Shown: positions 1 through 64,000 of the stretch, piece after piece
Position numbering within the stretch: the first letter of the stretch is position 1
How the letters are laid out: every line of letters begins with the position of its first letter
Assembly: GCA_964509695.1 (NCBI GenBank)
Contig: CAZDXN010000001.1
Coordinates: 51,188-115,187, forward strand
Source: an uncultured Pseudomonadales bacterium
GTDB lineage: Bacteria; Patescibacteriota; Microgenomatia; UBA1400; MFAQ01
Direction: 5' to 3'
DNA: 64,000 nucleotides
Notes under the pieces: generated by a model
What the model was told of the DNA's origin: nothing
Database searches by the model: none
Seen by the model: only the letters and a program-made list of their open reading frames with translations
Position numbers and translations under genes: made by a program

Positions 1-380
1 TTAGTTTTATCGTCCAACGGGCCACTCGTCTCCTGTTCGGCGTTGACGTCTCTGATACTCAAACAGGCCTAAAGGTCTTCCGTCGCGAGGTCCTCGAAAA
101 GGTTTTACCTCGGTTGGTGGTGAAGCGCTGGGCCTTTGACCTTGAGATGCTTGCCGCCGCCCATAGGCTTGGTTTCACCCGGATTTATGAATCTCCAATT
201 GAACTTCAATTCAACTTTGCTAGCAATATCGGTCTGGGTTCAGTCGTGAACTTCGTCAACGACTACCTAGCCATTTTCTATCGGACTCATCTGCTTCACT
301 ACTACGATGATTCTCACCACGATCTCTGGGCCGACGACCCCGATCTGAAACTAAAGTACACCTCAATAAGTAGCGTCTAA
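1..380 (+). CDS. GT2 family glycosyltransferase, C-terminal fragment (5' end lies outside the window)
   Basis: The frame is open from position 3. The translation ...DTQTGLKVFRREVLEKVLPRLVVKRWAFDLEMLAAAHRLGF is a typical DPM1/GtrB-like GT2 C-terminal region. The listed 88-aa ORF at 114..380 is its tail. Confidence 0.6.
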   Translation, partial: SFIVQRATRLLFGVDVSDTQTGLKVFRREVLEKVLPRLVVKRWAFDLEMLAAAHRLGFTRIYESPIELQFNFASNIGLGSVVNFVNDYLAIFYRTHLLHYYDDSHHDLWADDPDLKLKYTSISSV

Positions 381-2027
381 CATTTGTCTGGCTGTTGAAT
401 TGGTAGGATCCAGCCTGAGCGCTTCTCTGAATGCCTCAATTGCCTTTTCTTTGTTATTTCCCGTCACGTAAATTACCCCCAAGATTCTCCAAGACTCGGT
501 GGTGGGGTTAATTTTTATTCCCTTCAAGACTATTTCCTCCGCACCCTTTAAATCATTTTTTTTGACCGAGATAACCGCCAACTGCAGATAAGTCTGCCAA
601 ATCATCGGATTAATTTCCAAAGCTTTGTAATAGTATTTTGTCGCCTCGTCTAATCTATCGGAAGAAAGATAGGCGTTCCCCAAATTGTGGTATGCATAGG
701 AATATCTCGGGTTGATGGTCACCGCTTTTTTAAACTCCTCAATAGCTTTGTCCCATTCTTTTCTTCTCGAATATAGATCTCCGAGATTGTTGTGATTTTG
801 ATCGCTTGACGGAGATATCTTCTCCATCGATAGCCAAAGAGAATCTTCACTTTTCCAATCTCGGTTCCTCACGATTGTTCTTGTTCCTAGTGCCAGCAAC
901 AAAATTACCAAAATTGTAATATTGACGCCTTTCGGAACCTTTTTTCCGATCAACCTCTCATATATCAGAATACTGGTCACGATCAGACCGATCAATCCAA
1001 AGTAGGTATATCTCTCCGCCACGATCCAAGTCACCCCCCAAGGCGTCAGAGTGATGGATATCCCCCAAAAAAACCACATAATCCAAAAGGCAATTCTCTT
1101 GTCGCGAAACCATCCCCAGACCGCCAAAGACACTAATAGAAGTGATATCACGAAGTACCAGACAATCTGAGTTACCGTAAAACTCATTTCCGAGTGATAC
1201 AGGGTCAGTTTGTCGGGCCAAAGGAGCAATGAAAGATAATTGGAGATGGCGACAGGGGCTTGTAGCAGTGGGCTGGGCCGGCTCAGGTCACTCCCCTTGG
1301 TTTCAACAAAGGAGGTAATTCTGGTATTTAATCCAGCTAGGTTAATCAAGGTAAATCCGATAGCAGTTGAATAAAAAACCACCAACCTCTTCCAATTTTT
1401 TCGAAAAGTTCCCTGCAGTATTTCATAGATAGTTAGGATTGGCGCGATACTGATCGTAATTTGGGCAAAACTTAATGAGCCAAGATATGCCAGCCATCCC
1501 CTCCAGTCTGTTTTTACCGACGAACTCTTTAGGTAGAAAAAAACCGCCAGTAGTCCAAAAAACGTCCCCGCAGAATACGGCGCTGCAGATATCCAAACTA
1601 CCCCTTCGGTTAATAATGGGTGAACCGCAAAGATTAGAGCCGCCGCCAAAGCCATCCCAAATCCGGTCAACCCAAGCAGGATAACATAAATCAAATTAGC
1701 CGAGCCGGCATGGAAAAGGACATTGACCAGTCTATAAGGGAGGGGATTGTCGTGAGCTATAAGCGCCGTAAAATACCGGACAATTATGTAAGCGAAGCCA
1801 AAGGGGTTAGCGGCAAGGCTAGTAAACAACTTCGTTTTAAGTGGATTTCTCAAAATTCCGGGAAGGTCATCAGAGACAAAGGCATTGTTAAGGGAGTTAA
1901 TATATACCAACAAAACCGTCATTGTTATTAAGAAAAATACCCACCACTTCATTTCAACCCGCCGCTCTTTAGGTCTGGGCGCCTCAATCTTTAACTCGTT
2001 TTTCTTTTGTCTCTGTTTTTTGCTCAT
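363..2027 (-). CDS. Polytopic membrane protein with C-terminal TPR repeats (TMTC/PMT-like GT-C candidate)
   Basis: The N-terminal 400 aa are strongly hydrophobic with multiple helices and an early FVSDD loop motif. The C-terminus carries several TPR units (AYHNLGNAY, AIEAFREALRLDP). Confidence 0.55.
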   Translation of the reverse strand: MSKKQRQKKNELKIEAPRPKERRVEMKWWVFFLITMTVLLVYINSLNNAFVSDDLPGILRNPLKTKLFTSLAANPFGFAYIIVRYFTALIAHDNPLPYRLVNVLFHAGSANLIYVILLGLTGFGMALAAALIFAVHPLLTEGVVWISAAPYSAGTFFGLLAVFFYLKSSSVKTDWRGWLAYLGSLSFAQITISIAPILTIYEILQGTFRKNWKRLVVFYSTAIGFTLINLAGLNTRITSFVETKGSDLSRPSPLLQAPVAISNYLSLLLWPDKLTLYHSEMSFTVTQIVWYFVISLLLVSLAVWGWFRDKRIAFWIMWFFWGISITLTPWGVTWIVAERYTYFGLIGLIVTSILIYERLIGKKVPKGVNITILVILLLALGTRTIVRNRDWKSEDSLWLSMEKISPSSDQNHNNLGDLYSRRKEWDKAIEEFKKAVTINPRYSYAYHNLGNAYLSSDRLDEATKYYYKALEINPMIWQTYLQLAVISVKKNDLKGAEEIVLKGIKINPTTESWRILGVIYVTGNNKEKAIEAFREALRLDPTNSTARQMLDATY

Positions 2028-3481
2028 TGTTTAGGGGCCTTTATACAATATATCCTAACAATCTCTTCATTACGGCCTGATAGCGACATCAGCTTGAATG
2101 GCAAGAATAGAATCATCCCGATAATCCCCCAAAAAAATCCTTTTCGGAAGCCTCCACTGATCACGGCCAGAGGAAATTCATAACTAGTTGTACCCTGTCT
2201 TTTTATTATCAAACCCGCCTTTTTAATTAACTGTAACCATTTTTTCTTCTTCCATAAATTGACGTGTGTTCTATCAAAGTAGGCAAAATATTCTTTCCCC
2301 AAAAACCTTTCACTCCAGTTTCCAACCAGCGGTACTTCGAACACCAGACACCCGTCGTTTTTTAGACTACCGGACAGTTTAGATAGCGACAGTAGCGGAT
2401 TCTTTAAGTGCTCGAGGACATGAAAGGCGGTGATCAAGTCGTATTTATTTCCAGGCTTGAAATTCTCAATTGTTCCGGCTGAAATATGTTTATTTGATAC
2501 TCTAGGTTCTTTGTCTGTCCCCCAAGCGTCAAACCCGTTTTTCCGAGCCATCAAAACGAAATTTCCATCCCCGCACCCAACATCTAGGAGAGTTTTATGC
2601 CTTGAGCCGGTGGTTCTCAGTACTTCTTGCAGTCTTTGCCTATCGACAAAGTCTTGGACGTATTTATCAAACACCGGTCTTACCCCACCGATTGAATGAA
2701 ATAAGCATAGTGCCAGGCGAAACAATTTTTCAACTCCATTGAAGTTTTTTAGTATCGTCATTAGACGATTCTTCCGTATGTTCAGTTTTAAATCACTGGT
2801 CTTTAGTTTTTTTACCGTCAGTGATCCTTTATGGTAAACCACAGCTTTCGGACAATACCAACACGAACCACCATTTTTTATCGCCCGAATTGATAGATCT
2901 ACATCTTCATAGTGATATTTAAACCATTCATCAAACCCGTTAATCTCCCAAAAGAAGTTGGCATCAATCATAAACACCGTCCCCACGACATACGATAATG
3001 GTCTCGGCCTTTCGTATTGTCCCCGGTCGGCTTCTCCGTGCCCCCGTCCGAAACCCGTTCCCCACAAACTATAAAATCCGCCCGCGTTATCTATCCTCTT
3101 GTCTCGATAGCGGATGACTTTTGGTTGGACCAAATACTTGTTGTTCTTCCCAGTAAACACCACCAAATTGGCGATAAATTTTGGGTCGACGATGGTGTCG
3201 TCGTTTAGGAAAATCAGCTTTTCACCACGGGCCTTAATCGCCCCGAAATTATTCCCACCCGTAAAAAAACGGTTTTCTCCGGCATCAACAACCTTAACCA
3301 ATTTATTTCTGAGATATTTACTTTTGAGAAAACGTGAATCTCTATTGCCCGAACCGTTATTCACTACGATTACCTCGATATTGGAATACGTTGATACGAG
3401 AATCGAATCGAGACACTCTTCCAAATCGATTCCCCCGAAACGCGAACATATTATTAGTGAAATTTTGCCTTGATTAGACAT
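2024..3481 (-). CDS. Bifunctional GT2 glycosyltransferase / class I SAM methyltransferase fusion
   Basis: N-terminal LIICSRFGG...VIVVNNGS and FLNDDT motifs indicate GT2. The C-terminal LLDVGCGDGNF ... AFHVLEHL motifs indicate a Rossmann methyltransferase. Confidence 0.7.
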   Translation of the reverse strand: MSNQGKISLIICSRFGGIDLEECLDSILVSTYSNIEVIVVNNGSGNRDSRFLKSKYLRNKLVKVVDAGENRFFTGGNNFGAIKARGEKLIFLNDDTIVDPKFIANLVVFTGKNNKYLVQPKVIRYRDKRIDNAGGFYSLWGTGFGRGHGEADRGQYERPRPLSYVVGTVFMIDANFFWEINGFDEWFKYHYEDVDLSIRAIKNGGSCWYCPKAVVYHKGSLTVKKLKTSDLKLNIRKNRLMTILKNFNGVEKLFRLALCLFHSIGGVRPVFDKYVQDFVDRQRLQEVLRTTGSRHKTLLDVGCGDGNFVLMARKNGFDAWGTDKEPRVSNKHISAGTIENFKPGNKYDLITAFHVLEHLKNPLLSLSKLSGSLKNDGCLVFEVPLVGNWSERFLGKEYFAYFDRTHVNLWKKKKWLQLIKKAGLIIKRQGTTSYEFPLAVISGGFRKGFFWGIIGMILFLPFKLMSLSGRNEEIVRIYCIKAPKQ

Positions 3482-4484
3482 TCTTTAACCAATTAAACCC
3501 CTTGCTTATTAGTTGTCGGGTTCCAATATTTCCAAAAATTATCCTCTCATATTCATTATGATTACCCCCGTTTATTTTCATTCGTCTTCGATAGTCGATC
3601 AACTTGTCAAGATGGACCAAATCCCACCACAAACCTCTGACAATCCAAATAATCATTTTCGTCTCACCAGCAAAACATAGTTTCAAGCAAACGAATCCCC
3701 AGCCCAAAATATGCAAGGGCAACATCCACCACATTTTCGAAGGTGCGTTTTTAATAATGTTGGCAGTGTTATTTTTAGCCCCTTCAAAAAATATTCTGTA
3801 CCTCGTTCGGGCGTTTAAACTGCTTTTTTGGTAGTGTCTCACCCGGGCTTGGGGGCAGTATATGATCTGATATCCCAGCTTCCACACCCGCCAACAGAGA
3901 TCAGTTTCCTCAGCATAGATTATGTAGTTCTCGTCAAATCCGCCAATCCTTTCAAATACCCTCTTTCTTATCGCCATAGCCGCGCTCCTTGCCCCGAAAA
4001 TTAGTCTTTCCTCATTCCAATTTTTTTCATTTTCATCAACGCCTATTTCATAGGGAAAGCCGAAGGGGGACAGAAAATGACCTCCCGATTCAACCCTCTC
4101 ACTATCTTTGGAAACAAGTTTGGCCTGCATTGCGCCGATCTTAGGACTAGACTCAAATTTGTCGGCCGCTATCGACAAAAAGTCTGTTTCAAGTCCGGTA
4201 TCAATGTCCAAAAACACCAAATAACGCCCTCTGGCCTTTGCCGCACCCAAGTTTCTTGACTTCGCTGCCCCCAAATTGGTCTTGTTTTCGATAACAAAAA
4301 CGTTCTCATATCGATCGTACTGACTCAATATTTTTCCTGATTCATCATTGGAAGCGTCGTTGATAACTATGATTTCAATGTCTTTTAAGCCATATTTTAA
4401 TACCGAATCGAGGCATGGTCCGATATAACGTCCCGCGTTGAAACAGGGAATAATCACCGAAATCGATATCTCCTTTTTTTTCAT
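3474..4484 (-). CDS. GT2 family glycosyltransferase
   Basis: ISISVIIPCFNAGRYIGPCLDSV...IIVINDASNDES and LVFLDIDT (DxD) motifs. The start was moved to the internal Met (MKKKEISIS), which abuts the upstream stop. Confidence 0.75.
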   Translation of the reverse strand: MKKKEISISVIIPCFNAGRYIGPCLDSVLKYGLKDIEIIVINDASNDESGKILSQYDRYENVFVIENKTNLGAAKSRNLGAAKARGRYLVFLDIDTGLETDFLSIAADKFESSPKIGAMQAKLVSKDSERVESGGHFLSPFGFPYEIGVDENEKNWNEERLIFGARSAAMAIRKRVFERIGGFDENYIIYAEETDLCWRVWKLGYQIIYCPQARVRHYQKSSLNARTRYRIFFEGAKNNTANIIKNAPSKMWWMLPLHILGWGFVCLKLCFAGETKMIIWIVRGLWWDLVHLDKLIDYRRRMKINGGNHNEYERIIFGNIGTRQLISKGFNWLKNV

Positions 4485-4485
4485 G

Positions 4486-5487
4486 TCAATACGGCCTCCC
4501 GGAAAGATAATTTGTAAATTTCCCCCAATACCAGCCAAGGCTTCTCCGATCAATCAAATAAGCATCAATCATATCAGAAGGGACTCCCTCGTTCACTCTA
4601 GCGGAAAGCCCCACAATAACCGCCTTAATAATTGAGATGAACATCCGAAGCTTCCCCTTGATCAAAAAGGAAATTCCGATCAAAAGCCAGGCCACGGTTA
4701 CCGCTAGCAATAATTTCAATTTCAAAAAACCTATAGAATTTTTCCGCAATGTCCAAAGTTGATTCCTCCCCCCCAAAAAACTAGTATTTTGGCCCGACTG
4801 TTCACTTGATTTACTCCCGGAGGAACCAAAAGCATGGCGGAAAGTCAAAAAGGGGCAAAACTTATTTTGAAAGCCTGTATTTATTACCCGCCAAAAATAG
4901 TCAGGTTCCTCCCAATACATATAATAATTTTTATCAAAACCGCCGAGTTTCCGAAATATATCAGTTCTCGCAAACATTGCCGCTCCCTTTCCGGAAAAAA
5001 TAAAAGGGGAGTCGTCGAACTGACCTATGTCCCTTGCACCTTGGGCCATCTCCGCCAAGAATCCAAAGGGACTGATTTTTTCTCCAGCCGAATCAAAAAT
5101 TCTCCCCTTCCACCTTAGTAGCTTAAAAACACCCGCTCCGAGCTGATCCTGTTTAGCCAACCAAGCGCTCAACCCTCTAATATCCGCCTCAATCAATTTT
5201 GTGTCCGCATCAACAAAAATCAACCACTCTTCCTTAACTAGTCTAAGTGCCCGGTTCCTGGCGGCCGCTGGTCCGATATTTTGTCGGTTGGCAATTAGTT
5301 TTACCCGAGCAGACTTTTTTTGCAAGTATTTGACAATCGCCACACTATCGTCGGTCGAGTTATTATCAACGACTATTATTTGGGCAAAGGCCTTATTTTT
5401 CAGCAAAGACCTAAGGCAATCCGTGAGGTAACGCCCGTCATTATAGTTGGAGATAACAACAGAAAAGCGATAATTAACGATAGGCAT
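4486..5487 (-). CDS. GT2 family glycosyltransferase
   Basis: FSVVISNYNDGRYLTDCLRSL...IIVVDNNSTDDS and LIFVDADT motifs. Confidence 0.75.
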   Translation of the reverse strand: MPIVNYRFSVVISNYNDGRYLTDCLRSLLKNKAFAQIIVVDNNSTDDSVAIVKYLQKKSARVKLIANRQNIGPAAARNRALRLVKEEWLIFVDADTKLIEADIRGLSAWLAKQDQLGAGVFKLLRWKGRIFDSAGEKISPFGFLAEMAQGARDIGQFDDSPFIFSGKGAAMFARTDIFRKLGGFDKNYYMYWEEPDYFWRVINTGFQNKFCPFLTFRHAFGSSGSKSSEQSGQNTSFLGGRNQLWTLRKNSIGFLKLKLLLAVTVAWLLIGISFLIKGKLRMFISIIKAVIVGLSARVNEGVPSDMIDAYLIDRRSLGWYWGKFTNYLSGRPY

Positions 5488-7210
5488 AAATTAAACCGTC
5501 AGGAAATCTTTTAACCTGTATTTTGAAACCATTTTTCCTTAAATAATCAGTTAACTGCTTACAATCATGGTCTTCGTCAAGACGATGATACTCCATTACA
5601 ATACAGCCAATATTCGAAATAACGTTCGGGGGGCAATTTAATAAAATTTCATACTCCGCTCCTTCACAATCAAGTTTAAGTAAGTCGATATGCGGTAACT
5701 TATACCCCTCGACTAATTTTTCCAAAGTTACCGTACGGACAATTTGTTTAGAGAGTTTATCATTCCCAAAATAAAATGAGTGAGCCGCGTGGTTATCGCC
5801 TGAAATTATTAGGTTTCTCCTGCCAGTCAAACCAGCAACTGCGTAGTTCAAAGCAATAATGTTTTTTTTCTTATTCAGTTTTATATTTCTTGATAGCAAT
5901 GCATGGTTCTCTCGTTCAGGTTCCAAAACATATATTCGGCAATCATCATGAACCAGCTCAGATATCTTTAACGCGAAGACACCAATGTGGGCTCCAACAT
6001 CCAAAACCACCCTAAACAATTTTGGATCAAGAAATGGAGGAAAATAAATCTTTCTTATCAATATTTCATCCAATATTCCCAGATCAATTGAGCCCGACCT
6101 AACCGTATACTTAGTACCAGTTTTAGCTTGATATACAATCTGTTTGTTTTTGACTAATCCAAAACAATCAGCATAGAACTCTCGCCAATTTATAAAAGTC
6201 GACTTCACCACTCTAAAGTTAGTCAACAGCAAAGTTAACCAAAATAGCTTTCTTAAACTAAACATTCTGAGAGTACCCGCTACCCCCCCAAGCCAACTAA
6301 TTTGTCCTGTCGATATAGTTTTATAAACCCAATATCCGTTCAGAAAAAATAAGTATAAACCAAATCTCCAAATATGCCCCCACCTAGGTTTGTAAACATG
6401 CTTAAAATAATAGCGAAGAAAATTTTGCATCCTTTCCCCGGCATCATTTCGCCGGGTATAAACACCACCTTGAGAAATGTGGTGATCAACCCGGACCTTC
6501 GAGTTAAACACCAGCCGATTTCCCAAAGTCTTAATTTTCTGGGCCAGATCCAGCTCACACCACTCAGCCACTCCTCTAAAGCTAAAGTCGAACCCCCCTA
6601 CTTTTCTAACCAAAGCCCGTCTGACGGTCATATTGCAGGCTTCCAGATAGTCAACATTGATCAAGCCCTTTAATCTCAGGCAAGATCGGAAATTTGATCC
6701 GGGTGACCAGGCCCCGCTTCGAAAAACCCTCCCCACTTGATACATTCCATTTTCGAGAAAAACCTTGTTCCAGATCTCTCCTAGCCACTTGCTAAATCCA
6801 CTTTTATTGTAGAAAAAAAATATATCGCGTTGTCTCAAAATCTTTGGAGGAATAATTGTCGGTCCACTGACTCCGCCGATCTTACTATCCTCAAAAATTT
6901 CAATAATAGATTTCGCCCAATCTGGTGAAACCACCACGTCATCATCGATCCACGAGACCAATTTCCCCCTTGCCTTTCTCCAGCCAAGGTCGCGTACTTT
7001 AGCCAGCTGCTTCTCTTCGAAAACATAAAATCTGATTAGTAATCTGTTCTTAAACTCATCAACAATCCGTTTGGTTCCGTCGGCTGAGCCGCCGTCAATG
7101 ATAATTACTTCGAACCCCTTATAGCTTTGTTTTGTCAGACTAAGAAGCGTCTTGGCCAACGACGCCGCCCGGTTATAAGTACAAATAACTACCGATAATT
7201 CCAACTTCAT
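5474..7210 (-). CDS. GT2 glycosyltransferase fused to FkbM-family methyltransferase
   Basis: The N-terminus LSVVICTYNRAASL...VIIIDGGSADGT indicates GT2. The C-terminal VLDVGAHIGVFAL ... MEYH region matches the FkbM-type methyltransferase pattern. Confidence 0.7.
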   Translation of the reverse strand: MKLELSVVICTYNRAASLAKTLLSLTKQSYKGFEVIIIDGGSADGTKRIVDEFKNRLLIRFYVFEEKQLAKVRDLGWRKARGKLVSWIDDDVVVSPDWAKSIIEIFEDSKIGGVSGPTIIPPKILRQRDIFFFYNKSGFSKWLGEIWNKVFLENGMYQVGRVFRSGAWSPGSNFRSCLRLKGLINVDYLEACNMTVRRALVRKVGGFDFSFRGVAEWCELDLAQKIKTLGNRLVFNSKVRVDHHISQGGVYTRRNDAGERMQNFLRYYFKHVYKPRWGHIWRFGLYLFFLNGYWVYKTISTGQISWLGGVAGTLRMFSLRKLFWLTLLLTNFRVVKSTFINWREFYADCFGLVKNKQIVYQAKTGTKYTVRSGSIDLGILDEILIRKIYFPPFLDPKLFRVVLDVGAHIGVFALKISELVHDDCRIYVLEPERENHALLSRNIKLNKKKNIIALNYAVAGLTGRRNLIISGDNHAAHSFYFGNDKLSKQIVRTVTLEKLVEGYKLPHIDLLKLDCEGAEYEILLNCPPNVISNIGCIVMEYHRLDEDHDCKQLTDYLRKNGFKIQVKRFPDGLIYAYR

Positions 7211-7231
7211 GGCTTCTAGTATACTTGAGGC

Positions 7232-8251
7232 ATGTTTGATTACCTCATGCGCCGCGCCAAAGTACTCTACGCCATCTCTCCGTTAATCAGGGCGGTTGTC
7301 CGAAAGATCACCACCTCCTCAACCTACAAATCATTTGTTCAAAATAGAATCAAAGCCCAAATCGCTGACCGTACGGTCCCACTCAATTTAATTATCGAAA
7401 CTTCCAGTTTGTGCAATGCCGCCTGTTTGATGTGCCCGTACCGGTCGCTGAAACGGGCTAGGAAAATCATGGACCGGCCGACCTGGGAAAAGATAATTGA
7501 CCGACTCAAAAAAGAGAAGCTTTTGATCAACAAGGTCTTTTTTAGCGGGATGGGTGAGCCGCTAATCGACCCCGATTTGCTAGATAGAATAAAGCAGGTC
7601 AAAGACCTAGGCTACTACATCAAACTTTACACCAACGCCTCTTGGCTCAAACCGGAAGTTTCTCAAAAATTAATTGATCTAAAAGTAAACGAGATAAATA
7701 TCAGCTTCAATGGCACCAACAAACGTGAATATGAATCGATTATGAAACTGGATTATGACACGACCCTCCGAAACATCGAGTCTCTTCTGAAAATCAAAAC
7801 GGAAAACCATACCGACCAGCCAATTGTCCGCATCTCTTCGGTCCTCCTCAAGCAAAACGAAAAAAATGTCAAAAGCCATCTTGATCGTTGGTCCAAAGTA
7901 GTCAAATCGGTTGGCGTCAGTATCGCCCACGAATGGGGAGGGACAATTTCTGCCAAGACCAGTCATCATTTTGACAAAACCCGAGTCTTCCCCTGTCGCT
8001 CCCTTTGGCACACCATCAATATCGACAGCTGTGGCAACTTCGTCATCTGTTGCCGCGACTACGAGTCAAACTTTGTTTTGGGAAACATTATGACCGACTC
8101 TTTTGCCAAGATCGAGAAAAGCCCGCTTTTATCCAAGTTCCGTTCTCTCCATCTTGGTTACGATCAAAGCAAACTTCCCGAAATGTGTAAACGCTGCAAC
8201 TTCCCATATCAGGAGGGAGTTGAGTGGTTCCTTCCCCGCTCTAGCGATTAA
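7232..8251 (+). CDS. Radical SAM protein with C-terminal SPASM/twitch-like Cys cluster
   Basis: A CNAACLMC (Cx3Cx2C) motif follows IIETSSL. The C-terminus has CRSLWHTINIDSCGNFVICC...CKRCNF, an auxiliary Fe-S cysteine pattern. Confidence 0.7.
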   Translation: MFDYLMRRAKVLYAISPLIRAVVRKITTSSTYKSFVQNRIKAQIADRTVPLNLIIETSSLCNAACLMCPYRSLKRARKIMDRPTWEKIIDRLKKEKLLINKVFFSGMGEPLIDPDLLDRIKQVKDLGYYIKLYTNASWLKPEVSQKLIDLKVNEINISFNGTNKREYESIMKLDYDTTLRNIESLLKIKTENHTDQPIVRISSVLLKQNEKNVKSHLDRWSKVVKSVGVSIAHEWGGTISAKTSHHFDKTRVFPCRSLWHTINIDSCGNFVICCRDYESNFVLGNIMTDSFAKIEKSPLLSKFRSLHLGYDQSKLPEMCKRCNFPYQEGVEWFLPRSSD

Positions 8252-9257
8252 GCCTGCGCTTCAGTATTCCCAGATAATTCCACGTTTGCCAATTGATCAC
8301 CGACAGGGCATATATCATCATAATCAACCAACACATCACCGGATGGAGAAACCACGCTGGGTCTCTTCGCTTCAAGTAGCCTCTAACAGCGAATATCGTT
8401 GGCAATACCAAAGTTAGACTATAGAAAACATATGCCAAGATCTTTTTTTGATCTTTCTTTTTGTCATAAAGTAGGTAGCGCCTCCGTGATAAATCCCTAA
8501 GGTACAAGTCCTCCATGTATCGCTTCCGCTTCAGGAAAAACTCGACAAATCCCTCCCCCGAATCATGAATGATATCGTTTTTTACCACGGCGTACTTGCG
8601 ATGTCCCTTTTTGATGAGGTCACAGTTGACGTCAATATGGAAAAAGTGTTTCTCGTCGACCCTAGCCTGATTCAACAACCTTCGCTTAATCAAGAAACCA
8701 TTTGCCCCCAAAGTCGGAATTTCATTTTTGTCAAACTCAACCAAGAAATATTTACCTTTATCACTTACCTTCCCCAGCAAACTCCAATCGTCATCAAGAT
8801 ATGACTGACGATCGGCTCGTCCTAGGAAAAAAGCCACTGGATCATTGGCCCCTATCAGGGCAAAGTAGCGGTTAAGAATTTTATCTCTTTGGTTGTGACG
8901 GTATCTCCAGGTATAACAACCGGTGATTGAGGGCTCGTCCGTCAATACCCCCACCATCGTTTTCAGCCAATTTTTGGTTGGCAAAATATTGTCACAATCG
9001 ATCTCCAAAACGATTTCATTTTTGGCATATCTTAGGGCCACCGCCTTTGCCGATTCCGGTCCGCCCGTTTTTTCCGAAATTACCCTGCCCCCAAATTTCT
9101 TTATTATGTCCACCGTGCCATCAGTCGACCCCCCGTCGGCCACCATGATCTCTACCTTTTTCTGGTCATATATCTGGTTCCGAACACTTTTTAAGGCCCT
9201 TTCCAGAATCGGTCCGCTATTAAAAGTGGCCATGACGACACTCACGGATTTTGTCAT
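8241..9257 (-). CDS. GT2 family glycosyltransferase with C-terminal membrane-anchored tail
   Basis: VSVVMATFNSGPILERALKSV...VADGGSTDGT motif. The C-terminus is hydrophobic. It is a paralog of 40863..41936 (KRRDPAWFLHPVMCW vs KKRDSAWFAHPFLCW). Confidence 0.7.
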   Translation of the reverse strand: MTKSVSVVMATFNSGPILERALKSVRNQIYDQKKVEIMVADGGSTDGTVDIIKKFGGRVISEKTGGPESAKAVALRYAKNEIVLEIDCDNILPTKNWLKTMVGVLTDEPSITGCYTWRYRHNQRDKILNRYFALIGANDPVAFFLGRADRQSYLDDDWSLLGKVSDKGKYFLVEFDKNEIPTLGANGFLIKRRLLNQARVDEKHFFHIDVNCDLIKKGHRKYAVVKNDIIHDSGEGFVEFFLKRKRYMEDLYLRDLSRRRYLLYDKKKDQKKILAYVFYSLTLVLPTIFAVRGYLKRRDPAWFLHPVMCWLIMMIYALSVINWQTWNYLGILKRRLNR

Positions 9258-9278
9258 ATCGCTATACTATATCCAACT

Positions 9279-10373
9279 ATGGCCAAATTACCACTGGTTT
9301 CGATCATCATCGTCGACTACAAGAAAGATAATCCCTATCTTCCCGAATGTCTCGAAGCCATTCAAAGGCAAACCTACAAAAACTTCGAAGTCATTCTCGT
9401 TACCGACCACCCTGTTACTTTGTCATCCTCGCGAAAGCGGGGATCCATTCCCTCGCTCATCAAAAAGTCCTTCGGTCACTACGTCGGCCCGGCCGAGAAA
9501 CGCGACTGGGGAGCGAAGAAGGCTTCCGGGGGAATTCTTGCTTTCATCGATGACGACGCCTATCCTCACCCGGAGTGGCTTGAAAATATAGTTAAAAACT
9601 TCGGAAAAATGTCATTCCCGCGAAAGCGGGAATCTATATCAAATGGATCCCCGATCGAGTCGGGGATGACAGGTGATATCGCTGGGGTGGGAGGACCGGG
9701 AGTAACCCCACCGAATGTTTCATGGACGGAGGAGGCTTCTGGCTGGATGTCAGCTTCACCCTTGGGGGCGGGGGTCAACACTTATCGATTTTTCCCCAAT
9801 TCTCGGAAATTTGTTGATGATTATCCCTCTATGAATCTTGCCATTCGCCGGAGCGATTTTTTGGCTGTGGGAGGCTACGATAGTAACTACTGGCCCGGAG
9901 AGGACACCATGCTTTGCCTCGACCTAACCAGCAAACTAAAGAAGAAAATTATTTATGATCCCAATGTCTTGGTCTATCACCATCGTCGTCCACTTTGGAA
10001 ACCTCATTTGAGGCAGAATGGCAGTTTTGGTCTGCATCGCGGCTTCTTCGCCCGCGTTCTCCCCCAAACCTCTTTCCGTCCTATTTACCTCGGGCCATCT
10101 TTCATGCTCCTCGGCCTTTGCTATCTAATTATTTATCAATTTTTACCAATTCATAATTCCTCATTCTTAATTCTAAATTCAATATCCTACATGGGCTGGT
10201 TTCTCTTCTCCGGCTACCTCCTTGCCCTGCTAGCCAATTCTATCTGGGTCTATCAAAAATCAAAAAGCGGTTTCCAGGGGATTCTTGCCTTTATTGTTGT
10301 CTTCATCACTCACCTCTGGTACGGCGCCCGCTTCCTTCAGGGCTTCTTCCTCACCAAGAATCTATCTCGCTAA
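9279..10373 (+). CDS. GT2 family glycosyltransferase (membrane-anchored) carrying three in-frame palindromic element insertions
   Basis: VSIIIVDYKKDNPYLPECLEAIQRQ and ILAFIDDDAYP motifs. The C-terminus has TM helices. Three short palindromic elements are embedded in-frame (see repeat features). Confidence 0.65.
   Translation: MAKLPLVSIIIVDYKKDNPYLPECLEAIQRQTYKNFEVILVTDHPVTLSSSRKRGSIPSLIKKSFGHYVGPAEKRDWGAKKASGGILAFIDDDAYPHPEWLENIVKNFGKMSFPRKRESISNGSPIESGMTGDIAGVGGPGVTPPNVSWTEEASGWMSASPLGAGVNTYRFFPNSRKFVDDYPSMNLAIRRSDFLAVGGYDSNYWPGEDTMLCLDLTSKLKKKIIYDPNVLVYHHRRPLWKPHLRQNGSFGLHRGFFARVLPQTSFRPIYLGPSFMLLGLCYLIIYQFLPIHNSSFLILNSISYMGWFLFSGYLLALLANSIWVYQKSKSGFQGILAFIVVFITHLWYGARFLQGFFLTKNLSR
9421..9450. 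repeat. Short GC-rich palindromic element inserted in CDS (tgtcatcctcgcgaaagcggggatcc...)
   Basis: Imperfect hairpin TCATCCTCGCG-AAA-GCGGGGAT. It belongs to the same family as the elements at 9610, 9645 and 13261. Confidence 0.6.
9610..9636. repeat. Short GC-rich palindromic element (tgtcattcccgcgaaagcgggaatcta), perfect hairpin
   Basis: ATTCCCGC-GAAA-GCGGGAAT is a perfect 8-bp stem with a 4-nt loop. It is translated in-frame as SFPRKRES. Confidence 0.7.
9645..9671. repeat. Short GC-rich palindromic element in inverted orientation (ggatccccgatcgagtcggggatgaca)
   Basis: Its reverse complement begins TGTCATCCCCGAC..., matching the TGTCATYCC family. It lies 9 nt after the previous element. Confidence 0.6.
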
Positions 10374-10378
10374 TTTCT

Positions 10379-11497
10379 CTATGCCACAAAATATCCTTGG
10401 ATAAAAAACATCAAGAGGATTACGTGTAGGATCGAGAAGATGCCGGCAATGATGACCTTAAGATACAGGTTGTTTATTTCGGAGAGGACAAGGTAGAGCG
10501 TAAGTATTGGCAATACGAAGCGGGGGATCGACAGCAATGTCCCGGTAACGGTAGGAAAAATAAGCATCGCCAATCCGAAAAGGTTGAGTCCCAACCGATC
10601 CGGTAGGTTTCCCGCAGCCCTTTTCTTAATAATCTTATTAAGATCATAAAGAAGAATTAAAAAGGCAAATATAAAAATGCTAAATTCCACAACGGCGATA
10701 AAGTAGGTGTAGTTGAGATCGGCGGTTAGAAATATCTTCAAGTAGCGGTACAAAACCTGAGGCAAGAGGATTATTTTGGTAGTGCGTCCAGCCCCGAACT
10801 GTGGTTGGACATGAAAAAACTTCAGCCCATCCCCCGTAGTAAACCATAGATATCCAGCATAGCTGGCAAATCCCAATATGGGAGCCAGTAGTAGGGATAG
10901 TCGACGACGAGCGCTGGAAAGTAATAGGGGAATCACCAAAAAGATACCAACTACTCGTGTTATTCCAGAAAGGTAGGCAAAAAAAGCAGCAGCCAAAAAA
11001 TTACCCTTCTTATTAAATAAAAGGCAAAGTAGGACCAAGACGATGAACAGGCTTTCGCTATAAGCAGATTGTAAAAAAAACGATGTCGGGAAGGTTAGTA
11101 AAAAAATAATGAACCACTTGGCGTTCTTGCTCAATCCAGTCAATGAAAGATATCTGGGGAGAATCAGCAGACTGGCAATTAGCGATATCCAAGCGATCGA
11201 CAACGCTACTAAGGGGAAAATCAGACCTGACACAGAAGCCAGCGAACGAATCAGAATTGGATACAGTGGGAAAAACGCCACCTCGTTCCTCTCATATCCA
11301 GAGAGAGCGATATTGAGGTAATGAAGTCCGTCAAATCCAGCAAATCGCTTTACAAAATCTGGAAGACGAAAAGAATCTAGTAAGTCCGGAAAAGAAAAAT
11401 AACCCAGATAAGGCACAATTTTTGTAGCTAGAAAACTGACAACAAAATTAAGAAAAAGAGAAATCAAACCGAAATACAAAATCTGACGGGCCCGCAT
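10379..11497 (-). CDS. Polytopic membrane protein, GT-C-like (PIG-V/mannosyltransferase-like motif)
   Basis: About 10 predicted TM helices. The DGLHYLNIALSGYERNEVAFFPLYP motif resembles GT-C mannosyltransferase loop motifs. Confidence 0.45.
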   Translation of the reverse strand: MRARQILYFGLISLFLNFVVSFLATKIVPYLGYFSFPDLLDSFRLPDFVKRFAGFDGLHYLNIALSGYERNEVAFFPLYPILIRSLASVSGLIFPLVALSIAWISLIASLLILPRYLSLTGLSKNAKWFIIFLLTFPTSFFLQSAYSESLFIVLVLLCLLFNKKGNFLAAAFFAYLSGITRVVGIFLVIPLLLSSARRRLSLLLAPILGFASYAGYLWFTTGDGLKFFHVQPQFGAGRTTKIILLPQVLYRYLKIFLTADLNYTYFIAVVEFSIFIFAFLILLYDLNKIIKKRAAGNLPDRLGLNLFGLAMLIFPTVTGTLLSIPRFVLPILTLYLVLSEINNLYLKVIIAGIFSILHVILLMFFIQGYFVA

Positions 11498-11512
11498 TTT
11501 TCTATTTTACCC

Positions 11513-13051
11513 TCACGAGACTTCCTTACGCGCCATTGTCAGGTTGTATACGTGCTGTCTCACCCGCCTCATGGCGCGGAAGCCATAGGTGAATAGAAAT
11601 TGCCAGTCTCGGATTCGTCCGCTTCCCAAGAACTGGATTTGTCGCCATAGAAATTTTGGTGAGAAAGCGATGCCATACATCTTTCTGATCGCTTCGTAAT
11701 ACCTCTCATGAGGAATCGGTGTCTTTACAATCAATTTACTCATATCGTGATCGTTGTAATCACTTGTTAGAAGGACACCCTTTTCAAGACACTCGACATG
11801 ATATGGCGTGTAGTCCAAGGGCGTGCACAAGGTGACTTGGAGAGTCCGAGCTAGTCCCGAGTTCATCAGGTACCTGACGTACTCCACCGTTTGGTCCAGC
11901 ATCTTTTGCGTTTCCCAGTAGTACCCCACCATCATCGTCAGGTGAGGGTGAAGCCCGTACTTGGTCATCCAGTAGAGACAACGTTCAATATATTTTCTCT
12001 GATAGCCCTTATTTATCCGTCGGAGGGTTTCGTCACTACCCGACTCCAGTCCGATCAGGACGAAGCGGAAATTTGCTTTAGCCATTAGCTTAATTGTCTC
12101 CTCATCCAGATATTCGAAACGGGTATTAATCCCAAAATAACACCCCTTCTTGTGTAGGCCTCGGTCAATAATTCCTTGAGCGAACTCCCTCGCATCTGTT
12201 CCCCGGTACCAGACTCCGGAATCGTCAAAGATTTCCTTGACGTGATATTTGTTGATGAGCATCTCGTATTCGTCCAGACTGTTCTCCACCTTCATTTTGG
12301 TGAAGGTTAGGTCTGGTCCGTTGTAGCGGCAGAAGGTACACTTGCCGAACATACAGTCGCGGATGACACTGGTAGCATAAGTGCCGGGAGTTTGGAGGTA
12401 GTTTCCGTTTTCGAAAGCGTAATTCTTCCACCCGACCAGATCACGGTCGATGATCGGGGAGTTATTCACCGGTTCGACCCGTCGAAATTCTCCGGTGTCT
12501 CGATACTCCTTGTTCTTTACTCTGATTGTCAACCCTTCGATGTCACAACTCTTCCGCCAGTCGGTGTGGTCCCGAACAAAAGGCAACAGTTTTGCCAAGA
12601 CAAAATCCACATGATTACTTTTGAGAACAATATCGGTTCTCGAATTATCCAAGGTCTCCTCCGGCTTTCTCATCGAGTGATAACCGGTCATGATAAAGAT
12701 CGTCTTGGGCAAAACATTTTTTAGGTCGTTCGTCAGTTTCCAATAAAACTTCATCACCGGCGTAGTACTTTCAAAGACAACCACATCGGGTCTCCATTTC
12801 ACCAAGTCAGTTGACCACTTCTCAAATGTTTTTAGTTGGGCATTGCCGTCATCCCAACGGACTTTAAACTTGAGCTGTTTCAGCCAAGTCGCCGCTTGGG
12901 CGTAGGTCACTGGTAGTAGGTAAGTTGGCGTTTTGAAATACTGGACGTTTCGGTTCTGGGAGACCATCGCCTTCTGGCCTTTGGAGTTCACAATCGGCGG
13001 ATACGATATCGCCACCCTCAGCGTCCTATTACTTGTTGTTGTTCTTCTCAT
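11513..13051 (-). CDS. B12-binding radical SAM protein (variant Cx4Cx2C cluster)
   Basis: An N-terminal Rossmann-like B12-binding region is followed by a RDCMFGKCTFCRY radical SAM cysteine motif. Its sequence is distinct from the other five B12-rSAM paralogs. Confidence 0.7.
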   Translation of the reverse strand: MRRTTTSNRTLRVAISYPPIVNSKGQKAMVSQNRNVQYFKTPTYLLPVTYAQAATWLKQLKFKVRWDDGNAQLKTFEKWSTDLVKWRPDVVVFESTTPVMKFYWKLTNDLKNVLPKTIFIMTGYHSMRKPEETLDNSRTDIVLKSNHVDFVLAKLLPFVRDHTDWRKSCDIEGLTIRVKNKEYRDTGEFRRVEPVNNSPIIDRDLVGWKNYAFENGNYLQTPGTYATSVIRDCMFGKCTFCRYNGPDLTFTKMKVENSLDEYEMLINKYHVKEIFDDSGVWYRGTDAREFAQGIIDRGLHKKGCYFGINTRFEYLDEETIKLMAKANFRFVLIGLESGSDETLRRINKGYQRKYIERCLYWMTKYGLHPHLTMMVGYYWETQKMLDQTVEYVRYLMNSGLARTLQVTLCTPLDYTPYHVECLEKGVLLTSDYNDHDMSKLIVKTPIPHERYYEAIRKMYGIAFSPKFLWRQIQFLGSGRIRDWQFLFTYGFRAMRRVRQHVYNLTMARKEVS

Positions 13052-13095
13052 TTTTATTGTTTTGATTTTTTGAGTTTTCTCAGTTTTGAGTTTTT

Positions 13096-13785
13096 TTAAA
13101 AGAATACCTCCGTAATAATATTTGTCCCATTTACGCCTTGGCCTCTCAGTATGTCATATACCTCATTGATCATGTCACTATTGCCGCAAAGATAGCAAAC
13201 CGTCTTCAGGTCCACAGGATGCTTTCGTAGGTACTCTGTCACCCTCCCGAAATAAACATTGTCATTCCGAGCGGAACGAAGTGAAGTCGAGGAATCTCTT
13301 GAAATACAAACAATATATTTTCCTTCCGGATAATCCTTCCTATCATATTGCTCATTCACATAACTCACTCCATGCAAAACCGTGTAGTCCAGTTTGGGGT
13401 AGGAGAGCGCAAACGAGTGAAATGGGGCAATCCCGGTGCCGGTCCCGATAAATAAATATTTGTTCTTAGAATCCTCTGAATTGGCAATGGTGAACGATCC
13501 ATAGGCTCCGTCAATGGTAACTTCGTCACCGATCTCTAGTTTTTGTAGGATTGGTGACAATGACCCCCCCTTAACAGCCTTAATCAAAAACTCTAGATAT
13601 TTTTCATCTCTTCCGGAATAGGTTGAGTACTCGCGGTTGATTGCTTCCTTCGGTAGTCCAAGGTTCACACACTGCCCCGGAATAAATTCAAAACCCCTTC
13701 TCTCCACTCGAATCACAAAAGTCGAATCTGTCAAATGCCTAACCTTTAGTACTTTTACCATCGTAATCTTATTCATTATGGACAA
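13096..13785 (-). CDS. FNR-like FAD/NAD(P)-binding oxidoreductase (ferredoxin reductase-type) with in-frame palindromic insertion
   Basis: REYSTYS (RxYS FAD motif) and IGTGTGIAPF (NAD-binding) motifs. The true start is probably the ATG at 13776 (MNKITMVKV). Residues RDSSTSLRSARNDN are encoded by a palindromic element. Confidence 0.65.
   Translation of the reverse strand: MSIMNKITMVKVLKVRHLTDSTFVIRVERRGFEFIPGQCVNLGLPKEAINREYSTYSGRDEKYLEFLIKAVKGGSLSPILQKLEIGDEVTIDGAYGSFTIANSEDSKNKYLFIGTGTGIAPFHSFALSYPKLDYTVLHGVSYVNEQYDRKDYPEGKYIVCISRDSSTSLRSARNDNVYFGRVTEYLRKHPVDLKTVCYLCGNSDMINEVYDILRGQGVNGTNIITEVFF
13261..13296. repeat. Short palindromic element (gtcattccgagcggaacgaagtgaagtcgaggaatc) inside the FNR-like CDS
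   Basis: Same TGTCATTCC...GGAATC family as the elements in the 9279 gene. It is inserted in-frame. Confidence 0.6.
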
Positions 13786-13793
13786 TTATAACC
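13730..13793. repeat. Direct repeat copy a (about 64 bp) spanning the promoter and 5' end of the FNR-like gene
   Basis: gtcaaatgcctaacctttagtacttttaccatcgtaatcttattcattatggacaattataac. It is about 87% identical to 15054..15116 and has a diverged third copy at 16768..16828. Confidence 0.7.
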
Positions 13794-13880
13794 CCAGAAG
13801 AAATTCCGGGCATTGTGCCCGAATGTGGACAAATCGGCAGTTCAATTGACAATTTGTCCAAATTATCATAATATTTACCT

Positions 13881-15047
13881 ATGATTAATCGTATCCTTTT
13901 CGAACAAATCAAACTGGCGGCAACAAACTCTCCGATTATCGGAATTGTTGGGCCCAGGCAGTCCGGAAAGACAACTCTGGCCAAAACCGTATTTCCCAAA
14001 TACACATATGTCAATCTGGAACAACCAGACACTAGACAATATGCACAAAATGATCCCAAAGCCTTTTTAGCTCAATACAACGATAGGGTAATTTTAGACG
14101 AAATTCAAAGAGTGCCCGAATTATTTTCCTATCTTCAAGTAAAGGTTGATAATGACAAAAAAATGGGTCAATACATTTTGACCGGCTCACAACATTTTCT
14201 AATGTTGCAGTCAATCACCCAGTCTCTTGCCGGCAGGATATCAATTTTTCATCTATATCCACTTTCTTACGAAGAGCTACAAAACTCAAGGAAGCAAAAG
14301 AAAGACCTGTACACTCAAATTTGGTATGGTGGATACCCCCGTCTTTATGATCAAGAAATTTCGCCCTTAATTTGGCTAAACAACTATATTCAGACATATA
14401 TTGATCGTGATGTTAGTTTGATTTCTCAAATTACCAATCTAAAAACATTTGAAACATTTCTACACGTCATCGCCGGAAGAACGGGTCAGCTTTTGAATTT
14501 GTCGACATTGGGAAACGAGATTGGAGTTGCCCATAACACCATAAAATCCTGGATAAATCTATTGGAAACTAGCGGAATAACTTATCTACTTCAACCATAT
14601 CATTCAAACATAACCAAAAGGTTAATAAAAACACCAAAACTATATTTCACTGATACTGGTCTAGTGTGTCGCCTCTTGGGAATAGAAGCCCCCAGCCAGC
14701 TTAACACCCACCCACTCTATGGCTCGATCTTCGAAACACATGTTGTTATGGAATATATAAAATTTTATCTAAACAGAGGTTTATCACCCAACATCTATTT
14801 TTGGAGAGATAAAAAAGGACTGGAGGCCGATTTATACAAAAGCATTCCCGGTTCGAAAACTGATATGTTTGAAATCAAATCCAGCCAGACAATTCCCGAG
14901 AATGCCTTCGCAAACTTAAAACAAATTCAAGAAACGATCAAGGACAAATCAGAGCTAAACGTGATTTATGGTGGAGACGAAAACCAGTCACGCAGTCCCG
15001 GCCGGATAATCTCGTGGTCCTCTCTCCCCAAGTTTTTGTCCAAGTAA
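13881..15047 (+). CDS. AAA ATPase of the DUF4143 family
   Basis: Walker A GPRQSGKTTLAK, a Walker B-like ILDEIQ and a C-terminal DUF4143-like region. Direct repeats flank it. Confidence 0.75.
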   Translation: MINRILFEQIKLAATNSPIIGIVGPRQSGKTTLAKTVFPKYTYVNLEQPDTRQYAQNDPKAFLAQYNDRVILDEIQRVPELFSYLQVKVDNDKKMGQYILTGSQHFLMLQSITQSLAGRISIFHLYPLSYEELQNSRKQKKDLYTQIWYGGYPRLYDQEISPLIWLNNYIQTYIDRDVSLISQITNLKTFETFLHVIAGRTGQLLNLSTLGNEIGVAHNTIKSWINLLETSGITYLLQPYHSNITKRLIKTPKLYFTDTGLVCRLLGIEAPSQLNTHPLYGSIFETHVVMEYIKFYLNRGLSPNIYFWRDKKGLEADLYKSIPGSKTDMFEIKSSQTIPENAFANLKQIQETIKDKSELNVIYGGDENQSRSPGRIISWSSLPKFLSK

Positions 15048-15053
15048 ACATAG

Positions 15054-15116
15054 GTCAAATGCCGCACTTTCAGCACCTTTACCATCGTAATCTTATTCAT
15101 TCCGGACAATTATAAC
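15054..15116. repeat. Direct repeat copy b (duplicate of the FNR-like gene start)
   Basis: Its reverse complement encodes MNKITMVKVLKVRHLT, the same peptide that begins the FNR-like gene. It then diverges. Confidence 0.7.
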
Positions 15117-15147
15117 TCAAAAGGCTTTGACGACGGCCCAACCGGCC

Positions 15148-15176
15148 TTGACATTACCGTCAAAAAGTACTATCAT
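15148..15176 (+). promoter_or_regulatory. Near-consensus sigma70-type promoter TTGACA-N17-TATCAT with inverted repeat TTGAC..GTCAA upstream of abiEi
   Basis: ttgacattaccgtcaaaaagtactatcat lies 42 nt upstream of the 15218 ATG. The spacer holds a TTACCGT motif shared with the second abiE promoter. Confidence 0.55.
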
Positions 15177-15217
15177 TTCATAATTAGTATGTTTTATATA
15201 GTAATTATGAAACAAGT

Positions 15218-15856
15218 ATGAACAAAATCAACTACCTATCAAAGTTAAATTCAGCTAGTTTTTTCACAACAAATACCCTAAGAAGCACTGTGGGTGGAAA
15301 CGATGACGCCTTTAACGCCAATGTGGCTCGGTGGATGAAAAACGGTAGTTTGATTCAATTAAAAAAAGGCGTTTTTGTTACCAAGGAATATTATCAGCTT
15401 TGCACCGACAAACAAATTTATAATGAATTTATAGCCAATATACTCAAAAGACCATCATATCTAAGTGGGGAATATGTTCTGCAGAAATATGGCATGTTAT
15501 CCGAATCGGTTTTCTCGATCACCTCTGTCACTCGAAAGAAGACAAGGAATTACAGTAACAAATTAGGAGTGTTTATATATTCAAATATCAAAGAGAAACT
15601 ATTTACTGGCTTTGACATAGCAACCAGGTCGGGATTTGAGATAAAAGAAGCAACAAAGACAAAGGCGTTGTTTGATTATTTATATTATAGATTGTTAAGG
15701 GTGACAGAAATCAACCAAGAAATTATTGATTCTTTTAGGCTAAATTTAGGCGATTTAACCTCCAGTGATTACCAAGAATTAGAGTACTTTATTGATCTTT
15801 CAGACATCCAAAAATTTGTTAATTTAACACGTTATTTAAAAGAGACCTCAAAATGA
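15218..15856 (+). CDS. abiEi: AbiEi-like antitoxin / transcriptional regulator (type IV TA)
   Basis: It sits immediately upstream of, and overlaps, an AbiEii-type nucleotidyltransferase. The N-terminal ...NGSLIQLKKGVFV resembles the AbiEi wHTH pattern. Confidence 0.5.
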   Translation: MNKINYLSKLNSASFFTTNTLRSTVGGNDDAFNANVARWMKNGSLIQLKKGVFVTKEYYQLCTDKQIYNEFIANILKRPSYLSGEYVLQKYGMLSESVFSITSVTRKKTRNYSNKLGVFIYSNIKEKLFTGFDIATRSGFEIKEATKTKALFDYLYYRLLRVTEINQEIIDSFRLNLGDLTSSDYQELEYFIDLSDIQKFVNLTRYLKETSK

Positions 15857-16698
15857 TTATTGAAGAAATGAAATCATTGATTAATAAGCCCGGTGTACAG
15901 AATAAGTCGAGCTTGTATATTAGAAGCCTGCTAAAAGAGTTTTTGCAAATTTATGTACTCAATCATATTTATTTAAATCCAAAATACAACAAAGTGTTTG
16001 TGTTTACTGGGGGGACCTGTTTACGGCATTGTTTTGGTCTAAATAGGTTATCTGAGGATTTAGATTTTGATCTAAGAGTACCAATTGATGTGGCAGAATT
16101 AAAAAATTCCCTTGAGACTTATTTTAAAACTGAATTTATGTATGAGAGTCTGTCGGCCTCTATGTCACAAGGTGGAAAACAGCTGTTACTTAAATTTCCA
16201 GTGTTAAAAGGTTTGGGCCTAGCGACCCAATCTGAAAGTGATTTGTTGTATGTCAAGATAGATCTATCGCCCATGGCTTCCGAAAAATATGGTGAGAACA
16301 CGACCTTAAAAAATATCAACAACTTTAATTATTTGGTAACCCATTATGATTTGCCGTCGTTGATGGCTGGAAAAATTGTTACTATTTTGACCAGACAGCG
16401 ATTTTTGGGAAAAGCGAATATTAAAGTAATTAAAGGTCGGGACTATTTTGATTTACTGTGGTTTTTAGAGAAAAATGTTTTTCCAAATTTAGACAGGGTC
16501 AATGATTTGTTAAAAAGTTCTTATTCAATGTTGAAGCTACTAGTTTTGTTAGATGAGAAGGTAAAAATGGCAACTACAGTTAGCAAACAGTATCTTAAGC
16601 AAGATTTGATGCCTTTTATTGATAACCCCGTGCTTCTGGATGGGTATATTGAGAATTTCGAGAAGAACTATAACCAGGCCAAAACGTATCTAAAGTGA
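15853..16698 (+). CDS. abiEii: AbiEii/AbiGii-family nucleotidyltransferase toxin (DUF1814)
   Basis: FTGGTCLRHCFGLNRLSEDLDFD is the hallmark NTase motif of AbiEii. Confidence 0.75.
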   Translation: MIIEEMKSLINKPGVQNKSSLYIRSLLKEFLQIYVLNHIYLNPKYNKVFVFTGGTCLRHCFGLNRLSEDLDFDLRVPIDVAELKNSLETYFKTEFMYESLSASMSQGGKQLLLKFPVLKGLGLATQSESDLLYVKIDLSPMASEKYGENTTLKNINNFNYLVTHYDLPSLMAGKIVTILTRQRFLGKANIKVIKGRDYFDLLWFLEKNVFPNLDRVNDLLKSSYSMLKLLVLLDEKVKMATTVSKQYLKQDLMPFIDNPVLLDGYIENFEKNYNQAKTYLK

Positions 16699-16767
16699 AT
16701 TATTCATTGACTGTGTCCGTTTCGTGAGAGCTTTTCATTTCAAAGCCGTCGGGGGTTTCGACACCAG

Positions 16768-16828
16768 CCTAACCTTGAGTACGTTTACCATGTAATAATA
16801 TTCATTTTCTAGCTGAATTGTACAATAT
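16768..16828. repeat. Diverged third copy of the 64-bp direct repeat
   Basis: cctaaccttgagtacgtttaccatgtaataatattcatttt...acaatata aligns with copies a and b. It lies between abiEii and the epimerase gene. Confidence 0.45.
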
Positions 16829-16833
16829 ACCCC

Positions 16834-17760
16834 ATGGCAAAAAAGATTCTTGTCACTGGTGGCGCTGGCTTCATTGGTTCAAATACCACCAAACTACTTT
16901 GCGATAAAGGATTCCAAGTTGTTGTTTTTGATAATCTCTCTACCGGGTATAGGAAGCTTGTCGATACACGGGCAAAATTTATCAAGGGAGATCTCCTAAA
17001 TCAAAACGAGATTACCGAGGCACTCAAGGGGGTTGATCGCGTATTTCACTTTGCCGCCACCAGCTATATCAAAATCAGCATCGACGATTCGATTGGTTGT
17101 TTTCAGAACAATATCATGGCCACGGTCAATCTACTGGAAGCGATGAGAAAAAATAAGATCAAGTATCTGGTCAACTCCTCATCTGCCGCAGTTTATGGCG
17201 AACCGGAAATGATTCCAGTCAAAGAGGACTCCGTCAAACAACCACACCAGCCCTATGGTGGCTCGAAATTGGCAGTCGAGGCGGTTTTGTCTTCCTATTA
17301 CCACTCTTTTGGCATCAACAGCACCTCGCTTCGCTTTTTCAACGCCTACGGTCCGTTTGATGAACAGCGGCCAATTACTCGGGCCGTTCCCAATTGGATC
17401 AAACAAGTCTTAAATAACCAGCCAATTTCTCTCTATTGGAAAGGAAAACAACTTAGAGACTATGTCTTCGTTGAGGACATCGCCAGAGCTCACTTAGCTG
17501 TCATGGATCTATCAGGATATAACTATTTCAATATTGGTTCCGGAAAAGGAATTTTTATGATTGATCTGCTCGAAAGCATTTTCAAGGCGATCGGAAAGCA
17601 GACTCCCACCACAGATCTGGGGGAAAGGCCGGGCGATCCGATGAACTTGGTGGCTGACACGACAAAAATAGAGAAAGCCATTGGTTGGAAGCCCAGTTTC
17701 TCGCTGGATATGGGAATCAAATTAACCGTCGATTACTTCAAGAACTCAAGATTCAAATGA
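16834..17760 (+). CDS. NAD-dependent nucleotide-sugar epimerase/dehydratase (GalE-like)
   Basis: ILVTGGAGFIGS Rossmann motif and a YGGSK catalytic YxxxK motif. Confidence 0.8.
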   Translation: MAKKILVTGGAGFIGSNTTKLLCDKGFQVVVFDNLSTGYRKLVDTRAKFIKGDLLNQNEITEALKGVDRVFHFAATSYIKISIDDSIGCFQNNIMATVNLLEAMRKNKIKYLVNSSSAAVYGEPEMIPVKEDSVKQPHQPYGGSKLAVEAVLSSYYHSFGINSTSLRFFNAYGPFDEQRPITRAVPNWIKQVLNNQPISLYWKGKQLRDYVFVEDIARAHLAVMDLSGYNYFNIGSGKGIFMIDLLESIFKAIGKQTPTTDLGERPGDPMNLVADTTKIEKAIGWKPSFSLDMGIKLTVDYFKNSRFK

Positions 17761-18743
17761 TCATCTCCCAGACTCCCTTACGAATGAGTTTTGTTGGCGG
17801 CGGATCCGACTTGCCGTCTTTTTACCGGAAACAAGTCGGAGCCGTTGTCAGTGCCACCATCGATAAATATATCTACATCAACGTCAACAAAAAATTTGAC
17901 AACCAAATCAGGGCGAGCTATTCCATCACCGAGTTTGTTGACAAACCATCGAAGCTGAAGCACGAGCTGATCCGTGAATCTCTTAAACTTCTTGGAATAA
18001 AAAGCGGAATCGAAATTACTTCTATCGCCGACATTCCCTCGGGAGGCACCGGCCTAGGCTCTTCTAGTAGTTATACCGTTGGACTTCTAAACGCGCTAAA
18101 TGCATACCTTTCCAGATTTTCCAGCAAAGAACACCTAGCCTCTACCGCGTGTCGAGTTGAAATCGATAAGTGTAGAAAACCCATCGGCAAACAGGACCAA
18201 TACGCCGCCGCTTACGGTGGTCTAAATTTGATAGAGTTTCAACCGGATAATTCAGTAGTAGTTAATCCAATCATTTGTAAAGCTGACACCAAACACAAAC
18301 TCAACCAAAATCTATTATTACTCTATACAGGTATTTCTCGTTCTGCTGACGCCATTCTAGTTCACCAAAATAAGAACATGCTCTCAAACCACAAAACCCG
18401 CGATTTATTGGCCCAAATGGTCAAGCTCGCCTATCATCAAGCTGAATCTATTTCAAAAAATAACTTGAAGTCTTTTGGTGAAGCTTTAGATGAAAACTGG
18501 AAGATGAAGACAAAGCTTAGTCAAGGGATTAGCAATCCTACATTCGACAAATGGTATAACACAGCCAAAAGCAATGGGGCTATCGGCGGGAAAATCCTTG
18601 GCGCTGGCGGCGGGGGATTCTTCCTCCTTTATGCCCCCAAAAGTAAGCACGAGTCTATTGTCGAATCTCTCCCCAAGTTAAGAAAAATCAATTTCAATTT
18701 CGACGCGGAGGGTAGTAAAATTATCTATTATCAAGAAAACTAA
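17757..18743 (+). CDS. GHMP-family sugar kinase (HddA/fucokinase-like)
   Basis: The start sits in an ATGA overlap with the epimerase stop. PLRMSFVGGGSDLP N-terminus and the IPSGGTGLGSSSSYTVGLLNAL GHMP ATP-binding motif. Confidence 0.75.
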   Translation: MIISQTPLRMSFVGGGSDLPSFYRKQVGAVVSATIDKYIYINVNKKFDNQIRASYSITEFVDKPSKLKHELIRESLKLLGIKSGIEITSIADIPSGGTGLGSSSSYTVGLLNALNAYLSRFSSKEHLASTACRVEIDKCRKPIGKQDQYAAAYGGLNLIEFQPDNSVVVNPIICKADTKHKLNQNLLLLYTGISRSADAILVHQNKNMLSNHKTRDLLAQMVKLAYHQAESISKNNLKSFGEALDENWKMKTKLSQGISNPTFDKWYNTAKSNGAIGGKILGAGGGGFFLLYAPKSKHESIVESLPKLRKINFNFDAEGSKIIYYQEN

Positions 18744-18754
18744 CTAACTCACAT

Positions 18755-19282
18755 TTATTTGAACAACTCAACTTCAAAGATATTATTGTACTGTTTGAGA
18801 TAACTTGAAGTAAAATATACCCGGTAATATCGGTAGGCGGTATCGTTTTCAAATTCTACTGTGACCGGACTGGCGCCCATTGCTTCTGATCTTGACAGTA
18901 AATCTGTCCAGTCAGAATCATTATTTGACCCCTGCAATTTCCAATCTCTGAGTTGATTAGAAGATGAACGAACGTATACTTCCCTCGCAGTTTTTGTAAC
19001 CCCATCGCCCAAGTCGTACTTCCACCAGTGTGGGTAGGTGGAACTTGAGGAGTTCCAAAATGTATCGTTGTTATTATCAACAGCGTTATCAACCACGTTC
19101 AGACCCTCTATCGTGTCAGCGCTGGCTATTCCACCACTTAAGAAATCTGTCTCGGTTTTACCACCAAGAACTTCCGCTTTTTGTATCACTGGTTCGGCGA
19201 CCGGAGGAATGGCTGTAGGCTTGCAGGCGGCCAAGAACAAAGCCGAAACTAGTAATAAGCCAAGGGTTGTATACGTTTTCAT
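18755..19282 (-). CDS. Lipoprotein with F5/8 type C (discoidin)-like carbohydrate-binding domain
   Basis: Signal peptide with an LAAC lipobox. The NDTFWNSSSSTYPHWWKYDLG motif resembles the discoidin-domain W...P.W..VDLG pattern. Confidence 0.5.
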   Translation of the reverse strand: MKTYTTLGLLLVSALFLAACKPTAIPPVAEPVIQKAEVLGGKTETDFLSGGIASADTIEGLNVVDNAVDNNNDTFWNSSSSTYPHWWKYDLGDGVTKTAREVYVRSSSNQLRDWKLQGSNNDSDWTDLLSRSEAMGASPVTVEFENDTAYRYYRVYFTSSYLKQYNNIFEVELFK

Positions 19283-19289
19283 TAAGTAT

Positions 19290-19499
19290 TTAACTATTAA
19301 TTAATTTTATAGCTTCAGATGGACACGCCAGTGCCGCATTCTTAGCCATTTTATGGGTGGTCTTTTCACCTCCGTCAACCATTTTTCTAACTATCGACAC
19401 CATTCCCGTCTTTCCCTCCTTCATTTCAAAGATCTCAGGCGCCAATTCTACACATAGCCCGCAGCCAATACATAATTTGGGGTCGACTATTGCCTTCAT
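19290..19499 (-). CDS. Small single-cluster ferredoxin
   Basis: CIGCGLCVELAP ... ALACPSEAI cysteine pattern in a 69-aa protein. Confidence 0.7.
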   Translation of the reverse strand: MKAIVDPKLCIGCGLCVELAPEIFEMKEGKTGMVSIVRKMVDGGEKTTHKMAKNAALACPSEAIKLINS

Positions 19500-19578
19500 G
19501 AATGTAAAATACCATATATAGCGAGTTTATGAAAGTCATCTCCTTGCATCCTTGATTTAGAAAAATGATATAAATTAC

Positions 19579-21084
19579 ATGACTATGAAAGTTCTCCTCA
19601 TTAATCCCCCCTGGATATTAGACCAAAAAGACCAAGACTTTTTTCGTGTTACTCAGCCAGAAGGGCTAGGCTATATCAGTGCTGTTCTCAAGCAAGGGAG
19701 CCACGCGGTCAAACTTGTTGATGCTGCCGCCAGCGGCTGGTATAAAAAAAGAACCCTCCCCGATGGCAGAATCTATTACGGTCTTTCACACAATGAAATA
19801 GCCAGTATTATAAGGAAATTCAAACCGAAACTTGTTGGTATCTCTATAATATCGTCCCTGTTAAAAAATAATGGCTATTCACTTGCAAAATATATTAAAA
19901 ATAAATTTCCTTCAACCAAAATCGTCATCGGCGGTCCCCACCCATCGGTGACAGTCAAGGAATCGCTTAATAATTCATTTATAGACTTCGTTGTCTTCGG
20001 AGAGGGAGAAATCACGACCTTGGATTTAGTCAACCAATTGAGTAGACAAAAACCACGTTTCAAAGGAATTAATGGTCTTGCTTACAAATCAAAGGGAAAA
20101 ATATTCATTAACCCCATTAGGGATTTCATCAAAGATTTGGATAGTCTACCCTTCCCCGATCGAAGTCAGTATCCAATGCACGATTATTTTAAGGCTTCAC
20201 AAAAGCTCCTCTCCTCTTTCGCCCTTTCGACCTACAACAAACGCTGGGGAACCGTAATTAGTAGTCGGGGTTGTCCTTACAACTGCATCTTTTGCTCCAT
20301 TCATTTAACAATGGGGAAAATCTGGCGTTCACGCAGCGCCGAAAACGTCATGGCAGAAGTTGAACAACTGGTAAATAAATATCGAATTCAGAAAATTGCC
20401 TTTCTCGACGACAATATGACCTTTGATATTGAAAGAGTTCATCGAATTTGTGACCTTATTTTGGAAAGAAAATTAAAATTTCGATGGAGCACACCAAACG
20501 GAATTAGAGCTGATCGTTTAGACGAGACATTACTACTCAAAATGAAAAAAGCCGGTTGCGTCAGGATCGCCGTGGCTCCAGAAAGTGGCAGTCAAAAAGT
20601 GGTTTATCATTTAATAGGGAAGGCTCTTGATCTGAAAAAAGTTGTCGAAATAGTAAAAATCTGTAAGCGTATCGGGCTTAAAGTCGATTGTTTTTTCGTT
20701 ATGGGTTTACCAGGGGAAACAAAAAGAAACCTCCGTCAAACAATCAACTTTGCCTCCCACTTGAAAAGATTAGGCGCCAGCGGATTCAATTTGGCGATAG
20801 CTACCCCGTTCATTGGGACACGTCTCCATAAAGTATTCACCGACAAGGGCTTTCTCAAACCAGATTTCGATGAGTTTACAATGTTCAGGAATGAGTCTTT
20901 CATCGAAACGGACACTCTCAAAGCTGCCGATCTCATAAGATACAAAAACATCGCAGCGCGGCTGAATAGATTCCCGGTAGAATATATTAAATTTATAATA
21001 CTAGTTCTTTTCCGTGACCCAGAAAGATTTATTCGTCTATTCAAAGCGCAAATCCCCTCGAATTTTGCATTTATAAAGAAATAA
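19579..21084 (+). CDS. B12-binding radical SAM protein (class B)
   Basis: The N-terminal B12-binding Rossmann region (VKLVDAAASG..., GISIISS) is followed by a SRGCPYNCIFCS Cx3Cx2C motif. Confidence 0.75.
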   Translation: MTMKVLLINPPWILDQKDQDFFRVTQPEGLGYISAVLKQGSHAVKLVDAAASGWYKKRTLPDGRIYYGLSHNEIASIIRKFKPKLVGISIISSLLKNNGYSLAKYIKNKFPSTKIVIGGPHPSVTVKESLNNSFIDFVVFGEGEITTLDLVNQLSRQKPRFKGINGLAYKSKGKIFINPIRDFIKDLDSLPFPDRSQYPMHDYFKASQKLLSSFALSTYNKRWGTVISSRGCPYNCIFCSIHLTMGKIWRSRSAENVMAEVEQLVNKYRIQKIAFLDDNMTFDIERVHRICDLILERKLKFRWSTPNGIRADRLDETLLLKMKKAGCVRIAVAPESGSQKVVYHLIGKALDLKKVVEIVKICKRIGLKVDCFFVMGLPGETKRNLRQTINFASHLKRLGASGFNLAIATPFIGTRLHKVFTDKGFLKPDFDEFTMFRNESFIETDTLKAADLIRYKNIAARLNRFPVEYIKFIILVLFRDPERFIRLFKAQIPSNFAFIKK

Positions 21085-21089
21085 ACGAT

Positions 21090-22964
21090 ATGTGCGGAAT
21101 CGCTGGATTTAGATCAGCCGGTAATGAAAATAACAAGGTAACTCTCGACTCGATGTTGGCCACAATTACTCACCGTGGTCCTGATGAGAAGGGCGTTTTG
21201 TTTGATAAAGATCTCTCAATCGGCATGCGTCGACTTTCCATCATCGACCTTAATACCGGCAGTCAACCGATCTTTAATGAAGATAAGTCTATCGTTATTG
21301 TCTTCAACGGTGAAATATACAATTTCCAAAAACTATACCGGGATCTAAAAAGAAAAGGTCACAAATTTAGAACCAAAACAGACACCGAAGCGATCATTCA
21401 TTTATACGAAGATTTGGGTATTAGGTGTGTCGAAAAGCTAAACGGCATGTTTGCCTTTTGTATCTACGATAAATCAAAGGGAAAATTATTTTTTGCCGTC
21501 GATCGAGCTGGCAAAAAACCTTTATACATATATCATTCCGGACCCAATTTTGCTTTTTCCTCAGAACTAAAAAGTTTTTACAAGCTTCCATTTTTCAAAA
21601 AGCGCCTTAATATACCCGCTCTTGATAAATTCTTTCTTTATGGTTATATTCCCTCCCCCCTCACACCATATCTGAATACAGTAAAACTTCCAGGAGGTAG
21701 CCTTGCCGTTTTTGATATGCGCGAAAATAGTTTGACTTACAAGAATTATTGGGACTTTGATTATTCAGAAAAACTCGACCTTTCAGAAGCTGAATGGGTA
21801 AAGAAGATTGATCGTCTTCTCACCCAATCGGTTAGAAGTCGACTTGTATCTGACGTTCCCCTAGGCTGTTTCTTGAGTGGTGGGGTCGATAGTAGTCTCG
21901 TCGTAGCTTGCATGAGCAAGTTCCTCAAGGGTAGAGATATAAAGACTTTTAGCATTGGCTTCGATGAACAAAGAGTGAATGAATCGAATTATGCACGACA
22001 AGTAGCGGATCTGTATCACACCGACCACCATCTAAAGATATTTCCTCAAAACGAGGCGCTTTCCGTTAGCCGGGAAATCTTTACCAAGATGGATGAGCCG
22101 CTAGCCGACCCCTCCATCCTTCCCACTTTTCTACTCTCCCAATTCACTCGCGGTTACGTCACTGTTTCTCTTAGCGGGGACGGTGGCGATGAAATGTTTG
22201 GTGGCTATCCAAAGTATTACATCCACCGCTATGCCCGTTATCTGGACATGCTTCCTGAAAAGCTGAAACTGAGCCTAGCAGAAAAGATATCTCAAAGACT
22301 AAAGACTAGCCCCAATAATAAATATCTAAACTACAAAGCAATTAGATTTTTGAATAGTCTCAAGTACCCACCCATACTTCGAAATCAGATCTGGTCGGGG
22401 AGCTTTTTACCAGATGAGGCCGGCCATCTAATTTCTGACATTAAAAGTAACGCTGTCGACCTAATGACCGAAGCACCGGAACTTATCAGGAGTCAAACAT
22501 TTTCGGACCCTCTCGATATAATGTTATATCTCGACGCCAAGCTAATGCTTAAAGACGCCTATTTAACCAAGGTTGACCGTGCCAGTATGGCCGCATCGCT
22601 CGAAGTTCGCTCTCCATTTTTGGACAAATCGATTCTCGATATTACCGGCCGAATCCCCCTTGGATTAAAAGTAAAAGGCAGACAGACCAAATATCTCCTA
22701 AAGCTAGTTGCAGAAAAATATTTCCCCAGAGAGTTGGTCTATCGCCACAAACAGGGTTTTGGCCTACCCCTCGCCGAATGGTTTCGTCGAAAGGAATTAA
22801 CCTCTGAAATTAGAGAGCTACTAGGACAGAGAAGGGGAGTGGATAGACTTTCAACCTCATATATAAATTCACTGATAAGAATGCATCAAAATGGTACCTT
22901 TGATTACTCAACCCAACTCTGGACTATCTATGCCTACCTCAACTGGGTTCAATATAACCTTTAA
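21090..22964 (+). CDS. asnB: Asparagine synthase (glutamine-hydrolysing)-type amidotransferase
   Basis: MCGIAGF N-terminal nucleophile, SGGVDSS PP-loop and the overall AsnB architecture. Confidence 0.85.
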   Translation: MCGIAGFRSAGNENNKVTLDSMLATITHRGPDEKGVLFDKDLSIGMRRLSIIDLNTGSQPIFNEDKSIVIVFNGEIYNFQKLYRDLKRKGHKFRTKTDTEAIIHLYEDLGIRCVEKLNGMFAFCIYDKSKGKLFFAVDRAGKKPLYIYHSGPNFAFSSELKSFYKLPFFKKRLNIPALDKFFLYGYIPSPLTPYLNTVKLPGGSLAVFDMRENSLTYKNYWDFDYSEKLDLSEAEWVKKIDRLLTQSVRSRLVSDVPLGCFLSGGVDSSLVVACMSKFLKGRDIKTFSIGFDEQRVNESNYARQVADLYHTDHHLKIFPQNEALSVSREIFTKMDEPLADPSILPTFLLSQFTRGYVTVSLSGDGGDEMFGGYPKYYIHRYARYLDMLPEKLKLSLAEKISQRLKTSPNNKYLNYKAIRFLNSLKYPPILRNQIWSGSFLPDEAGHLISDIKSNAVDLMTEAPELIRSQTFSDPLDIMLYLDAKLMLKDAYLTKVDRASMAASLEVRSPFLDKSILDITGRIPLGLKVKGRQTKYLLKLVAEKYFPRELVYRHKQGFGLPLAEWFRRKELTSEIRELLGQRRGVDRLSTSYINSLIRMHQNGTFDYSTQLWTIYAYLNWVQYNL

Positions 22965-22967
22965 CAA

Positions 22968-23882
22968 ATGACCAAAGAGCTTGTTTCCATAATTATTCCG
23001 ACACGAAACCGATGTCAAAAATTACTTCGGTGTTTAAATTCGCTAGAAAAAATCAATTATCCTTACACCGAAACGATCATCGTCGATAACGCCTCATCAG
23101 ACGATACCGTCGCAACAATAAAAAAACGATTCCCAAAGCACAAAGTAATAAGACTTTCAAAAAACAAAGGCGCTGTTGGTGGTAGGAACGCTGGACTCAA
23201 GTTCGCTCGTGGTAAATATTTACTTTTTGTTGACGACGACAATATCGTCACGGTAAATTTCCTAGACAAACTGGTTCAGCTGGCAATCACCGACCCGACG
23301 ATCGGTTTCGTCGGTCCCAAAATGAATTACTTCAAAGACAAAAAACGAATTTGGTTCGCCGGCGTCAAGATAAATCTATTAACCTCATGGACCCATTACC
23401 TTGGAATAAACCAACTGGACCGTGGCCAATTTGATCAAATTAGGGAGATAGATCAGATCCCCAATGTTTGGTTGGTAAAGAGAGAGGTCGTAGAAAAAAT
23501 TGGAGGACTCGATAAGAATTATGTCATGTCCTATGGCGAGTCAGACTGGCCAATGAGAGCAAAGAGGGCGGGGTTCAGGGTTCTATTCTGCCCTGGCTCG
23601 GTCGTTTATCACGATATCGTTCCGCCGAAGAATCTCAAAGAAAACATCCTACTTCGAGCCACACCATATCGAGCCTATTATTTTGCCAGAAATCGGATCA
23701 TTTTTATGCGCCGCTTTACCAGTAAAGCCAACTTTCTAATTTTTCTTTTCATATTCAATAATTTGTTCACCATTTATTATCTTTACACTTATTCTAAAGG
23801 AGGAAAGTTCAATCTTTGTTTTTGGCACCTACGGGGAATCGTTGACGGGATACTTAATAGAAATTATCAATTCAAGGAATAG
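22968..23882 (+). CDS. GT2 family glycosyltransferase
   Basis: VSIIIPTRNRCQKL...IIVDNASSDDT and LLFVDDDN motifs. The C-terminus is hydrophobic. Confidence 0.7.
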   Translation: MTKELVSIIIPTRNRCQKLLRCLNSLEKINYPYTETIIVDNASSDDTVATIKKRFPKHKVIRLSKNKGAVGGRNAGLKFARGKYLLFVDDDNIVTVNFLDKLVQLAITDPTIGFVGPKMNYFKDKKRIWFAGVKINLLTSWTHYLGINQLDRGQFDQIREIDQIPNVWLVKREVVEKIGGLDKNYVMSYGESDWPMRAKRAGFRVLFCPGSVVYHDIVPPKNLKENILLRATPYRAYYFARNRIIFMRRFTSKANFLIFLFIFNNLFTIYYLYTYSKGGKFNLCFWHLRGIVDGILNRNYQFKE

Positions 23883-23919
23883 ATAGACGAATGAAGGCTC
23901 TTACGTTATATTTAGCCAA

Positions 23920-25371
23920 ATGAAAGTTCTGTTAGTTAGCCCCTGGATGAAGACTTTGTATGGTGATGAAAAAACCGTCCCCGGCCATCCTCATCTTGGA
24001 TTGGGGTATCTGACCGCGGTTCTAAAGAAGAATAAACACCAAGTCAGGGTCTTTGACCAGGCCATCGAAAACGATGACGCGAAACTCTATGAATTAATTA
24101 GATCATTCAAACCAGACTTGATTGGATTTAATGCCTTTAGTTATTGCACCAAGTACGTTTCGGATCTTTCACAAGAAGTTAGGAAACGGACCAAAACTCC
24201 ATTAATTCTCGGAGGACCCCATGTCTCCGCGGTTCGTTCTCGCGTACTGGAACAAATGCCCTTTGATTACGCCATCAAAGGTGAAGCCGAAGCTAGTTTG
24301 CTGGTATTTCTAAACGAAATGAAGAAAAAAAAGCCAAAATTTGACACAGTCAAAGGATTAATTTGGCGTAATTCAAAAGGGGAGATTATTGAAAACCAGG
24401 ACATGGCCTACATACATGACCTCGACGCAATTCCTTTTCCGGATTATTCTGAATTCAAATTCGAAAAATATGCCTATTTTACCAGCAAAACCATGCCCAT
24501 CATTACCAGCCGAGGATGCCCCTATGGCTGTAACTATTGCTCGGTCAAGTTATCTATGGGGAGAGGATTCCGCCCACGAAGCCCCCAAAATGTTTTAGCT
24601 GAAATAAAACATTGGTGCGGACAAGGATTCAAAAAATTCGAGATCAATGACGACTGTTTCAGTTTGGACTTGAAAAGAGCCGAGAAAATCTGCGATCTAC
24701 TGATCGAACAAAAGCTAAATATCAGCTACGATATGTATAACGGTATCCGCGCCGACAGGGTAAGTAAGATTCTTCTCCAAAAAATGAAAAACTCAGGCTG
24801 CAAATTCATTTCTTATGGTTGTGAATCAGGAGATCAAAATATCATTATTTCCATGGGAAAGAATCTCAAACTTACGGAAGTAACAAAAGCAGTAAAATTG
24901 ACAAATAAAATCGGCATTAGAAACTCGGTAAACTTTATTATTGGCCACTCAAGCGAAACCAAAAAATCAGCCGAAAAAACACTAGAGTTTGCCAAGAAAC
25001 TTCCCACAGACTTCGTGAACTTTTACAACGTCATTCCTTATCCTGGAACCGATCTATATAACTGGATCGAAAAAAAAGGCCAGTGGATTTATCACCCTGA
25101 CTACATCATGAAGAATATCGGTAGTCGGGACTTGAAACCCGCCTTTGAAACTGAGGGGTTCTCTTCTGAAGAAAGAATTGTAACCCTTAAAAAAGGCTTT
25201 GCCCTTTACGAAAAAAGCGTTCTCAATTTTCGTTTTGGCAAATTCTTTGGGAGAGTCATATATTACCTTACTCGAAATCGAAAGATTTTTTCAGCGGCAC
25301 TCAAGCTGATGCTAAGTACTAAATTGGGCTTTAAATTATATTCTTTAATAACATTTAAATCGCGCCAATAA
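23920..25371 (+). CDS. B12-binding radical SAM protein (class B)
   Basis: TSRGCPYGCNYCS motif and B12-binding N-terminus. Paralog of 19579, 26177, 45863 and 47978. Confidence 0.75.
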   Translation: MKVLLVSPWMKTLYGDEKTVPGHPHLGLGYLTAVLKKNKHQVRVFDQAIENDDAKLYELIRSFKPDLIGFNAFSYCTKYVSDLSQEVRKRTKTPLILGGPHVSAVRSRVLEQMPFDYAIKGEAEASLLVFLNEMKKKKPKFDTVKGLIWRNSKGEIIENQDMAYIHDLDAIPFPDYSEFKFEKYAYFTSKTMPIITSRGCPYGCNYCSVKLSMGRGFRPRSPQNVLAEIKHWCGQGFKKFEINDDCFSLDLKRAEKICDLLIEQKLNISYDMYNGIRADRVSKILLQKMKNSGCKFISYGCESGDQNIIISMGKNLKLTEVTKAVKLTNKIGIRNSVNFIIGHSSETKKSAEKTLEFAKKLPTDFVNFYNVIPYPGTDLYNWIEKKGQWIYHPDYIMKNIGSRDLKPAFETEGFSSEERIVTLKKGFALYEKSVLNFRFGKFFGRVIYYLTRNRKIFSAALKLMLSTKLGFKLYSLITFKSRQ

Positions 25372-26180
25372 TGTTACCTCAAGTCGAAGATATCTTTATC
25401 GTTGTCAACCGGATCAACTCCAAACCATGTGTTTGGTCTTATCTTACCTCAATCGAATATATGCTTCGAAGCAAACTTTACATGAGTTATCTTCTCAGAG
25501 ACGCTAAATCAGTCGGCGACGAACTTAAAATACTCGAAAAGAGAAAGAACAAGGGTCTAAAGGTTTTAGATATCGGCACCGGTTCGGGAATCTTTGCCGT
25601 GTTGTTACGTAAAGAAAATAAGCGAATCAGGTTAGAGGGACTCGACGCCTTCGTCAATACCAGCCAATCCGATCCGAATTTCCACGATACAGCAAAACAA
25701 CAAAAATCACTCTGGGAAAGTCTTTCATCAAGCTACAATGTTAAGTTTTCTCACTACGATGGTCTAAAAATCCCTTACAAAGACGAATCATTTGATATCA
25801 TCACCGCCTACGCCGTTATCGAGCACGTCTTTCCCCCAGACCTAGATAGAGTTGTGAAAGAAATACGTCGTGTCCTGAAAAAGGATGGACTACTCTTCAT
25901 TTTTAAATGTCCGCGGACATTATCATATAACGAACACCTCGCCAAGTTCATAGGGATAAAGGCTCATGATCTGTTGTTTTCCGACAAACAAGTCCGAGAT
26001 TTGTTCAATAAACATCAGTTCAAGATAATTAAACACTGGCGTTCGGATATGGTCCCAGCCTTTCCTGCCAAGCTAACAAATATATTCTATAAACTACTAA
26101 AAGTTCTTGATCACGTTCTGACAGCTAGCCCGCTTCAAATATTTGCCCATCACAACAACCTAGTCGTCAAAAAAAGTTGA
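25371..26180 (+). CDS. Class I SAM-dependent methyltransferase
   Basis: VLDIGTGSGIFAVLL motif I and AYAVIEHV motif. Confidence 0.7.
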   Translation: MLPQVEDIFIVVNRINSKPCVWSYLTSIEYMLRSKLYMSYLLRDAKSVGDELKILEKRKNKGLKVLDIGTGSGIFAVLLRKENKRIRLEGLDAFVNTSQSDPNFHDTAKQQKSLWESLSSSYNVKFSHYDGLKIPYKDESFDIITAYAVIEHVFPPDLDRVVKEIRRVLKKDGLLFIFKCPRTLSYNEHLAKFIGIKAHDLLFSDKQVRDLFNKHQFKIIKHWRSDMVPAFPAKLTNIFYKLLKVLDHVLTASPLQIFAHHNNLVVKKS

Positions 26181-27721
26181 CCATGAAAATTCTCCTAGTT
26201 TACCCAACCATAACTATCTACGGCAAGGACCGATCGGCAGTTTCTCCGATTCCACCATTGGGATTGGCATACATCGCCGCCTATATGGAGAAGCTTGGTC
26301 ATACCATCAAAATTCTCGATTGCGTCGCCGAGGGAATAGAAAACGTCAATAAGGTCAAGGGTGGTTTTCGGGTCGGTCTGGACGATACCAAAATAGCCAT
26401 TGAAATCAAAAAGTTCTCCCCTGACATCGTCGGCATCAGCTCGATGTTCTCGGCCTATGCTCAGGATGCCTATAGGATCGCCTTCTTAGTTAAAAATATT
26501 TCCAAGGAAATTCTGGTCGTCTTCGGTGGCGCCCATGCTTGTGCCCTGACGGATGACGTTCTCAAAAACAAAACAATTGATCTGTGCGTCATCGGGGAGG
26601 GGGAGCTGACCTTTGCCGAGATTGTCGATAAATTTTCCAAAGGGAAGCCGTATTTAAATATCAACGGGGTTGCTTACAAAAAGATGGGGAAAGTAATTTT
26701 TACTAGTCCGCGGGAACTAATCAATGACCTTGACGTGCTTCCTCTGCCGGCACGCCATCTATTGCCCATGGACATATATCTTAATAAACACAAAAATCCA
26801 TTCGTCTATTACGACCGTCATACTTTTATGATCTCTTCCCGTGGTTGTCCGATGAATTGTGTTTATTGTTCGATCCATGCCATTTGGAAAAATAAATGGC
26901 GATCGCGCTCTCCCGAAAGTGTTGTTGACGAAATTGAATATTTGGTCAAACAATATGGCATCAAGGAAATCCATTTTGTTGACGATAATCTTACAGTAAA
27001 CAAGAAACGAGCCGGATCCATTTGTGATCTAATCATCAAAAGAAAACTAAATATTAAGTGGACAGGCCCAAACGGCGTAGCTATTTGGACACTAGACGAG
27101 AAGCTGTTGGACAAAATGAAAAAAAGCGGTTGTTACCGCCTAACCTTCGGAATCGAATCCGGGTCGCAGCAAACCCAGAAGTTCATCCGAAAAAATCTCA
27201 ATCTAGAATATGCCAGAGATATGATAGCCTATTGCAACAAGATTGGAATTTGGACCCTTTCAACTTTTATCGTCGGATTTCCATACCAAGACAAAGACCA
27301 AATCGAGGCTTCGATCAATTACGCCATAAAATCCAAAACCGATTTTGCCACCTTTTACGTATTGATGCCCTTTCCCTCGACAGATGTTTGGAATATCTTA
27401 ATAAGGGAAAACCTCCTAAAAGAAAACGAGTTCTTCAACGAAATTGGCTACTATCTTTCCACCAGAGGAGTGACTTCTAAATACTTCAATCATGAACAAA
27501 TCCAGTTTTTTGCATCCCTCGCCCACAAAAAAGTATTAAAGGAGCAGATATTCCGGCTTATCTTTACCCCGGGTCATTATCTAAAGAAAATTCAAACCCG
27601 AGGGGATTTAGCTTATGCCGGAAAACTGTTGAAACAATTTGGTTGTCTTCTCTATCATTCGCTCGGTCGGCATGTCCGTGTCGGCGGTGCTATTTATCGC
27701 AAATCAGTTACCAGAGAATAG
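26177..27721 (+). CDS. B12-binding radical SAM protein (class B)
   Basis: SSRGCPMNCVYCS motif and B12-binding N-terminus. Confidence 0.75.
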   Translation: MTMKILLVYPTITIYGKDRSAVSPIPPLGLAYIAAYMEKLGHTIKILDCVAEGIENVNKVKGGFRVGLDDTKIAIEIKKFSPDIVGISSMFSAYAQDAYRIAFLVKNISKEILVVFGGAHACALTDDVLKNKTIDLCVIGEGELTFAEIVDKFSKGKPYLNINGVAYKKMGKVIFTSPRELINDLDVLPLPARHLLPMDIYLNKHKNPFVYYDRHTFMISSRGCPMNCVYCSIHAIWKNKWRSRSPESVVDEIEYLVKQYGIKEIHFVDDNLTVNKKRAGSICDLIIKRKLNIKWTGPNGVAIWTLDEKLLDKMKKSGCYRLTFGIESGSQQTQKFIRKNLNLEYARDMIAYCNKIGIWTLSTFIVGFPYQDKDQIEASINYAIKSKTDFATFYVLMPFPSTDVWNILIRENLLKENEFFNEIGYYLSTRGVTSKYFNHEQIQFFASLAHKKVLKEQIFRLIFTPGHYLKKIQTRGDLAYAGKLLKQFGCLLYHSLGRHVRVGGAIYRKSVTRE

Positions 27722-27723
27722 TC

Positions 27724-28440
27724 ATGCGGCCAAAACAAAAACAAATAAACAATCCACACAACGGAATTTCTAACCAGATGAGAATCTTGAATCATCAAAA
27801 TTTCGAATACATAAAAAAAATTCAGAAAAAATACCAGCTCGATTTCAATGGCGTCAGCATATTGGATGTTGGAGTGGGCGGAGGATATTTGGCGGGTGAA
27901 ATTATCAAAGAGAACAGTGTGGTCAAATATATCGGCGTAGATATAGACAATTATCTTGAGAAAAATGTTAAAAATAAAGTCAGTTTTGTCAAAGCCGATC
28001 TTAATCATCTTCCCGACGTCGACGCTCTCTTAAAAACGAAGGAAAAGTACGATTACATTTTTATTTTTGATGTATTAGAACATCTCATTTACTTTCACCA
28101 TATTCTTCAAAACATTCACACGATTCTCTCACCGAAAGGAAAACTATTAATTTCGGTTCCGATTGATATCAATTTATCCACCAAGATAAAGATGGTTTTT
28201 CAGGACAGTTCATTCACGACCCCATTTGCGAGCGTATACGGACATATAAATTTATTCTCATTTCGTCAGTTCGAAGAAGGGTTAAGAAACATCAAGACAC
28301 TAGAAATAATCGATATAAATAAATGTGGACTTGGATATGGGCTATACGACAAAACGTTCCATTTAGATATGTGGGCGAAACTGTGTCCGATGATGTGCGG
28401 AAGGGCCAACCTGTATCTTAGAAAAATTGGTAAACATTAA
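27724..28440 (+). CDS. Class I SAM-dependent methyltransferase
   Basis: ILDVGVGGGYLAGEI and FIFDVLEHL motifs. The start was set at the internal ATG just after the upstream stop. Confidence 0.65.
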   Translation: MRPKQKQINNPHNGISNQMRILNHQNFEYIKKIQKKYQLDFNGVSILDVGVGGGYLAGEIIKENSVVKYIGVDIDNYLEKNVKNKVSFVKADLNHLPDVDALLKTKEKYDYIFIFDVLEHLIYFHHILQNIHTILSPKGKLLISVPIDINLSTKIKMVFQDSSFTTPFASVYGHINLFSFRQFEEGLRNIKTLEIIDINKCGLGYGLYDKTFHLDMWAKLCPMMCGRANLYLRKIGKH

Positions 28441-28451
28441 CAAATAATATT

Positions 28452-29231
28452 ATGAAAACATTTCAGGATAAAAAATCGGAAATAACGTTTTTTGACAATC
28501 TCGCGATTAAGAGTGAATACGATGCCGTTCCCGAACAGGTATATAAAAAAGTTGCCATACGTTGTCACAGATTACTACAAAGCAAGCCATCAAAGATACT
28601 TGAAGTGGGTTGTGGTTCAGGAAAATTTGGTAAGGCACTAGCTCAATTGGGTCATAAAGTTACCGGTATAGATATATCATCTGAGACGGTGAAGAACGCC
28701 AATCGAGAAAAACCAAAAGGTTTCAAAGCGAAAATTCTCGACATGGAAAACCAAAAAAATTTTCCTAAAGACTCCTTCTCTCTAATACTCTGCCCCGGTG
28801 TTCTTCATCATTTACCGAACTTAACTATAAGCCAAGCAATTCCAAACTTCCGTCATTGGCTTGAGCCGGGTGGGTTAGTGGTTTGTTGGGAACCAAATGG
28901 ATCAAACCCAATCACCGCGCTTTCCAAAATTCTCTTTAGACTAGTTTATCTTATAGCTGGTGGTGGTGAATTTGCGACAGTGAATGAAACAAATCATTCA
29001 TTTAAACAATATTTGTCGTCATTTGAAAGAAATGGTTTCAGACTTGTCTCTTCGAGGCCCTTATCTGATAAAAGCACGGCTGGCTTTTCAAATCCTGTCA
29101 TGCGGATCCTCATCGAAATTCGTTGGCTTTTGTATGTTCTAATCGACAAACTGATCCCTCCCCCCTTTTCTGGAGTGATGTTATTCATGATCTATCGAAA
29201 AAAATCATTACTTTCGAAGACATATGCTTAG
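28452..29231 (+). CDS. Class I SAM-dependent methyltransferase
   Basis: ILEVGCGSGKFGKALAQLGHKVTGIDIS motif. Confidence 0.7.
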   Translation: MKTFQDKKSEITFFDNLAIKSEYDAVPEQVYKKVAIRCHRLLQSKPSKILEVGCGSGKFGKALAQLGHKVTGIDISSETVKNANREKPKGFKAKILDMENQKNFPKDSFSLILCPGVLHHLPNLTISQAIPNFRHWLEPGGLVVCWEPNGSNPITALSKILFRLVYLIAGGGEFATVNETNHSFKQYLSSFERNGFRLVSSRPLSDKSTAGFSNPVMRILIEIRWLLYVLIDKLIPPPFSGVMLFMIYRKKSLLSKTYA

Positions 29232-32040
29232 CCAACTAGTCCTTAGCGGATTTCTTTATACGATCGTCGCGATAGCAAGTATTAGAAAGCTTCTTGGTAT
29301 AGGGGAGGGCTTGGGACACAACTGGGATTCACCGTTTTCACCCTTGGCTATAAGTTATCTCTCTATGCTCAAAAACCTCCCGTATGTCTGGAACGGTCAA
29401 CATTCTCTCGGGTTTCCCATTATCTCTTCGATCTCAACCAAGATATGGTGGCTTTTCAATTCTACGGTCGGCATTGTTCTCAAGGGCAGTTTTGTCACCC
29501 AATTTATGATTTTATTTCTAATGATTGGTGGTGGGTTGCTTATGTTCTATTATGTTCGACAAATTCTAAAGACTAGCGGCCGTTCATCACTCTTTTTTGC
29601 ACCATTTTGTGCCGGCTTGTTTTTCATGTTTTCGCCGGTGGTTTTCGGTCACATAGTCGGCGGAGCTTTCAATCAGTTCTTTACTATGGTTGTGTCCCTA
29701 TTACTACTCATTGCCCTACAGGCCGGCGCATCAAGACAAAATATCAATAGAACGTCGATTGAAATATCACTCATTTTTATATTTATCTCCGTCACCCTCC
29801 ACAATCACCTAATTAACATTTTTATCACCATCTGTTACGTTTCACTTTTATATAGCTGGACTATAAAAAGGAAAATCGAATTGGCAGCAAAGACTACGAT
29901 GATTAGCTTGCTATTGGCAGCATACTGGCTTTTCCCAGAAATATACGGCTTGGCCAACTCAAATATTGCTCAAAAACTAAAGGAAAATATCTCCTTCGGC
30001 AACTTGGTTGTGAATGTGCCCAGTATAAGTAATGCGCTTTTTGCTAACGGTTATGTCCGTCGTTTCTATGACTTCATGGTTATAGACGGTCTGTATTCCA
30101 TTTGGAAAGTTGCCGGCCTATCTTTATTCTTCATCATCATCGCTTCAGTATTTCTAGTCGGCGAAACAAATTTTCAAGTCAAAAAATATTCTCTTTTCTG
30201 GTTTGGTTTGTTCTTAATCTTTGTAAATTTCGCTACCGGTTTTACCGGTCCATTAGGATCGGCTATCAAATTTTTGTACGAAAATTTCCCCCCACTATCG
30301 ATTTTTCGTTCTCCCCAATGGTGGATGATGCCCTTAACGATTTGTTTTGCAGTTCTTATTGGCTTGAGCTTCGAGCGATTCGCCAGCTTGCTTCGATTCA
30401 AACTATCAACCAAATTATCGTTGTTCACCCTCTTGGTATTTGTCTTACACCCTTTTTATATATCGGGAGATTTAGGCATTGAAAAACTGTATCAAAGGCA
30501 ACTGGCGACTACCAATTGGTATAAGGCTGATCATCTTGATTTGTACAAAGTTCCGGGTGATTACCGCAAAACGATCGAAATTCTTGCCAAAGACGACTCC
30601 GACTCAAAAGTTCTTCTCCTCCCCCTTAGTTTAAGTCCCTATTTCGAAGTGACATCGTATCAAAAGCAGGGTTCTGGAGTTGACCCGATTCTCGCTTATC
30701 TAGCCCCCAAGCCCGTCATCTTTAACGATATAAATGTTGAATACGACACAAAGAGCACTCTACTCTCTCCGGAGAAAAAACTTTATCGCGACCGGAGTCT
30801 CGAATTTCTAAACCTATTGGGGGTTTTCAATACGAAGTACATTTTATTCAAGAAAGATTACTCTCCTGTTTTTTCTGATTATCGAAACTTCTGGGACGGC
30901 CAAACAGTTTACAGTCTACTGACGAAAAATATCAGCCAAATTGGCGAAATTGTCGAAAACGGTGAGTCGACTCTCCTCGTCAAGCTCAATGACAACCTAT
31001 ATTGGCCCCACGTTTACGTCCCACAAAATATTTTCGTTGTCAGTGGCAATCCACAATCATTATCAGATATTGGTTCTCTGGTTGACGACAAAAAAAAATC
31101 CGCCGTCTTTTTTTCCGAGGCGGTCAGCGGCCCCCAAGTTTCAGATCCTCATGATTTAGATCGTGAAAATGTCTCCCCATCTTCACTTTTTGTAGTCGGG
31201 GAACTGATAAAAAAAATTAAAGGTTATTATCGATCGAAGTTTGATCTTAAAATTCCTCAAGCAGGAGAATACAAGATTTTGGCAAAAAACGACCTCCAAG
31301 ACACCAATTGGAAATTGGTTGAAGAAAAATATTTCGAAAAAGGTCAAACCACATATCTTCTACCGGAACCAAAACCCATCAATCTGGTCGATAAGTTCGG
31401 AGTCATAACGGATTATCAATACGATACCGAATACCTAGTCAGTTTCTATTACAACGATGATAACGACAACACAATATTGACAGTTGTCGAAGAAGGTGAA
31501 AAAGAAAAGCTAGTTCTCGACAAACTCCCGCGCACGGAAGAAAATTTTGTGTTATATCAAACCGTTTTTCGTTCAACCCCAAGGGGCCTACCGGCAATAA
31601 TATCCGTTTCAAACGAAGCGGTGAAAGATCTCAGAGTCGAAAAAGTGACATCTCCCCAGATAATCCTTTGGAAAAAAGGCCGGGTAGAAATGAAAGATAC
31701 TCCAGAAGTAGAGTTGGTAAAGATCAACCCGACGAAGTACCGAATCACCGTGAAGAACGCCACCAAACCATTCGTTTTGATTTTTTCCGAAGCCTACAAC
31801 CAAGGGTGGAAGCTTAGATACATGAACCGTGTGATTTCCAAAGCCAGTCACAAAGTGGTTAACGGATATGCCAATTCGTGGATTGTAGTCCCCAACGAGG
31901 TAGGAGCCAAACGTGATTTTGAGCTGATCATTGAATTTTGGCCGCAAAAACTATTCTATATTGGTCTACTTATAAGTGGTTTTTCACTGATTCTCACCCT
32001 CTCATTTCTGATAAAGTACGCCAATGAAAAAGAATCGTAA
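29224..32040 (+). CDS. Large polytopic membrane protein, YfhO-like GT-C glycosyltransferase candidate
   Basis: About 13 N-terminal TM helices, a large C-terminal extracytoplasmic domain and a terminal TM helix. The C-terminal FSEAYNQGWKL...VNGYANSWIV...EFWPQ block is shared with 50680..52863 and resembles the YfhO-family C-terminal signature. Confidence 0.5.
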   Translation: MLSQLVLSGFLYTIVAIASIRKLLGIGEGLGHNWDSPFSPLAISYLSMLKNLPYVWNGQHSLGFPIISSISTKIWWLFNSTVGIVLKGSFVTQFMILFLMIGGGLLMFYYVRQILKTSGRSSLFFAPFCAGLFFMFSPVVFGHIVGGAFNQFFTMVVSLLLLIALQAGASRQNINRTSIEISLIFIFISVTLHNHLINIFITICYVSLLYSWTIKRKIELAAKTTMISLLLAAYWLFPEIYGLANSNIAQKLKENISFGNLVVNVPSISNALFANGYVRRFYDFMVIDGLYSIWKVAGLSLFFIIIASVFLVGETNFQVKKYSLFWFGLFLIFVNFATGFTGPLGSAIKFLYENFPPLSIFRSPQWWMMPLTICFAVLIGLSFERFASLLRFKLSTKLSLFTLLVFVLHPFYISGDLGIEKLYQRQLATTNWYKADHLDLYKVPGDYRKTIEILAKDDSDSKVLLLPLSLSPYFEVTSYQKQGSGVDPILAYLAPKPVIFNDINVEYDTKSTLLSPEKKLYRDRSLEFLNLLGVFNTKYILFKKDYSPVFSDYRNFWDGQTVYSLLTKNISQIGEIVENGESTLLVKLNDNLYWPHVYVPQNIFVVSGNPQSLSDIGSLVDDKKKSAVFFSEAVSGPQVSDPHDLDRENVSPSSLFVVGELIKKIKGYYRSKFDLKIPQAGEYKILAKNDLQDTNWKLVEEKYFEKGQTTYLLPEPKPINLVDKFGVITDYQYDTEYLVSFYYNDDNDNTILTVVEEGEKEKLVLDKLPRTEENFVLYQTVFRSTPRGLPAIISVSNEAVKDLRVEKVTSPQIILWKKGRVEMKDTPEVELVKINPTKYRITVKNATKPFVLIFSEAYNQGWKLRYMNRVISKASHKVVNGYANSWIVVPNEVGAKRDFELIIEFWPQKLFYIGLLISGFSLILTLSFLIKYANEKES

Positions 32041-34759
32041 ATTACTCCTTCTCTTAATTTTGCCAATTCTATTTTTTTGCCTTTGGGTTTTTTTGAGCAC
32101 ATTCGCCTACCTAAAGAACACGGGGACAGGCTTTCTAACCCTAGAAGATAGTTTTGAAAAACAAAATCTTTCCGGAGATATTACCGTAAACTTGACTAAA
32201 GGGAAAATAGTTACGGGTAGGTTTGTCTCAACTCATGTGAATTTGGGGTCAATATCAATTAGGTTCAGAACCTTCGATCGCATCAACGACGACAAGCTTC
32301 TATTCAGAATCAGGGAAGAAGACAAAATAACTTGGTTCTACCAAGCTGAATACAAAACCGATCAATTCCAACCCAATCAACTATTCCCATTCGGTTTTCC
32401 TCCCCAAAAGGACTCGAAAGGACGAAGTTATGTTTTTGAAATCGAATCATTGGACGGGAGTCTTTTTAACAGTGTTGCCATTGGGGAAACGACCCCAGTT
32501 TTTGTGGCCAGATACACCCTTAGCAAACAGGCCCTACTACTCAACCCGGGACAATTCGTGAAATTTCTTTTCATCAGATTTCAAAACATATCAAAGGATG
32601 ATCAGTTTCTCTCGAGTTGGCGATTCTTCGTCGGCATCCTGTCAGTCTATTGTGCTTCTACTCTTTTAAATAATTCTTTTATCAAGTGGTTTGTGCTTTT
32701 GAATCTCGCCACCATTAGTACGATTATTTTCGACCTAGATCACAACTGGGTTTTCTTATCAGCGATCAGCCTCTTCTGGTTTATCACATTCATAAAATTC
32801 AAAAAAACATCTCGCGACATAGGAAAAATTGCCGTTACATATCTATTTGTCTTAATGGTAGCGACCCTAGCTAATCAAACAAGATATCTCGAAAAGATTT
32901 CAAATTGGGTTTACTATCTCACCCTCATGGCTTTTCTAAGACACATGATCAAAAAGGACATTAGTTCGCTATTTAATAAAATTGCCTCTAGTCAAACCCC
33001 CCAGATCATTCTTATAACTGTCATTGTCGGCATAGTTGTGCATGAAATTTCAAATGTATATTATCTTCCTGTTTTTAGATTGATCGGTGGATTACAGCCA
33101 ATTTTCATCCTCAGTATCTTCATGTTAATCCTCGGAGAGGCATTATTAGTTCTTAGAGGGAAATTGTCCCCCCTCTTTTTTGTGATTTTCATTCTCAAGC
33201 TACCGTTTATTTTCCACGGGAACTGGGAAAATAATTTTTTTGTAACCTACATGACCGACGAGGTTGTTTTTCTATCTCCAATAATCTCACACGTCCATTC
33301 GGGTTCACTTAGCCTAAACGAGTTCCTGATTTTCGGTTACCCGCCATTTTTGTTTAATGTCCTTTATGGTCTTTACAGTCTGCTTTTCGGAATATTGAAA
33401 ATAATGAGTATCCAACTCTCTGAAATCAGAACACTTGAAATTATTTATTACGGGGGAAGGTTATTAGTTCTAACGGCCACTGTTACTGGCTCTTATTTCT
33501 TTCTAAAGGTATTTCGAGAACTTATACCGTCTCGTTTTTATCAGGGACTTTTAATAATTCTTATCAATTTTAACGGTCTCTTCTTTTTATACTCGACCTA
33601 CTTAAAGACAGATAATCTAGTCTGGGCGATGGGGGCGATCGCCATTTATCAAGGATTGGTCTTCTGGAAAAACAGAAACAGGGTTAACTATTATAAGTTT
33701 GGTCTATTTTCCTTAATACCATCACTCATCAATTACTATGGCTACATTTACATTCTTTTTTTTGCCTTGATATCGATCGTCTCTTCAACCCCGAAAAACA
33801 AAGAAATCTCTATCCCAATAAAATCGAAATTAATTTTTACACTCGTTATCCTGCCAATCTTGTGGTTGCTGGCAAACTTCGAACTTGCCCCAAAGATCAT
33901 CGAGGTCGTCTATTATTTCATCAAATTTGCTACCAGCAAAAACGAACTATTTGTTCCGTTCTTTGAAAATATCAACAATTATCCCTCATATATATTTTAC
34001 TTCGATTATCTTAAATTTTTCTTGACTCCCATCCTATTAATTTTTATTGGTTTACTTCTCTTCATGAAAAAAACTAATCTATATTTCAAGTTATTATGTT
34101 TGACTATGGTGCTATTTTTTCTTCAGCTATCAACCGCCTCATATCGTACTGACCGACTATTTATTCCAATTTATATTTTCGCCATTCTTCTGGTTGTTTA
34201 CTTACTTTCCCAAATATACAATTTCCTCTTGAAAAGTAAATTGCGTTTTGTCGTCGCCTTAATAAGCTTGGCTTTAGCCGGACCGATTCTTGCGAGAACC
34301 CTTTTGCTCGCAAAAACATTACAGGGGGAGGACACCCGTTTAACTTTATACAAATATATCCAACAGGAAGTTCCTGAAAAAGCCTCGCTTACTTTTCTTC
34401 ACAACTCAATTTTTGGAGCCTATGCAACTTCTGATTATCTAAAAAGGAATAATTCCAAAATGTTTGACATTAGAGTTATAGATTTGACGGTTGGTCGTGA
34501 GAACGAACGCTTGAAGGAGATTGGTGGCTATTTTATTGTTTCAGCCTTTGATCTTGATATCTTACGGAAATTCGGCAACACCCCATATTACGGTAGGTCG
34601 TTTCAGGAAACCACAGATCTCATCGCGCGAAGTAAGGAAGTGAGCTTCGTCGACAAAATCAATTATCATTCGGAACCATTTGGTCCGATCGATCTCTTCC
34701 CCAACTCGCTTTACGGCATTCAAAATCCACCACTACTCATCTACAAAACAAACGATTAA
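32024..34759 (+). CDS. Fusion of a conserved uncharacterised roughly 110-aa domain (N-terminal, membrane-anchored) with a large polytopic GT-C-like membrane domain
   Basis: The N-terminal TM helix is followed by the ISIRFRTFDRINDD...YKTDQFQPNQLFPFGFP domain, which is also found at 39345 and 52860. About 20 TM helices follow. Confidence 0.5.
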   Translation: MKKNRKLLLLLILPILFFCLWVFLSTFAYLKNTGTGFLTLEDSFEKQNLSGDITVNLTKGKIVTGRFVSTHVNLGSISIRFRTFDRINDDKLLFRIREEDKITWFYQAEYKTDQFQPNQLFPFGFPPQKDSKGRSYVFEIESLDGSLFNSVAIGETTPVFVARYTLSKQALLLNPGQFVKFLFIRFQNISKDDQFLSSWRFFVGILSVYCASTLLNNSFIKWFVLLNLATISTIIFDLDHNWVFLSAISLFWFITFIKFKKTSRDIGKIAVTYLFVLMVATLANQTRYLEKISNWVYYLTLMAFLRHMIKKDISSLFNKIASSQTPQIILITVIVGIVVHEISNVYYLPVFRLIGGLQPIFILSIFMLILGEALLVLRGKLSPLFFVIFILKLPFIFHGNWENNFFVTYMTDEVVFLSPIISHVHSGSLSLNEFLIFGYPPFLFNVLYGLYSLLFGILKIMSIQLSEIRTLEIIYYGGRLLVLTATVTGSYFFLKVFRELIPSRFYQGLLIILINFNGLFFLYSTYLKTDNLVWAMGAIAIYQGLVFWKNRNRVNYYKFGLFSLIPSLINYYGYIYILFFALISIVSSTPKNKEISIPIKSKLIFTLVILPILWLLANFELAPKIIEVVYYFIKFATSKNELFVPFFENINNYPSYIFYFDYLKFFLTPILLIFIGLLLFMKKTNLYFKLLCLTMVLFFLQLSTASYRTDRLFIPIYIFAILLVVYLLSQIYNFLLKSKLRFVVALISLALAGPILARTLLLAKTLQGEDTRLTLYKYIQQEVPEKASLTFLHNSIFGAYATSDYLKRNNSKMFDIRVIDLTVGRENERLKEIGGYFIVSAFDLDILRKFGNTPYYGRSFQETTDLIARSKEVSFVDKINYHSEPFGPIDLFPNSLYGIQNPPLLIYKTND

Positions 34760-35271
34760 CGTCTCAAATTCAGATAGGTCGGCCGTTGACTAGATATTAT
34801 GTATCTCAACAACTCAGGAATTTCTTCTTTTGTCTCGGGCCAAAAAGCCTCAATTTTTGAAAAAACTTCCATGATCTTCCTGTCCTCCTCGGCCCAATGT
34901 GAAAAACCATCATGACCATAATCCCTGTTTCTTCCACCGCCAATTAACTTTACTGGAATACCGTCGCGGTGAAGATAGTTCCGTATTGTCTCGAATGGCC
35001 GGTAAAGAAGAAAGGGTGTAATTGAATAGACAACCGGAATCTGACCCTCGATTGCCAACCCGACAGCCATACCCACCATTGCCTGCTCGGCTGCGCCAAC
35101 ATTAACAAATCTCTTTGGGAAATCTCTTTTGACTCTGTCAAACATCCCATAACCCAAGTCTCCAGTCATCATCCAAATACGATCGTCAAGTCTCATTAGG
35201 TCATGTAATTCATAAGTGAACCACCCTCTCATACTCTCATACCTCTCGGATACCTTTAGCTGCTCGACCAT
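34756..35271 (-). CDS. Transketolase C-terminal subunit, pyrimidine-binding domain only (lacks the usual C-terminal domain)
   Basis: GDLGYGMFDRVKRDFPKRFVNVGAAEQAMVGMAVGLA and DGFSHWAEED motifs. At 171 aa it is too short to hold the C-terminal domain. Confidence 0.7.
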   Translation of the reverse strand: MVEQLKVSERYESMRGWFTYELHDLMRLDDRIWMMTGDLGYGMFDRVKRDFPKRFVNVGAAEQAMVGMAVGLAIEGQIPVVYSITPFLLYRPFETIRNYLHRDGIPVKLIGGGRNRDYGHDGFSHWAEEDRKIMEVFSKIEAFWPETKEEIPELLRYIISSQRPTYLNLRR

Positions 35272-36032
35272 CTTGCCAAGGCTAATTCATAATCATCGGC
35301 TGACATTGTATGGTAATGGGCAGACAGGCCGTTCAAAAAGGGAAGTTGTTCGACATTTGTATAGGCAAAGATGATAGTGGGGTCAGTTGTTTCTGATCTT
35401 AAGGCTACCACAAGGCTCTCTAAGTCATGACCGTCTACCCCGACCAGGTTCCAGCCAAATGATTGCATTGAAATTACCAAACGATTTATATCTATTTCAC
35501 CATACCCCCCATATCCATTAGCATTAACCACCAACCTTAAATTACCTAGTTTCAATTCGCGGGCAATTCTTAGTGCCTCCCAAATACTACCCTCAGCGCA
35601 TTCACCATCCGAGACACAGCAGTAAACATTTCTGGTTCGGTCAGAGAGTGCCATTCCGACCGCGATCGGCAGCCCTTGGCCCAAACTCCCAGTGGACACC
35701 TCTATCCCAAGGTTCAGATTCCTGTCTGGGTGGACACCCAATTCATCGATGCTCGGGTTTTCCAATAGTCCATATCTTTCCATGACGGCATAAAGAGCGG
35801 TGGCTGCATGTCCGTTACTTAGAACGAACTTGTCTTTCGGTTCCTTTATCGAAAAAACGGCCTCAACAATATCCACCACCGATAGAGCAGAACCCAGATG
35901 GGCAACCTTCGCCTTGTAGGACATTTCAATGATTCTTCGGCGATTTGATATTTGTTCTGGCGTCATCATCGGGTATGATATCACGGCCATTGAACCTAGG
36001 CCATTGTGGTTTACAATATCAGAAAATGACAA
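35256..36032 (-). CDS. Transketolase N-terminal (thiamine diphosphate-binding) subunit
   Basis: KVAHLGSALSVVD, SNGHAATALYAVMERYGLL and GSLGQGLPIAVGMAL motifs. The true start is probably an internal Met near 35969-35990. Confidence 0.8.
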   Translation of the reverse strand: MSFSDIVNHNGLGSMAVISYPMMTPEQISNRRRIIEMSYKAKVAHLGSALSVVDIVEAVFSIKEPKDKFVLSNGHAATALYAVMERYGLLENPSIDELGVHPDRNLNLGIEVSTGSLGQGLPIAVGMALSDRTRNVYCCVSDGECAEGSIWEALRIARELKLGNLRLVVNANGYGGYGEIDINRLVISMQSFGWNLVGVDGHDLESLVVALRSETTDPTIIFAYTNVEQLPFLNGLSAHYHTMSADDYELALARWSSS

Positions 36033-36790
36033 AGTTTTTTATTACCGGCGTATCATCGGGGATCGGTAGAGCCTTAACCGAGGAATTGGTTAAGGCTGGT
36101 CATTCAGTCTGGGGGGTGTCGAGAAGACGAGCCCTCCTTATCGGATTGAAAAAACAGTTGAATGCAAACAAGAACTTCAAGTTTTGCTCTATGGACATAA
36201 CCAGTCCTAGTAGTTGGCAACGCCTAATTACAAAAATGTCTTCTGCGAAGTTTGTGCCGCAGGTTGTTGTTTTTAATGCAGCGATCCTCGAAAATGACTA
36301 CCTGTCCAATAACTCCATTGATATGATATCGACTCGAAAGATGATGGAAACAAACTATTTCAGTACCTTATCAGGTCTCAATGAGCTGTCGAAAGTAGTC
36401 AGGAGAAAAACAAAATTTATTTTCGTTGGATCATCCTCGGCTTTTAAAGGCAGTGGGGAAGAGGGGATCGGTTATTCCGGAAGCAAGGCGGCTCTCAATA
36501 CTGCTTTTGAAAGCCTATTTCAAAAATTCAATGCGGCCTACAACTTTAAAATTATTCATTTCGGTCCGATAAAAACGGACATGGTTCCGTTTGATTCGAG
36601 AATATTGTTTATGAGGTCTCCACAGCAAGCAGCGCGGGCGATCATTGAGGCCGTCAAGACCGACGGTCACATTTTCTATTACCCGTGGTTGCCATTTTTT
36701 TTCCTTCGGATTATTAAATTACTGCCATCCCCGATATACTTATCAGTGCTTAACACCATTAATTCTATTCACAGAAAATACAGAAAATAA
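36026..36790 (+). CDS. Short-chain dehydrogenase/reductase (SDR)
   Basis: FFITGVSSGIGRAL (TGxxxGIG) and YSGSKAAL (YxxxK) motifs. The start was set at the internal ATG. Confidence 0.75.
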   Translation: MTKFFITGVSSGIGRALTEELVKAGHSVWGVSRRRALLIGLKKQLNANKNFKFCSMDITSPSSWQRLITKMSSAKFVPQVVVFNAAILENDYLSNNSIDMISTRKMMETNYFSTLSGLNELSKVVRRKTKFIFVGSSSAFKGSGEEGIGYSGSKAALNTAFESLFQKFNAAYNFKIIHFGPIKTDMVPFDSRILFMRSPQQAARAIIEAVKTDGHIFYYPWLPFFFLRIIKLLPSPIYLSVLNTINSIHRKYRK

Positions 36791-36793
36791 ACA

Positions 36794-37756
36794 ATGCTTA
36801 CCAACAAACGGATATCGGTCGTCCCAATTGCCTACAAAGATGAAGGCAATATTCCCGAACTACACAAACGACTAACCATAGTATTAAGGCAGGTTACTCC
36901 TAATTACGAAATTATTTACGTAAATGATGCCAGTCCTGACAAATCACAAGAAATTTTAAAAAAACTTGCCAAAATAGATAAACATCTAACGGTAATTCTC
37001 CATTCGCGCAATTTCGGTGCCCAAAGCGCATTTTCCACCGGGATGAAATATGCCACCGGAGACGCGGTTGTAATAATGGATGGTGATCTACAGGACCCTC
37101 CGTCGCTGATAGTTGAGTTCGTCAAAAAGTGGCTCGCAGGCTATCAGGTAGTTTATGGTGTCCGCAGGAAAAGGGAACGCAGTCTGGGTCGGTTTTGGGA
37201 GAGCATCTATCATGGCTTTTATGTTGTTTTTAATAAACTAAGTTACATCAAGGTGCCTCTCGATGCTGGAGATTTTTCTTTAATGGATCGAGAGGTAGTT
37301 GATCAGATAAACGCTCTTCCTGAAAAGGACCGTTTCATTCGCGGCCTGAGAGCTTGGGTGGGCTTTACTCAGATTGGAGTCAAATACGTTCGCCCGGAAC
37401 GTTTTTCCGGTACAGGAGTTTCCACCAATAGTATTATAAAAGGTACACAATGGGCCAGAAAAGCTGTCTTTTCTTTCTCCTACGCGCCTCTAGAGTGGAT
37501 TTTCTATCTTGCCCTGATAAGCGTTTTGATTTCCCTGCTTGCGGCCGCCACCTACCTAATCATTTACATTATTAATCCGGCGGCGCCTCGGGGCTTCATG
37601 ACGACTCTCTTTGCCGTCCTCTTCGTGGGTAGTATTCAATTGATTTCCCTCGCGATAATCAGTGAATATCTGAGAAGAATTTTTGAAGAGGTGAAGGCCC
37701 GTCCTCATGCAATCATCAGAAGCATTATCAACCCAAAAAGAAGACGTGCGAAATAA
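36794..37756 (+). CDS. Polyprenyl-phosphate sugar transferase, GT2 (GtrB/ArnC/CsbB-like)
   Basis: ISVVPIAYKDEGNIPEL...IIYVNDASPD...VVIMDGDLQDPP motifs plus two C-terminal TM helices. This is the architecture of lipid-carrier sugar transferases. Confidence 0.8.
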   Translation: MLTNKRISVVPIAYKDEGNIPELHKRLTIVLRQVTPNYEIIYVNDASPDKSQEILKKLAKIDKHLTVILHSRNFGAQSAFSTGMKYATGDAVVIMDGDLQDPPSLIVEFVKKWLAGYQVVYGVRRKRERSLGRFWESIYHGFYVVFNKLSYIKVPLDAGDFSLMDREVVDQINALPEKDRFIRGLRAWVGFTQIGVKYVRPERFSGTGVSTNSIIKGTQWARKAVFSFSYAPLEWIFYLALISVLISLLAAATYLIIYIINPAAPRGFMTTLFAVLFVGSIQLISLAIISEYLRRIFEEVKARPHAIIRSIINPKRRRAK

Positions 37757-38639
37757 AATTCGTCAGATTTGTCCCCTGTGCACGAATAAGCAGTATCGGG
37801 TTATTTTCAGGTCAACGTTTAACATTAATAAACACCTGACAACCAAAATATTTTCTGCTAGGCGTTTCCCTGATCTGATCCATGGAACAATAGTCAAATG
37901 CACCAACTGTGGGTTAGTTCGGACCTTGGAGGTAATAAATCCAATGAAACTAAAAATTCTTTATCAAAAAAGCGCTTTCACTTACCAAAATCTTACCAAT
38001 AACCTAAAGACAACATATGGCAGGATTTTAAAAGACGCCAGTAAGTATACAAAAAAAGGATCATTATTAGAAATCGGCTGCGGCAACGGCTTCCTGTTGG
38101 AAGAAGCAATAAAAATCGGCTTTAACAAGGTTGCCGGTGTAGAACCCAGTCTCGATGCCTTTCATCAGGCAAATTACGTCATAAAATCCGCCATTAAGGT
38201 AGATATTCTGCGTCAAAAACAATTCCATCAGAACAGTTTCGACCTAATCGCCGCTTTTCAGGTTTTCGATCATATCGCAAATCCAAATAAGTTTTTAAGT
38301 ATTTGCCATTCATTATTAAAACCAGAAGGAATCTTGGTATTAATGAACCACGATGTCGCTTCCTTGTCTGCAAAAATACTAGGAGAGAAAAGTCCTATTT
38401 ATGATATCGAACACCCTTTTCTATATAGTCAAAATACAATCAGAAGAACACTTGAGAACAACAATTACAAAGTTATGAAAATATATAGCCCAACAGCAAT
38501 ATTTAACCTAAAATACTGCTTGAGGCTTTTACCATTACCAGCTTCAATAAAAAAAATGTTGGAACTATCAAAGAGCTGGTTATTGAATATTAATTTCAAG
38601 ATAAAGCCCGGAAATATAGCCGTTTATGCTCAAAAATAG
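37707..38639 (+). CDS. SAM-dependent methyltransferase with N-terminal zinc-ribbon (CxxC...CxxC)
   Basis: CPLCTN...CTNCGL zinc-ribbon motif, then LLEIGCGNGFLLEEA motif I and AFQVFDHI. Confidence 0.65.
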   Translation: MQSSEALSTQKEDVRNKIRQICPLCTNKQYRVIFRSTFNINKHLTTKIFSARRFPDLIHGTIVKCTNCGLVRTLEVINPMKLKILYQKSAFTYQNLTNNLKTTYGRILKDASKYTKKGSLLEIGCGNGFLLEEAIKIGFNKVAGVEPSLDAFHQANYVIKSAIKVDILRQKQFHQNSFDLIAAFQVFDHIANPNKFLSICHSLLKPEGILVLMNHDVASLSAKILGEKSPIYDIEHPFLYSQNTIRRTLENNNYKVMKIYSPTAIFNLKYCLRLLPLPASIKKMLELSKSWLLNINFKIKPGNIAVYAQK

Positions 38640-39348
38640 ACAAGAGAAAAATATTAGTGAATTTAGTAAGGATGCCGTCAGGCTCGGAGGATATATCTAC
38701 ACAAGTAATCAAAAACTCAGTAGTCTCCTCGCCAACGATCACATTACAGGGCGAACATTGTCTCTCTTGGACCTTACGGATAAGAAAATATTTGATATTG
38801 GCTGTGGAGATGGGGTTTATACTCAAGAGCTCAATTCAAAAGGGAAACCACGGTCGATATTAGCCATTGATCCTTCAATCGAGGCAATCAAAACAGCCAA
38901 GAAAAACAACCGCCATCCCGAAAGGGTGTCCTTCCGGGTTGGCGACATTTATTCACTTCCCAGATTGAAATTTGATATCGCTATTGTCAGAGGGGTAATC
39001 CACCATCTGTATCGGCCGGAGAAGGCAATATGTGAAATTTCCAAAATCGCAAAAACAATTCTCATTATTGAACCAAACGGTTATAACCCTGTCTTGAAAA
39101 TTATTGAAAAAGTATCTACGTATCATATCGAACATGAGGAAAAGTCATTCCCTCCGTTTTTAATTGACCGATGGATCAGAAATAATTCTGGGACAATCAA
39201 AGTCAGAAAGTTCGCAGGCCTAGTCCCCTTTTTTTGCCCAAACTACTTGGCCTCTTTTCTAAAGCGGCTTGAACCGGCAATCGAGAAAATCCCGCTAATA
39301 AACAAAATACTATGTGCTCAGTATTATGTGATCTATGACCTTAAGTGA
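38626..39348 (+). CDS. Class I SAM-dependent methyltransferase
   Basis: IFDIGCGDGVYTQEL motif and RGVIHHL. Confidence 0.65.
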   Translation: MLKNRQEKNISEFSKDAVRLGGYIYTSNQKLSSLLANDHITGRTLSLLDLTDKKIFDIGCGDGVYTQELNSKGKPRSILAIDPSIEAIKTAKKNNRHPERVSFRVGDIYSLPRLKFDIAIVRGVIHHLYRPEKAICEISKIAKTILIIEPNGYNPVLKIIEKVSTYHIEHEEKSFPPFLIDRWIRNNSGTIKVRKFAGLVPFFCPNYLASFLKRLEPAIEKIPLINKILCAQYYVIYDLK

Positions 39349-40175
39349 ATACTCCAAGCAATAAGTTCAGTAATTCAGTCATCAACCTACTTGCAATCGT
39401 CGCCTTGTCTATAACAGGTATTTTCGGCATACTTCGTTATTTGAAATCAGAAAATACCGGTTTTTTTACAGTTGAGACCTCTCCTAAAATTGTAAATATC
39501 GTTTCTCCTCCCGATTCAAGGTTATTAAAGAACAACTATTTCGAGGCAAAATTTAAGGCCACCTTGCCCCACCTCGGGATTGTTTCGATCCGATTCGATA
39601 CTTTCGATCGCATCAACAACGACACACTCAGATTTAAATTAATAAAAATAAATAAGAATGAAAAATTGTACGAGGGTTCTTACAAAACGGATCAATTCCA
39701 ACCTGAAAAACTTTTTCCATTTGGATTTCCTGTGGTTGCTGATTCCGAGGGAGAAACTTTTCAAATTAATCTCACTTCCGAAACAGGATCTCCGTCCTCA
39801 TCGGTCGCCATCAGTCATAATTTGCCATTTATCACTACTAGGTATGTGTTGAATATCAATACCCTAAGACGTGAGCCGATTCTTTTATATCGCTTTTTCC
39901 GCTACAAAATAACCAATTTTATCTCGAATCCTCGTTTCATTAGCTATCTTACTATCTCTTTTCTTCCTCTTTGTCTGTATCTTTTTCTTTACAAGAAGAT
40001 AAAAAACAAATTGGGACTCTTCACCTTTACCATGTTCGTGATATTGATAGGAATTCCCCGGATTTCACCAGAACCGATAGTCGAGATTTTTTCAGCTACG
40101 GCCGTCATATCTTTGATATTACTCACAATTTCATCCGTTCGGAAAGCAATCCATTACAATAACAAAAATGTCTAA
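39345..40175 (+). CDS. Membrane-anchored protein carrying the conserved uncharacterised FRTFDRIN/YKTDQFQ/LFPFGFP domain
   Basis: N-terminal TM helix, then GIVSIRFDTFDRINNDTLRF...YKTDQFQPEKLFPFGFPVVADSEG, then a C-terminal hydrophobic segment. Paralog of 32024 (N-terminus) and 52860. Confidence 0.5.
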   Translation: MNTPSNKFSNSVINLLAIVALSITGIFGILRYLKSENTGFFTVETSPKIVNIVSPPDSRLLKNNYFEAKFKATLPHLGIVSIRFDTFDRINNDTLRFKLIKINKNEKLYEGSYKTDQFQPEKLFPFGFPVVADSEGETFQINLTSETGSPSSSVAISHNLPFITTRYVLNINTLRREPILLYRFFRYKITNFISNPRFISYLTISFLPLCLYLFLYKKIKNKLGLFTFTMFVILIGIPRISPEPIVEIFSATAVISLILLTISSVRKAIHYNNKNV

Positions 40176-40863
40176 TACGTTTATCGAAATACCTACTGAC
40201 GAGCTTTCGGGGCGGTTGGCTTTTACTGTATCCAAATTTATAGACAAAAAAGATATTCGTCAAAAAAGAGTTTTAGACATAGGTTGTGGGTTCGGATGGT
40301 TTGAGGCATGGGCACTTAATCAACAACCTGAAACCATTCACGGAATCGAACTAAAAAGCGATAATCTCAAAAACCTTAAAAAAATGAGAGACAAACGTCT
40401 AAAATGTAAGGTGGGAAGTGCCATCAAGATCCCCTATCCAAATAATAGTTTCGATACAGTGACATCATGGGAGGTGGTCGAACACATTCCGCCTCAGACA
40501 GAAGAGACAATGTTTCGGGAAGTATATCGGGTGCTAAAGCCGAGAGGAGTTTTTTATCTTTCTACTCCCAACTCCCATTTGGTTAGCAGGGTCCTTGATC
40601 CGGCTTGGTGGCTGATTGGGCATCGTCATTATAACCTCGACTTCTTTAGAAGACTCGCCAAGAAGACTGGCTTTCAAATCCGAAGATACGTCGTCAAGGG
40701 TAAAATTTGGGAGCTCCTGACAATAATTAACCTCTATATTTCAAAATGGCTTCTAAAGAGGCCACTTCTATTTCCGACCTTCTTTTCCCGAAGGCGGGAT
40801 AAGGAATACCGTCAAAAAAACGGTTTTGCCTTGATTTTTATAAAATTAACGAAACAAAAATAA
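40168..40863 (+). CDS. Class I SAM-dependent methyltransferase
   Basis: VLDIGCGFGWF motif I and WEVVEHI motif. Confidence 0.7.
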   Translation: MSNTFIEIPTDELSGRLAFTVSKFIDKKDIRQKRVLDIGCGFGWFEAWALNQQPETIHGIELKSDNLKNLKKMRDKRLKCKVGSAIKIPYPNNSFDTVTSWEVVEHIPPQTEETMFREVYRVLKPRGVFYLSTPNSHLVSRVLDPAWWLIGHRHYNLDFFRRLAKKTGFQIRRYVVKGKIWELLTIINLYISKWLLKRPLLFPTFFSRRRDKEYRQKNGFALIFIKLTKQK

Positions 40864-41936
40864 TGTCGTTGACAAAATATCCAAAAATCTCAGTCGTTAT
40901 GCCAATTTTGAACGAGTCATTTCGACTGGCCGGATGTTTGCGGTCTATCAGAGACCAGAACTATCCTCAAGATAAAATTGAAATAATAATTGCGGACGGT
41001 GGGTCGACAGATGATTCGGTAAAAATAGCAAAACAGTTTGGGGCAATTGTTGTCTTTAATCCTCTTAGAACTTCAGAAAGTGGGAAAGCTGCCGCCCTAA
41101 AAGAAAGTAAGGGAGATCTGATTCTCCTCATAGACGGAGACAATTTGCTACCCGATAATAATTGGCTTCGTAAAATGGTTCGGCCCCTATCGGCCGATAA
41201 AAGATTGGTTGGTAGTGAGGCTCTTTACTTCACTCATAGGTATACGGACGGGTTCATCGATAGATACTGTGCCTTAATTGGGATGAATGACCCTCTATGT
41301 TATTGGCTTGGCGCCTACGATAGGTACTCCCTATTATCAGGAAAATGGACGGGCCTTCAGGTTCAGAGTAAAAAACATAAAGATTATCTTGAGGTAAAAT
41401 TGCATCAAGGGAATATTCCGACCATAGGTTCAAATGGTTGTCTCTTTCGCCATTCCATCTTCGAAAAAAACCATGAGCTACAAAGAAAATATCTATTCGA
41501 CATGGATATTTTGGAACTTCTCTGTCATAAATACGGCCCGCAACTTTTCGCCAAAGTTGAAGTGGGGGTGATTCACCTGTATTGCGGCACGAGTCTAAGG
41601 CGGTTCGCCAGGAAACAACACCGAAGGGTCAAAGATTTTCTCTTTCGACGTTCGCTAAAAAATATTTTTGTAGAAAATAGTTATGAGAAAAGGAGATATC
41701 AATACGGGCAGAAAAATCAATTTAACTTACTTTGGGGGTTAGCCGGTTTCTCTCTTTCTTGTCTAACAGTGTTTCCTCTATTGTTTCAGTCACTTTACGG
41801 GTATTCCAAAAAACGTGATTCCGCCTGGTTCGCCCACCCCTTCCTCTGTTGGATAACTTTTGTTATCTATGCCTATGGAGCCGCTGAAAGTTTATTTTTT
41901 AGTAGTGAGTATAGCCGCGAGAAATGGGGAAGATAA
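40863..41936 (+). CDS. GT2 family glycosyltransferase with C-terminal membrane tail (paralog of 8241..9257)
   Basis: ISVVMPILNESFRLAGCLRSI...IIADGGSTDDS motif and a conserved C-terminal KKRDSAWFAHPFLCW. Confidence 0.7.
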   Translation: MSLTKYPKISVVMPILNESFRLAGCLRSIRDQNYPQDKIEIIIADGGSTDDSVKIAKQFGAIVVFNPLRTSESGKAAALKESKGDLILLIDGDNLLPDNNWLRKMVRPLSADKRLVGSEALYFTHRYTDGFIDRYCALIGMNDPLCYWLGAYDRYSLLSGKWTGLQVQSKKHKDYLEVKLHQGNIPTIGSNGCLFRHSIFEKNHELQRKYLFDMDILELLCHKYGPQLFAKVEVGVIHLYCGTSLRRFARKQHRRVKDFLFRRSLKNIFVENSYEKRRYQYGQKNQFNLLWGLAGFSLSCLTVFPLLFQSLYGYSKKRDSAWFAHPFLCWITFVIYAYGAAESLFFSSEYSREKWGR

Positions 41937-44083
41937 TTATTTTATTTACCGCTGTCATCTTATTGTTGGGGATCAACAGTCCTCGTAAATTTTCCATCCC
42001 CAAACAAGTCGATCAAGACGAACTTAGAAAGAATGTCATATCGGATCCGAAATTATTTGCAGACCCTCTGTCGTCAAATTATTTCTGGGTAAACGACGTT
42101 TCCGGAGACAGGCCGAGGAAAGTACATATCAGTTTTATTCACTCCATCGCCGTGGGCGGTTTTTCAATATTTTTCCCCGGGAACATGGAAACAAATTCTT
42201 CGTATGTCCCCGATGATTTTGACGTCTACACCAAACCCGTTGGCGCTGGCTGGGAACTTGCCGATCAAGAAAGACACTTTGGAAGATCATCGTATGTTCT
42301 TAAATTAAAGGAAAATATCGATCTTGAGGGTATCAACCTTGTACTGTTAGGAAGCAAACATGAAAACAGTGAGGTCAGAATATCTGACTTAAAAATCTAT
42401 ACCAAGACAAACGTAAACCTTAGAGAATATCTTTTGTGGCTGGTTTCTTCAAACAGTAAAAGTGTCTGGTCATATTTAGGCTTGTCTATTCTGTTTTATA
42501 TCGTTATTATGGCCCCAGGAATAGGCCTCTTGACGTTTTTCTTTAGCAATAAGAAAAAGTCTGTAGATCTCGGCACTACCTTCGTTTTTGGCCCGCTTCT
42601 TTCGATGCTAGTGCTCGCGGGCTCTACTTTAGGCTATATCATTTCCAAGAACCAAACGTTTCTGTCAATCTATCTCCCTTATTTTGTGATAGGTTCAATT
42701 ATTTTCTTTCGAAAAAAAGTATACCGAAAGTTGGGAGATATCAAATTTCTTCTACTATTATCGATTGCGTTTTTACTAGCCACAACCTTGCTTCAAATAA
42801 CACGAGACACGTTACTTAATCTGAACTATATCGAAACATTTCTGGACAATCTAAATCCTCTTTCCTTGAGTAGCTATTTTGGATATCACGCGGACAACAC
42901 GATGCCCTGGGGAATAGCCAGAAGTTTTTTACATCAAGCGAGTCCGTTTTCACAGGAAGCTCTTCACTATCGCTTGGGTCAACCAGCGAGCAGCGTAACC
43001 AATAGAATTCCAACCTTGTCATTAATAGTCGCCCCAATTTTAGCGTTTTTTGGAGAAAGTCATTTTGTCTTTCAACGTTTTCTTAATGTTTTGGTTTCCT
43101 TTTACTACCTAGCTGTATTTTGGACGATAAAGCAGTTCTTTTCTGAAAAAGTTTCCCGTTTGACCATATTATTGCTTCTATTAAGCGTCCCAATATCGCT
43201 TACTACCTGGAATGCCGAACTTAACATCAAATACGTTTCCATGTACCCCTTGATCTTAGCCGCAGGTTTTTTGGTCAAAGGGGGAACGGGGTCGCTTTTG
43301 TCAATTAGTGGTCTTTTTGTCTTTTCTGTACTCATCCACCCTATGGCAATTTTATTTGCCCCGGCTTTTACAATCGTGTTTTTGCTAAAAAGAAAAACGT
43401 TTGGGGGAATGCTATTCGAGTCAGTTGTTTCCTGTTTGCCAGCGGTCGGTGTTTTGGCTGTATGGTTTGTTCTTACCGCCTTGGTAAAGGACAACCCCGA
43501 CCCTTCCACTGGTTCTATCCCTTCGTCAAATATTTATACTTTTTTCAATGCCGATAGCCTAACTTGGACAAACAAGGCGGCAAATATCATTAATATCTTT
43601 ATCCCTGATTACTTAAATCGTTTCTACCCAAATTTTCTTTCCGGAGAATACGCCCGTTTGTTTTTCAGAACATCTATTATCGGGTCTCTTAGTCCATTTT
43701 TTACCTATTATCTATTTTTCCGCACAAAAATAATCACCATTGCTAATCATTTATTGGTTATAGCATTGAGTGTGATTCCCCAAATTATATTTTGGCTTCA
43801 CCCGCACTATTATGACTTTTCGTCATTTGCTCTTTTTTTCCCTTTTGCCGTTCCGTTCTTATTCGCACTAGTGGTTCAAGAACTAATTAAAGATACTCCC
43901 GGGAAAAGGTTTCTCTACATATTTTCATATGTGGTTTTTATGGGCATAAGCTTTTTTGTCACATCCAATGCCTTTCCTGATCTGAAGTATTGGGACAATG
44001 TAATTTCTACCTACACAATCGCCCTCTGGTCTATATTCATCTTGGTTTCAATATATACATTGAAATCGCAGGCTAAAACATAA
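41924..44083 (+). CDS. Large polytopic membrane protein (GT-C/polymerase-like candidate)
   Basis: An N-terminal TM helix is followed by a soluble domain of about 150 aa, then 12 or more TM helices. No diagnostic motif was recognised. Confidence 0.4.
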   Translation: MGKIIILFTAVILLLGINSPRKFSIPKQVDQDELRKNVISDPKLFADPLSSNYFWVNDVSGDRPRKVHISFIHSIAVGGFSIFFPGNMETNSSYVPDDFDVYTKPVGAGWELADQERHFGRSSYVLKLKENIDLEGINLVLLGSKHENSEVRISDLKIYTKTNVNLREYLLWLVSSNSKSVWSYLGLSILFYIVIMAPGIGLLTFFFSNKKKSVDLGTTFVFGPLLSMLVLAGSTLGYIISKNQTFLSIYLPYFVIGSIIFFRKKVYRKLGDIKFLLLLSIAFLLATTLLQITRDTLLNLNYIETFLDNLNPLSLSSYFGYHADNTMPWGIARSFLHQASPFSQEALHYRLGQPASSVTNRIPTLSLIVAPILAFFGESHFVFQRFLNVLVSFYYLAVFWTIKQFFSEKVSRLTILLLLLSVPISLTTWNAELNIKYVSMYPLILAAGFLVKGGTGSLLSISGLFVFSVLIHPMAILFAPAFTIVFLLKRKTFGGMLFESVVSCLPAVGVLAVWFVLTALVKDNPDPSTGSIPSSNIYTFFNADSLTWTNKAANIINIFIPDYLNRFYPNFLSGEYARLFFRTSIIGSLSPFFTYYLFFRTKIITIANHLLVIALSVIPQIIFWLHPHYYDFSSFALFFPFAVPFLFALVVQELIKDTPGKRFLYIFSYVVFMGISFFVTSNAFPDLKYWDNVISTYTIALWSIFILVSIYTLKSQAKT

Positions 44084-45235
44084 ATGATGCAACACGGCAA
44101 GGTCCTTATCATTTGCCCATTTACCGCTCCGAATCAGGGTGGTGTAGAGTCCCACATCCAGAAGCTACTTAAGTTTTTGGATACCAAAAAAACCAAGGCC
44201 ATCATTGTCAGCTACACCCCACTCACTACCCCAATAAAGTCCCCCTGGTACGAAAAAAAGGATAACTACGAAATCTATCGTATGCCATGGTTTGGCAACG
44301 GTTGGTTCCCGAAAATCGAACACAATCCGATTCTGACTTCTCTCTACCTCGTTCCGGGTTTGTTGTTCCTCAGTCTTTACGTTGGGATCAGACGAAGGAA
44401 TGAAATTAGGGTCGTTCATTCCCATGGCTTCGCCGCTGGATTGATTGGCGCGTTGATGAAACCCATCATCAATAAGAGATCCGTAATTAGTACCCACGCG
44501 ATCTACAATTTTGAGAACCGCCCTCTACTCGCAAAAATTATCAAAGGTATCCTGTCCTGCTACGATTATATCCTCGCTGTCGGAGAACCATCCAAACAAG
44601 AGCTTATCAAGATCGGCCTGTCAAAGGAAAAGATAGAAGTTCATCCCAACTGGGTCGACACGGACTTTTTCAAACCCGCCAACGCTTCCAAGTTCCACAA
44701 AAAATTAACCGCGATCTTTGTTGGTAGAGGATTGAGGAAGAAAGGCCTCTTTCTTTTCGGAGAACTAGCAGTGGAAAATCCGAATCTTGATTTCATCGCC
44801 CGCGTCGCTGAAGGTCCCGATCTGGATGAATTCATTACGAAATTTAGCAATCAAAAAAACCTAGACATCAGGACGGGTTTGCCTCAAGATTTTGAAAAGA
44901 AAATGAAAACCATCAGGGGCGAGTATCAGTCAGCAGATGTCTTTATTATGCCCTCTCTTTACCCAGAAGGTTTTGCCTCGGTAGTAATCGAGGCTGCCAG
45001 TTCCGGCCTAGCCCTTATTTCATCCAATCTCGGCACCCTCCCCAGCATTCTAGAGGGATCAGGCGCTGAGATAGTAACCCCGACCGAAAAAAACATCTCG
45101 GCTGTTCTGCGGAAACTGGACAGAAACAGGTCCCTATTACGGAAACTCCAAATCGGCATGAGACAATTCGCTATAAGCAAGTTTTCCGACGAAAACGCCG
45201 AGGTAATATACAATAGCTACAACTTCCGGCAATGA
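44084..45235 (+). CDS. GT4 family glycosyltransferase (GT-B fold)
   Basis: C-terminal EGFASVVIEAASSGLALISSNLGTLPSIL matches the GT4 E-x7-E region. Confidence 0.75.
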   Translation: MMQHGKVLIICPFTAPNQGGVESHIQKLLKFLDTKKTKAIIVSYTPLTTPIKSPWYEKKDNYEIYRMPWFGNGWFPKIEHNPILTSLYLVPGLLFLSLYVGIRRRNEIRVVHSHGFAAGLIGALMKPIINKRSVISTHAIYNFENRPLLAKIIKGILSCYDYILAVGEPSKQELIKIGLSKEKIEVHPNWVDTDFFKPANASKFHKKLTAIFVGRGLRKKGLFLFGELAVENPNLDFIARVAEGPDLDEFITKFSNQKNLDIRTGLPQDFEKKMKTIRGEYQSADVFIMPSLYPEGFASVVIEAASSGLALISSNLGTLPSILEGSGAEIVTPTEKNISAVLRKLDRNRSLLRKLQIGMRQFAISKFSDENAEVIYNSYNFRQ

Positions 45236-45855
45236 AAAAAATAAAACTTAATCTCGGTTCGGGACCGTCCGGAATAAACGGCTGGGTTAATTATGACACT
45301 GGAGTACTTCCTTGGCTCTCAAGACATCCCCAACTTAGGCATCTAATTTGTGCTTTGGGTCTGTTACCCAAAAATTACGACGTCGAATGGCCTGAAATCC
45401 AACTGGTCGATATAAGACACAAGTTTCCTTTGGAAGATGAATCTGTCGATTTTATTTATTGTTCCCAAGTAATCGAGCATTTTGAAAGATATGAAGCTCT
45501 AAATATACTAAGGGAGTCTCACCGGGTTCTAAAACTTGATGGAGTTATCCGCATCAGTGTCCCGGATATAGAGAAAATGCTTAGTCCTGATTTTACCGCC
45601 AGAGAAATAAACGTCCTCTGGTGGGGATACGAAAAAGATATTCCTCCTGCAAATATTTTCTCCAAGATTTCACGGCTATTTATTCGCGAACATCAATGGC
45701 ACTATGACACTACATCAATGAAAAAGCTCCTCTCTCAAGCTGGCTACAGGAGGGTGAAAACGTGCTCATTCAGAAGAGGTGAAACACCTGATCTTGATCG
45801 AGTTGAGATTGATGCTCACAAAAAGCACAGCCTCTATATAGAGGCAAAGAAATAG
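45232..45855 (+). CDS. SAM-dependent methyltransferase (Methyltransf_11/23-like)
   Basis: KLNLGSG motif I and FIYCSQVIEHF motif. Confidence 0.6.
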   Translation: MKKIKLNLGSGPSGINGWVNYDTGVLPWLSRHPQLRHLICALGLLPKNYDVEWPEIQLVDIRHKFPLEDESVDFIYCSQVIEHFERYEALNILRESHRVLKLDGVIRISVPDIEKMLSPDFTAREINVLWWGYEKDIPPANIFSKISRLFIREHQWHYDTTSMKKLLSQAGYRRVKTCSFRRGETPDLDRVEIDAHKKHSLYIEAKK

Positions 45856-45862
45856 ATCAGAT

Positions 45863-47212
45863 ATGAAAATCTTATTTATATATCCATCCAACGACCCCTC
45901 TTATCCACTACAGCTTGGAGCTCTCTCATCCTTTATAAAACAAGAGAAACATCAGGCAAAGTTGTTATCACTAAAAATTACTGGGACTATAGAAACCGAG
46001 CATTTTTCTGAAATCAAAGGAATCATTAAGGACTTTAACCCGGATTATATTGGTTTCAGTTGTTACGAGACCGCCTTCCCCTGGATAAAAAAAATAAGTA
46101 ACTACATCAAGAAGCACTGGCCGGGGATAAAAATCATTGCCGGGGGATACTTCGCCACGCTCGCCCCCGAAGAAGTTATCTCATTTAAAGCGATAGATAT
46201 TGTTTGCCGAGGTGAGGGGGAATATCCACTGCTCGAGTTGTTCAACAAACCTCAAAAGACTAATATCCAGAACTTATGGATAAAGAAGAGTAATGAAATT
46301 ATCAAAAATCCCATACGACCATTGATTGTGGATCTGGACGAACTTCCCTACCCCGATAGGGAAATGCTCGACTACCAAAACCAGTTGGATCTTGAAAAAA
46401 GGGGTGAAAGGACTATCAAGATAATGGCCACTCGAGGTTGCCCTTATTTTTGCACCTACTGCAGCAACAAATATTTCCGAGCTCTCGTTCCCAATCCCCA
46501 GATATATCTTCGGCTGAGAAGCCCGAAAAACGTCATCGAAGAGATCAAACAACTAAAGTCAAAGTATAACTTTGAACTCGTCGGCTTTCATGACGACAAT
46601 CTGACGCTGGACATCAAATGGCTGAAAAAATTTGCAGGGCTATATAGTAAACAAATCGGTCTCCCGTTTTACTGCGCCACCAGAGTTGAGTATTGTAAAA
46701 ATGAAGTTCTCGACATTCTAAAAAATGCCGGCTGCTACTTACTGCTCATCGGCGTCGAAAGCGGTGACGAAAAATATCGGGCGGGGATGATGAAGCGATT
46801 TATGACTAACAAGGCTACCATCGAAGCCTTCCATCGTGCTAGGGGAAAAGGTCTCCTAACTTGGTCATTCACCATGGTCGGCCTTCCCAAAGAAAATCGG
46901 TTAATGCTGCTGAAGACGATCTGGTTAAATTGGCAGTGTAAGGCTGATTTCGTCATGTCTTCAATTTTTTACCCCTTAAAGGGAACTGAACTAGGAAATC
47001 TTTGTTATGAGAGTGGTTGGGTAAACCAAGAAAAAAAAGAAAATATCACCTCTTATGCTTGGGATACCGTCCTCGATCATCCCATTCTTTCAACACTAGA
47101 AATCCGCTTGGCAAAATATCTGAACTCCCTTACCGCCATCAGAAGCCCTCTATTTTGGGAGCTGACTTCCAGCAGGGTAAAAAATTATTTGCTGGGAAAA
47201 GGAAGACTATGA
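45863..47212 (+). CDS. B12-binding radical SAM protein (class B)
   Basis: ATRGCPYFCTYCS motif and B12-binding N-terminus. Confidence 0.75.
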   Translation: MKILFIYPSNDPSYPLQLGALSSFIKQEKHQAKLLSLKITGTIETEHFSEIKGIIKDFNPDYIGFSCYETAFPWIKKISNYIKKHWPGIKIIAGGYFATLAPEEVISFKAIDIVCRGEGEYPLLELFNKPQKTNIQNLWIKKSNEIIKNPIRPLIVDLDELPYPDREMLDYQNQLDLEKRGERTIKIMATRGCPYFCTYCSNKYFRALVPNPQIYLRLRSPKNVIEEIKQLKSKYNFELVGFHDDNLTLDIKWLKKFAGLYSKQIGLPFYCATRVEYCKNEVLDILKNAGCYLLLIGVESGDEKYRAGMMKRFMTNKATIEAFHRARGKGLLTWSFTMVGLPKENRLMLLKTIWLNWQCKADFVMSSIFYPLKGTELGNLCYESGWVNQEKKENITSYAWDTVLDHPILSTLEIRLAKYLNSLTAIRSPLFWELTSSRVKNYLLGKGRL

Positions 47213-47991
47213 AAAAAAAGATTGAAAAAAACCGTTGGCAAGCTGCCCAAAAATTTGAATACAATGACTGGGCAAATATGCCAAACATCGTAACAGATGA
47301 ATGGAAAGAGCTCGTGAAGAAATATTCAAAACTATTTCCAAAAATCGCCAAAAGCTCTGACCTGAAAGATTCAGACGCCATTCTCGACGTCGGCTGCGGT
47401 CCAACCGTCCCAGCCAGGCTTCTTAGAAAAGGAAGGGTCACTGGTATCGAACCCCTAGCAGATAAACTCAAGATCTCTGGAGGAAAGTACTTACCCGGCG
47501 TAAATATCATCTGCGGCAAAGCCGAAAAAATGCCTTTTAAAGATCACTCATTTCAGTTCGTTGTCTGTCGAAACGTCATTGACCACACCCAGAATCCCAA
47601 GGTAATCATTAAAGAAGTAAAAAGAGTTTTAAAAAAAAATGGTCATTTTCTTCTAATTTCTTACACCTATTCACCTTTTATCACTTTTGTAAAAAACATT
47701 AGCGAGCGCATTGGATTATTTCGCAACATCGGTCATCCATTCACCTTCACACCAGAAATGCTTGACCAACTAGTTCAACCGGAATTTGAAATCAAACAAA
47801 GATATACTATTCACACAGGCAAAGATTCTACTGACTATGGCAAAGTGGGGGAGGAGATTGTTGACAATTCCTTGCTGCACAAGACGATGATATTTATTAA
47901 CAACAAAATTTTGGGAGAACCATGGTTTCTAAAGGAATACGGCTTCTTGTGCATCCCAACACCAAAACATACTAAATATGCCGAAGTCTAA
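47209..47991 (+). CDS. Class I SAM-dependent methyltransferase
   Basis: The start sits in an ATGA overlap with the upstream stop. ILDVGCGPTVPARLL motif I and VCRNVIDH. Confidence 0.7.
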   Translation: MKKKIEKNRWQAAQKFEYNDWANMPNIVTDEWKELVKKYSKLFPKIAKSSDLKDSDAILDVGCGPTVPARLLRKGRVTGIEPLADKLKISGGKYLPGVNIICGKAEKMPFKDHSFQFVVCRNVIDHTQNPKVIIKEVKRVLKKNGHFLLISYTYSPFITFVKNISERIGLFRNIGHPFTFTPEMLDQLVQPEFEIKQRYTIHTGKDSTDYGKVGEEIVDNSLLHKTMIFINNKILGEPWFLKEYGFLCIPTPKHTKYAEV

Positions 47992-49525
47992 AAAGAAAAT
48001 TATTCTAATTAGACCTCTCGTTTTTTCAAAGACGAGACCCTATTACGGTGCTCCACTCGCATTGTTGGCGATTTCCAAAATACTAGCAACCGAGGGTTAC
48101 AAGATAAAGATCATCGATCCGCTAACTCACAGGGACTATGTCACTGCTGTAGTTCGGGAAGCAAAAGACGCCATTTGCGTTGGTATTTCGGCCTTGACGG
48201 GATATTCTATTTTCGATGGATTACAAATTGCCCGGGCTGTCAAAAGGAAATATCCTAAACTTCCGGTCGTTTGGGGAGGCTGGCACCCGTCAATCCTCCC
48301 TCTTGAGACCATCAAAGACGAAAATGTCGATATTGTGGTCTACGGACAAGGCGAAAGAACCTTTACCGAATTGGTCCACTCCATAGAGAAAAATAAAACA
48401 TTAAAAAATATTAAGGGGATAATCTATAAAAATAAGAAGGGAAAAATAGTTCAAAATACACCGAGACCAATCGAATCGTTAGACAACTTCCCCCCCGTTC
48501 CTTATCACCTGATCGACGTAAAGAAATTTCTCGTCCCTCAAGAATACGGGAAAAGATCTCTAGTCTATTACACAAGTTTTGGTTGTCCTCATCGATGCAT
48601 TTTCTGTGTCGAACAAATCGTAAACAACCGTCATTGGGCCGGACTCTCTCCAGAGCGGGCCGTGGAAGAAATCACCGACATGAAACAAAAATACGGAATT
48701 GACTCAATCCAGATTATCGATAGTAATTTCTTTATCAATGAGGATAGGTCCCGGAGGTTCGCCCAACTCTTAATCGATCAAAAAGTGAACATAAAGTGGG
48801 GAAACGTGAACGGCAGAACTAGGCAGATGAGCCAATACAGAGATTCCACCTGGAAGCTAATGAAACAAAGCGGCCTCGAATGCATCCTGATCGGAGCCGA
48901 GTCGGGCAGCAACGAGACTCTGAAATATATGAAGAAAGATATCACCGTCGCTGACACTCTAAATTTGACCAAGTTCTGTGCCAGATATGACATAAAGATT
49001 CTTAGTTCGTTCTTAGTCGGATTTCCTCACTCAGCCGATCCAGAGAAATGTTACAAGATCACCGAAAAGGAACTAGCCACCTCTCTGAGGTTAATCGATA
49101 AAATGTTCAAGATCTATCCTCGAATTAGAATGATGTTTGCCTTATTCCTCCCCTATCCCAGCACCGCCTTGTTCGAAGAAAGCCGGAGAATGGGTTTAGA
49201 GATACCCGAAAGACTTGAAGATTGGCACGAATTTCTGATTGCGGCTGAAGATGCATCCAAAATCAGAGTCCGTCAAAAATGGATTACCCAGGAACAAGCG
49301 CGCCGGATCTTAATGATTTCTATCTATATATTTTTCTTTATGGATCCTGATTCATTCAATTTGGTCACCGCCAAAATTAATAATCCGTTGAAAAAAGCCT
49401 TTCTCCATTTTGGGTTCCAAGTTTTCAAAAAGATTGTTGACTTGCGTTGGAAATATAAATATTTTGGATTACCAATCGACTTTTGGTTTTATAATATTTT
49501 AAGAAAATATAGCGGTCTAGGATAA
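47978..49525 (+). CDS. B12-binding radical SAM protein (class B)
   Basis: TSFGCPHRCIFCV motif and B12-binding N-terminus. Confidence 0.75.
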   Translation: MPKSKKKIILIRPLVFSKTRPYYGAPLALLAISKILATEGYKIKIIDPLTHRDYVTAVVREAKDAICVGISALTGYSIFDGLQIARAVKRKYPKLPVVWGGWHPSILPLETIKDENVDIVVYGQGERTFTELVHSIEKNKTLKNIKGIIYKNKKGKIVQNTPRPIESLDNFPPVPYHLIDVKKFLVPQEYGKRSLVYYTSFGCPHRCIFCVEQIVNNRHWAGLSPERAVEEITDMKQKYGIDSIQIIDSNFFINEDRSRRFAQLLIDQKVNIKWGNVNGRTRQMSQYRDSTWKLMKQSGLECILIGAESGSNETLKYMKKDITVADTLNLTKFCARYDIKILSSFLVGFPHSADPEKCYKITEKELATSLRLIDKMFKIYPRIRMMFALFLPYPSTALFEESRRMGLEIPERLEDWHEFLIAAEDASKIRVRQKWITQEQARRILMISIYIFFFMDPDSFNLVTAKINNPLKKAFLHFGFQVFKKIVDLRWKYKYFGLPIDFWFYNILRKYSGLG

Positions 49526-49535
49526 AGTTCTCTCC

Positions 49536-50675
49536 ATGATGATTTTTATTGCCAATCAATTCGTAGGGAAAAATCTTTCAACAGGCGGAGATATCCTTGC
49601 CGTGGAAATGGCCAAGAGAATCAGGGGGAAACTGACAATACTTGCCCCAATTCAGATTCACGCGCAACTATCAAAGGCACTTCCGAAGGCAACTTTAATT
49701 ACCACCAATGCTTTGTATTCGTCCTCGGCTACAGCATCCACACTCTACGGTGGAATATCTATATTTATTAGCTATCTAATTCGATCGTGGAGAAGTACCT
49801 CGTGGCTTCTAAAGAACATCAAGAGCGGCGATCGAGTCTATCTAACTGGTGATTTTATTTGTAACACCCTACCAGCATGGATAATCAAGATGGTAAAGCC
49901 TGAAACAATAGTTCTCGCGAACTTTTATCATCGAAATCCAAGACCAAACGCACGTCTTGGAAACAACTACGTTGTCAGTGCCTTCTCGCGTTTCCTGCAA
50001 AATATTAGCCTAAAAATTCTAAGAAAGATAATCTTCAAAATCTTTGTTCTTTCAAAAGTTGGAGAGGGCGAGTTGGTCAATGAAGGGTTCATCTCTTCAC
50101 AAATCATTGTTTCTGGAGCAGGGACAAATATTGACAAACAAAGACGAAATCTAGCGAGGAAAAAAAATCAAATTGTTTTTGTGGGGAGAATAAATATTAC
50201 CAAGGGGGCATTCGATCTCATAGAGATCTTTAACCAAGTAGCCAAAAAGAACAATAAAGTCAGACTGATAATGCTCGGTGGATCATCAGGGGCAGACAAA
50301 TCAAAGTTGGAAAAGTTGATAAAGGACTATTCTTTAGGGGATAGGATCAGATATCTAGGGTTCGTAGACGAAATAACAAAAAACAAAATCTTGTCTGAGT
50401 CAAAAGCCTTGGTTTTACCATCGAAAGAAGAGGGCTTCGGAATTGTTATTATGGAAGCACTGGCTCTTAGAACACCAGCGGTCTGTTACGACTTACTGGC
50501 GCTAAAGACAATTTTTTCAAGATATCAATCAGTCAATTTTGTAAAAAAGTTTACGAAACAAAAGTTTGCAGACAAAATCATCAAAGTTGTGTCAGAAAAA
50601 AAAGAAGTCCCAGTAGAAAACCTAGGATCATGGGACGATGTTTACAAAATTCAGTCAAAATATTTTTCGCAATAG
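49536..50675 (+). CDS. GT4 family glycosyltransferase
   Basis: KEEGFGIVIMEALALRTPAVCYD GT4 signature. Confidence 0.7.
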   Translation: MMIFIANQFVGKNLSTGGDILAVEMAKRIRGKLTILAPIQIHAQLSKALPKATLITTNALYSSSATASTLYGGISIFISYLIRSWRSTSWLLKNIKSGDRVYLTGDFICNTLPAWIIKMVKPETIVLANFYHRNPRPNARLGNNYVVSAFSRFLQNISLKILRKIIFKIFVLSKVGEGELVNEGFISSQIIVSGAGTNIDKQRRNLARKKNQIVFVGRINITKGAFDLIEIFNQVAKKNNKVRLIMLGGSSGADKSKLEKLIKDYSLGDRIRYLGFVDEITKNKILSESKALVLPSKEEGFGIVIMEALALRTPAVCYDLLALKTIFSRYQSVNFVKKFTKQKFADKIIKVVSEKKEVPVENLGSWDDVYKIQSKYFSQ

Positions 50676-50679
50676 ATAA

Positions 50680-52863
50680 ATGAAAGAAATACTCAATAAA
50701 ATTGTCCGTCCCGCGATTCCATTATTTCCACTGTTGCTTATTACCGCGATCTTCATTCTTCCGCTTACCAAACCGGGGTTGATTGTTGGAGGCGACTGGA
50801 CCTTTCCCTCCTCCAACCAAGAGCTTCGGGTCTTTGGCGACCGAGCCTTTTCGGTTTGGGTCAACGCTGAAATACCCTTCGGAACACAAGTCTCTCATAA
50901 CAATCTATATTTGTTTCAGATACTTGCCCACCTTTGGGCATCGATCGGATTTAACGGAATAAGCTTCCAAAAGATTACCCTTTTTCTAACAATCTTTGGC
51001 ATTTATGTGTTTTCGTATCGTTTACTTTTAAAGCTCACCAGATCTCCGTTTGCGTCCGTGGTGGGGGCCATGAGTTACCTCTTTTCTCCCATCGTCTTCA
51101 ACTACCTCAATATGGGCTGGAACTATGTCTTGCTTTTTTTGGCCCTCGCCCCTCTCTTTACCCAAATTGCCCTCGACTTCTTCAAAGACGGAAAAAAGAA
51201 ACACATCATCGCCCTTGGCCTAATCTCGGCCATAAGCTTCTTCCAATCCCAATCGATTGTTTGGCTCCCCCTTATTTTTATCTGTATTTTCATCTCTCAA
51301 GTCACTAGAAAAAATTTATTAAAAAACCTTCTGCGTTTCGGCACGGCCTCAATCGGAATCGTCATAATCGTTCTCATCGTTCATCTGCCTTGGCTTCTCC
51401 CCATAATTCTAAACCCCGGCAATATCATTAACAGCACATCAGCAATTGACCTGAAAAGGTTTTCGGAGGTACTCTCAATATCAAATCAATTCCGTCTCTG
51501 GGGGAGTCTATACAACCAAGAATTTGAGCTGGCTTTTCCCCAGGTACTGGTTCTGTTTCCCTTTGCCCCAATCCTAATTTGTGTCCTCTCACCACTATTG
51601 TCCTCGTTTGAAAAAAAAAGGCTGCCGGCTTACCTCCTCGTGTTGCTACTGATATCAATTGCCCCCACACTATACATCTTCCGTGGAGCGATCGCCGACC
51701 TCCCGTTCGCCGCGGTGGTCAGGGATATCAGTAGATTTCTTGTAATTACTTCCCTGGGCTTTTCGTTGGGAATCGCGCTTACACTCTCCGTCAACAAAGG
51801 TCGATTGGGCCGGGTAATTATTTGCATTGTATTAATTCTTTCGGCAATACCGTATTTTCTTGGTAGATTATATACACTAACCGGTGACCCATCGCCGCAA
51901 TCGAACGAGTATAAGGATTTTCGCGCCAGGCTACTATCCCTTCCCGAAATAGAAAACGAATCAACGCTCCCACTTTCTAACCAAACAAACATTTTTTTGC
52001 CCACGGGGGGATTTATCTTCACAAAAACTGACACCCGGTTCAATCGTGACTTTTGGAGTATTGCTGACATCCAAGGCAATTTTTCTCCGATCGCATCGGG
52101 AATGTATTTCACCGATAAGAGCGATTTTCTGATATCCAACCTTGTCCAAAATTATTCGCTGGTAAGTAACAATATTGACCTTTTGACCGCTTTCTTTCGA
52201 GTCTACGGGATTAACAACCTTGTTTATCGTTCTGGACTCGAATCGACTTACAAATCGCAGTTAGATCGTGACGGCATCCAAAAAAAATGTCAGGCAGTCC
52301 TTCCGGAAAGTGATTCTGATTGGTCCATTACCTCGATTTGTACCATTAAAGATACTTACCCCCTCATTTATGCTTCTGTATTACCCCGATATTCAGCCAG
52401 ACCGTTTAGTGAGATATTGTCTGAAAAAAATAATCAAGACCGCATCGTCATTTTGGGCTGTCCGAAAATGATAAAAGAGAAAAGTATTATTTGTAATATT
52501 GGCAAAGTTGATAATTTAGCCTCTACCGCCCCATCCCTGAAGTTTAATAAAATCTCCGAGACGAAGTACCGTCTCGAAGTCGAGGATATCAGGGGGAAAT
52601 TTTTATTAGTTTTTAATCAAACGTATCATCCTGGCTGGGTTATTCGAAGTAAGTTTGGGGAAAAGCTAAACCTTCCCCACATTCTGGTAAATCAATTGGT
52701 TAATGGTTGGGTGGTGGATCCGGCAGGGGATCTGGACAAGGAAGAATACATTATCGAGTTTTACCCTCAGATGCTCTACTCGGGACTATTGCCGATCTCG
52801 TTAATTAGTATCCTAATTATGCTGCTCTACCTCGTCTACCAATCGAAATCAAAAAGTCAATGA
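50680..52863 (+). CDS. Large polytopic membrane protein, YfhO-like GT-C candidate (paralog of 29224..32040)
   Basis: Multi-TM N-terminus and an extracytoplasmic C-terminal domain. The FNQTYHPGWVI...VNQLVNGWVV...EFYPQ block and terminal TM helix are shared with 29224. Confidence 0.5.
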   Translation: MKEILNKIVRPAIPLFPLLLITAIFILPLTKPGLIVGGDWTFPSSNQELRVFGDRAFSVWVNAEIPFGTQVSHNNLYLFQILAHLWASIGFNGISFQKITLFLTIFGIYVFSYRLLLKLTRSPFASVVGAMSYLFSPIVFNYLNMGWNYVLLFLALAPLFTQIALDFFKDGKKKHIIALGLISAISFFQSQSIVWLPLIFICIFISQVTRKNLLKNLLRFGTASIGIVIIVLIVHLPWLLPIILNPGNIINSTSAIDLKRFSEVLSISNQFRLWGSLYNQEFELAFPQVLVLFPFAPILICVLSPLLSSFEKKRLPAYLLVLLLISIAPTLYIFRGAIADLPFAAVVRDISRFLVITSLGFSLGIALTLSVNKGRLGRVIICIVLILSAIPYFLGRLYTLTGDPSPQSNEYKDFRARLLSLPEIENESTLPLSNQTNIFLPTGGFIFTKTDTRFNRDFWSIADIQGNFSPIASGMYFTDKSDFLISNLVQNYSLVSNNIDLLTAFFRVYGINNLVYRSGLESTYKSQLDRDGIQKKCQAVLPESDSDWSITSICTIKDTYPLIYASVLPRYSARPFSEILSEKNNQDRIVILGCPKMIKEKSIICNIGKVDNLASTAPSLKFNKISETKYRLEVEDIRGKFLLVFNQTYHPGWVIRSKFGEKLNLPHILVNQLVNGWVVDPAGDLDKEEYIIEFYPQMLYSGLLPISLISILIMLLYLVYQSKSKSQ

Positions 52864-53771
52864 AAAACAAGCGATCGATCTTCATCGCCATGTCATTGTT
52901 TTTATATGGACTGGTAACCTTCGGGTCTTTTTTGAGGAACTACGAACCCGGCCTGTCAATATTGATCCATGAACACCCCAACCTATTTCTGAAAAATACC
53001 CCGATGCTCGCGGGGAACAAAGTAACCTTCGAAATTGTGTCCCCCCACAACGGACTTGGCATCGTTGCGGTGCGTTTCAGAACATACGGGAGAGTAAACG
53101 ACGATGTCCTGACGTTTCGGATGAAGCCAAAGGGTGCCTCGACCTGGACATACTCCGCAAATTACAAGACAGATCAGTTCCAAGATGGGAAGCTTTTTCC
53201 GTTTGGTTACCCAGTAATCCCGGATTCAAAAAATGGAACCTACTTGATCCAGTTGGAATCACTATCCGGTACTGAGGACAATCATGTTTCCGTAGATACC
53301 GGTAACCCAATCATCGTCAGTAAATATCATTATCCCCAAACAACATCAAAGAATATCCAGTTTGGTTTCAGGAAAGCCTTCAACCTTCTCTCCAACTCCT
53401 CTACAGCCTTTCCCATATTATTTTATTTTTGCCCGTTTTTATTATATTTACTCAATTTATTTTCAATATTCAAAAGAAAAAAACCCTCGTATTTCTCGAT
53501 TCTATTTCCCGCAACGCTGATGCTATCAGCTTACTTCCTCAAGCTTCCCGTTCCTGATTACTGGGAACTCACGCTGGCACTAACCTGGCTTGTTTATGTT
53601 TTGGTAAGCAAAGTATCTTATCGCTTCAGTGTTGCGCTGTCTTTGCTTGCGGCTCTCTATCTGGTGATCCAGTCCCTCAAGAACGATGCCTTCGATGTTG
53701 ATCAGGCTGGGCAATGGCTCTACTACAGTCTTCTTCTGGCCATAATCCAAGTTAAAGCCAAAAGCTATTAG
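52860..53771 (+). CDS. Membrane-anchored protein with the conserved uncharacterised FRTYGRVNDD/YKTDQFQ/LFPFGYP domain
   Basis: N-terminal TM helix, then GIVAVRFRTYGRVNDDVLTF...YKTDQFQDGKLFPFGYPVIPDSKNG, then C-terminal TM helices. Confidence 0.5.
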   Translation: MKNKRSIFIAMSLFLYGLVTFGSFLRNYEPGLSILIHEHPNLFLKNTPMLAGNKVTFEIVSPHNGLGIVAVRFRTYGRVNDDVLTFRMKPKGASTWTYSANYKTDQFQDGKLFPFGYPVIPDSKNGTYLIQLESLSGTEDNHVSVDTGNPIIVSKYHYPQTTSKNIQFGFRKAFNLLSNSSTAFPILFYFCPFLLYLLNLFSIFKRKKPSYFSILFPATLMLSAYFLKLPVPDYWELTLALTWLVYVLVSKVSYRFSVALSLLAALYLVIQSLKNDAFDVDQAGQWLYYSLLLAIIQVKAKSY

Positions 53772-54280
53772 ATTTTTTTAACAAACCTTGCCGGGTTTCC
53801 CGCCCAGATCTCGTCTCTGGGAATATTTTTATTTACCAGAGATAATGCGCCTATGATACTATTGTCACCAATATTAACTCCGGGAAGGATGACACTTCCG
53901 GCTCCGATCCAAACGTTTCTCCCGATTATTATCTCTTTTCCGACCACTCCTAGACTGCCGATCGGCGCCCCTCTCCTATACTTGTAATTTGCCGAGTACA
54001 GTTGGACGTAGGGAGATAGTTTGGTATTGTCGCCAATAGTGATGCCAAAATCACCGTAAAGATTACACCCCTGATTGATATCTACGCGATTTCCCAGCTC
54101 GATGTTATACGTCCCGCCAAACGAGACGTCCCGGCAGATATAAACCCACCCACTGACCTTCTTGAAAGCAAAATAATAGAAATAGTACCTTAATATCGCG
54201 AGAAGGTGTTGCGGTATCCGTTCAAGGATGACCGGCAGTAGTCTCAAAGAAAATCTCCTGGACTGAACGTAAGGTATCAT
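53768..54280 (-). CDS. Hexapeptide-repeat (LbH) sugar O-acetyltransferase
   Basis: GRNVWIGAGSVILPGVNIGDNSIIGALSLV hexapeptide repeats. Confidence 0.75.
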   Translation of the reverse strand: MIPYVQSRRFSLRLLPVILERIPQHLLAILRYYFYYFAFKKVSGWVYICRDVSFGGTYNIELGNRVDINQGCNLYGDFGITIGDNTKLSPYVQLYSANYKYRRGAPIGSLGVVGKEIIIGRNVWIGAGSVILPGVNIGDNSIIGALSLVNKNIPRDEIWAGNPARFVKKI

Positions 54281-54598
54281 ATACTTATAGATGAAAACAA
54301 AGCATTCTCTAATAATAATCGGTCTGATAATTTTATTCTTTACTCCTTCATTAGTAAATCATATTTCGCAGTTTCTAAATTTTTTTCGTTTGCTAGGACT
54401 CCGCAATCGATCGTCTTCTATCGACCGATTCCTACCCAAGTTTTAGCTGGACAGACAAAGAAGTCGTCTTCAGAACAGACCCAACCCTGACAGAGTCCGG
54501 AAAAATTAGACTGGTCAATATTGATGGGATCCAAAGCAATGAAGTAGATTTTACTTATACCCCTCCAAAGTAGCAGAGATCAGTGGCCATTTGACCGC

Positions 54599-55486
54599 CT
54601 AATGGTGTTTTCCGCTCTCAAATAGTTCCACCGGTGACTTTTCCTTAAGTCTCTTGTGGGGAAAGTAATTCCAGATATCGCCAAAAAGCTGGTAATGTTT
54701 GAAAAATGGTTTTTCTGGAATTCCCATTTTGATTAGGTCGGTATAAAAATCGGCTTCGTTGTGGTTATAGTTTTCAACAAAAACAAAATCGACGACCTCA
54801 TCGAAAGTAGGGGTGAATCCATAACGACTGGCTAAGAGTGAATATCGTTTTTGGATCTTTTTACGGGATTTTTCCAGCTCTTGAGGGTTTTTGGGCAAAT
54901 CCTCAAAAGGAGTCTTTTCTTTCCTTTTGGTCATTAGCAAGTTGAGGGCGATCTTGGCGGTAAATTCGTCAGCGCCATTCTCTTTCAGGAAAATTTTTCT
55001 GGCTCTCGGAGTGTTGGTGATCGGGAAAAAGACGGGATCGCTACCTACAAATATCCATCTACCATCCACCATCGCCGCCCTATTCCAGAAACTCCCCTTC
55101 CCAGGAAAGTTCGAGGAGAGAGCCTTGTCAAAAACTTTATAAGTGTCTCCGCTGTATAGGCCATATACGGTGACGTATTGTCCGCGCCTACTTTCGACTT
55201 CAAACATCTGGAAAGTTTGCGTCTTAATTACTTGTTCAAGTTCAGCCAATTGATTCTCGGCTAATAAATCTGGGTTTTTGAGGTAGTATTCGGTCAGCCA
55301 ATTCCTCGACGCGTCAATCCTGAAGTCGAAAATAAGCCATTCATTGAATAGCAAGGTAATCTGCGCGAAATCAGGTGAATTTTGGTCGATGTATTTATCA
55401 TCAAAAAATTCGGAAACAGCCCGTTTCATCAAGTTCGGATTACGATAGGCGTAAGCAATGATTTTACTTAGCCTTATTTTAAGCAT
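54599..55486 (-). CDS. Hypothetical protein (295 aa), no recognisable motif
   Basis: Long ORF with coding-like composition and no TM segments. It lies adjacent to the second abiE pair. Confidence 0.4.
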   Translation of the reverse strand: MLKIRLSKIIAYAYRNPNLMKRAVSEFFDDKYIDQNSPDFAQITLLFNEWLIFDFRIDASRNWLTEYYLKNPDLLAENQLAELEQVIKTQTFQMFEVESRRGQYVTVYGLYSGDTYKVFDKALSSNFPGKGSFWNRAAMVDGRWIFVGSDPVFFPITNTPRARKIFLKENGADEFTAKIALNLLMTKRKEKTPFEDLPKNPQELEKSRKKIQKRYSLLASRYGFTPTFDEVVDFVFVENYNHNEADFYTDLIKMGIPEKPFFKHYQLFGDIWNYFPHKRLKEKSPVELFESGKHH

Positions 55487-55539
55487 AATCAGTATTATAA
55501 TCCATGGGCAATAGTTCCTAAAAAACGGAATAATATTGA

Positions 55540-56319
55540 TTACTCCAAACTTGTTTGCTCAAACAGCTTCTTAAAGTAGCGGATTTTATCGATGTCGCTA
55601 TCAATCAAAATAAACGGTTTGACATCACTTGCTAGTTCTTCGAAATCGAGCGTCTCCAGATAATCCATGATCTTTGTCTTGATCGCGGACAGATCACCAG
55701 TTCCAAACTTTGCCCCCAAGAACTCTTTATCCGGTTTGGTATTTTGAAGAAGGAAAATAATATCGTAAAAATCTCGACCTTTCGCTCTCGCTCTGTTTGT
55801 GATCGTCCAGAGTTTTTGTGCCAGAATTATTGGCTTTGGCGTAATTGTTATCAGCTTGGTGATATCAAACTTATTCAAGACAAAACTCTCGGTAGCATAA
55901 TTTACCTGCTGGTCAAATGTGTCCACCCGAATCAAAATCTTTTCGTCAACATATCCGGACATCTTACTCTCTTGCAAAAGATTTGGGAATTTAATTTTGC
56001 AGTGGAAAGCTCCTTTGTTAACGATACTAATTTCTACCTTCAAACCAAGTTTCTCTAGCTCTTTGGCGATATATTGCGATAAAAGTATAAATTCTCCTTC
56101 CGTTAGATTTTTGTTGTCAAAATCCAAATCTTCAGAAAATCTTTTTGAGTCGTAGACAATTCGCAAACATGTTCCACCCAGAAAAGATAATTTTCGCCCA
56201 ATTTTGTGAGAAAAAATAAGGCTTAATATCAGATATTGAAGATATTCTCTCAGCAACCCACGGTTATATTTGTGGATATCAGACGGGTAAAACTTCTTTA
56301 TTTCTTCAATCGAAATCAT
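55540..56319 (-). CDS. abiEii: AbiEii/AbiGii-family nucleotidyltransferase toxin, second copy
   Basis: LSFLGGTCLRIVYDSKRFSEDLDFD motif. Confidence 0.75.
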   Translation of the reverse strand: MISIEEIKKFYPSDIHKYNRGLLREYLQYLILSLIFSHKIGRKLSFLGGTCLRIVYDSKRFSEDLDFDNKNLTEGEFILLSQYIAKELEKLGLKVEISIVNKGAFHCKIKFPNLLQESKMSGYVDEKILIRVDTFDQQVNYATESFVLNKFDITKLITITPKPIILAQKLWTITNRARAKGRDFYDIIFLLQNTKPDKEFLGAKFGTGDLSAIKTKIMDYLETLDFEELASDVKPFILIDSDIDKIRYFKKLFEQTSLE

Positions 56320-56930
56320 AGTTGCAGATAATCTGTTAACCTATTTATTCTTGTATTTAACACCTCACTACCAAAGACGAACGCAATCTTTTCCAGTTCC
56401 GGCCGATTCAGTTTTTCCTTTAAAAGTTCTTCGTTAAATCTCAACCCCCGGATATCGTCTGTCCCCGCCACTTGGGGATTAAGATAAAGGTAGTCGACAA
56501 TTGTCTTTTCCAATGAGGCAATTTTGTAAGTTGTCCCGTCGTTGGTAATCATTTGATAACCAAAAAATAGCCGTGTATCTAGAGACTTGTAGTCAAAGGT
56601 CCCAATTTTTGTCTCTACACTCAACGTCTTGTTTGTAGTCACAGAGGTAACTCTCATTACCGCTTCGGGAATTATCCCATAGTGATTCAGGGCCAGCTCC
56701 AAAGATACGTAGGAAGGGTCGTAGAGTTTGTTTGCAATCAGGTAAAGATCATAATTTGTAGGTTTGTAGTCCGCAAACATATACTTTTTGCTACGTAGTT
56801 TAGTCACCCAAGTTTTCTTTTCCCATTCATAGAGGGTTTCGAGCCTGAACGCAGGATCCACAACATACAGGTCCTCTATCGAGAAAACCTTCAGTTTGCC
56901 TAGTTTCTGTTTGATGTCGAAGTATTTCAT
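56316..56930 (-). CDS. abiEi: AbiEi-like antitoxin, second copy
   Basis: It lies upstream of, and overlaps, abiEii. Its size and position match the first pair. Confidence 0.45.
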   Translation of the reverse strand: MKYFDIKQKLGKLKVFSIEDLYVVDPAFRLETLYEWEKKTWVTKLRSKKYMFADYKPTNYDLYLIANKLYDPSYVSLELALNHYGIIPEAVMRVTSVTTNKTLSVETKIGTFDYKSLDTRLFFGYQMITNDGTTYKIASLEKTIVDYLYLNPQVAGTDDIRGLRFNEELLKEKLNRPELEKIAFVFGSEVLNTRINRLTDYLQL

Positions 56931-56937
56931 TTCTAAA

Positions 56938-56966
56938 TACTACGCTTTACCGTAGGATTTGTCAAT
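56938..56966 (-). promoter_or_regulatory. Near-consensus sigma70-type promoter TTGACA-N17-TAGTAT (minus strand) for the second abiE operon, probably a leaderless transcript
   Basis: Its reverse complement reads ttgacaaatcctacggtaaagcgtagtat and ends 7 nt before the abiEi ATG. The spacer holds ACGGTAA, the reverse complement of the TTACCGT in the first abiE promoter. Confidence 0.5.
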
Positions 56967-57003
56967 AGAACCAGATGGGTGACTGCTCGGGATTGGTTGT
57001 GTC

Positions 57004-58413
57004 GTGTGGGATAATAAGGCGGTGAAACAGAAAATTGTTTGGCTCGCCCTATTGCCAGCTCTTATTTACTTGTCATCTTTAACCAATTTTTTCTCTGCGG
57101 ACGACTGGTTTCATTTACGGGTTTCAAATATAGACAAATTGTCCGAGTTTTTAAACTTTTTCTCTTTCGAAAAAACCGCACAGTCAATCGCCTTTTATCG
57201 ACCTCTACCCACTCAGGTGTTCTTCTTCGTCTTCCAAAAACTCTTCGGACTCAACCAGATTCCATATCATCTTTTTGTACTCATCTGTTTCGGATATTCG
57301 CTTTATTTAATCCACAAGCTCGCCCTCATCTTGCTGAACTCTGAAAAAAAAGCAGTGCTTGCAACCATGATCTATGGATTTTCGGTCAGTAATTTTACCC
57401 GGCTTTATTTTCTTTCGGCTTTCCAGGAGATCGCCCTGGTCATTTTTGCCTGTCTCTGTCTCCTGAGTCATATCAATAATCAAAAATGGCGGAGCCTGGC
57501 CTTCTTCGTCCTGGCACTTCTGTCAAAGGAAACGGCCGTCATGCTTCCAGTAATTCTGTTGTTCCTGACCTGGTATCAAAAGAAAATCGATTTCCGGAAA
57601 CTTTTGCCTTTTGTCTTAATCCTTCTGCCCTATTTATACTTAAGACTTATCCGATTCGGTGGGGCCGCCGGCGAAACATATATTTGGAACCCCTCTCTGC
57701 TCAAGGCGGGAAACACTCTGATGTGGTACTTTCTTTGGTCTCTGGGGGCGCCCGAGCTACTGATTGACTATATTGGTAGCGGCCTCCGGCCCATCCCGAG
57801 ATTCTTCACCGACTATCCAAGCTGGTGGCCGGTCATCCTCGGCCTACTTTTTGCCAATCTTGGCATCTTGTTTTATTTTTTTATTAGACGGATAAGAAAA
57901 ATCAATAGACTCTTGCTCGCCAGCGGTGTTCTCTTTGTCATCTCACTGCTCCCAGTATTATTCCTACCTCAACACAAATTTGCTCTCGAATTGGGTTTGC
58001 CTTTGATCTGGTTTTCGTTGGGAGTCGCCTCCCTTTTGCCTGAAAAAGGGAAATTCTTTCGTCTCTTCATATTTTCATATCTGGCTCTAAATCTCTCCAT
58101 GAATTACCTGACATATACTAGGCATTACTCAGTCGGAAGAGCCAAGATATCCAGAAAGATATTTGATTATGTAAACAGGAATTATCCTATAGCCCCCCAA
58201 GGATCATATTTTGAGTTTGTCAATGATACTGTAGACTACGGCCCCAGTTGGGGATCGAGTAAGCAAATAGCCAATAGCACCGGCAGGTCTGAGCTCTTCC
58301 GGGTTTTGTATCGAGACCCCGGTTATTCAGTCTATTTCGAGGACTTTCCGGGGGAACGTCCCGTAAACGAGAAAAAAATTCCATTAAGCACTAAAATGTT
58401 TGTCAGTGAATAA
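57004..58413 (+). CDS. Polytopic membrane protein, GT-C-like
   Basis: At least 11 TM helices. The N-terminal FFSADDWFHL loop motif is similar to FVSDDLPGIL of the 363..2027 protein. Confidence 0.45.
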   Translation: MWDNKAVKQKIVWLALLPALIYLSSLTNFFSADDWFHLRVSNIDKLSEFLNFFSFEKTAQSIAFYRPLPTQVFFFVFQKLFGLNQIPYHLFVLICFGYSLYLIHKLALILLNSEKKAVLATMIYGFSVSNFTRLYFLSAFQEIALVIFACLCLLSHINNQKWRSLAFFVLALLSKETAVMLPVILLFLTWYQKKIDFRKLLPFVLILLPYLYLRLIRFGGAAGETYIWNPSLLKAGNTLMWYFLWSLGAPELLIDYIGSGLRPIPRFFTDYPSWWPVILGLLFANLGILFYFFIRRIRKINRLLLASGVLFVISLLPVLFLPQHKFALELGLPLIWFSLGVASLLPEKGKFFRLFIFSYLALNLSMNYLTYTRHYSVGRAKISRKIFDYVNRNYPIAPQGSYFEFVNDTVDYGPSWGSSKQIANSTGRSELFRVLYRDPGYSVYFEDFPGERPVNEKKIPLSTKMFVSE

Positions 58414-60034
58414 AAAAATTATCTTTTTGATCTTGGCCTTAATCTCCTCGGTCTCTCTACTCCTACGGCTGTACCACATTGACCTCCTGCCTCTTTACGC
58501 CGACGAAGTTGGCGGGCACTATCAATTTCTTGGGCAGCTTATCAAAACCGGCAATCCTTACTTCGGTTTCATTTCTTACACCTGGCTTTTTAGCCTCACC
58601 CATCTGGGGGCAAGGTTCGGGGTTGCCCTCTATAGCTCGCTCTTCGTCTTCGCCATTTACCTCCTGACCAAGGCAATCAGCGGCAAAAATAATGTCTCAC
58701 TCTTGGCCGCTGGCCTTACCGCGATCGTCCCCTGGAGTTTCATGATCGGCCGGATCGGCCATTCATTTGTGCCCGTCTTCGTTCTGACCGTAATTCTTCA
58801 CCTTTATTTCTTTCTTCGCTCCTCAACGATCAAAGATTATCTGATCAGCCTGTTCTTCTTGGGCTGGGGTTTATTTTTGTATCCCTCAATGGCGGTGATC
58901 GCTCCTTTCGCGGCGCTATTAGTTTCGGTCTATCTTTTCAGGCTGCTGCCCCAAAGGCGGCGTTTGCCGATCCTAGCAGTGGCCGCGCTGGTTATCACTG
59001 TTTGTGGAATGGTGGTAAATAACCGCTTTAATATTTTTAGTCTCAGTGGGCGAGCCTTGGACTTGGCCATTTGGCGGGATGTCAACACGCCCTGGGAAAT
59101 AGATAAGTACCGTGCTTTAAGCTGGAACTCTACTCCTTCAATTTTCTCCTTCGGTCTGCCTCCAGAACAATTAGCCAACAAACTTGTCTACAACCGTGCC
59201 ATGGCCAACATCTCGACCTTTACCCGAAATTATCTCTCCTTCTTTTCTCCGGACTGGTTATTCCTGAAAGGCGATCCGGTTCTCCGCCACTCTACCGGTC
59301 AAGTCGGCGCCTTCTATCCATTCCTTCTACCATTCATGCTTTACGGAGCCCTTAAGTTTTTCCAAACAGAAGATAAGAAGAGACGGCTCACCTTTCTGCT
59401 TTGGATTCTGATTTCTCCGATTCCGGCGGCAATTACCAAAGACGGTGCCGGTTATTTGCTCCGCGTCGTCACTATGCTCCCATTTCTTACCTATTTTTGT
59501 GCTCTCGGTCTTGCCGACTCATTTAATCTAATTCACAAACGACTTAAGCCTTATTACTTTATTTTCTTGTCACTCATATTCATCTACTCCGCCTATTATT
59601 TCTTCTACGGCTACTTCCACGTCTATCCGGCTCTTTCCGCCCGAGCCTATGAATATGGTTTCAGAGAGCTATCCGATTTCCAGGTCAGCCATCAGAACAA
59701 AACTATGCTTGTTATCTGGGACGGTTACTACCACAACAACGATTTCCGCTTCTGGCAAAAAACACCTTTTGATCGATACGAATCCTTTAAGATAAAACAG
59801 ATCGTCATCGGGGAATCTACCTTCTGGCAAACATTCCCAAATCTCTATTTTTCATCCCCCAAGTCTGCAAAAGAGGTTGGAGATTTCATCAAACAATACA
59901 AGCCATCATTTGTTGTTCTTCCCGATCGATATTTTGTAAAGTATCCGGTTGAGATCGAAAACTTGCTTGACCCAGCCGAGCAGATCAAATACCCCGACCA
60001 AACCACCGCCCTTACAATCTACACGGTCAGGTAA
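58400..60034 (+). CDS. GT-C glycosyltransferase, ArnT/PMT-like (GT39/GT83-type)
   Basis: Multi-TM N-terminus with a YADEVGG first-loop DE motif and a C-terminal soluble domain. Confidence 0.55.
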   Translation: MSVNKKIIFLILALISSVSLLLRLYHIDLLPLYADEVGGHYQFLGQLIKTGNPYFGFISYTWLFSLTHLGARFGVALYSSLFVFAIYLLTKAISGKNNVSLLAAGLTAIVPWSFMIGRIGHSFVPVFVLTVILHLYFFLRSSTIKDYLISLFFLGWGLFLYPSMAVIAPFAALLVSVYLFRLLPQRRRLPILAVAALVITVCGMVVNNRFNIFSLSGRALDLAIWRDVNTPWEIDKYRALSWNSTPSIFSFGLPPEQLANKLVYNRAMANISTFTRNYLSFFSPDWLFLKGDPVLRHSTGQVGAFYPFLLPFMLYGALKFFQTEDKKRRLTFLLWILISPIPAAITKDGAGYLLRVVTMLPFLTYFCALGLADSFNLIHKRLKPYYFIFLSLIFIYSAYYFFYGYFHVYPALSARAYEYGFRELSDFQVSHQNKTMLVIWDGYYHNNDFRFWQKTPFDRYESFKIKQIVIGESTFWQTFPNLYFSSPKSAKEVGDFIKQYKPSFVVLPDRYFVKYPVEIENLLDPAEQIKYPDQTTALTIYTVR

Positions 60035-60041
60035 TCTGCCT

Positions 60042-60071
60042 TTGACATTCGGGTAATCTTCGTAATATAGT
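60042..60071 (+). promoter_or_regulatory. Candidate promoter TTGACA-N18-TATAGT upstream of the higB-like gene
   Basis: tttgacattcgggtaatcttcgtaatatagt. It lies 32 nt upstream of the 60103 ATG. Confidence 0.35.
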
Positions 60072-60102
60072 GAAGTTTAGATAAACAGTTAATAAAGTAG
60101 AT

Positions 60103-60411
60103 ATGTACACCATTATTGTCGAGAAAAAGGTGGAGCGATTTATTAAAAGTCTGCAGAAAAGTGCCCAGGGTAAGGTCGTGCGTCTTAAAAAATTAATGGT
60201 CGAATATGGAGGTGATTTGGGGATGCCTCATTCAAAAATATTATCCAGAAGGCTTTATGAACTAAGGGTCCGCGGAAAACAGGAAATCAGAATCTTCTAT
60301 ACATCGGTAGACCACCGAGTCATCTTGTTTCACGGGTTTATCAAGAAGACGTATCGAACCCTCAAAAAGGAGTTGGAACTCGCTCACAAAATTCTTAAAG
60401 CAATAGTATAA
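60103..60411 (+). CDS. RelE/HigB-like (Gp49 family) toxin
   Basis: About 100 aa. It lies upstream of an HTH antitoxin in HigBA gene order. The ...RVILFHGFIKKT motif is typical of Gp49/HigB-like proteins. Confidence 0.55.
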   Translation: MYTIIVEKKVERFIKSLQKSAQGKVVRLKKLMVEYGGDLGMPHSKILSRRLYELRVRGKQEIRIFYTSVDHRVILFHGFIKKTYRTLKKELELAHKILKAIV

Positions 60412-60424
60412 CACATATGATATA

Positions 60425-60721
60425 ATGACCCCCATGAGAAAACTTAAGTTCAGAAACTTCGATGAGTTGGAAAAGGAACTTTTGGCAGATCCCGAAGTCA
60501 AGAGGCTTTACGATGAAATGGAGTCTGAATATCAAGTAATTTCCGCCGTTATTGGGAAGAGGTTGGAAAAAAAGATGAGTCAAAAAGACCTGGCGGATCG
60601 TATTGGTACCAAACAATCGGCCATTTCCCGTCTCGAGTCTGGTAATTCCAACCCCTCGATTCAATTTCTTGATAAGGTCGCCAAGGCCCTTGATGGCCAA
60701 CTCCAGATAAAAATTATTTAA
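60425..60721 (+). CDS. HTH XRE-family antitoxin (HigA-like)
   Basis: MSQKDLADRIGTKQSAISRLESG helix-turn-helix motif. Confidence 0.7.
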   Translation: MTPMRKLKFRNFDELEKELLADPEVKRLYDEMESEYQVISAVIGKRLEKKMSQKDLADRIGTKQSAISRLESGNSNPSIQFLDKVAKALDGQLQIKII

Positions 60722-60722
60722 A

Positions 60723-61742
60723 ATGACAAGAAAGAATAAAGTCGCTTTTATTACCGGAATCACCGGCCAAGATGGTTCTTATCTAGCCGAATTTTTGTTG
60801 GACAAGAATTACACGGTCTACGGTTTACTTCGTCGAAAAAGTAAACCCGATTACGGCAACGTTTCCCATATCCGCAATCAGATAAACTTCATTTTTGGTG
60901 ACCTGGCTGATCCTGCATGTCTTTCAATGTATCTGGCCAAAATTATGCCCGATGAAATCTATAATCTCGGCGCCCAGTCTCACGTCCACGAATCGTGGCT
61001 GCAACCGTTGGCGACTGCCGATCAGACCGGACTTGGGGCCTTACGCATTTTCGAATCCGTCAGAAATGTCTGCCCGAAGACCCGCGTCTACCAAGCCAGT
61101 ACCAGCGAACTTTTTGGTGAAACCAAGATCTCCCCCCAAGATGAGAACACCCCCATTTCTCCAGCCAATCCTTATGCCGCAGCCAAGGCCCTCGCCCATT
61201 TTGACGCCCGAATCTACCGAAAATCATTCAATTTATTTATTTCAACCGGAATTCTCTTTAACCACGAAAGTCCCAGAAGAAGTCCAGATTTTGTGACGAG
61301 AAAAGTCAGTCTGGCCGTCGCCTCGATTAAATTGGGACTAAAAAGTCACCAAATCCCTTTGGGGCAGGGAGGGGAGCCGGTGGTGAATTCGGCCGGAAAA
61401 CTCGAGCTGGGGAACCTGGACTCGGTTCGGGACTGGGGTTTTGCCGGCGATTACGTCGAGTCAATGTGGAAAATCCTGCAGTACAAAAACCCTGACGATT
61501 TTGTCATTGCCACCGGCAAGGGTCACACCATCAAGGACTTATGTCAGGTCGCCTTCAACTACGTAGGTCTCGATTGGAAAGATTATGTCGTCAGCAATCC
61601 AAAGTGGGTCAGGCCAACAGAGACCGGACCCTTGATCGGAAATGCCGGCAAAGCCAAAAAACTACTCAACTGGAAGCCAAAAACAAGTTTCAAGCAATTG
61701 ATCGAAATGATGGTCGAGTCCGACCTTTCTCTTTTACGCTAA
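60723..61742 (+). CDS. gmd: GDP-mannose 4,6-dehydratase
   Basis: The N-terminus KVAFITGITGQDGSYLAEFLLDKNYTVYGLLRRKS is near-identical to the canonical Gmd N-terminus. It also has the catalytic YAAAK motif. Confidence 0.9.
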   Translation: MTRKNKVAFITGITGQDGSYLAEFLLDKNYTVYGLLRRKSKPDYGNVSHIRNQINFIFGDLADPACLSMYLAKIMPDEIYNLGAQSHVHESWLQPLATADQTGLGALRIFESVRNVCPKTRVYQASTSELFGETKISPQDENTPISPANPYAAAKALAHFDARIYRKSFNLFISTGILFNHESPRRSPDFVTRKVSLAVASIKLGLKSHQIPLGQGGEPVVNSAGKLELGNLDSVRDWGFAGDYVESMWKILQYKNPDDFVIATGKGHTIKDLCQVAFNYVGLDWKDYVVSNPKWVRPTETGPLIGNAGKAKKLLNWKPKTSFKQLIEMMVESDLSLLR

Positions 61743-61816
61743 ACTCTTTTGGTTACAGTTTACACTTAACTATAAACTATGAATTAGGATATTATTGATT
61801 GTCGTATAATACACTC

Positions 61817-62077
61817 ATGGTAAACAAAAAAGGAAATATAAAAAGAAAGAAAATTCTCCAGTATTATGCCGTCTTTCAAGAGGAAGATGACGGTGGTTTT
61901 TCTGTTTGGGTGCCATCACTACCAGGTTGTTGTTCCCAAGGGGACACTCTGGAGGGGGCTACAAACAACATTCGTGAGGCAATCGAACTTTATCTAGAAG
62001 AAACTCCTAACAAAAAGTATCCCAGTGAAGTTCGCCAGAAACAGTTTCTTGTCCCCATCAGGGTATCTTATGCCTAA
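61817..62077 (+). CDS. hicB: HicB-family antitoxin
   Basis: YYAVFQEEDDGGFSVWVPSLPGCCSQGDTLEGA is the HicB N-terminal signature. The start was set at the internal ATG. Confidence 0.7.
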   Translation: MVNKKGNIKRKKILQYYAVFQEEDDGGFSVWVPSLPGCCSQGDTLEGATNNIREAIELYLEETPNKKYPSEVRQKQFLVPIRVSYA

Positions 62078-62300
62078 ATTGCCTCAAATCTCCGCAAATC
62101 AACTTCTTCGAGCACTTCAGAAGATTGGTTTCAGGACAGTCTCACAAAAGGGGAGCCATATTAAATTACACAGAACAATTAACAAGCGCATTCAGACGAT
62201 AATTGTTCCCAACCACAAATCAATCCGCAAGGGAACGCTCAAGAATGGAATTCTTAACCAGATTCCTATTTCGGTCAATGAGTTTCTCAAGCTTCTCTAG
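62070..62300 (+). CDS. hicA: HicA-family mRNA interferase toxin
   Basis: MPKLPQISANQLLRALQKIGFRTVSQKGSHIKL is the HicA/YcfA signature. It overlaps the hicB stop (ATGCCTAA). Confidence 0.7.
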   Translation: MPKLPQISANQLLRALQKIGFRTVSQKGSHIKLHRTINKRIQTIIVPNHKSIRKGTLKNGILNQIPISVNEFLKLL

Positions 62301-62326
62301 ATCCGAATTTTCGATAGAATAGAACT

Positions 62327-63565
62327 GTGGACAAAGCCAAACGATTATTAATATCCCAAACCACCAGAGATACTCTCATTAGTTTCACGGGCTTAGTCAC
62401 GATCGCCGTTGCCGGTATGATTTTTACCGTCATCACCGCTCGGGCCTTGGACCCCGCCTTGTTTGGCGTCTTTTCTGCTCTCAACGCCCTCGTCGGCCTC
62501 CTCTCCAGTCTGGGGGACCTCGGCATCTCCTCGGCCCTAGTTAATTTCATTCCCAAGTTCCCCAACCGCCGCAATATTCTTATCTCAGTTACCTTCTGGT
62601 TTCAAATTACCGTCACCTCGGTTCTGACGTTACTTCTGATTTCCGCCGGGCTGGTACACAACCTCATTGTGCCCGGATCCGAAACAGGCCACTTTGTCAT
62701 TATAGGATTTCTTACCGGTTTCTATATTCTTCAGGGGTTTGCTCTAGGAATATTTAACGCCGAAAAGAAGTTTTTCCAAGCCTCATTTATTCAGGGATTT
62801 GATTCTGTTTTGAAGTTGACTATCACCGCCGCCATCTTTTTTGGCGGTCATCTCAACATCGAACTGGCTCTCCTCGCCAACCTGATCTCCTGCGCCCTGT
62901 CTTTGGTCTATGGTTTTTACGGTGAGTTTCGAAACATCCGACCCATATTTCCGAGAGAACAAATGGCCGAAATCTTCCGGTTCTCCAAATGGATCGCTCT
63001 CTCACGCACTTTTAGCGTCATGATCTCCCGGGTTGATATTCTGCTTCTCAACTTGCTCGCCGGAGGCTTTCAGGCCGGCATTTTCTCTGCCGCCAGCCGG
63101 ATCAGCCTTCTTTTTGTCCTCCTTGTCAGCAGCATCGGTTCTGTCACCGCCCCCCGGTTTTCCTCGTTCATCAATAAGAGCGACATAAAGAAATACCTAG
63201 GCAAAGTCGCAATTCTTGTCGGTGGAGTTAGTCTCTTGATGATCATCACCATTATCTTTGCCGATCCGATTGTCAAACTAGTCTTTGGCTCAAAATATAT
63301 CCAATCAATTTCCATTTTCCAGGCTCTAACCTTGGCTATGATCCCCTTCCTTCTTGGGGTAATAACCACCACTCCGCTTATCTATTCCCTAAACCAGCCA
63401 AAGTTTACTTCCCGCATCACCATCCTCCAAGTCTTGATAATTATTGGTCTTGATCTGGTTTTGATACCCCGATTCCAAGCGCTTGGACCCGTCATCTCTT
63501 TGGGTATTGCCAACACAATCACCCTGATCCTCTCCGGCTGGAAGCTATACTCACTCCTGAAATGA
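62327..63565 (+). CDS. Wzx-like polysaccharide flippase (MOP superfamily)
   Basis: About 12 TM helices. The N-terminal region ...ARALDPALFGVFSALNALVGLLSSLGDLGISSALV is typical of polysaccharide biosynthesis/flippase proteins. Confidence 0.6.
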   Translation: MDKAKRLLISQTTRDTLISFTGLVTIAVAGMIFTVITARALDPALFGVFSALNALVGLLSSLGDLGISSALVNFIPKFPNRRNILISVTFWFQITVTSVLTLLLISAGLVHNLIVPGSETGHFVIIGFLTGFYILQGFALGIFNAEKKFFQASFIQGFDSVLKLTITAAIFFGGHLNIELALLANLISCALSLVYGFYGEFRNIRPIFPREQMAEIFRFSKWIALSRTFSVMISRVDILLLNLLAGGFQAGIFSAASRISLLFVLLVSSIGSVTAPRFSSFINKSDIKKYLGKVAILVGGVSLLMIITIIFADPIVKLVFGSKYIQSISIFQALTLAMIPFLLGVITTTPLIYSLNQPKFTSRITILQVLIIIGLDLVLIPRFQALGPVISLGIANTITLILSGWKLYSLLK

Positions 63566-64000
63566 AAAAAGATCGAATAGTTGTCCATTGTCTCCTTGCC
63601 AACGACGAACGCTTTGTCTGGTATGCCATCAACTCCGTTCTCCCTTTTGTCGATAGAATAATGATTTGGGACACGGGCTCGACCGATAGAACCGTTGCCA
63701 TCATCAAATCAATCAGGTCCAAAAAAATCGAATTCGTTGAAAAGGGACGAGTAGATGCTGAAATGCATACCAAGATGCGCGATCAAATGCTCCAAGAAAC
63801 CAATAAGACGAAATACGACTGGCTTCTGATTCTCGATGGCGACGAAATCTGGCCGGAGACAATGTTCCAAAAAATGCTAACCGAAGCAGAAAAAAAGAAA
63901 CCAATTGCCGTGGTCGTAAAGACAGTCAACTTTGTCGGAGATATTTACCACCGGACCCCAGAGTCTGCCGGCCGTTACCGTTTCGGCGACAAGATCGGCC
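63562..64000 (+). CDS. GT2-like glycosyltransferase, N-terminal fragment (3' end lies outside the window)
   Basis: The frame is open from the ATG at 63562 (ATGA overlap) to the window end. It has WDTGSTDRT and LILDGDEIW (DxD) motifs. Confidence 0.5.
   Translation, partial: MKKDRIVVHCLLANDERFVWYAINSVLPFVDRIMIWDTGSTDRTVAIIKSIRSKKIEFVEKGRVDAEMHTKMRDQMLQETNKTKYDWLLILDGDEIWPETMFQKMLTEAEKKKPIAVVVKTVNFVGDIYHRTPESAGRYRFGDKIG

Follow-up and report, generated by a model that had tools for sequence, protein, structure and literature searches.

The stretch of 64,000 nucleotides analysed here (the window) contains a 60-kb surface-glycan gene island, in which six radical SAM (rSAM) paralogs are interspersed with class I methyltransferases (MTs). 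The island encodes at least 14 glycosyltransferases (GTs) and about eight polytopic GT-C-like proteins, as well as Gmd and Wzx. According to the Pfam-based inventory, the window contains at least ten GT2, two GT4 and two PMT_2 matches, AsnB, a GHMP sugar kinase, an epimerase, a hexapeptide acyltransferase and at least ten MT domains. GT2 enzymes with two C-terminal transmembrane (TM) helices are present beside putative GT-C membrane transferases. The genes of this region form the core of a large island for the assembly of a cell-surface glycan; they look unlike a pathway for a small molecule.

The coordinates and order of the rSAM and MT genes given in the initial annotation were confirmed at the level of domains by Pfam. 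Five of the rSAM proteins, all encoded on the plus strand, matched both the Radical_SAM and the B12-binding families over the gathering scores: R19579 (19579..21084; PF04055 84.9 bits, PF02310 54.7 bits), R23920 (23920..25371), R26177 (26177..27721), R45863 (45863..47212) and R47978 (47978..49525). The Gly-Gly motif on beta4 and the Gly-Glu motif at alpha5, which contact base-off cobalamin in structures (PMC9204698), are present in all five, e.g., as GGPH and GEGE in R19579, GGYF and GEGE in R45863, and GGWH and GQGE in R47978. A class B architecture with cobalamin binding is predicted for these five, and the B12-binding N-terminus previously ascribed to the whole set does not extend to the sixth paralog, R11513. 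Similarly, the motif RGCP[YM]xCx[FY]CS, proposed as common to the paralogs, was found in four, while R47978 has FGCPHRCIFCV. Identity is 20–37% among the rSAM paralogs and 20–32% among the MTs; therefore, the repeat has not been recently duplicated, and the paralogs are old.

None of the paralogs reached a curated NCBIfam cutoff. Their nearest similarities were to Sden_1168, HpnJ, BchE, ApyD and AprD4, and because these families mix methylases with non-methylases (HpnJ, BchE and AprD4), they do not allow the chemistry of the paralogs to be assigned. R23920 represents a widespread orthologous family, with over 3000 homologues and 50–66% identity across CPR, Omnitrophota, DPANN and Methanosarcinales. 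Its AF2 model (pLDDT 88) matched TsrM, CysS, MgmA, OxsB and TokK (TM 0.61–0.71), and AprD4 fitted the model as well as the true methylases did. AprD4 was also the top PDB sequence match for R23920 (3e-19) and R26177 (1e-14). AprD4 is a diol dehydratase, reported to act without the use of cobalamin; ring contraction is the reaction of OxsB and the one proposed for HpnJ.

R11513 (11513..13051, minus strand) had Radical_SAM (PF04055) as its sole Pfam match; a PF02310 match, the Gly-Gly motif and the Gly-Glu motif were all sought in it and none was found. It has a class B architecture in which the N-terminal Rossmann domain is degenerate and probably cobalamin-free. The Cx4Cx2C spacing noticed initially (RDCMFGKCTFC) is a family trait, as it is retained in 18 of 19 orthologues. 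The PDB structure closest to the AF2 model of R11513 (pLDDT 86) was AprD4, and orthologues of R11513 are placed after GT2f in 23 loci. This protein would be a cobalamin-independent relative with an extra residue inserted in the Fe-S loop, and may run AprD4-like radical chemistry on a sugar. Directly upstream, also on the minus strand, lies the expected gene of an FNR-like FAD/NAD(P)H oxidoreductase (13096..13785; PF00970 and PF00175), which is window-specific, since no homologue was present in about 170 related loci. A small 4Fe-4S ferredoxin of 69 aa (19290..19499, minus strand; Fer4_13 and Fer4_15), divergently oriented from R19579 and with a CxxCxxC...CP pattern in its translation, was not found among the related loci either. 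The oxidoreductase is a candidate electron donor to the rSAM enzymes, and all of these enzymes could plausibly draw electrons from the ferredoxin and the FNR-like reductase of the window.

R19579 has no MT neighbour. It is followed by an AsnB-type glutamine amidotransferase of the EPS-associated kind (21090..22964, plus strand; PF00733, GATase; TIGR01536 457 bits, over the cutoff) and by the family-2 glycosyltransferase GT2a (22968..23882, plus strand; PF00535), an order in which AsnB orthologues precede GT2a also in L006, L010 and L033. GT2a is the conserved 5' partner of R23920: in about 15 loci, spread over many phyla, its orthologues (172–405 bits) lie directly 5' of those of R23920. It contains one hydrophobic segment at most and is similar to soluble rhamnosyltransferase/MftF-type GT2s. 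The conserved 3' partner of R23920 is M25371 (25371..26180, plus strand; Pfam). Seven of nine M25371 orthologues adjoin an rSAM gene, six of these directly behind an R23920 orthologue, so that the orthologous pair occurs in six loci of distant phyla; in L033 the M25371 orthologue is fused to GT4a. The gene directly 3' of R23920 orthologues is that of an rSAM about as often as that of an MT, and in six loci (L003 of Magnetospirillum magnetotacticum MS-1, L021, L028, L030, L032 and L035) R26177 orthologues (489–610 bits) stand directly behind them with no intervening MT. In the window, R26177 precedes two lineage-specific class I MTs, M27724 (27724..28440) and M28452 (28452..29231), both on the plus strand and assigned by Pfam; neither has an orthologue in the related loci, where the top scores were 45 and 41 bits, respectively. 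Two polytopic membrane proteins of 938 and 911 aa (29224..34759, plus strand; 11 and 16 hydrophobic segments) end this first operon. A Pfam search gave no match for them; their syntenic counterparts in L004 and L092 contain GT-C_AftD, and those in L085 and L091 match it faintly. They are putative GT-C-type glycosyltransferases.

The second module is bracketed by GT4a on the left (44084..45235, plus strand; PF13439 and PF00534), which is syntenic in L091, L093, L094 and L096, and by GT4b on the right (49536..50675, plus strand; PF00534), also supported by synteny. Between them, R45863 and R47978 alternate with M45232 (45232..45855, plus strand; PF08241), a compact class I MT of 207 aa, and M47209 (47209..47991, plus strand; Pfam), the conserved 5' partner of R47978. 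Orthologues of the latter pair (35–50% identity), with the MT directly 5', were found in L091, L093, L094, L096 and L123. M45232 orthologues lie either beside R47978 orthologues (L112, L119, L127, L129 and L151) or between GT4a and GT4b. The R45863 and R47978 families occur together on the same contigs, and no R45863 fusion was present among the best 120 homologues. SDR/epimerase genes are conserved members of the cassette. Class I MTs identified by Pfam adjoin four of the rSAM paralogs. In contrast, none of ten orthologues of M40168, a class I MT encoded together with GT2h (40168..41936, plus strand; Pfam), adjoins an rSAM, and nearly all lie just 5' of GT2a or AsnB-GT2a; this family partners GT2, not rSAM.

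The enrichment of rSAM-MT adjacencies over chance was modest. There were six in the window versus 2.9 expected (permutation P=0.027), and, in counts drawn from phylogenetically non-independent loci, 34 versus 23.3 in other genomes (P=0.004) and 38 versus 30.4 in a second data set (P=0.04). The tightest conserved link, ahead of rSAM-MT, was that from GT2 to rSAM (58 adjacencies versus 41 expected, with 0 of 2000 shuffles reaching 58). These weak enrichments in the window and the second data set, together with the number of MT domains, would suit a reading with no specific coupling, in which the island is packed and rich in MTs, adjacency reflects largely chance or operon shuffling, and each enzyme acts on its own residue. 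The close spacing of the genes fits it too: every junction in the two plus-strand operons falls between -50 and +37 nt, so the rSAM-MT junctions are not specially tight. Nor is each rSAM always adjacent to an MT in other genomes, as many orthologues have no MT neighbour. Among R47978 orthologues with an annotated neighbour, an MT adjoins 13 of 37 and an rSAM 17 of 37, and the gene order permutes, the MT-rSAM-MT-rSAM series of the window being replaced by MT-MT-rSAM-rSAM in L091 and L093; the restriction of M27724 and M28452 to this lineage points the same way. However, the MT families differ by position, as the contrast between M25371 and M40168 illustrates, orthologous pairs are kept across bacterial and archaeal phyla, and rSAM has become fused to MT independently in at least four proteins (P0022, P0116, P0120 and L092:2710-4857), all of which make the absence of coupling unlikely. 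The MT domain of these fusions is C-terminal. Other fusions join rSAM with SGNH (P0088), MT with GT4a (L033) and, in the window, GT2 with MT. As the MT domains of the rSAM-MT fusions are orthologous neither mutually nor to M25371, fusion may mean generic pathway co-operation and not action on the same residue. The proposed dyad thus holds as a functional link, but not as a fixed unit.

Since many uncultured bacteria and archaea carry these modules, in some cases as fusions, rSAM and MT probably decorate the same sugars. We consider it rather probable that GT, rSAM and MT form tailoring modules, each modifying a single sugar residue ahead of export, and that the window carries a string of them. 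A module would start with GT2a, or the GT4a/GT4b pair, placing a sugar on a lipid-linked intermediate at the cytoplasmic face. The class B rSAM would next alter one of the unactivated carbons of the residue. Cobalamin-mediated C-methylation is the most likely change, as a prior and not as a result of this analysis. The class I SAM methyltransferase would methylate a heteroatom (O or N) of the same residue. The product would then be flipped and transferred via Wzx and the GT-C-like membrane proteins. We infer both this substrate level and this order of steps. The rSAM and MT enzyme types both require cytoplasmic SAM, and tailoring must therefore precede export. The modules would be ancient, laterally shuffled cassettes, held by CPR bacteria, Omnitrophota, Planctomycetota, DPANN archaea, Methanosarcinales and Magnetospirillum, that were concatenated and expanded in the window. 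The initial interpretation, successive methylations of one substrate by rSAM and MT, is partly supported; a cell-surface glycan as that substrate had not been stated in it.

The rSAM enzymes might instead be non-methylases that rearrange or deoxygenate the sugar delivered by the neighbouring GT, the MT then capping a hydroxyl or amine of the rearranged residue. Such a role seems improbable to us. It would agree with AprD4 as the leading sequence and fold match, with HpnJ as the first or second NCBIfam match for several paralogs, with the SDR/epimerase genes kept in the cassette, and with the order of GT2a and R23920, which parallels HpnI/HpnJ, where the GT2 HpnI installs the sugar of the HpnJ substrate. 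However, five paralogs keep both cobalamin motifs, every score is far under the HpnJ and AprD4 cutoffs, and characterised class B members are mostly C-methyltransferases (PMC12931638).

A CysS-like alkoxy extension, in which the MT would O-methylate the sugar and the rSAM would then methylate the methoxy carbon one or more times to give O-ethyl, O-isopropyl or O-tert-butyl, appears very doubtful; it is the tert-butyl idea of the initial annotation. CysS methylates a methoxy group, which is exactly this chemistry (PMC12846815). It is among the leading fold matches of R23920, the conserved order of M47209 and R47978, with overlapping genes, fits O-methylation followed by extension, and fusing both activities would favour channelling. 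Yet the rSAM comes first in the other conserved pair, R23920 and M25371, the MT domains of the fusions are C-terminal, and the rSAMs share no more than about 20% identity with CysS. To our knowledge, no O-ethyl or O-isopropyl sugar has been reported in any glycan. That the adjacent MT serves the cobalamin cycle by recharging the rSAM cobalamin with methyl is hardly credible. In its favour, M28452 matches the CpaM family (corrinoid protein-associated methyltransferase), but weakly and below the cutoff (61.6 versus 180 bits). Against it, class B methylases methylate cob(I)alamin themselves, a second SAM in the active site being the direct methyl donor (PMC12846815), the adjacent and fused MTs are of unrelated lineages, and R19579 and many orthologues have no MT neighbour.

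Among known systems, GenK and GenD1 (gentamicin), Fms7 and MoeK5 share with the proposed tailoring modules an N-terminal Rossmann cobalamin domain (GG, GE) and a CX3CX2C rSAM barrel, clustering with glycosyltransferases and class I N/O-methyltransferases, and an expected job, the methylation of unactivated sugar carbons. These enzymes, however, modify small secreted antibiotics of actinomycetes, whereas the setting in the window is a surface-glycan island of the Wzx/GT-C kind, each locus carries five or six paralogs, and the families are spread over CPR, DPANN, Omnitrophota and methanogens; a curated cutoff was reached by none of the paralogs, and no orthology to these enzymes was established. 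A 2026 review of class B enzymes does not mention polysaccharide or glycan targets. The coupling of a GT2 to an rSAM acting on the newly installed sugar is known from HpnI and the class B rSAM HpnJ of the hopanoid cyclitol-ether pathway, in which the proposed HpnJ substrate is a glucosamine-carrying hopanoid (PMC9204698). HpnJ was among the best NCBIfam matches for all six paralogs (97–173 bits versus a cutoff of 577.6), and neither squalene-hopene cyclase nor another hpn gene was found in the window. Moreover, the reaction proposed for HpnJ is ring contraction, not methylation.

The best PDB sequence and fold match was AprD4, which with AprD3 acts in apramycin synthesis (PDB 6FD2; cobalamin-independent 1,2-diol dehydratase). 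R11513 resembles it in having a B12-like domain minus the cobalamin motifs and an adjacent reductase gene, but the window proteins are 15–20% identical to AprD4 (NCBIfam AprD4 26–137 bits versus a cutoff of 500), and R11513 differs in its Cx4Cx2C and in a reductase that is FNR-like, not AprD3-type, and absent from the related loci. CysS (PDB 9N1B), an iterative methoxy-extending class B enzyme, follows the known two-enzyme logic of class I O-methylation and then cobalamin-rSAM methylation; unlike the window rSAMs, to which it is about 20% identical, it belongs to an NRPS pathway, where its substrate is a carrier-bound aminobenzoate, and is larger, about 625–645 aa. The multi-component systems ArnC/ArnD/ArnT, DprE1/E2 with Aft/Emb, and GtrA/B/C lack the radical SAM or methyltransferase tailoring of the window, and GT2a, which resembles soluble enzymes, differs from their GT2s. 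Nevertheless, they have in common with the window two-TM GT2s and GT-C membrane transferases, and they tailor a lipid-linked sugar and then flip it, as is proposed for the window.

The six radical SAM (rSAM) paralogs of the window, designated here R plus start position, share the Radical_SAM domain (PF04055, 58-88 bits in 6/6), and five of them (R19579, R23920, R26177, R45863, R47978) also carry an N-terminal Rossmann-type B12-binding domain (PF02310; cutoff 32.1), scoring 53-71 bits. The same five have a CX3CX2C [4Fe-4S] motif. In the structures of OxsB, TsrM and TokK, base-off, His-off cobalamin is gripped by a Gly-Gly pair (beta4) and a Gly-Glu pair (alpha5), and the older DxHxxG motif is considered a 'red herring' (PMC9204698). 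Both motifs are present in the five paralogs (GGPH/GEGE, GGPH/GEAE, GGAH/GEGE, GGYF/GEGE and GGWH/GQGE), and DxHxxG is absent from all paralogs, as expected for His-off binding. These five are thus predicted from their motifs to bind cobalamin. The initial annotation had assigned a B12-type N-terminus to all six, which does not extend to R11513 (11513-13051): by sequence it has the radical SAM domain only, without reaching PF02310, its cluster motif is CX4CX2C, and TGYH and SNHVD stand in place of the two cobalamin motifs, although its model still shows the fold of the B12-binding domain. Likewise, the proposed common signature RGCP[YM]xCx[FY]CS fits four paralogs, but R47978 reads FGCPHRCIFCV.

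None of the six reached the curated NCBIfam cutoffs for HpnJ, BchE, Sden_1168/PhpK, ApyD, AprD4, HpnR, MgmA, BzaD or KedN5, and membership in these named families was rejected. The top match was R26177 to Sden_1168 (274 bits, cutoff 575), and the best similarities of the paralogs were to Sden_1168, HpnJ, BchE and ApyD. As these closest families are a mixture of methylases and non-methylases, homology cannot tell which reaction the paralogs catalyse. AlphaFold models were compared with known structures for R23920 and R11513. The R23920 model (pLDDT 88) matched TsrM, CysS, AprD4, MgmA, OxsB and TokK at TM 0.61-0.71 (Foldseek, E 1e-19 to 1e-23). Fold was discarded as a discriminator between methylases and non-methylases, because AprD4 matches as well as the true methylases do.

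The class I methyltransferases (MTs; M plus start position) named in the initial annotation were all recovered by Pfam and the ORF listing, and the reported rSAM/MT gene order was correct. Methyltransf_11, _23, _25 or _31 domains exceeded the Pfam gathering cutoff in the five flanking MTs and in M37707, M38626 and M40168; no MT reached a curated NCBIfam equivalog. Pairwise identity is 20-37% among the rSAM paralogs and 20-32% among the MTs, and the MTs are related to one another in a different pattern from the rSAMs. The paralogs are old, and the idea that an rSAM-MT unit had recently been duplicated in tandem was rejected. Every gene junction in the two + strand operons (19579-34759 and 35945-53771) falls between -50 and +37 nt, so the tight spacing is a property of the operons and not of the dyads. 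Six rSAM-MT adjacencies were observed in the window versus 2.9 expected for 5 rSAM and 8 MT genes among 28 (P=0.027). The 20 nt upstream of + strand start codons between 19579 and 53771 are mostly A-rich, many starts overlap the preceding stop, and a GGAGG-type Shine-Dalgarno motif was not evident before these starts, which may hint at the lineage.

Homologues of R23920 with 50-66% identity number more than 3000 and are spread across bacterial and archaeal phyla, including Saccharibacteria, Microgenomates, Shapirobacteria, WWE3, Omnitrophota, Planctomycetales, Actinomycetota, Magnetospirillum magnetotacticum MS-1, Methanolobus, Halobacteriota, Aenigmarchaeota and others. In a scan of GTDB species representatives the contig itself was absent, the best hit being 64% identical. 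A search of a plasmid collection returned only paralogs, at ≤30% identity. When 80 genome loci were annotated with the window's own proteins, a cassette recurred in the order GT2f-R11513 ... EPI-M40168-(AsnB)-GT2a-(R19579)-R23920-M25371 or R26177 ... GT4a ... GT-C, where GT2a, GT2f and GT4a correspond to window glycosyltransferases, EPI to an epimerase and GT-C to polytopic membrane transferases. Orthologues of GT2a lie immediately upstream of those of R23920 in approximately 15 loci. M25371 orthologues lie immediately downstream of R23920 orthologues in 6 loci, and 7/9 adjoin some rSAM; in 6 loci R26177 orthologues follow R23920 without an intervening MT. None of 10 M40168 orthologues adjoins an rSAM, nearly all being situated just upstream of GT2a or AsnB-GT2a, and M27724 and M28452 had no orthologue in any related locus. 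Label-shuffling within loci gave 34 observed rSAM-MT adjacencies versus 23.3 expected (P=0.004), and 58 GT2-rSAM adjacencies versus 41.1 expected, a number that 0 of 2000 shuffles attained.

The second block, containing R45863 and R47978, was compared by context look-ups and in 80 metagenome loci. The window order GT4a-M45232-R45863-M47209-R47978 is kept in three close relatives (L094, L096, L123), with a GT4b-like glycosyltransferase gene after R47978 where the locus reaches that far (L094, L096). The order is GT4a-MT-M47209-R47978-R45863-GT4b in 'Ca. Ancaeobacter' (L091) and in L093, and GT2f-R11513-R47978-like-GT2h-GT4a-(M45232 on the other strand)-GT4b in a CPR-type clade. The adjacency M47209->R47978 is retained in the window and in L091, L093, L094, L096 and L123, with orthologous partners of 35-50% identity. 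More broadly, R47978 orthologues with an annotated neighbour had an MT neighbour in 13/37 cases and an rSAM neighbour in 17/37, and rSAM-MT adjacency in this set amounted to 38 versus 30.4 (P=0.04).

Fusions of rSAM and MT were found in three of the top 120 R23920 homologues (P0022, P0116, P0120), and a fourth (L092:2710-4857) comes from a different rSAM lineage; one further homologue among the 120 (P0088) joins an rSAM to an SGNH domain. In the rSAM-MT fusions, the MT domains are orthologous neither to one another nor to M25371, the latter having been ruled out on comparison, so the fusions arose independently. For R45863 and R47978, the 120 top homologues of each included no fusion. MTs are also fused to glycosyltransferases, namely as GT2+Methyltransf_23 (2024-3481, - strand) and GT2+FkbM (5474-7210, - strand) in the window and as M25371-GT4a in an archaeal MAG (L033:11456-13402), and MT fusion is therefore not specific to rSAM partners.

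Across the whole window, the listed ORFs and their Pfam hits make up a continuous surface-glycan assembly island. It encodes at least ten GT2 and two GT4 glycosyltransferases, two PMT_2 proteins (Pfam), at least ten class I MT domains, seven radical SAM genes, a GDP-mannose 4,6-dehydratase (Gmd; 60723-61742, + strand; Pfam, 359 bits), a Wzx-type flippase (Polysacc_synt by Pfam; 62327-63565), an AsnB-type amidotransferase, an NDP-sugar epimerase, a GHMP sugar kinase and a hexapeptide acyltransferase. Approximately eight polytopic membrane proteins of 370-940 aa, with 8-16 hydrophobic segments each, are encoded at 363-2027 (-), 10379-11497 (-), 29224-34759, 41924-44083, 50680-52863 and 57004-60034; they are mostly without a Pfam match, and one has C-terminal TPR repeats. 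The locus thus unites the marks of a surface-glycan cluster: several glycosyltransferases, enzymes for sugar nucleotides, a flippase and polytopic transferases. Counterparts of the polytopic proteins at syntenic positions elsewhere carry GT-C_AftD, which is faint in some loci, and the comparison suggests several GT-C transferases of unrecognised families among them. The seventh radical SAM gene (7232-8251, + strand) lies amid GT2 genes and encodes a 339-aa protein of the SPASM/twitch type, whose 90%-identity cluster has 28 members; similar genes occur in related cassettes, e.g., L049 (154 bits) and L091 (106 bits).

The epimerase/dehydratase and the GHMP kinase are encoded at 16834-18743 (+ strand); the best match of the kinase is the heptose-7-P kinase HddA (174 bits, cutoff 600). 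Together with Gmd, both recur with the R45863/R47978 module in L091 and L093, in L091 beside an NTP-transferase and a SIS isomerase, which hints that the residue being tailored is a heptose or a 6-deoxyhexose. The two + strand operons are interrupted by a split transketolase (34756-36032, - strand; an N-terminal TPP domain and a pyrimidine domain), which is transcribed divergently from an SDR gene (35945-36790, + strand). This pair had no homologue in related loci, and might produce a sugar with a two-carbon branch or some other unusual structure. Two AbiEii-type toxin-antitoxin pairs and a DUF4143 AAA ATPase (13881-16698, + strand; 55540-56930, - strand) flank or interrupt the glycan blocks, as fits a mosaic, laterally assembled island. 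No cobalamin riboswitch, SAM riboswitch or tRNA was found in the window.

Taken together, these results support tailoring modules in which a glycosyltransferase, a cobalamin-dependent (class B) rSAM and a class I MT would act on the same glycan intermediate. Both rSAMs and MTs require SAM, and rSAMs also require a reductant; from this established biochemistry, tailoring would take place in the cytoplasm, ahead of export or transfer by Wzx or GT-C proteins. C-methylation is the commonest activity of class B enzymes (PMC12931638), and the five paralogs with cobalamin motifs are putative sugar C-methylases. That they instead act on sugars as non-methylases is a real alternative, since their nearest named relatives, AprD4, HpnJ and OxsB, are sugar-acting non-methylases; against it stand the prevalence of C-methylation in the class and the cobalamin motifs themselves. 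By analogy with CysS, which converts methoxy into ethoxy, isopropoxy and tert-butoxy groups (PMC12846815), a preceding O-MT could install an O-methyl group that the rSAM would then methylate iteratively, as in the 'tert-butyl' idea raised earlier; the gene order M47209->R47978 and a fold match to CysS at approximately 20% identity are compatible with this. The earlier suggestion that the MT recharges the cobalamin of the rSAM is unlikely, because class B methylases themselves use SAM to methylate cob(I)alamin (PMC12846815) and the partner MTs are heterogeneous. A RiPP or small-molecule cluster was rejected because GT, GT-C, Wzx and Gmd genes crowd the island, the search for precursor peptides and NRPS/PKS genes being confined to the Pfam scans; a hopanoid or lipid pathway was set aside because those scans showed no such genes.

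Characterised substrates of cobalamin-dependent radical SAM enzymes are antibiotics, cofactors, lipids, peptides and proteins. No cell-surface polysaccharide or glycan target figures in a 2026 review of these enzymes, and our literature search found no description of conserved, multiple, sometimes fused rSAM/MT modules in the surface-glycan loci of many uncultured phyla. The enzyme classes are already known; what appears to be new is their deployment in such loci, where conserved rSAM families sit beside, and are now and then fused to, glycosyltransferases and MTs. Should they prove to be sugar C-methylases, or rearrangers, this would be a new substrate class for the family, and unusual branched or methylated sugars would be predicted on the envelopes of largely uncultured CPR, DPANN and Omnitrophota. 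It would also make GT2a-R23920-M25371 and M47209-R47978 concrete, testable gene sets, and a cultured carrier exists in M. magnetotacticum MS-1. A far more speculative extension, to which we give very little credence, is that rSAM-MT pairs and fusions make sugars that are both C-methylated and decorated with radical-extended O-alkyl ethers (ethyl, isopropyl, tert-butyl, as CysS does on aromatics), giving CPR, DPANN, Omnitrophota and some methanogens hyper-alkylated, hydrophobic coat glycans new to glycobiology, and making the surface of symbionts that do not produce B12 dependent on scavenged cobalamin.

The sixth paralog belongs to a second uncharacterised branch, Cx4Cx2C and free of cobalamin motifs. 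Its atypical spacing, pointed out in the initial annotation, is real and a character of the family, orthologues reading RDCW[WY]G[KR]C[ST]FC; in more distant relatives the first two cysteines are separated by 7 to 12 residues, or by the canonical 3. With 66 representative clusters at E<1e-30 the family is small, and its members usually follow GT2f within the same cassettes. Several orthologues, though not R11513 itself, contain inteins of approximately 410-480 aa (L009:2436-5381, L042:2037-4910, P0380, P0382, P0386, P0402) or approximately 270 aa (P0406). The inteins sit exactly at the Fe-S cluster cysteines, before the third (...C-x4-C-T-F / C[LF]xxET ... HSYTAN..N / C-S-W-T), or, in P0380, before the first. 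R11513 adjoins an FNR-like FAD/NAD(P)H reductase gene (13096-13785, - strand), and a 69-aa 4Fe-4S ferredoxin is encoded beside the rSAM genes (19290-19499, - strand). Homologues of these two were found in none of approximately 170 related loci, so that they were rejected as conserved rSAM partners; probably they supply electrons to the seven radical SAM enzymes in this lineage specifically, rather than forming part of a conserved pair. The R11513 model (pLDDT 86) keeps the Rossmann-plus-barrel architecture and has the same match set as R23920, with AprD4 first, whereas its score against the NCBIfam AprD4 model is 26 bits (cutoff 500). AprD4 is a sugar diol dehydratase that is not known to use cobalamin. 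A dedicated partner reductase is a trait of the AprD4 type, but the one beside R11513 is FNR-like and is not conserved in other genomes. R11513 resembles AprD4 in its degenerate B12-like domain and has it as top fold match, which makes it a candidate for this type.

Follow-up and report, generated by a model that had tools for sequence, protein, structure and literature searches.

Two distantly related GT-C-type membrane proteins, each paired with a novel-domain partner, in a surface-glycan locus of an ultra-small bacterium

Introduction

Two genes in a >60-kb cluster for a sugar coat, from what appears to be an ultra-small (CPR) bacterium, encode large membrane proteins, designated enzymes A and B, that are probably members of a very large and essentially unannotated GT-C glycosyltransferase family positioned between YfhO (Pfam PF09586) and the mycobacterial AftD (PF11847). 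As judged from their predicted fold and conserved residues, they most likely work on the outer face of the membrane, where they would attach sugars to the cell surface. Each of the two genes is followed by an overlapping gene whose product, also a membrane protein, carries a novel outside domain, and this pairing of a GT-C enzyme with a novel-domain partner, which is conserved as well as fast-evolving, is the most interesting feature of the locus.

This paper describes the analysis of both enzymes and their gene neighborhood in a window of 64,000 nucleotides, i.e., the whole stretch of DNA that was analyzed (Table 1). A first-pass annotation of the same window had proposed that A and B are paralogous YfhO-family enzymes and that they form, together with a GtrB/CsbB-like transferase and a Wzx-like flippase, a three-component extracytoplasmic glycosylation system present in two copies.

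Table 1. Coordinates of the features discussed, in positions of the window.
Feature	Coordinates	Strand	Length (aa)	Remarks
Candidate polymerase-like membrane protein	363..2027	-		8 TM helices plus TPR
Candidate polymerase-like membrane protein	10379..11497	-		7 TM helices
GT-C enzyme A (predicted)	29224..32040	+	938	ORF confirmed
Partner of A	32024..34759	+	911	17-nt overlap with the end of A
GtrB/ArnC/PgfS-type polyprenyl-phosphate glycosyltransferase	36794..37756	+	320	GT2 domain, two C-terminal TM helices (228-246 and 271-289)
Third novel-domain membrane protein	39345..40175	+	276	no GT-C gene directly before
Possible further PMT_2-type GT-C, weak evidence	41924..44083	+	719	about 14 TM helices
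GT-C enzyme B (predicted)	50680..52863	+	727	ORF confirmed
Partner of B	52860..53771	+	303	4-nt overlap with the end of B
Two adjoining PMT_2-type GT-C enzymes	57004..60034	+		57004..58413, 469 aa; 58400..60034, 544 aa
Wzx/MOP-family flippase	62327..63565	+	412	PF01943 E 2.6e-22, PF13440 E 2.2e-18; NCBIfam MOP flippase
GT2 cut by the window end	63562..64000	+		directly after Wzx; 88% identical to L003:20049-20882

Results

Paralogy and domain layout of enzymes A and B

Hydropathy analysis and AF2 models supported the proposed layout, in which an N-terminus with several transmembrane (TM) helices leads to a large outside domain and a terminal TM helix. In both proteins approximately 11 N-terminal TM helices precede an outside domain of 300-500 aa, and a single TM helix closes the chain. 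The outside part of A comprises an alpha/beta domain, two beta-sandwiches and the C-terminal block, and that of B an alpha/beta domain and one beta-sandwich that carries the conserved block. In relatives, domains of the CBM_4_9, CBM_11 or F5/8-type-C families, which are candidate acceptor-binding modules, occupy the place of the extra beta-sandwich of A.

BLASTP aligned A and B over their C-terminal 168 aa only (32% identity, E 2e-15), and hhalign aligned the profiles of the two families over their full length (probability 100%, E 8.5e-40, 700 columns, 18% identity). The proposed paralogy is thereby upheld, and on these alignments A and B are very distant, full-length paralogues of apparently ancient divergence. 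The shared C-terminal motif was likewise recovered, reading FSEAYNQGW...VNGYANSWIVV...EFWPQ in A and FNQTYHPGW...VNQLVNGWVV...EFYPQ in B. Nowhere else is the wider family as strongly conserved as in this block, with W862, N884, W886 and Q908 of A invariant in 55 sequences and W/H/N/N/W invariant in the alignment of the block. Neither enzyme matched any Pfam or NCBIfam HMM (Pfam scans at E<=0.01 and at E<=10), and their family, which amounts to about 12,000 clusters at 50% identity, is largely missed by both collections.

Predicted fold and conserved residues

The AF2 models of A (pLDDT 84.2, pTM 0.81) and B (pLDDT 82.3, pTM 0.86) were both confident. Foldseek ranked AftD (PDB 6W98) first for each of them, with E 1.4e-16 and TMq 0.55 for A and with E 1.9e-10 and TMq 0.53 for B. 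STT3, PglB and AglB came second for both models (E 1e-6 to 1e-3), and ArnT, AftA and DPY19 were also matched, all with a probability of ~1.0 (1.00 for AftD, STT3, PglB, AglB and ArnT). Since AftD is the best solved match, followed by STT3, PglB and ArnT, a GT-C fold is supported for both proteins, in line with the GT-C label given to them by the first-pass annotation. Moreover, their helix pattern agrees with that described for AftD, i.e., an 11-TM GT-C core in which TM3 is kinked at a proline, with a near-invariant FSP at the kink in A and B.

The first outside loop (EL1) holds the motif GHNWD35 in A, with G31 and D35 unchanged throughout 55 sequences, and the motif GGD39W in B, with G37, G38, D39 and W40 unchanged throughout 29 sequences. 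This conserved acid after TM1 stands at the position of the GT-C catalytic Asp or modified DxD (PMC11127046, PMC8035078). Against this, the profile alignment does not bring the acids of the two families into register, as NWD of A and DWT of B are two positions apart. The loop that precedes TM10 contains conserved arginines (R362 in A; R348 and R352 in B).

These residues bear on the suggestion that A and B could be catalytically dead proteins of GT-C fold that take part in the surface-glycan machinery by scaffolding, by binding glycan or in export, which would agree with the lack of a match to any curated enzyme family and with the strongest conservation being located in the C-terminal beta-sandwich block rather than in a classical DxD. 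Such a role is extremely improbable in view of the invariant acidic, Arg and Pro residues at canonical GT-C loop positions in 29-55 diverse sequences, the retention of the full GT-C core, and the location of the genes within operons of glycosyltransferases and sugar-modifying enzymes.

Relationship to YfhO

With A and B taken as GT-C enzymes, their assignment to the YfhO family was evaluated with the PF09586 HMM (gathering score 28.5 bits), and it failed: neither protein matched even at E<=10, and neither did any of 71 relatives (0/16 and 0/55). In contrast, YfhO genes in related metagenomic loci did match this HMM, including the Pfam-positive protein of locus L008 that served as control (38.1 bits). 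A tblastn search of plasmids returned one unannotated 67-aa match for a metagenomic YfhO query and none for enzyme A.

Profile comparisons point to kinship at a greater distance. The A3 profile of the A family aligned in hhalign with two PF09586-positive proteins at 97.2% (E 4e-11), over TM1-6 only, and the A1 profile alone reached 19% against YfhO proteins. The family profile scored 33.9 bits against a Pfam-positive YfhO protein, with collinear matches of the N-terminus, the C-terminal block and the last TM helix. The claimed resemblance of the C-terminal block to the YfhO C-terminus stands in weak form, as the block HMM scored 11.9 bits against the Pfam-positive YfhO with a pairwise E of 6.4e-6; the last 75 positions of PF09586 span the equivalent block in that protein. 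YfhO also shares the architecture of A and B, down to the single terminal TM helix and the beta-rich block ahead of it, in which the pattern PGW...[FY]-x-P recurs. On this sequence evidence the remote relationship to YfhO appears real, and it amounts to clan-level kinship rather than family membership.

YfhO enzymes obtain a C55-P-sugar from a GtrB/CsbB-type GT2 (PMC8035078), and a gene of this type is present in the window. The YfhO proteins of B. subtilis, S. aureus and Listeria are partnered with CsbB and GtcA; unlike these, A and B have no adjacent GT2 and no GtrA or GtcA, and their host is probably a CPR bacterium and not a Firmicute.

Relationship to AftD

AftD, a mycobacterial alpha-(1->3)-arabinofuranosyltransferase, defines the second reference point through PF11847 (GT-C_AftD, formerly DUF3367; gathering score 26 bits). 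A and B gave no match to this HMM (Pfam scans including E<=10), and it was weakly matched by 11 of the 71 relatives (6/16 and 5/55), the best of which scored 28.8 and 26.0 bits and most of which stayed under the cut-off. Among PDB sequences AftD was the best match of the family profile, borderline both for A3 (E 0.012, collinear) and for A1 (E 9.4). The B family profile retrieved chance GPCR matches only, and the C-terminal block alone found nothing among PDB sequences, AftD included.

Besides being the top structural match of both enzymes and sharing the GT-C core of ~11 TM helices and the proline kink of TM3 (FSP in A and B, ALSP in AftD), AftD resembles A and B in the order of its outside part, which runs from an alpha/beta domain through beta-sandwich modules back to the membrane. 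It differs in being about 1,400 aa long, in carrying three CBMs plus one where the models of A and B show two and one beta-sandwiches, respectively, and in ending in a five-helix bundle instead of a single C-terminal TM helix. AftD furthermore has bound ACP and a DPA donor, and no DPA-type donor pathway and no UbiA- or DprE-type gene was found among the window ORFs scanned. AftD homologues have been reported from Actinobacteria only. Because AftD is also the top HHpred match of YfhO, GtlB and similar enzymes (PMC8035078), the match to AftD does not place the A/B family precisely. The position between YfhO and AftD follows from the missing PF09586 match, the weak PF11847 matches of relatives and the remote homology to YfhO.

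Novel-domain membrane partners

The first-pass annotation had noted a novel-domain gene after each YfhO-like gene, and this arrangement was borne out by the overlap of the reading frames in both pairs (Table 1). The partner of A consists of a signal-anchor, a novel outside domain of ~140 aa, about 13 TM helices and a C-terminal soluble domain, and that of B of a signal-anchor, a novel outside domain and about 4 TM helices. The novel N-terminal domain is common to both, at 47% identity over 105 aa (E 7e-29). The third membrane protein with this domain, at 39345, is 39% identical to the partner of A over 169 aa (E 6e-32) and 36% identical to that of B. Pfam and NCBIfam scans of both partners gave nothing usable, and only 12 homologues of the partner of A were found.

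The pair of A and its partner is kept in locus L005, and that of B and its partner in loci L003 and L004 (49%) and in Ca. Collierbacteria (37% identity, E 8e-72), the latter being the only related locus found in a scan of the genome collection. In L010 the gene that directly follows the B homologue encodes a fusion of the novel domain with a PMT_2 GT-C. In L009, by comparison, the gene next to the B homologue on its downstream side is without the novel domain, and the distant relatives of A (a Magnetospirillum-like locus, L011 and L012) have no conserved downstream partner; the gene following the A homologue in the Magnetospirillum-like locus was tested as a novel-domain partner and is not one.

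In comparisons of related loci, no other genes of the locus diverged as fast as the GT-C/partner modules. B and its partner are 67% and 49% identical to their counterparts vs 96-97% for flanking genes, and A and its partner are 62% and 54% identical to their L005 counterparts vs 82-90% for flanking genes. Such a pace is what one would expect of genes that determine linkage or acceptor specificity.

Donor synthase, flippase and further GT-C genes

The GtrB/CsbB-like gene of the first-pass annotation was confirmed at 36794: its product matched PF00535 (E 3.9e-31) and, over the full length and under the equivalog cut-offs, the NCBIfam models of PgfS (E 1.2e-68) and ArnC (E 4e-36). From these matches it is the best candidate in the window for loading sugar onto the lipid carrier. 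It adjoins neither GT-C gene, the distance being 4.7 kb to A and 13 kb to B. The GT2 genes at 4486, 8241, 9279 and 40863, which also have C-terminal TM helices, were considered as additional GtrB-like genes and rejected for lack of a full-length PgfS, ArnC or GtrB match; together with the GT2 at 22968 they matched only ordinary GT-A models, via the N-terminal domain. GT2 genes beside distant homologues in L002 and L007 were tested as orthologues of the 36794 gene and are not orthologous. Short PpgS/AglJ/PgfS-like GT2 genes occur two genes past B homologues of 38-47% identity.

A GtrA-type flippase was not detected, there being no small 4-TM ORF in the whole window. The Wzx-like flippase was verified by its PF01943 and PF13440 matches. 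The counterpart in the close relative L003 of the truncated GT2 behind it is 277 aa long and is followed by a 495-aa PMT_2 GT-C. Since Wzx has its own GT2 next to it, with a PMT_2 gene next in L003, it is more plausibly tied to this GT2/PMT_2 module or to repeat-unit export than to A and B.

Further GT-C-type genes accompany A and B. Matches to PF13231 above the gathering score (E 1.5e-6 and 3.7e-7) suggest that the enzymes at 57004 and 58400 draw on lipid-linked sugars as well. The protein at 41924 had no Pfam match (scan including E<=10), and BLASTP related it to a protein of 733 aa from the Collierbacteria locus that is PMT_2-positive (E 2e-8).

Taken as two copies of a three-component system, the locus is only partly as first described: the GT-C enzymes and one GtrB-type GT2 are present, and the second copy is not supported because there is a single GtrB-like gene, no GtrA, and a Wzx with its own GT2 and PMT_2 genes. 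The same facts weigh on the classical reading, in which A and B are YfhO enzymes that, with a CsbB/GtrB-type GT2 and a flippase, constitute two systems glycosylating a teichoic-acid-like polymer. It draws on the shared architecture and remote homology, on the GtrB-like gene, and on the proposal of Wzx-type flippases for such systems, e.g., GacK (PMC8035078). We regard it as very improbable, given that PF09586 misses A, B and all their relatives and yet detects genuine YfhO genes in related loci, and that the acceptor would have to occur in a host that looks like a CPR (Microgenomates) bacterium. To our knowledge, teichoic acids are not established for CPR bacteria.

Another reading takes undecaprenyl-diphosphate oligosaccharides as donors, with A and B as polymerase-, ligase- or oligosaccharyltransferase-like enzymes that pass whole Wzx-exported repeat units to a growing chain, to an S-layer protein or pilin, or to some other anchor. 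It is consistent with STT3, AglB and PglB as best structural matches after AftD, with the presence of Wzx in the absence of a recognizable Wzy polymerase or WaaL-type ligase among the ORFs scanned, and with the many cytoplasmic GT2 and GT4 enzymes of the locus, which could build a lipid-linked oligosaccharide. We nevertheless consider it unlikely, as A and B lack an STT3 Pfam match and the WWDXG-type oligosaccharyltransferase motif in their outside domains, polyprenyl-P-sugar synthase genes recur beside family members, and polymerase-like candidates are encoded elsewhere in the window (Table 1). In addition, the closest HMM relatives, AftD and YfhO, use monophosphate-linked single sugars (PMC8035078 for YfhO).

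Discussion

The reading of A and B as GT-C enzymes that use polyprenyl-phosphate-linked sugars appears probable, and from fold and conservation we infer the following catalytic, donor, acceptor and partner steps. The GtrB/ArnC/PgfS-like GT2 at 36794 would load a sugar onto the lipid carrier. Enzyme A or B, embedded in the cytoplasmic membrane by about 11 TM helices that form the GT-C core, would bind the lipid-linked sugar from within the membrane and transfer it on the outer face by means of the invariant EL1 acid (D35 in A, D39 in B). The acceptor would be a surface glycan or glycoprotein built by the >60-kb locus and may be held by the outside alpha/beta domain and the beta-sandwich(es), with the terminal beta-sandwich block and the last TM helix possibly clamping the outside domain to the membrane. 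Each GT-C gene appears translationally coupled to its novel-domain membrane protein, which would probably be an accessory, acceptor-handling subunit.

The proposed scheme has the same logic as Gtr-type three-component systems (GtrA/GtrB/Gtr*; Citrobacter ORF12/14/15 with GT136; GacI/J/K/L), in which the cytoplasm supplies a monosaccharide on a lipid carrier that, once flipped, serves a GT-C enzyme, often one with a CBM-like outside domain (PMC11127046, PMC8035078). It departs from them in that one GtrB-like gene is found here vs at least four, possibly six, GT-C-type genes, and in that A and B each have a dedicated novel-domain membrane partner, which is absent from the classical systems. A second, acceptor-binding protein was speculated on in a 2021 review (PMC8035078). 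It is conceivable, at low probability, that A or B and its downstream partner form an obligate two-subunit extracytoplasmic glycosyltransferase, the partner recognizing the acceptor or flipping the donor in place of GtrA, and that such cassettes are exchanged and diversified between strains, varying the CPR surface glycan in a seroconversion-like manner.

GT-C enzymes fix the final outward surface chemistry, as in O-antigen seroconversion, teichoic-acid decoration and the mycobacterial arabinan, and the present family of ~12,000 clusters (50% identity) lies between its only two characterized relatives, YfhO and AftD. It deserves an HMM of its own, so that its genes would no longer be annotated as hypothetical. 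If the pairing is functional, it would provide a concrete case of the second, acceptor-binding subunit that has so far been speculation for GT-C systems, as well as a handle on surface variation by ultra-small episymbionts.

Two ancient paralogues with a predicted GT-C fold

The open reading frames of A and B, two large membrane proteins of the GT-C class, lie on the forward strand exactly as placed in the first-pass annotation (see the table of features). Direct BLASTP comparison aligned only their last 168 residues (32% identity, E 2e-15). The C-terminal block and terminal hydrophobic helix that had been described as common to both proteins were found within this region, the block reading FSEAYNQGW, VNGYANSW, and EFWPQ in A and FNQTYHPGW, VNQLVNGW, and EFYPQ in B. 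Family alignments built from gathered homologues (19 for A, alignment A1; 30 for B, alignment A2) matched over full length (hhalign probability 100%, E 8.5e-40, 700 columns, 18% identity). Because the profiles align over their full length and BLASTP does so at the C-terminus only, A and B are judged to be genuine, ancient paralogues, as their earlier description as paralogs had implied, and a recent duplication is excluded.

Features of the locus and their positions in the window
Feature	Position	Strand	Remark
A, GT-C protein	29224..32040	+	938 aa
B, GT-C protein	50680..52863	+	727 aa
Third novel-domain copy	39345..40175		
GtrB/CsbB/ArnC-class polyprenyl-phosphate glycosyltransferase	36794..37756		end-to-end PgfS/ArnC match
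Split transketolase-like pair	34756..35271, 35256..36032	-	directly upstream of GtrB-like gene, with SDR
SDR gene	35945..36790		directly upstream of GtrB-like gene
Possible PMT_2-type GT-C	41924		
PMT_2 GT-C genes (two)	57004, 58400		
Wzx flippase	62327..63565		followed by GT2 cut by window end
Radical-SAM enzymes	7232..8251, 11513..13051 (-), 19579..21084, 23920..25371, 26177..27721, 45863..47212, 47978..49525		
Toxin-antitoxin-like modules	15218..16698, 55540..56930 (-), 60103..60721, 61799..62300		
Soluble protein without family match	54599..55486	-	295 aa; between hexapeptide acetyltransferase gene and AbiE module

None of the Pfam and NCBIfam models matched A or B, even at E<=10. AlphaFold models computed with the family alignments as input are confident (A, pLDDT 84.2 and pTM 0.81; B, pLDDT 82.3 and pTM 0.86) and start alike, with TM1, a first outside loop containing short helices, and ten more membrane helices, the third interrupted by a conserved FSP. 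Next come an alpha/beta domain on the outside and then one beta-sandwich in B or two in A, the last of which carries the conserved C-terminal block; the models end in a long terminal helix with a Lys-rich tail. In Foldseek searches of the PDB, mycobacterial AftD (6W98) was the best match for both A (E 1.4e-16, TMq 0.55) and B (E 1.9e-10, TMq 0.53), followed by STT3, AglB, PglB, ArnT, AftA, and DPY19 at a probability of approximately 1.0. According to the paper on AftD, 11 TM helices make up its core, TM3 is kinked by a proline, and the part outside the membrane consists of an alpha/beta domain followed by beta-sandwich modules; the models of A and B share this core plan, the kink, and the outside modules. 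The predicted GT-C fold is well supported, because AftD and these other GT-C structures rank as the matches of both models.

Relationship to the YfhO and AftD families

Membership of the YfhO family had been proposed for both proteins, with PF09586 as the test, and neither A nor B matched this model even at E<=10; Pfam scans also gave no PF09586 match in 16 close and 55 sampled family members. PF11847 (GT-C_AftD) was matched by 6 of the 16 close and 5 of the 55 sampled members, mostly with scores at or just under the gathering score. The best PDB sequence for the family profile was AftD, collinear over TM2-7, at an E-value of only 0.012. The YfhO proposal is nevertheless not baseless. One PF09586 protein scored 33.9 bits against the broad family profile, which it matched collinearly in three places: the TM region at the N-terminus, the C-terminal beta block, and the last helix. 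In addition, hhalign aligned the family with two PF09586 proteins over TM1-6 (probability 97.2%, E 4e-11), and the final 75 positions of PF09586 cover, in that YfhO protein, a block with the same pattern as in the family (PGW...[FY]-x-P...G-L-x-I). AftD has no sequence match to the C-terminal block. As a published survey obtained AftD as the top HHpred match also for YfhO, GtlB, and other Gram-positive GT-C enzymes (PMC8035078), the structural match to AftD cannot separate the two families. By curated thresholds the A/B family belongs to neither PF09586 nor PF11847. In our reading it is a separate, largely unannotated GT-C family that is kin to both YfhO and AftD, its N-terminal core being closer to AftD by Pfam HMMs and its C-terminal block and lone terminal helix resembling those of YfhO.

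This family is very large. When the A-family profile was run against 1.84 billion cluster representatives, 11,972 proteins matched at E<=1e-3, and 2,847 still did so at E<=1e-30. Members are present in Paramagnetospirillum and Vulcanimicrobiaceae. Genuine PF09586 proteins occur in two related metagenomic loci, L008 and L012. These multi-GT-C surface-glycan loci (L008:1-3644, L012:775-3552) carry such a YfhO protein, with F5/8-type-C inserts, beside two tandem A-family GT-Cs as distinct paralogues, in addition to PMT_2 GT-Cs and B12 radical-SAM enzymes.

Conserved residues

The catalytic Asp or modified DxD of GT-C enzymes is located in the first outside loop (PMC11127046, PMC8035078). Right after TM1, G31 and D35 are invariant in 55 diverse sequences of the A family (consensus IGHNWDW), and G37-G38-D39-W40 in 29 sequences of the B family, with the acidic residue shifted two positions between the families in the profile alignment (NWD vs DWT). 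An Arg in the loop ahead of TM10 is kept in both families (FRSPQ in A, IRDxSRF in B) and would suit donor-phosphate binding. At the site of the extra beta-sandwich of A, relatives contain inserted CBM_4_9, CBM_11, or F5/8-type-C domains, which would fit a variable acceptor-binding module like those of AftD and the GT136 enzyme (PMC11127046). Together, the conserved acid, the Arg, and the inserts fit a prediction of A and B as active enzymes.

Partner proteins with a novel domain

The observation that each GT-C gene is followed by a novel-domain gene was borne out: 32024..34759 overlaps the end of A by 17 nt, and 52860..53771 that of B by 4 nt. Both partners have a common N-terminal domain of approximately 140 aa (47% identity, E 7e-29) without Pfam or NCBIfam match, and in these two proteins and the third copy it is extracytoplasmic, behind a signal-anchor (consensus NLG.vSvRF.T..R.NdD.L.FR...WYY.A.YKTDQFQ...FPFGFP.i.DS.G..Y.fEieS..G.). 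The domain family is modular and rare, with only 12 homologues in a word-based search. The pair of B and its partner is kept in the related loci L003 and L004, which have a second module of a 724-aa GT-C, a 516-aa membrane protein, and an acetyltransferase. Ca. Collierbacteria, the only GTDB representative with this pair and the closest GTDB locus, encodes a B homologue (46% identical) and a full-length partner (37%, E 8e-72). In L010, the B homologue is overlapped at its end by a gene for a 1,069-aa protein in which the novel domain (37% identity, E 2e-28) is joined to a PMT_2 GT-C (L010:7175-10384). The gene following the B homologue in L009 was rejected as a novel-domain partner, and the pair is not conserved there. 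The A pair is kept in L005 but is not conserved in distant A-family loci. In view of the GT-C fusion, the signal-anchor topology, and the tight coupling, the partners may be extracytoplasmic accessory proteins that help to handle the acceptor; a second protein of this kind was the subject of speculation in a 2021 review (PMC8035078).

Donor synthesis, flippase and number of systems

The gene previously annotated as a GtrB-like lipid-carrier GT2 was corroborated by end-to-end alignment with PgfS (E 1.2e-68) and ArnC (E 4e-36) and by two C-terminal TM helices, and its product is assigned to the GtrB/CsbB/ArnC class below equivalog cut-offs. It is the only gene of the GtrB type in the window; the products of five further GT2 genes, some of which also end in TM helices, matched only ordinary GT-A models via the N-terminal domain. 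The gene lies 13 kb upstream of B and 4.7 kb downstream of A, separated from A by the partner gene, the divergent split transketolase, and the SDR gene. The transketolase-SDR arrangement is kept in L005 and the Collierbacteria locus, and its products may introduce a two-carbon branch into the sugar or epimerise it, either ahead of lipid loading or afterwards.

A three-component system in two copies had been envisaged, and this reading fails because the window has one clear lipid-sugar synthase and four to six GT-C-type transferases. Nor was the Wzx protein retained as the flippase of A and B. It is more likely tied to a GT2/PMT_2 module or to repeat-unit export, because it is followed by its own GT2 and, in the 97%-related contig of L003, by a 495-aa PMT_2 GT-C after that GT2 (L003:18814-22175), an arrangement, partly beyond the window, that is reminiscent of the gene order of GacK/GacI/GacL (PMC8035078). 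No GtrA-like small 4-TM ORF was found within the window.

In L009 and L010, where the B homologue is 38-47% identical, a short PpgS/AglJ/PgfS-like GT2 is encoded two genes downstream, which independently supports a lipid-monophosphate donor; in L002 and L007, on the other hand, the GT2 genes adjoining the homologues proved not to be orthologous to the GtrB-like gene. The main rival, in which A and B would use a PP-oligosaccharide in a polymerase-, ligase-, or OST-like role, is considered rather unlikely. The original interpretation is partly supported: glycosylation outside the cytoplasm, the GT-C fold, and a GT2 for the lipid carrier are plausible, whereas YfhO membership, the two copies, and the flippase assignment are not supported. 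In the most likely mechanism, held with moderate confidence, two divergent AftD/YfhO-like GT-C enzymes, each assisted by one dedicated membrane partner, would transfer a polyprenyl-phosphate-carried sugar to a glycan of the cell surface at the external face of the membrane.

Genomic context and divergence of the cassettes

Contiguous glycan-biosynthesis genes extend over at least 60 kb and would take up a substantial fraction of a genome of roughly 1 Mb. Candidate polymerase-/ligase-like components are a protein with eight TM helices and TPR repeats at its C-terminus (363..2027, reverse strand) and a 7-TM protein with a weak NCBIfam match to 'cell surface glycopolymer formation' (10379..11497, reverse strand). 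Six paralogous B12-binding radical-SAM enzymes, one SPASM radical-SAM enzyme, and more than 10 class-I SAM methyltransferases are scattered through the locus, so that the surface glycan may carry an unusually heavy load of C- and O-methylation. One radical-SAM protein of the window falls into the same 90%-identity cluster as OGK57746.1 of Ca. Roizmanbacteria. Taken with the B pair of Ca. Collierbacteria, this cluster makes a CPR (Microgenomates) bacterium the probable host. The four toxin-antitoxin-like modules (two AbiEi/AbiEii pairs, a RelE-like/HTH pair, and a HicB/HicA-like pair) lie near the edges of variable segments.

Comparison of 49536..53771 with L003 revealed 67% identity for B, 49% for its partner, and 60% for the upstream GT4, whereas the flanking Gmd and Wzx are 96-97% identical. 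Similarly, in 27643..34759 compared with L005, A (62%) and its partner (54%) contrast with radical-SAM genes at 82-90%. No part of the locus diverges faster than the GT-C/partner cassettes, a behaviour to be expected of determinants of surface-glycan specificity.
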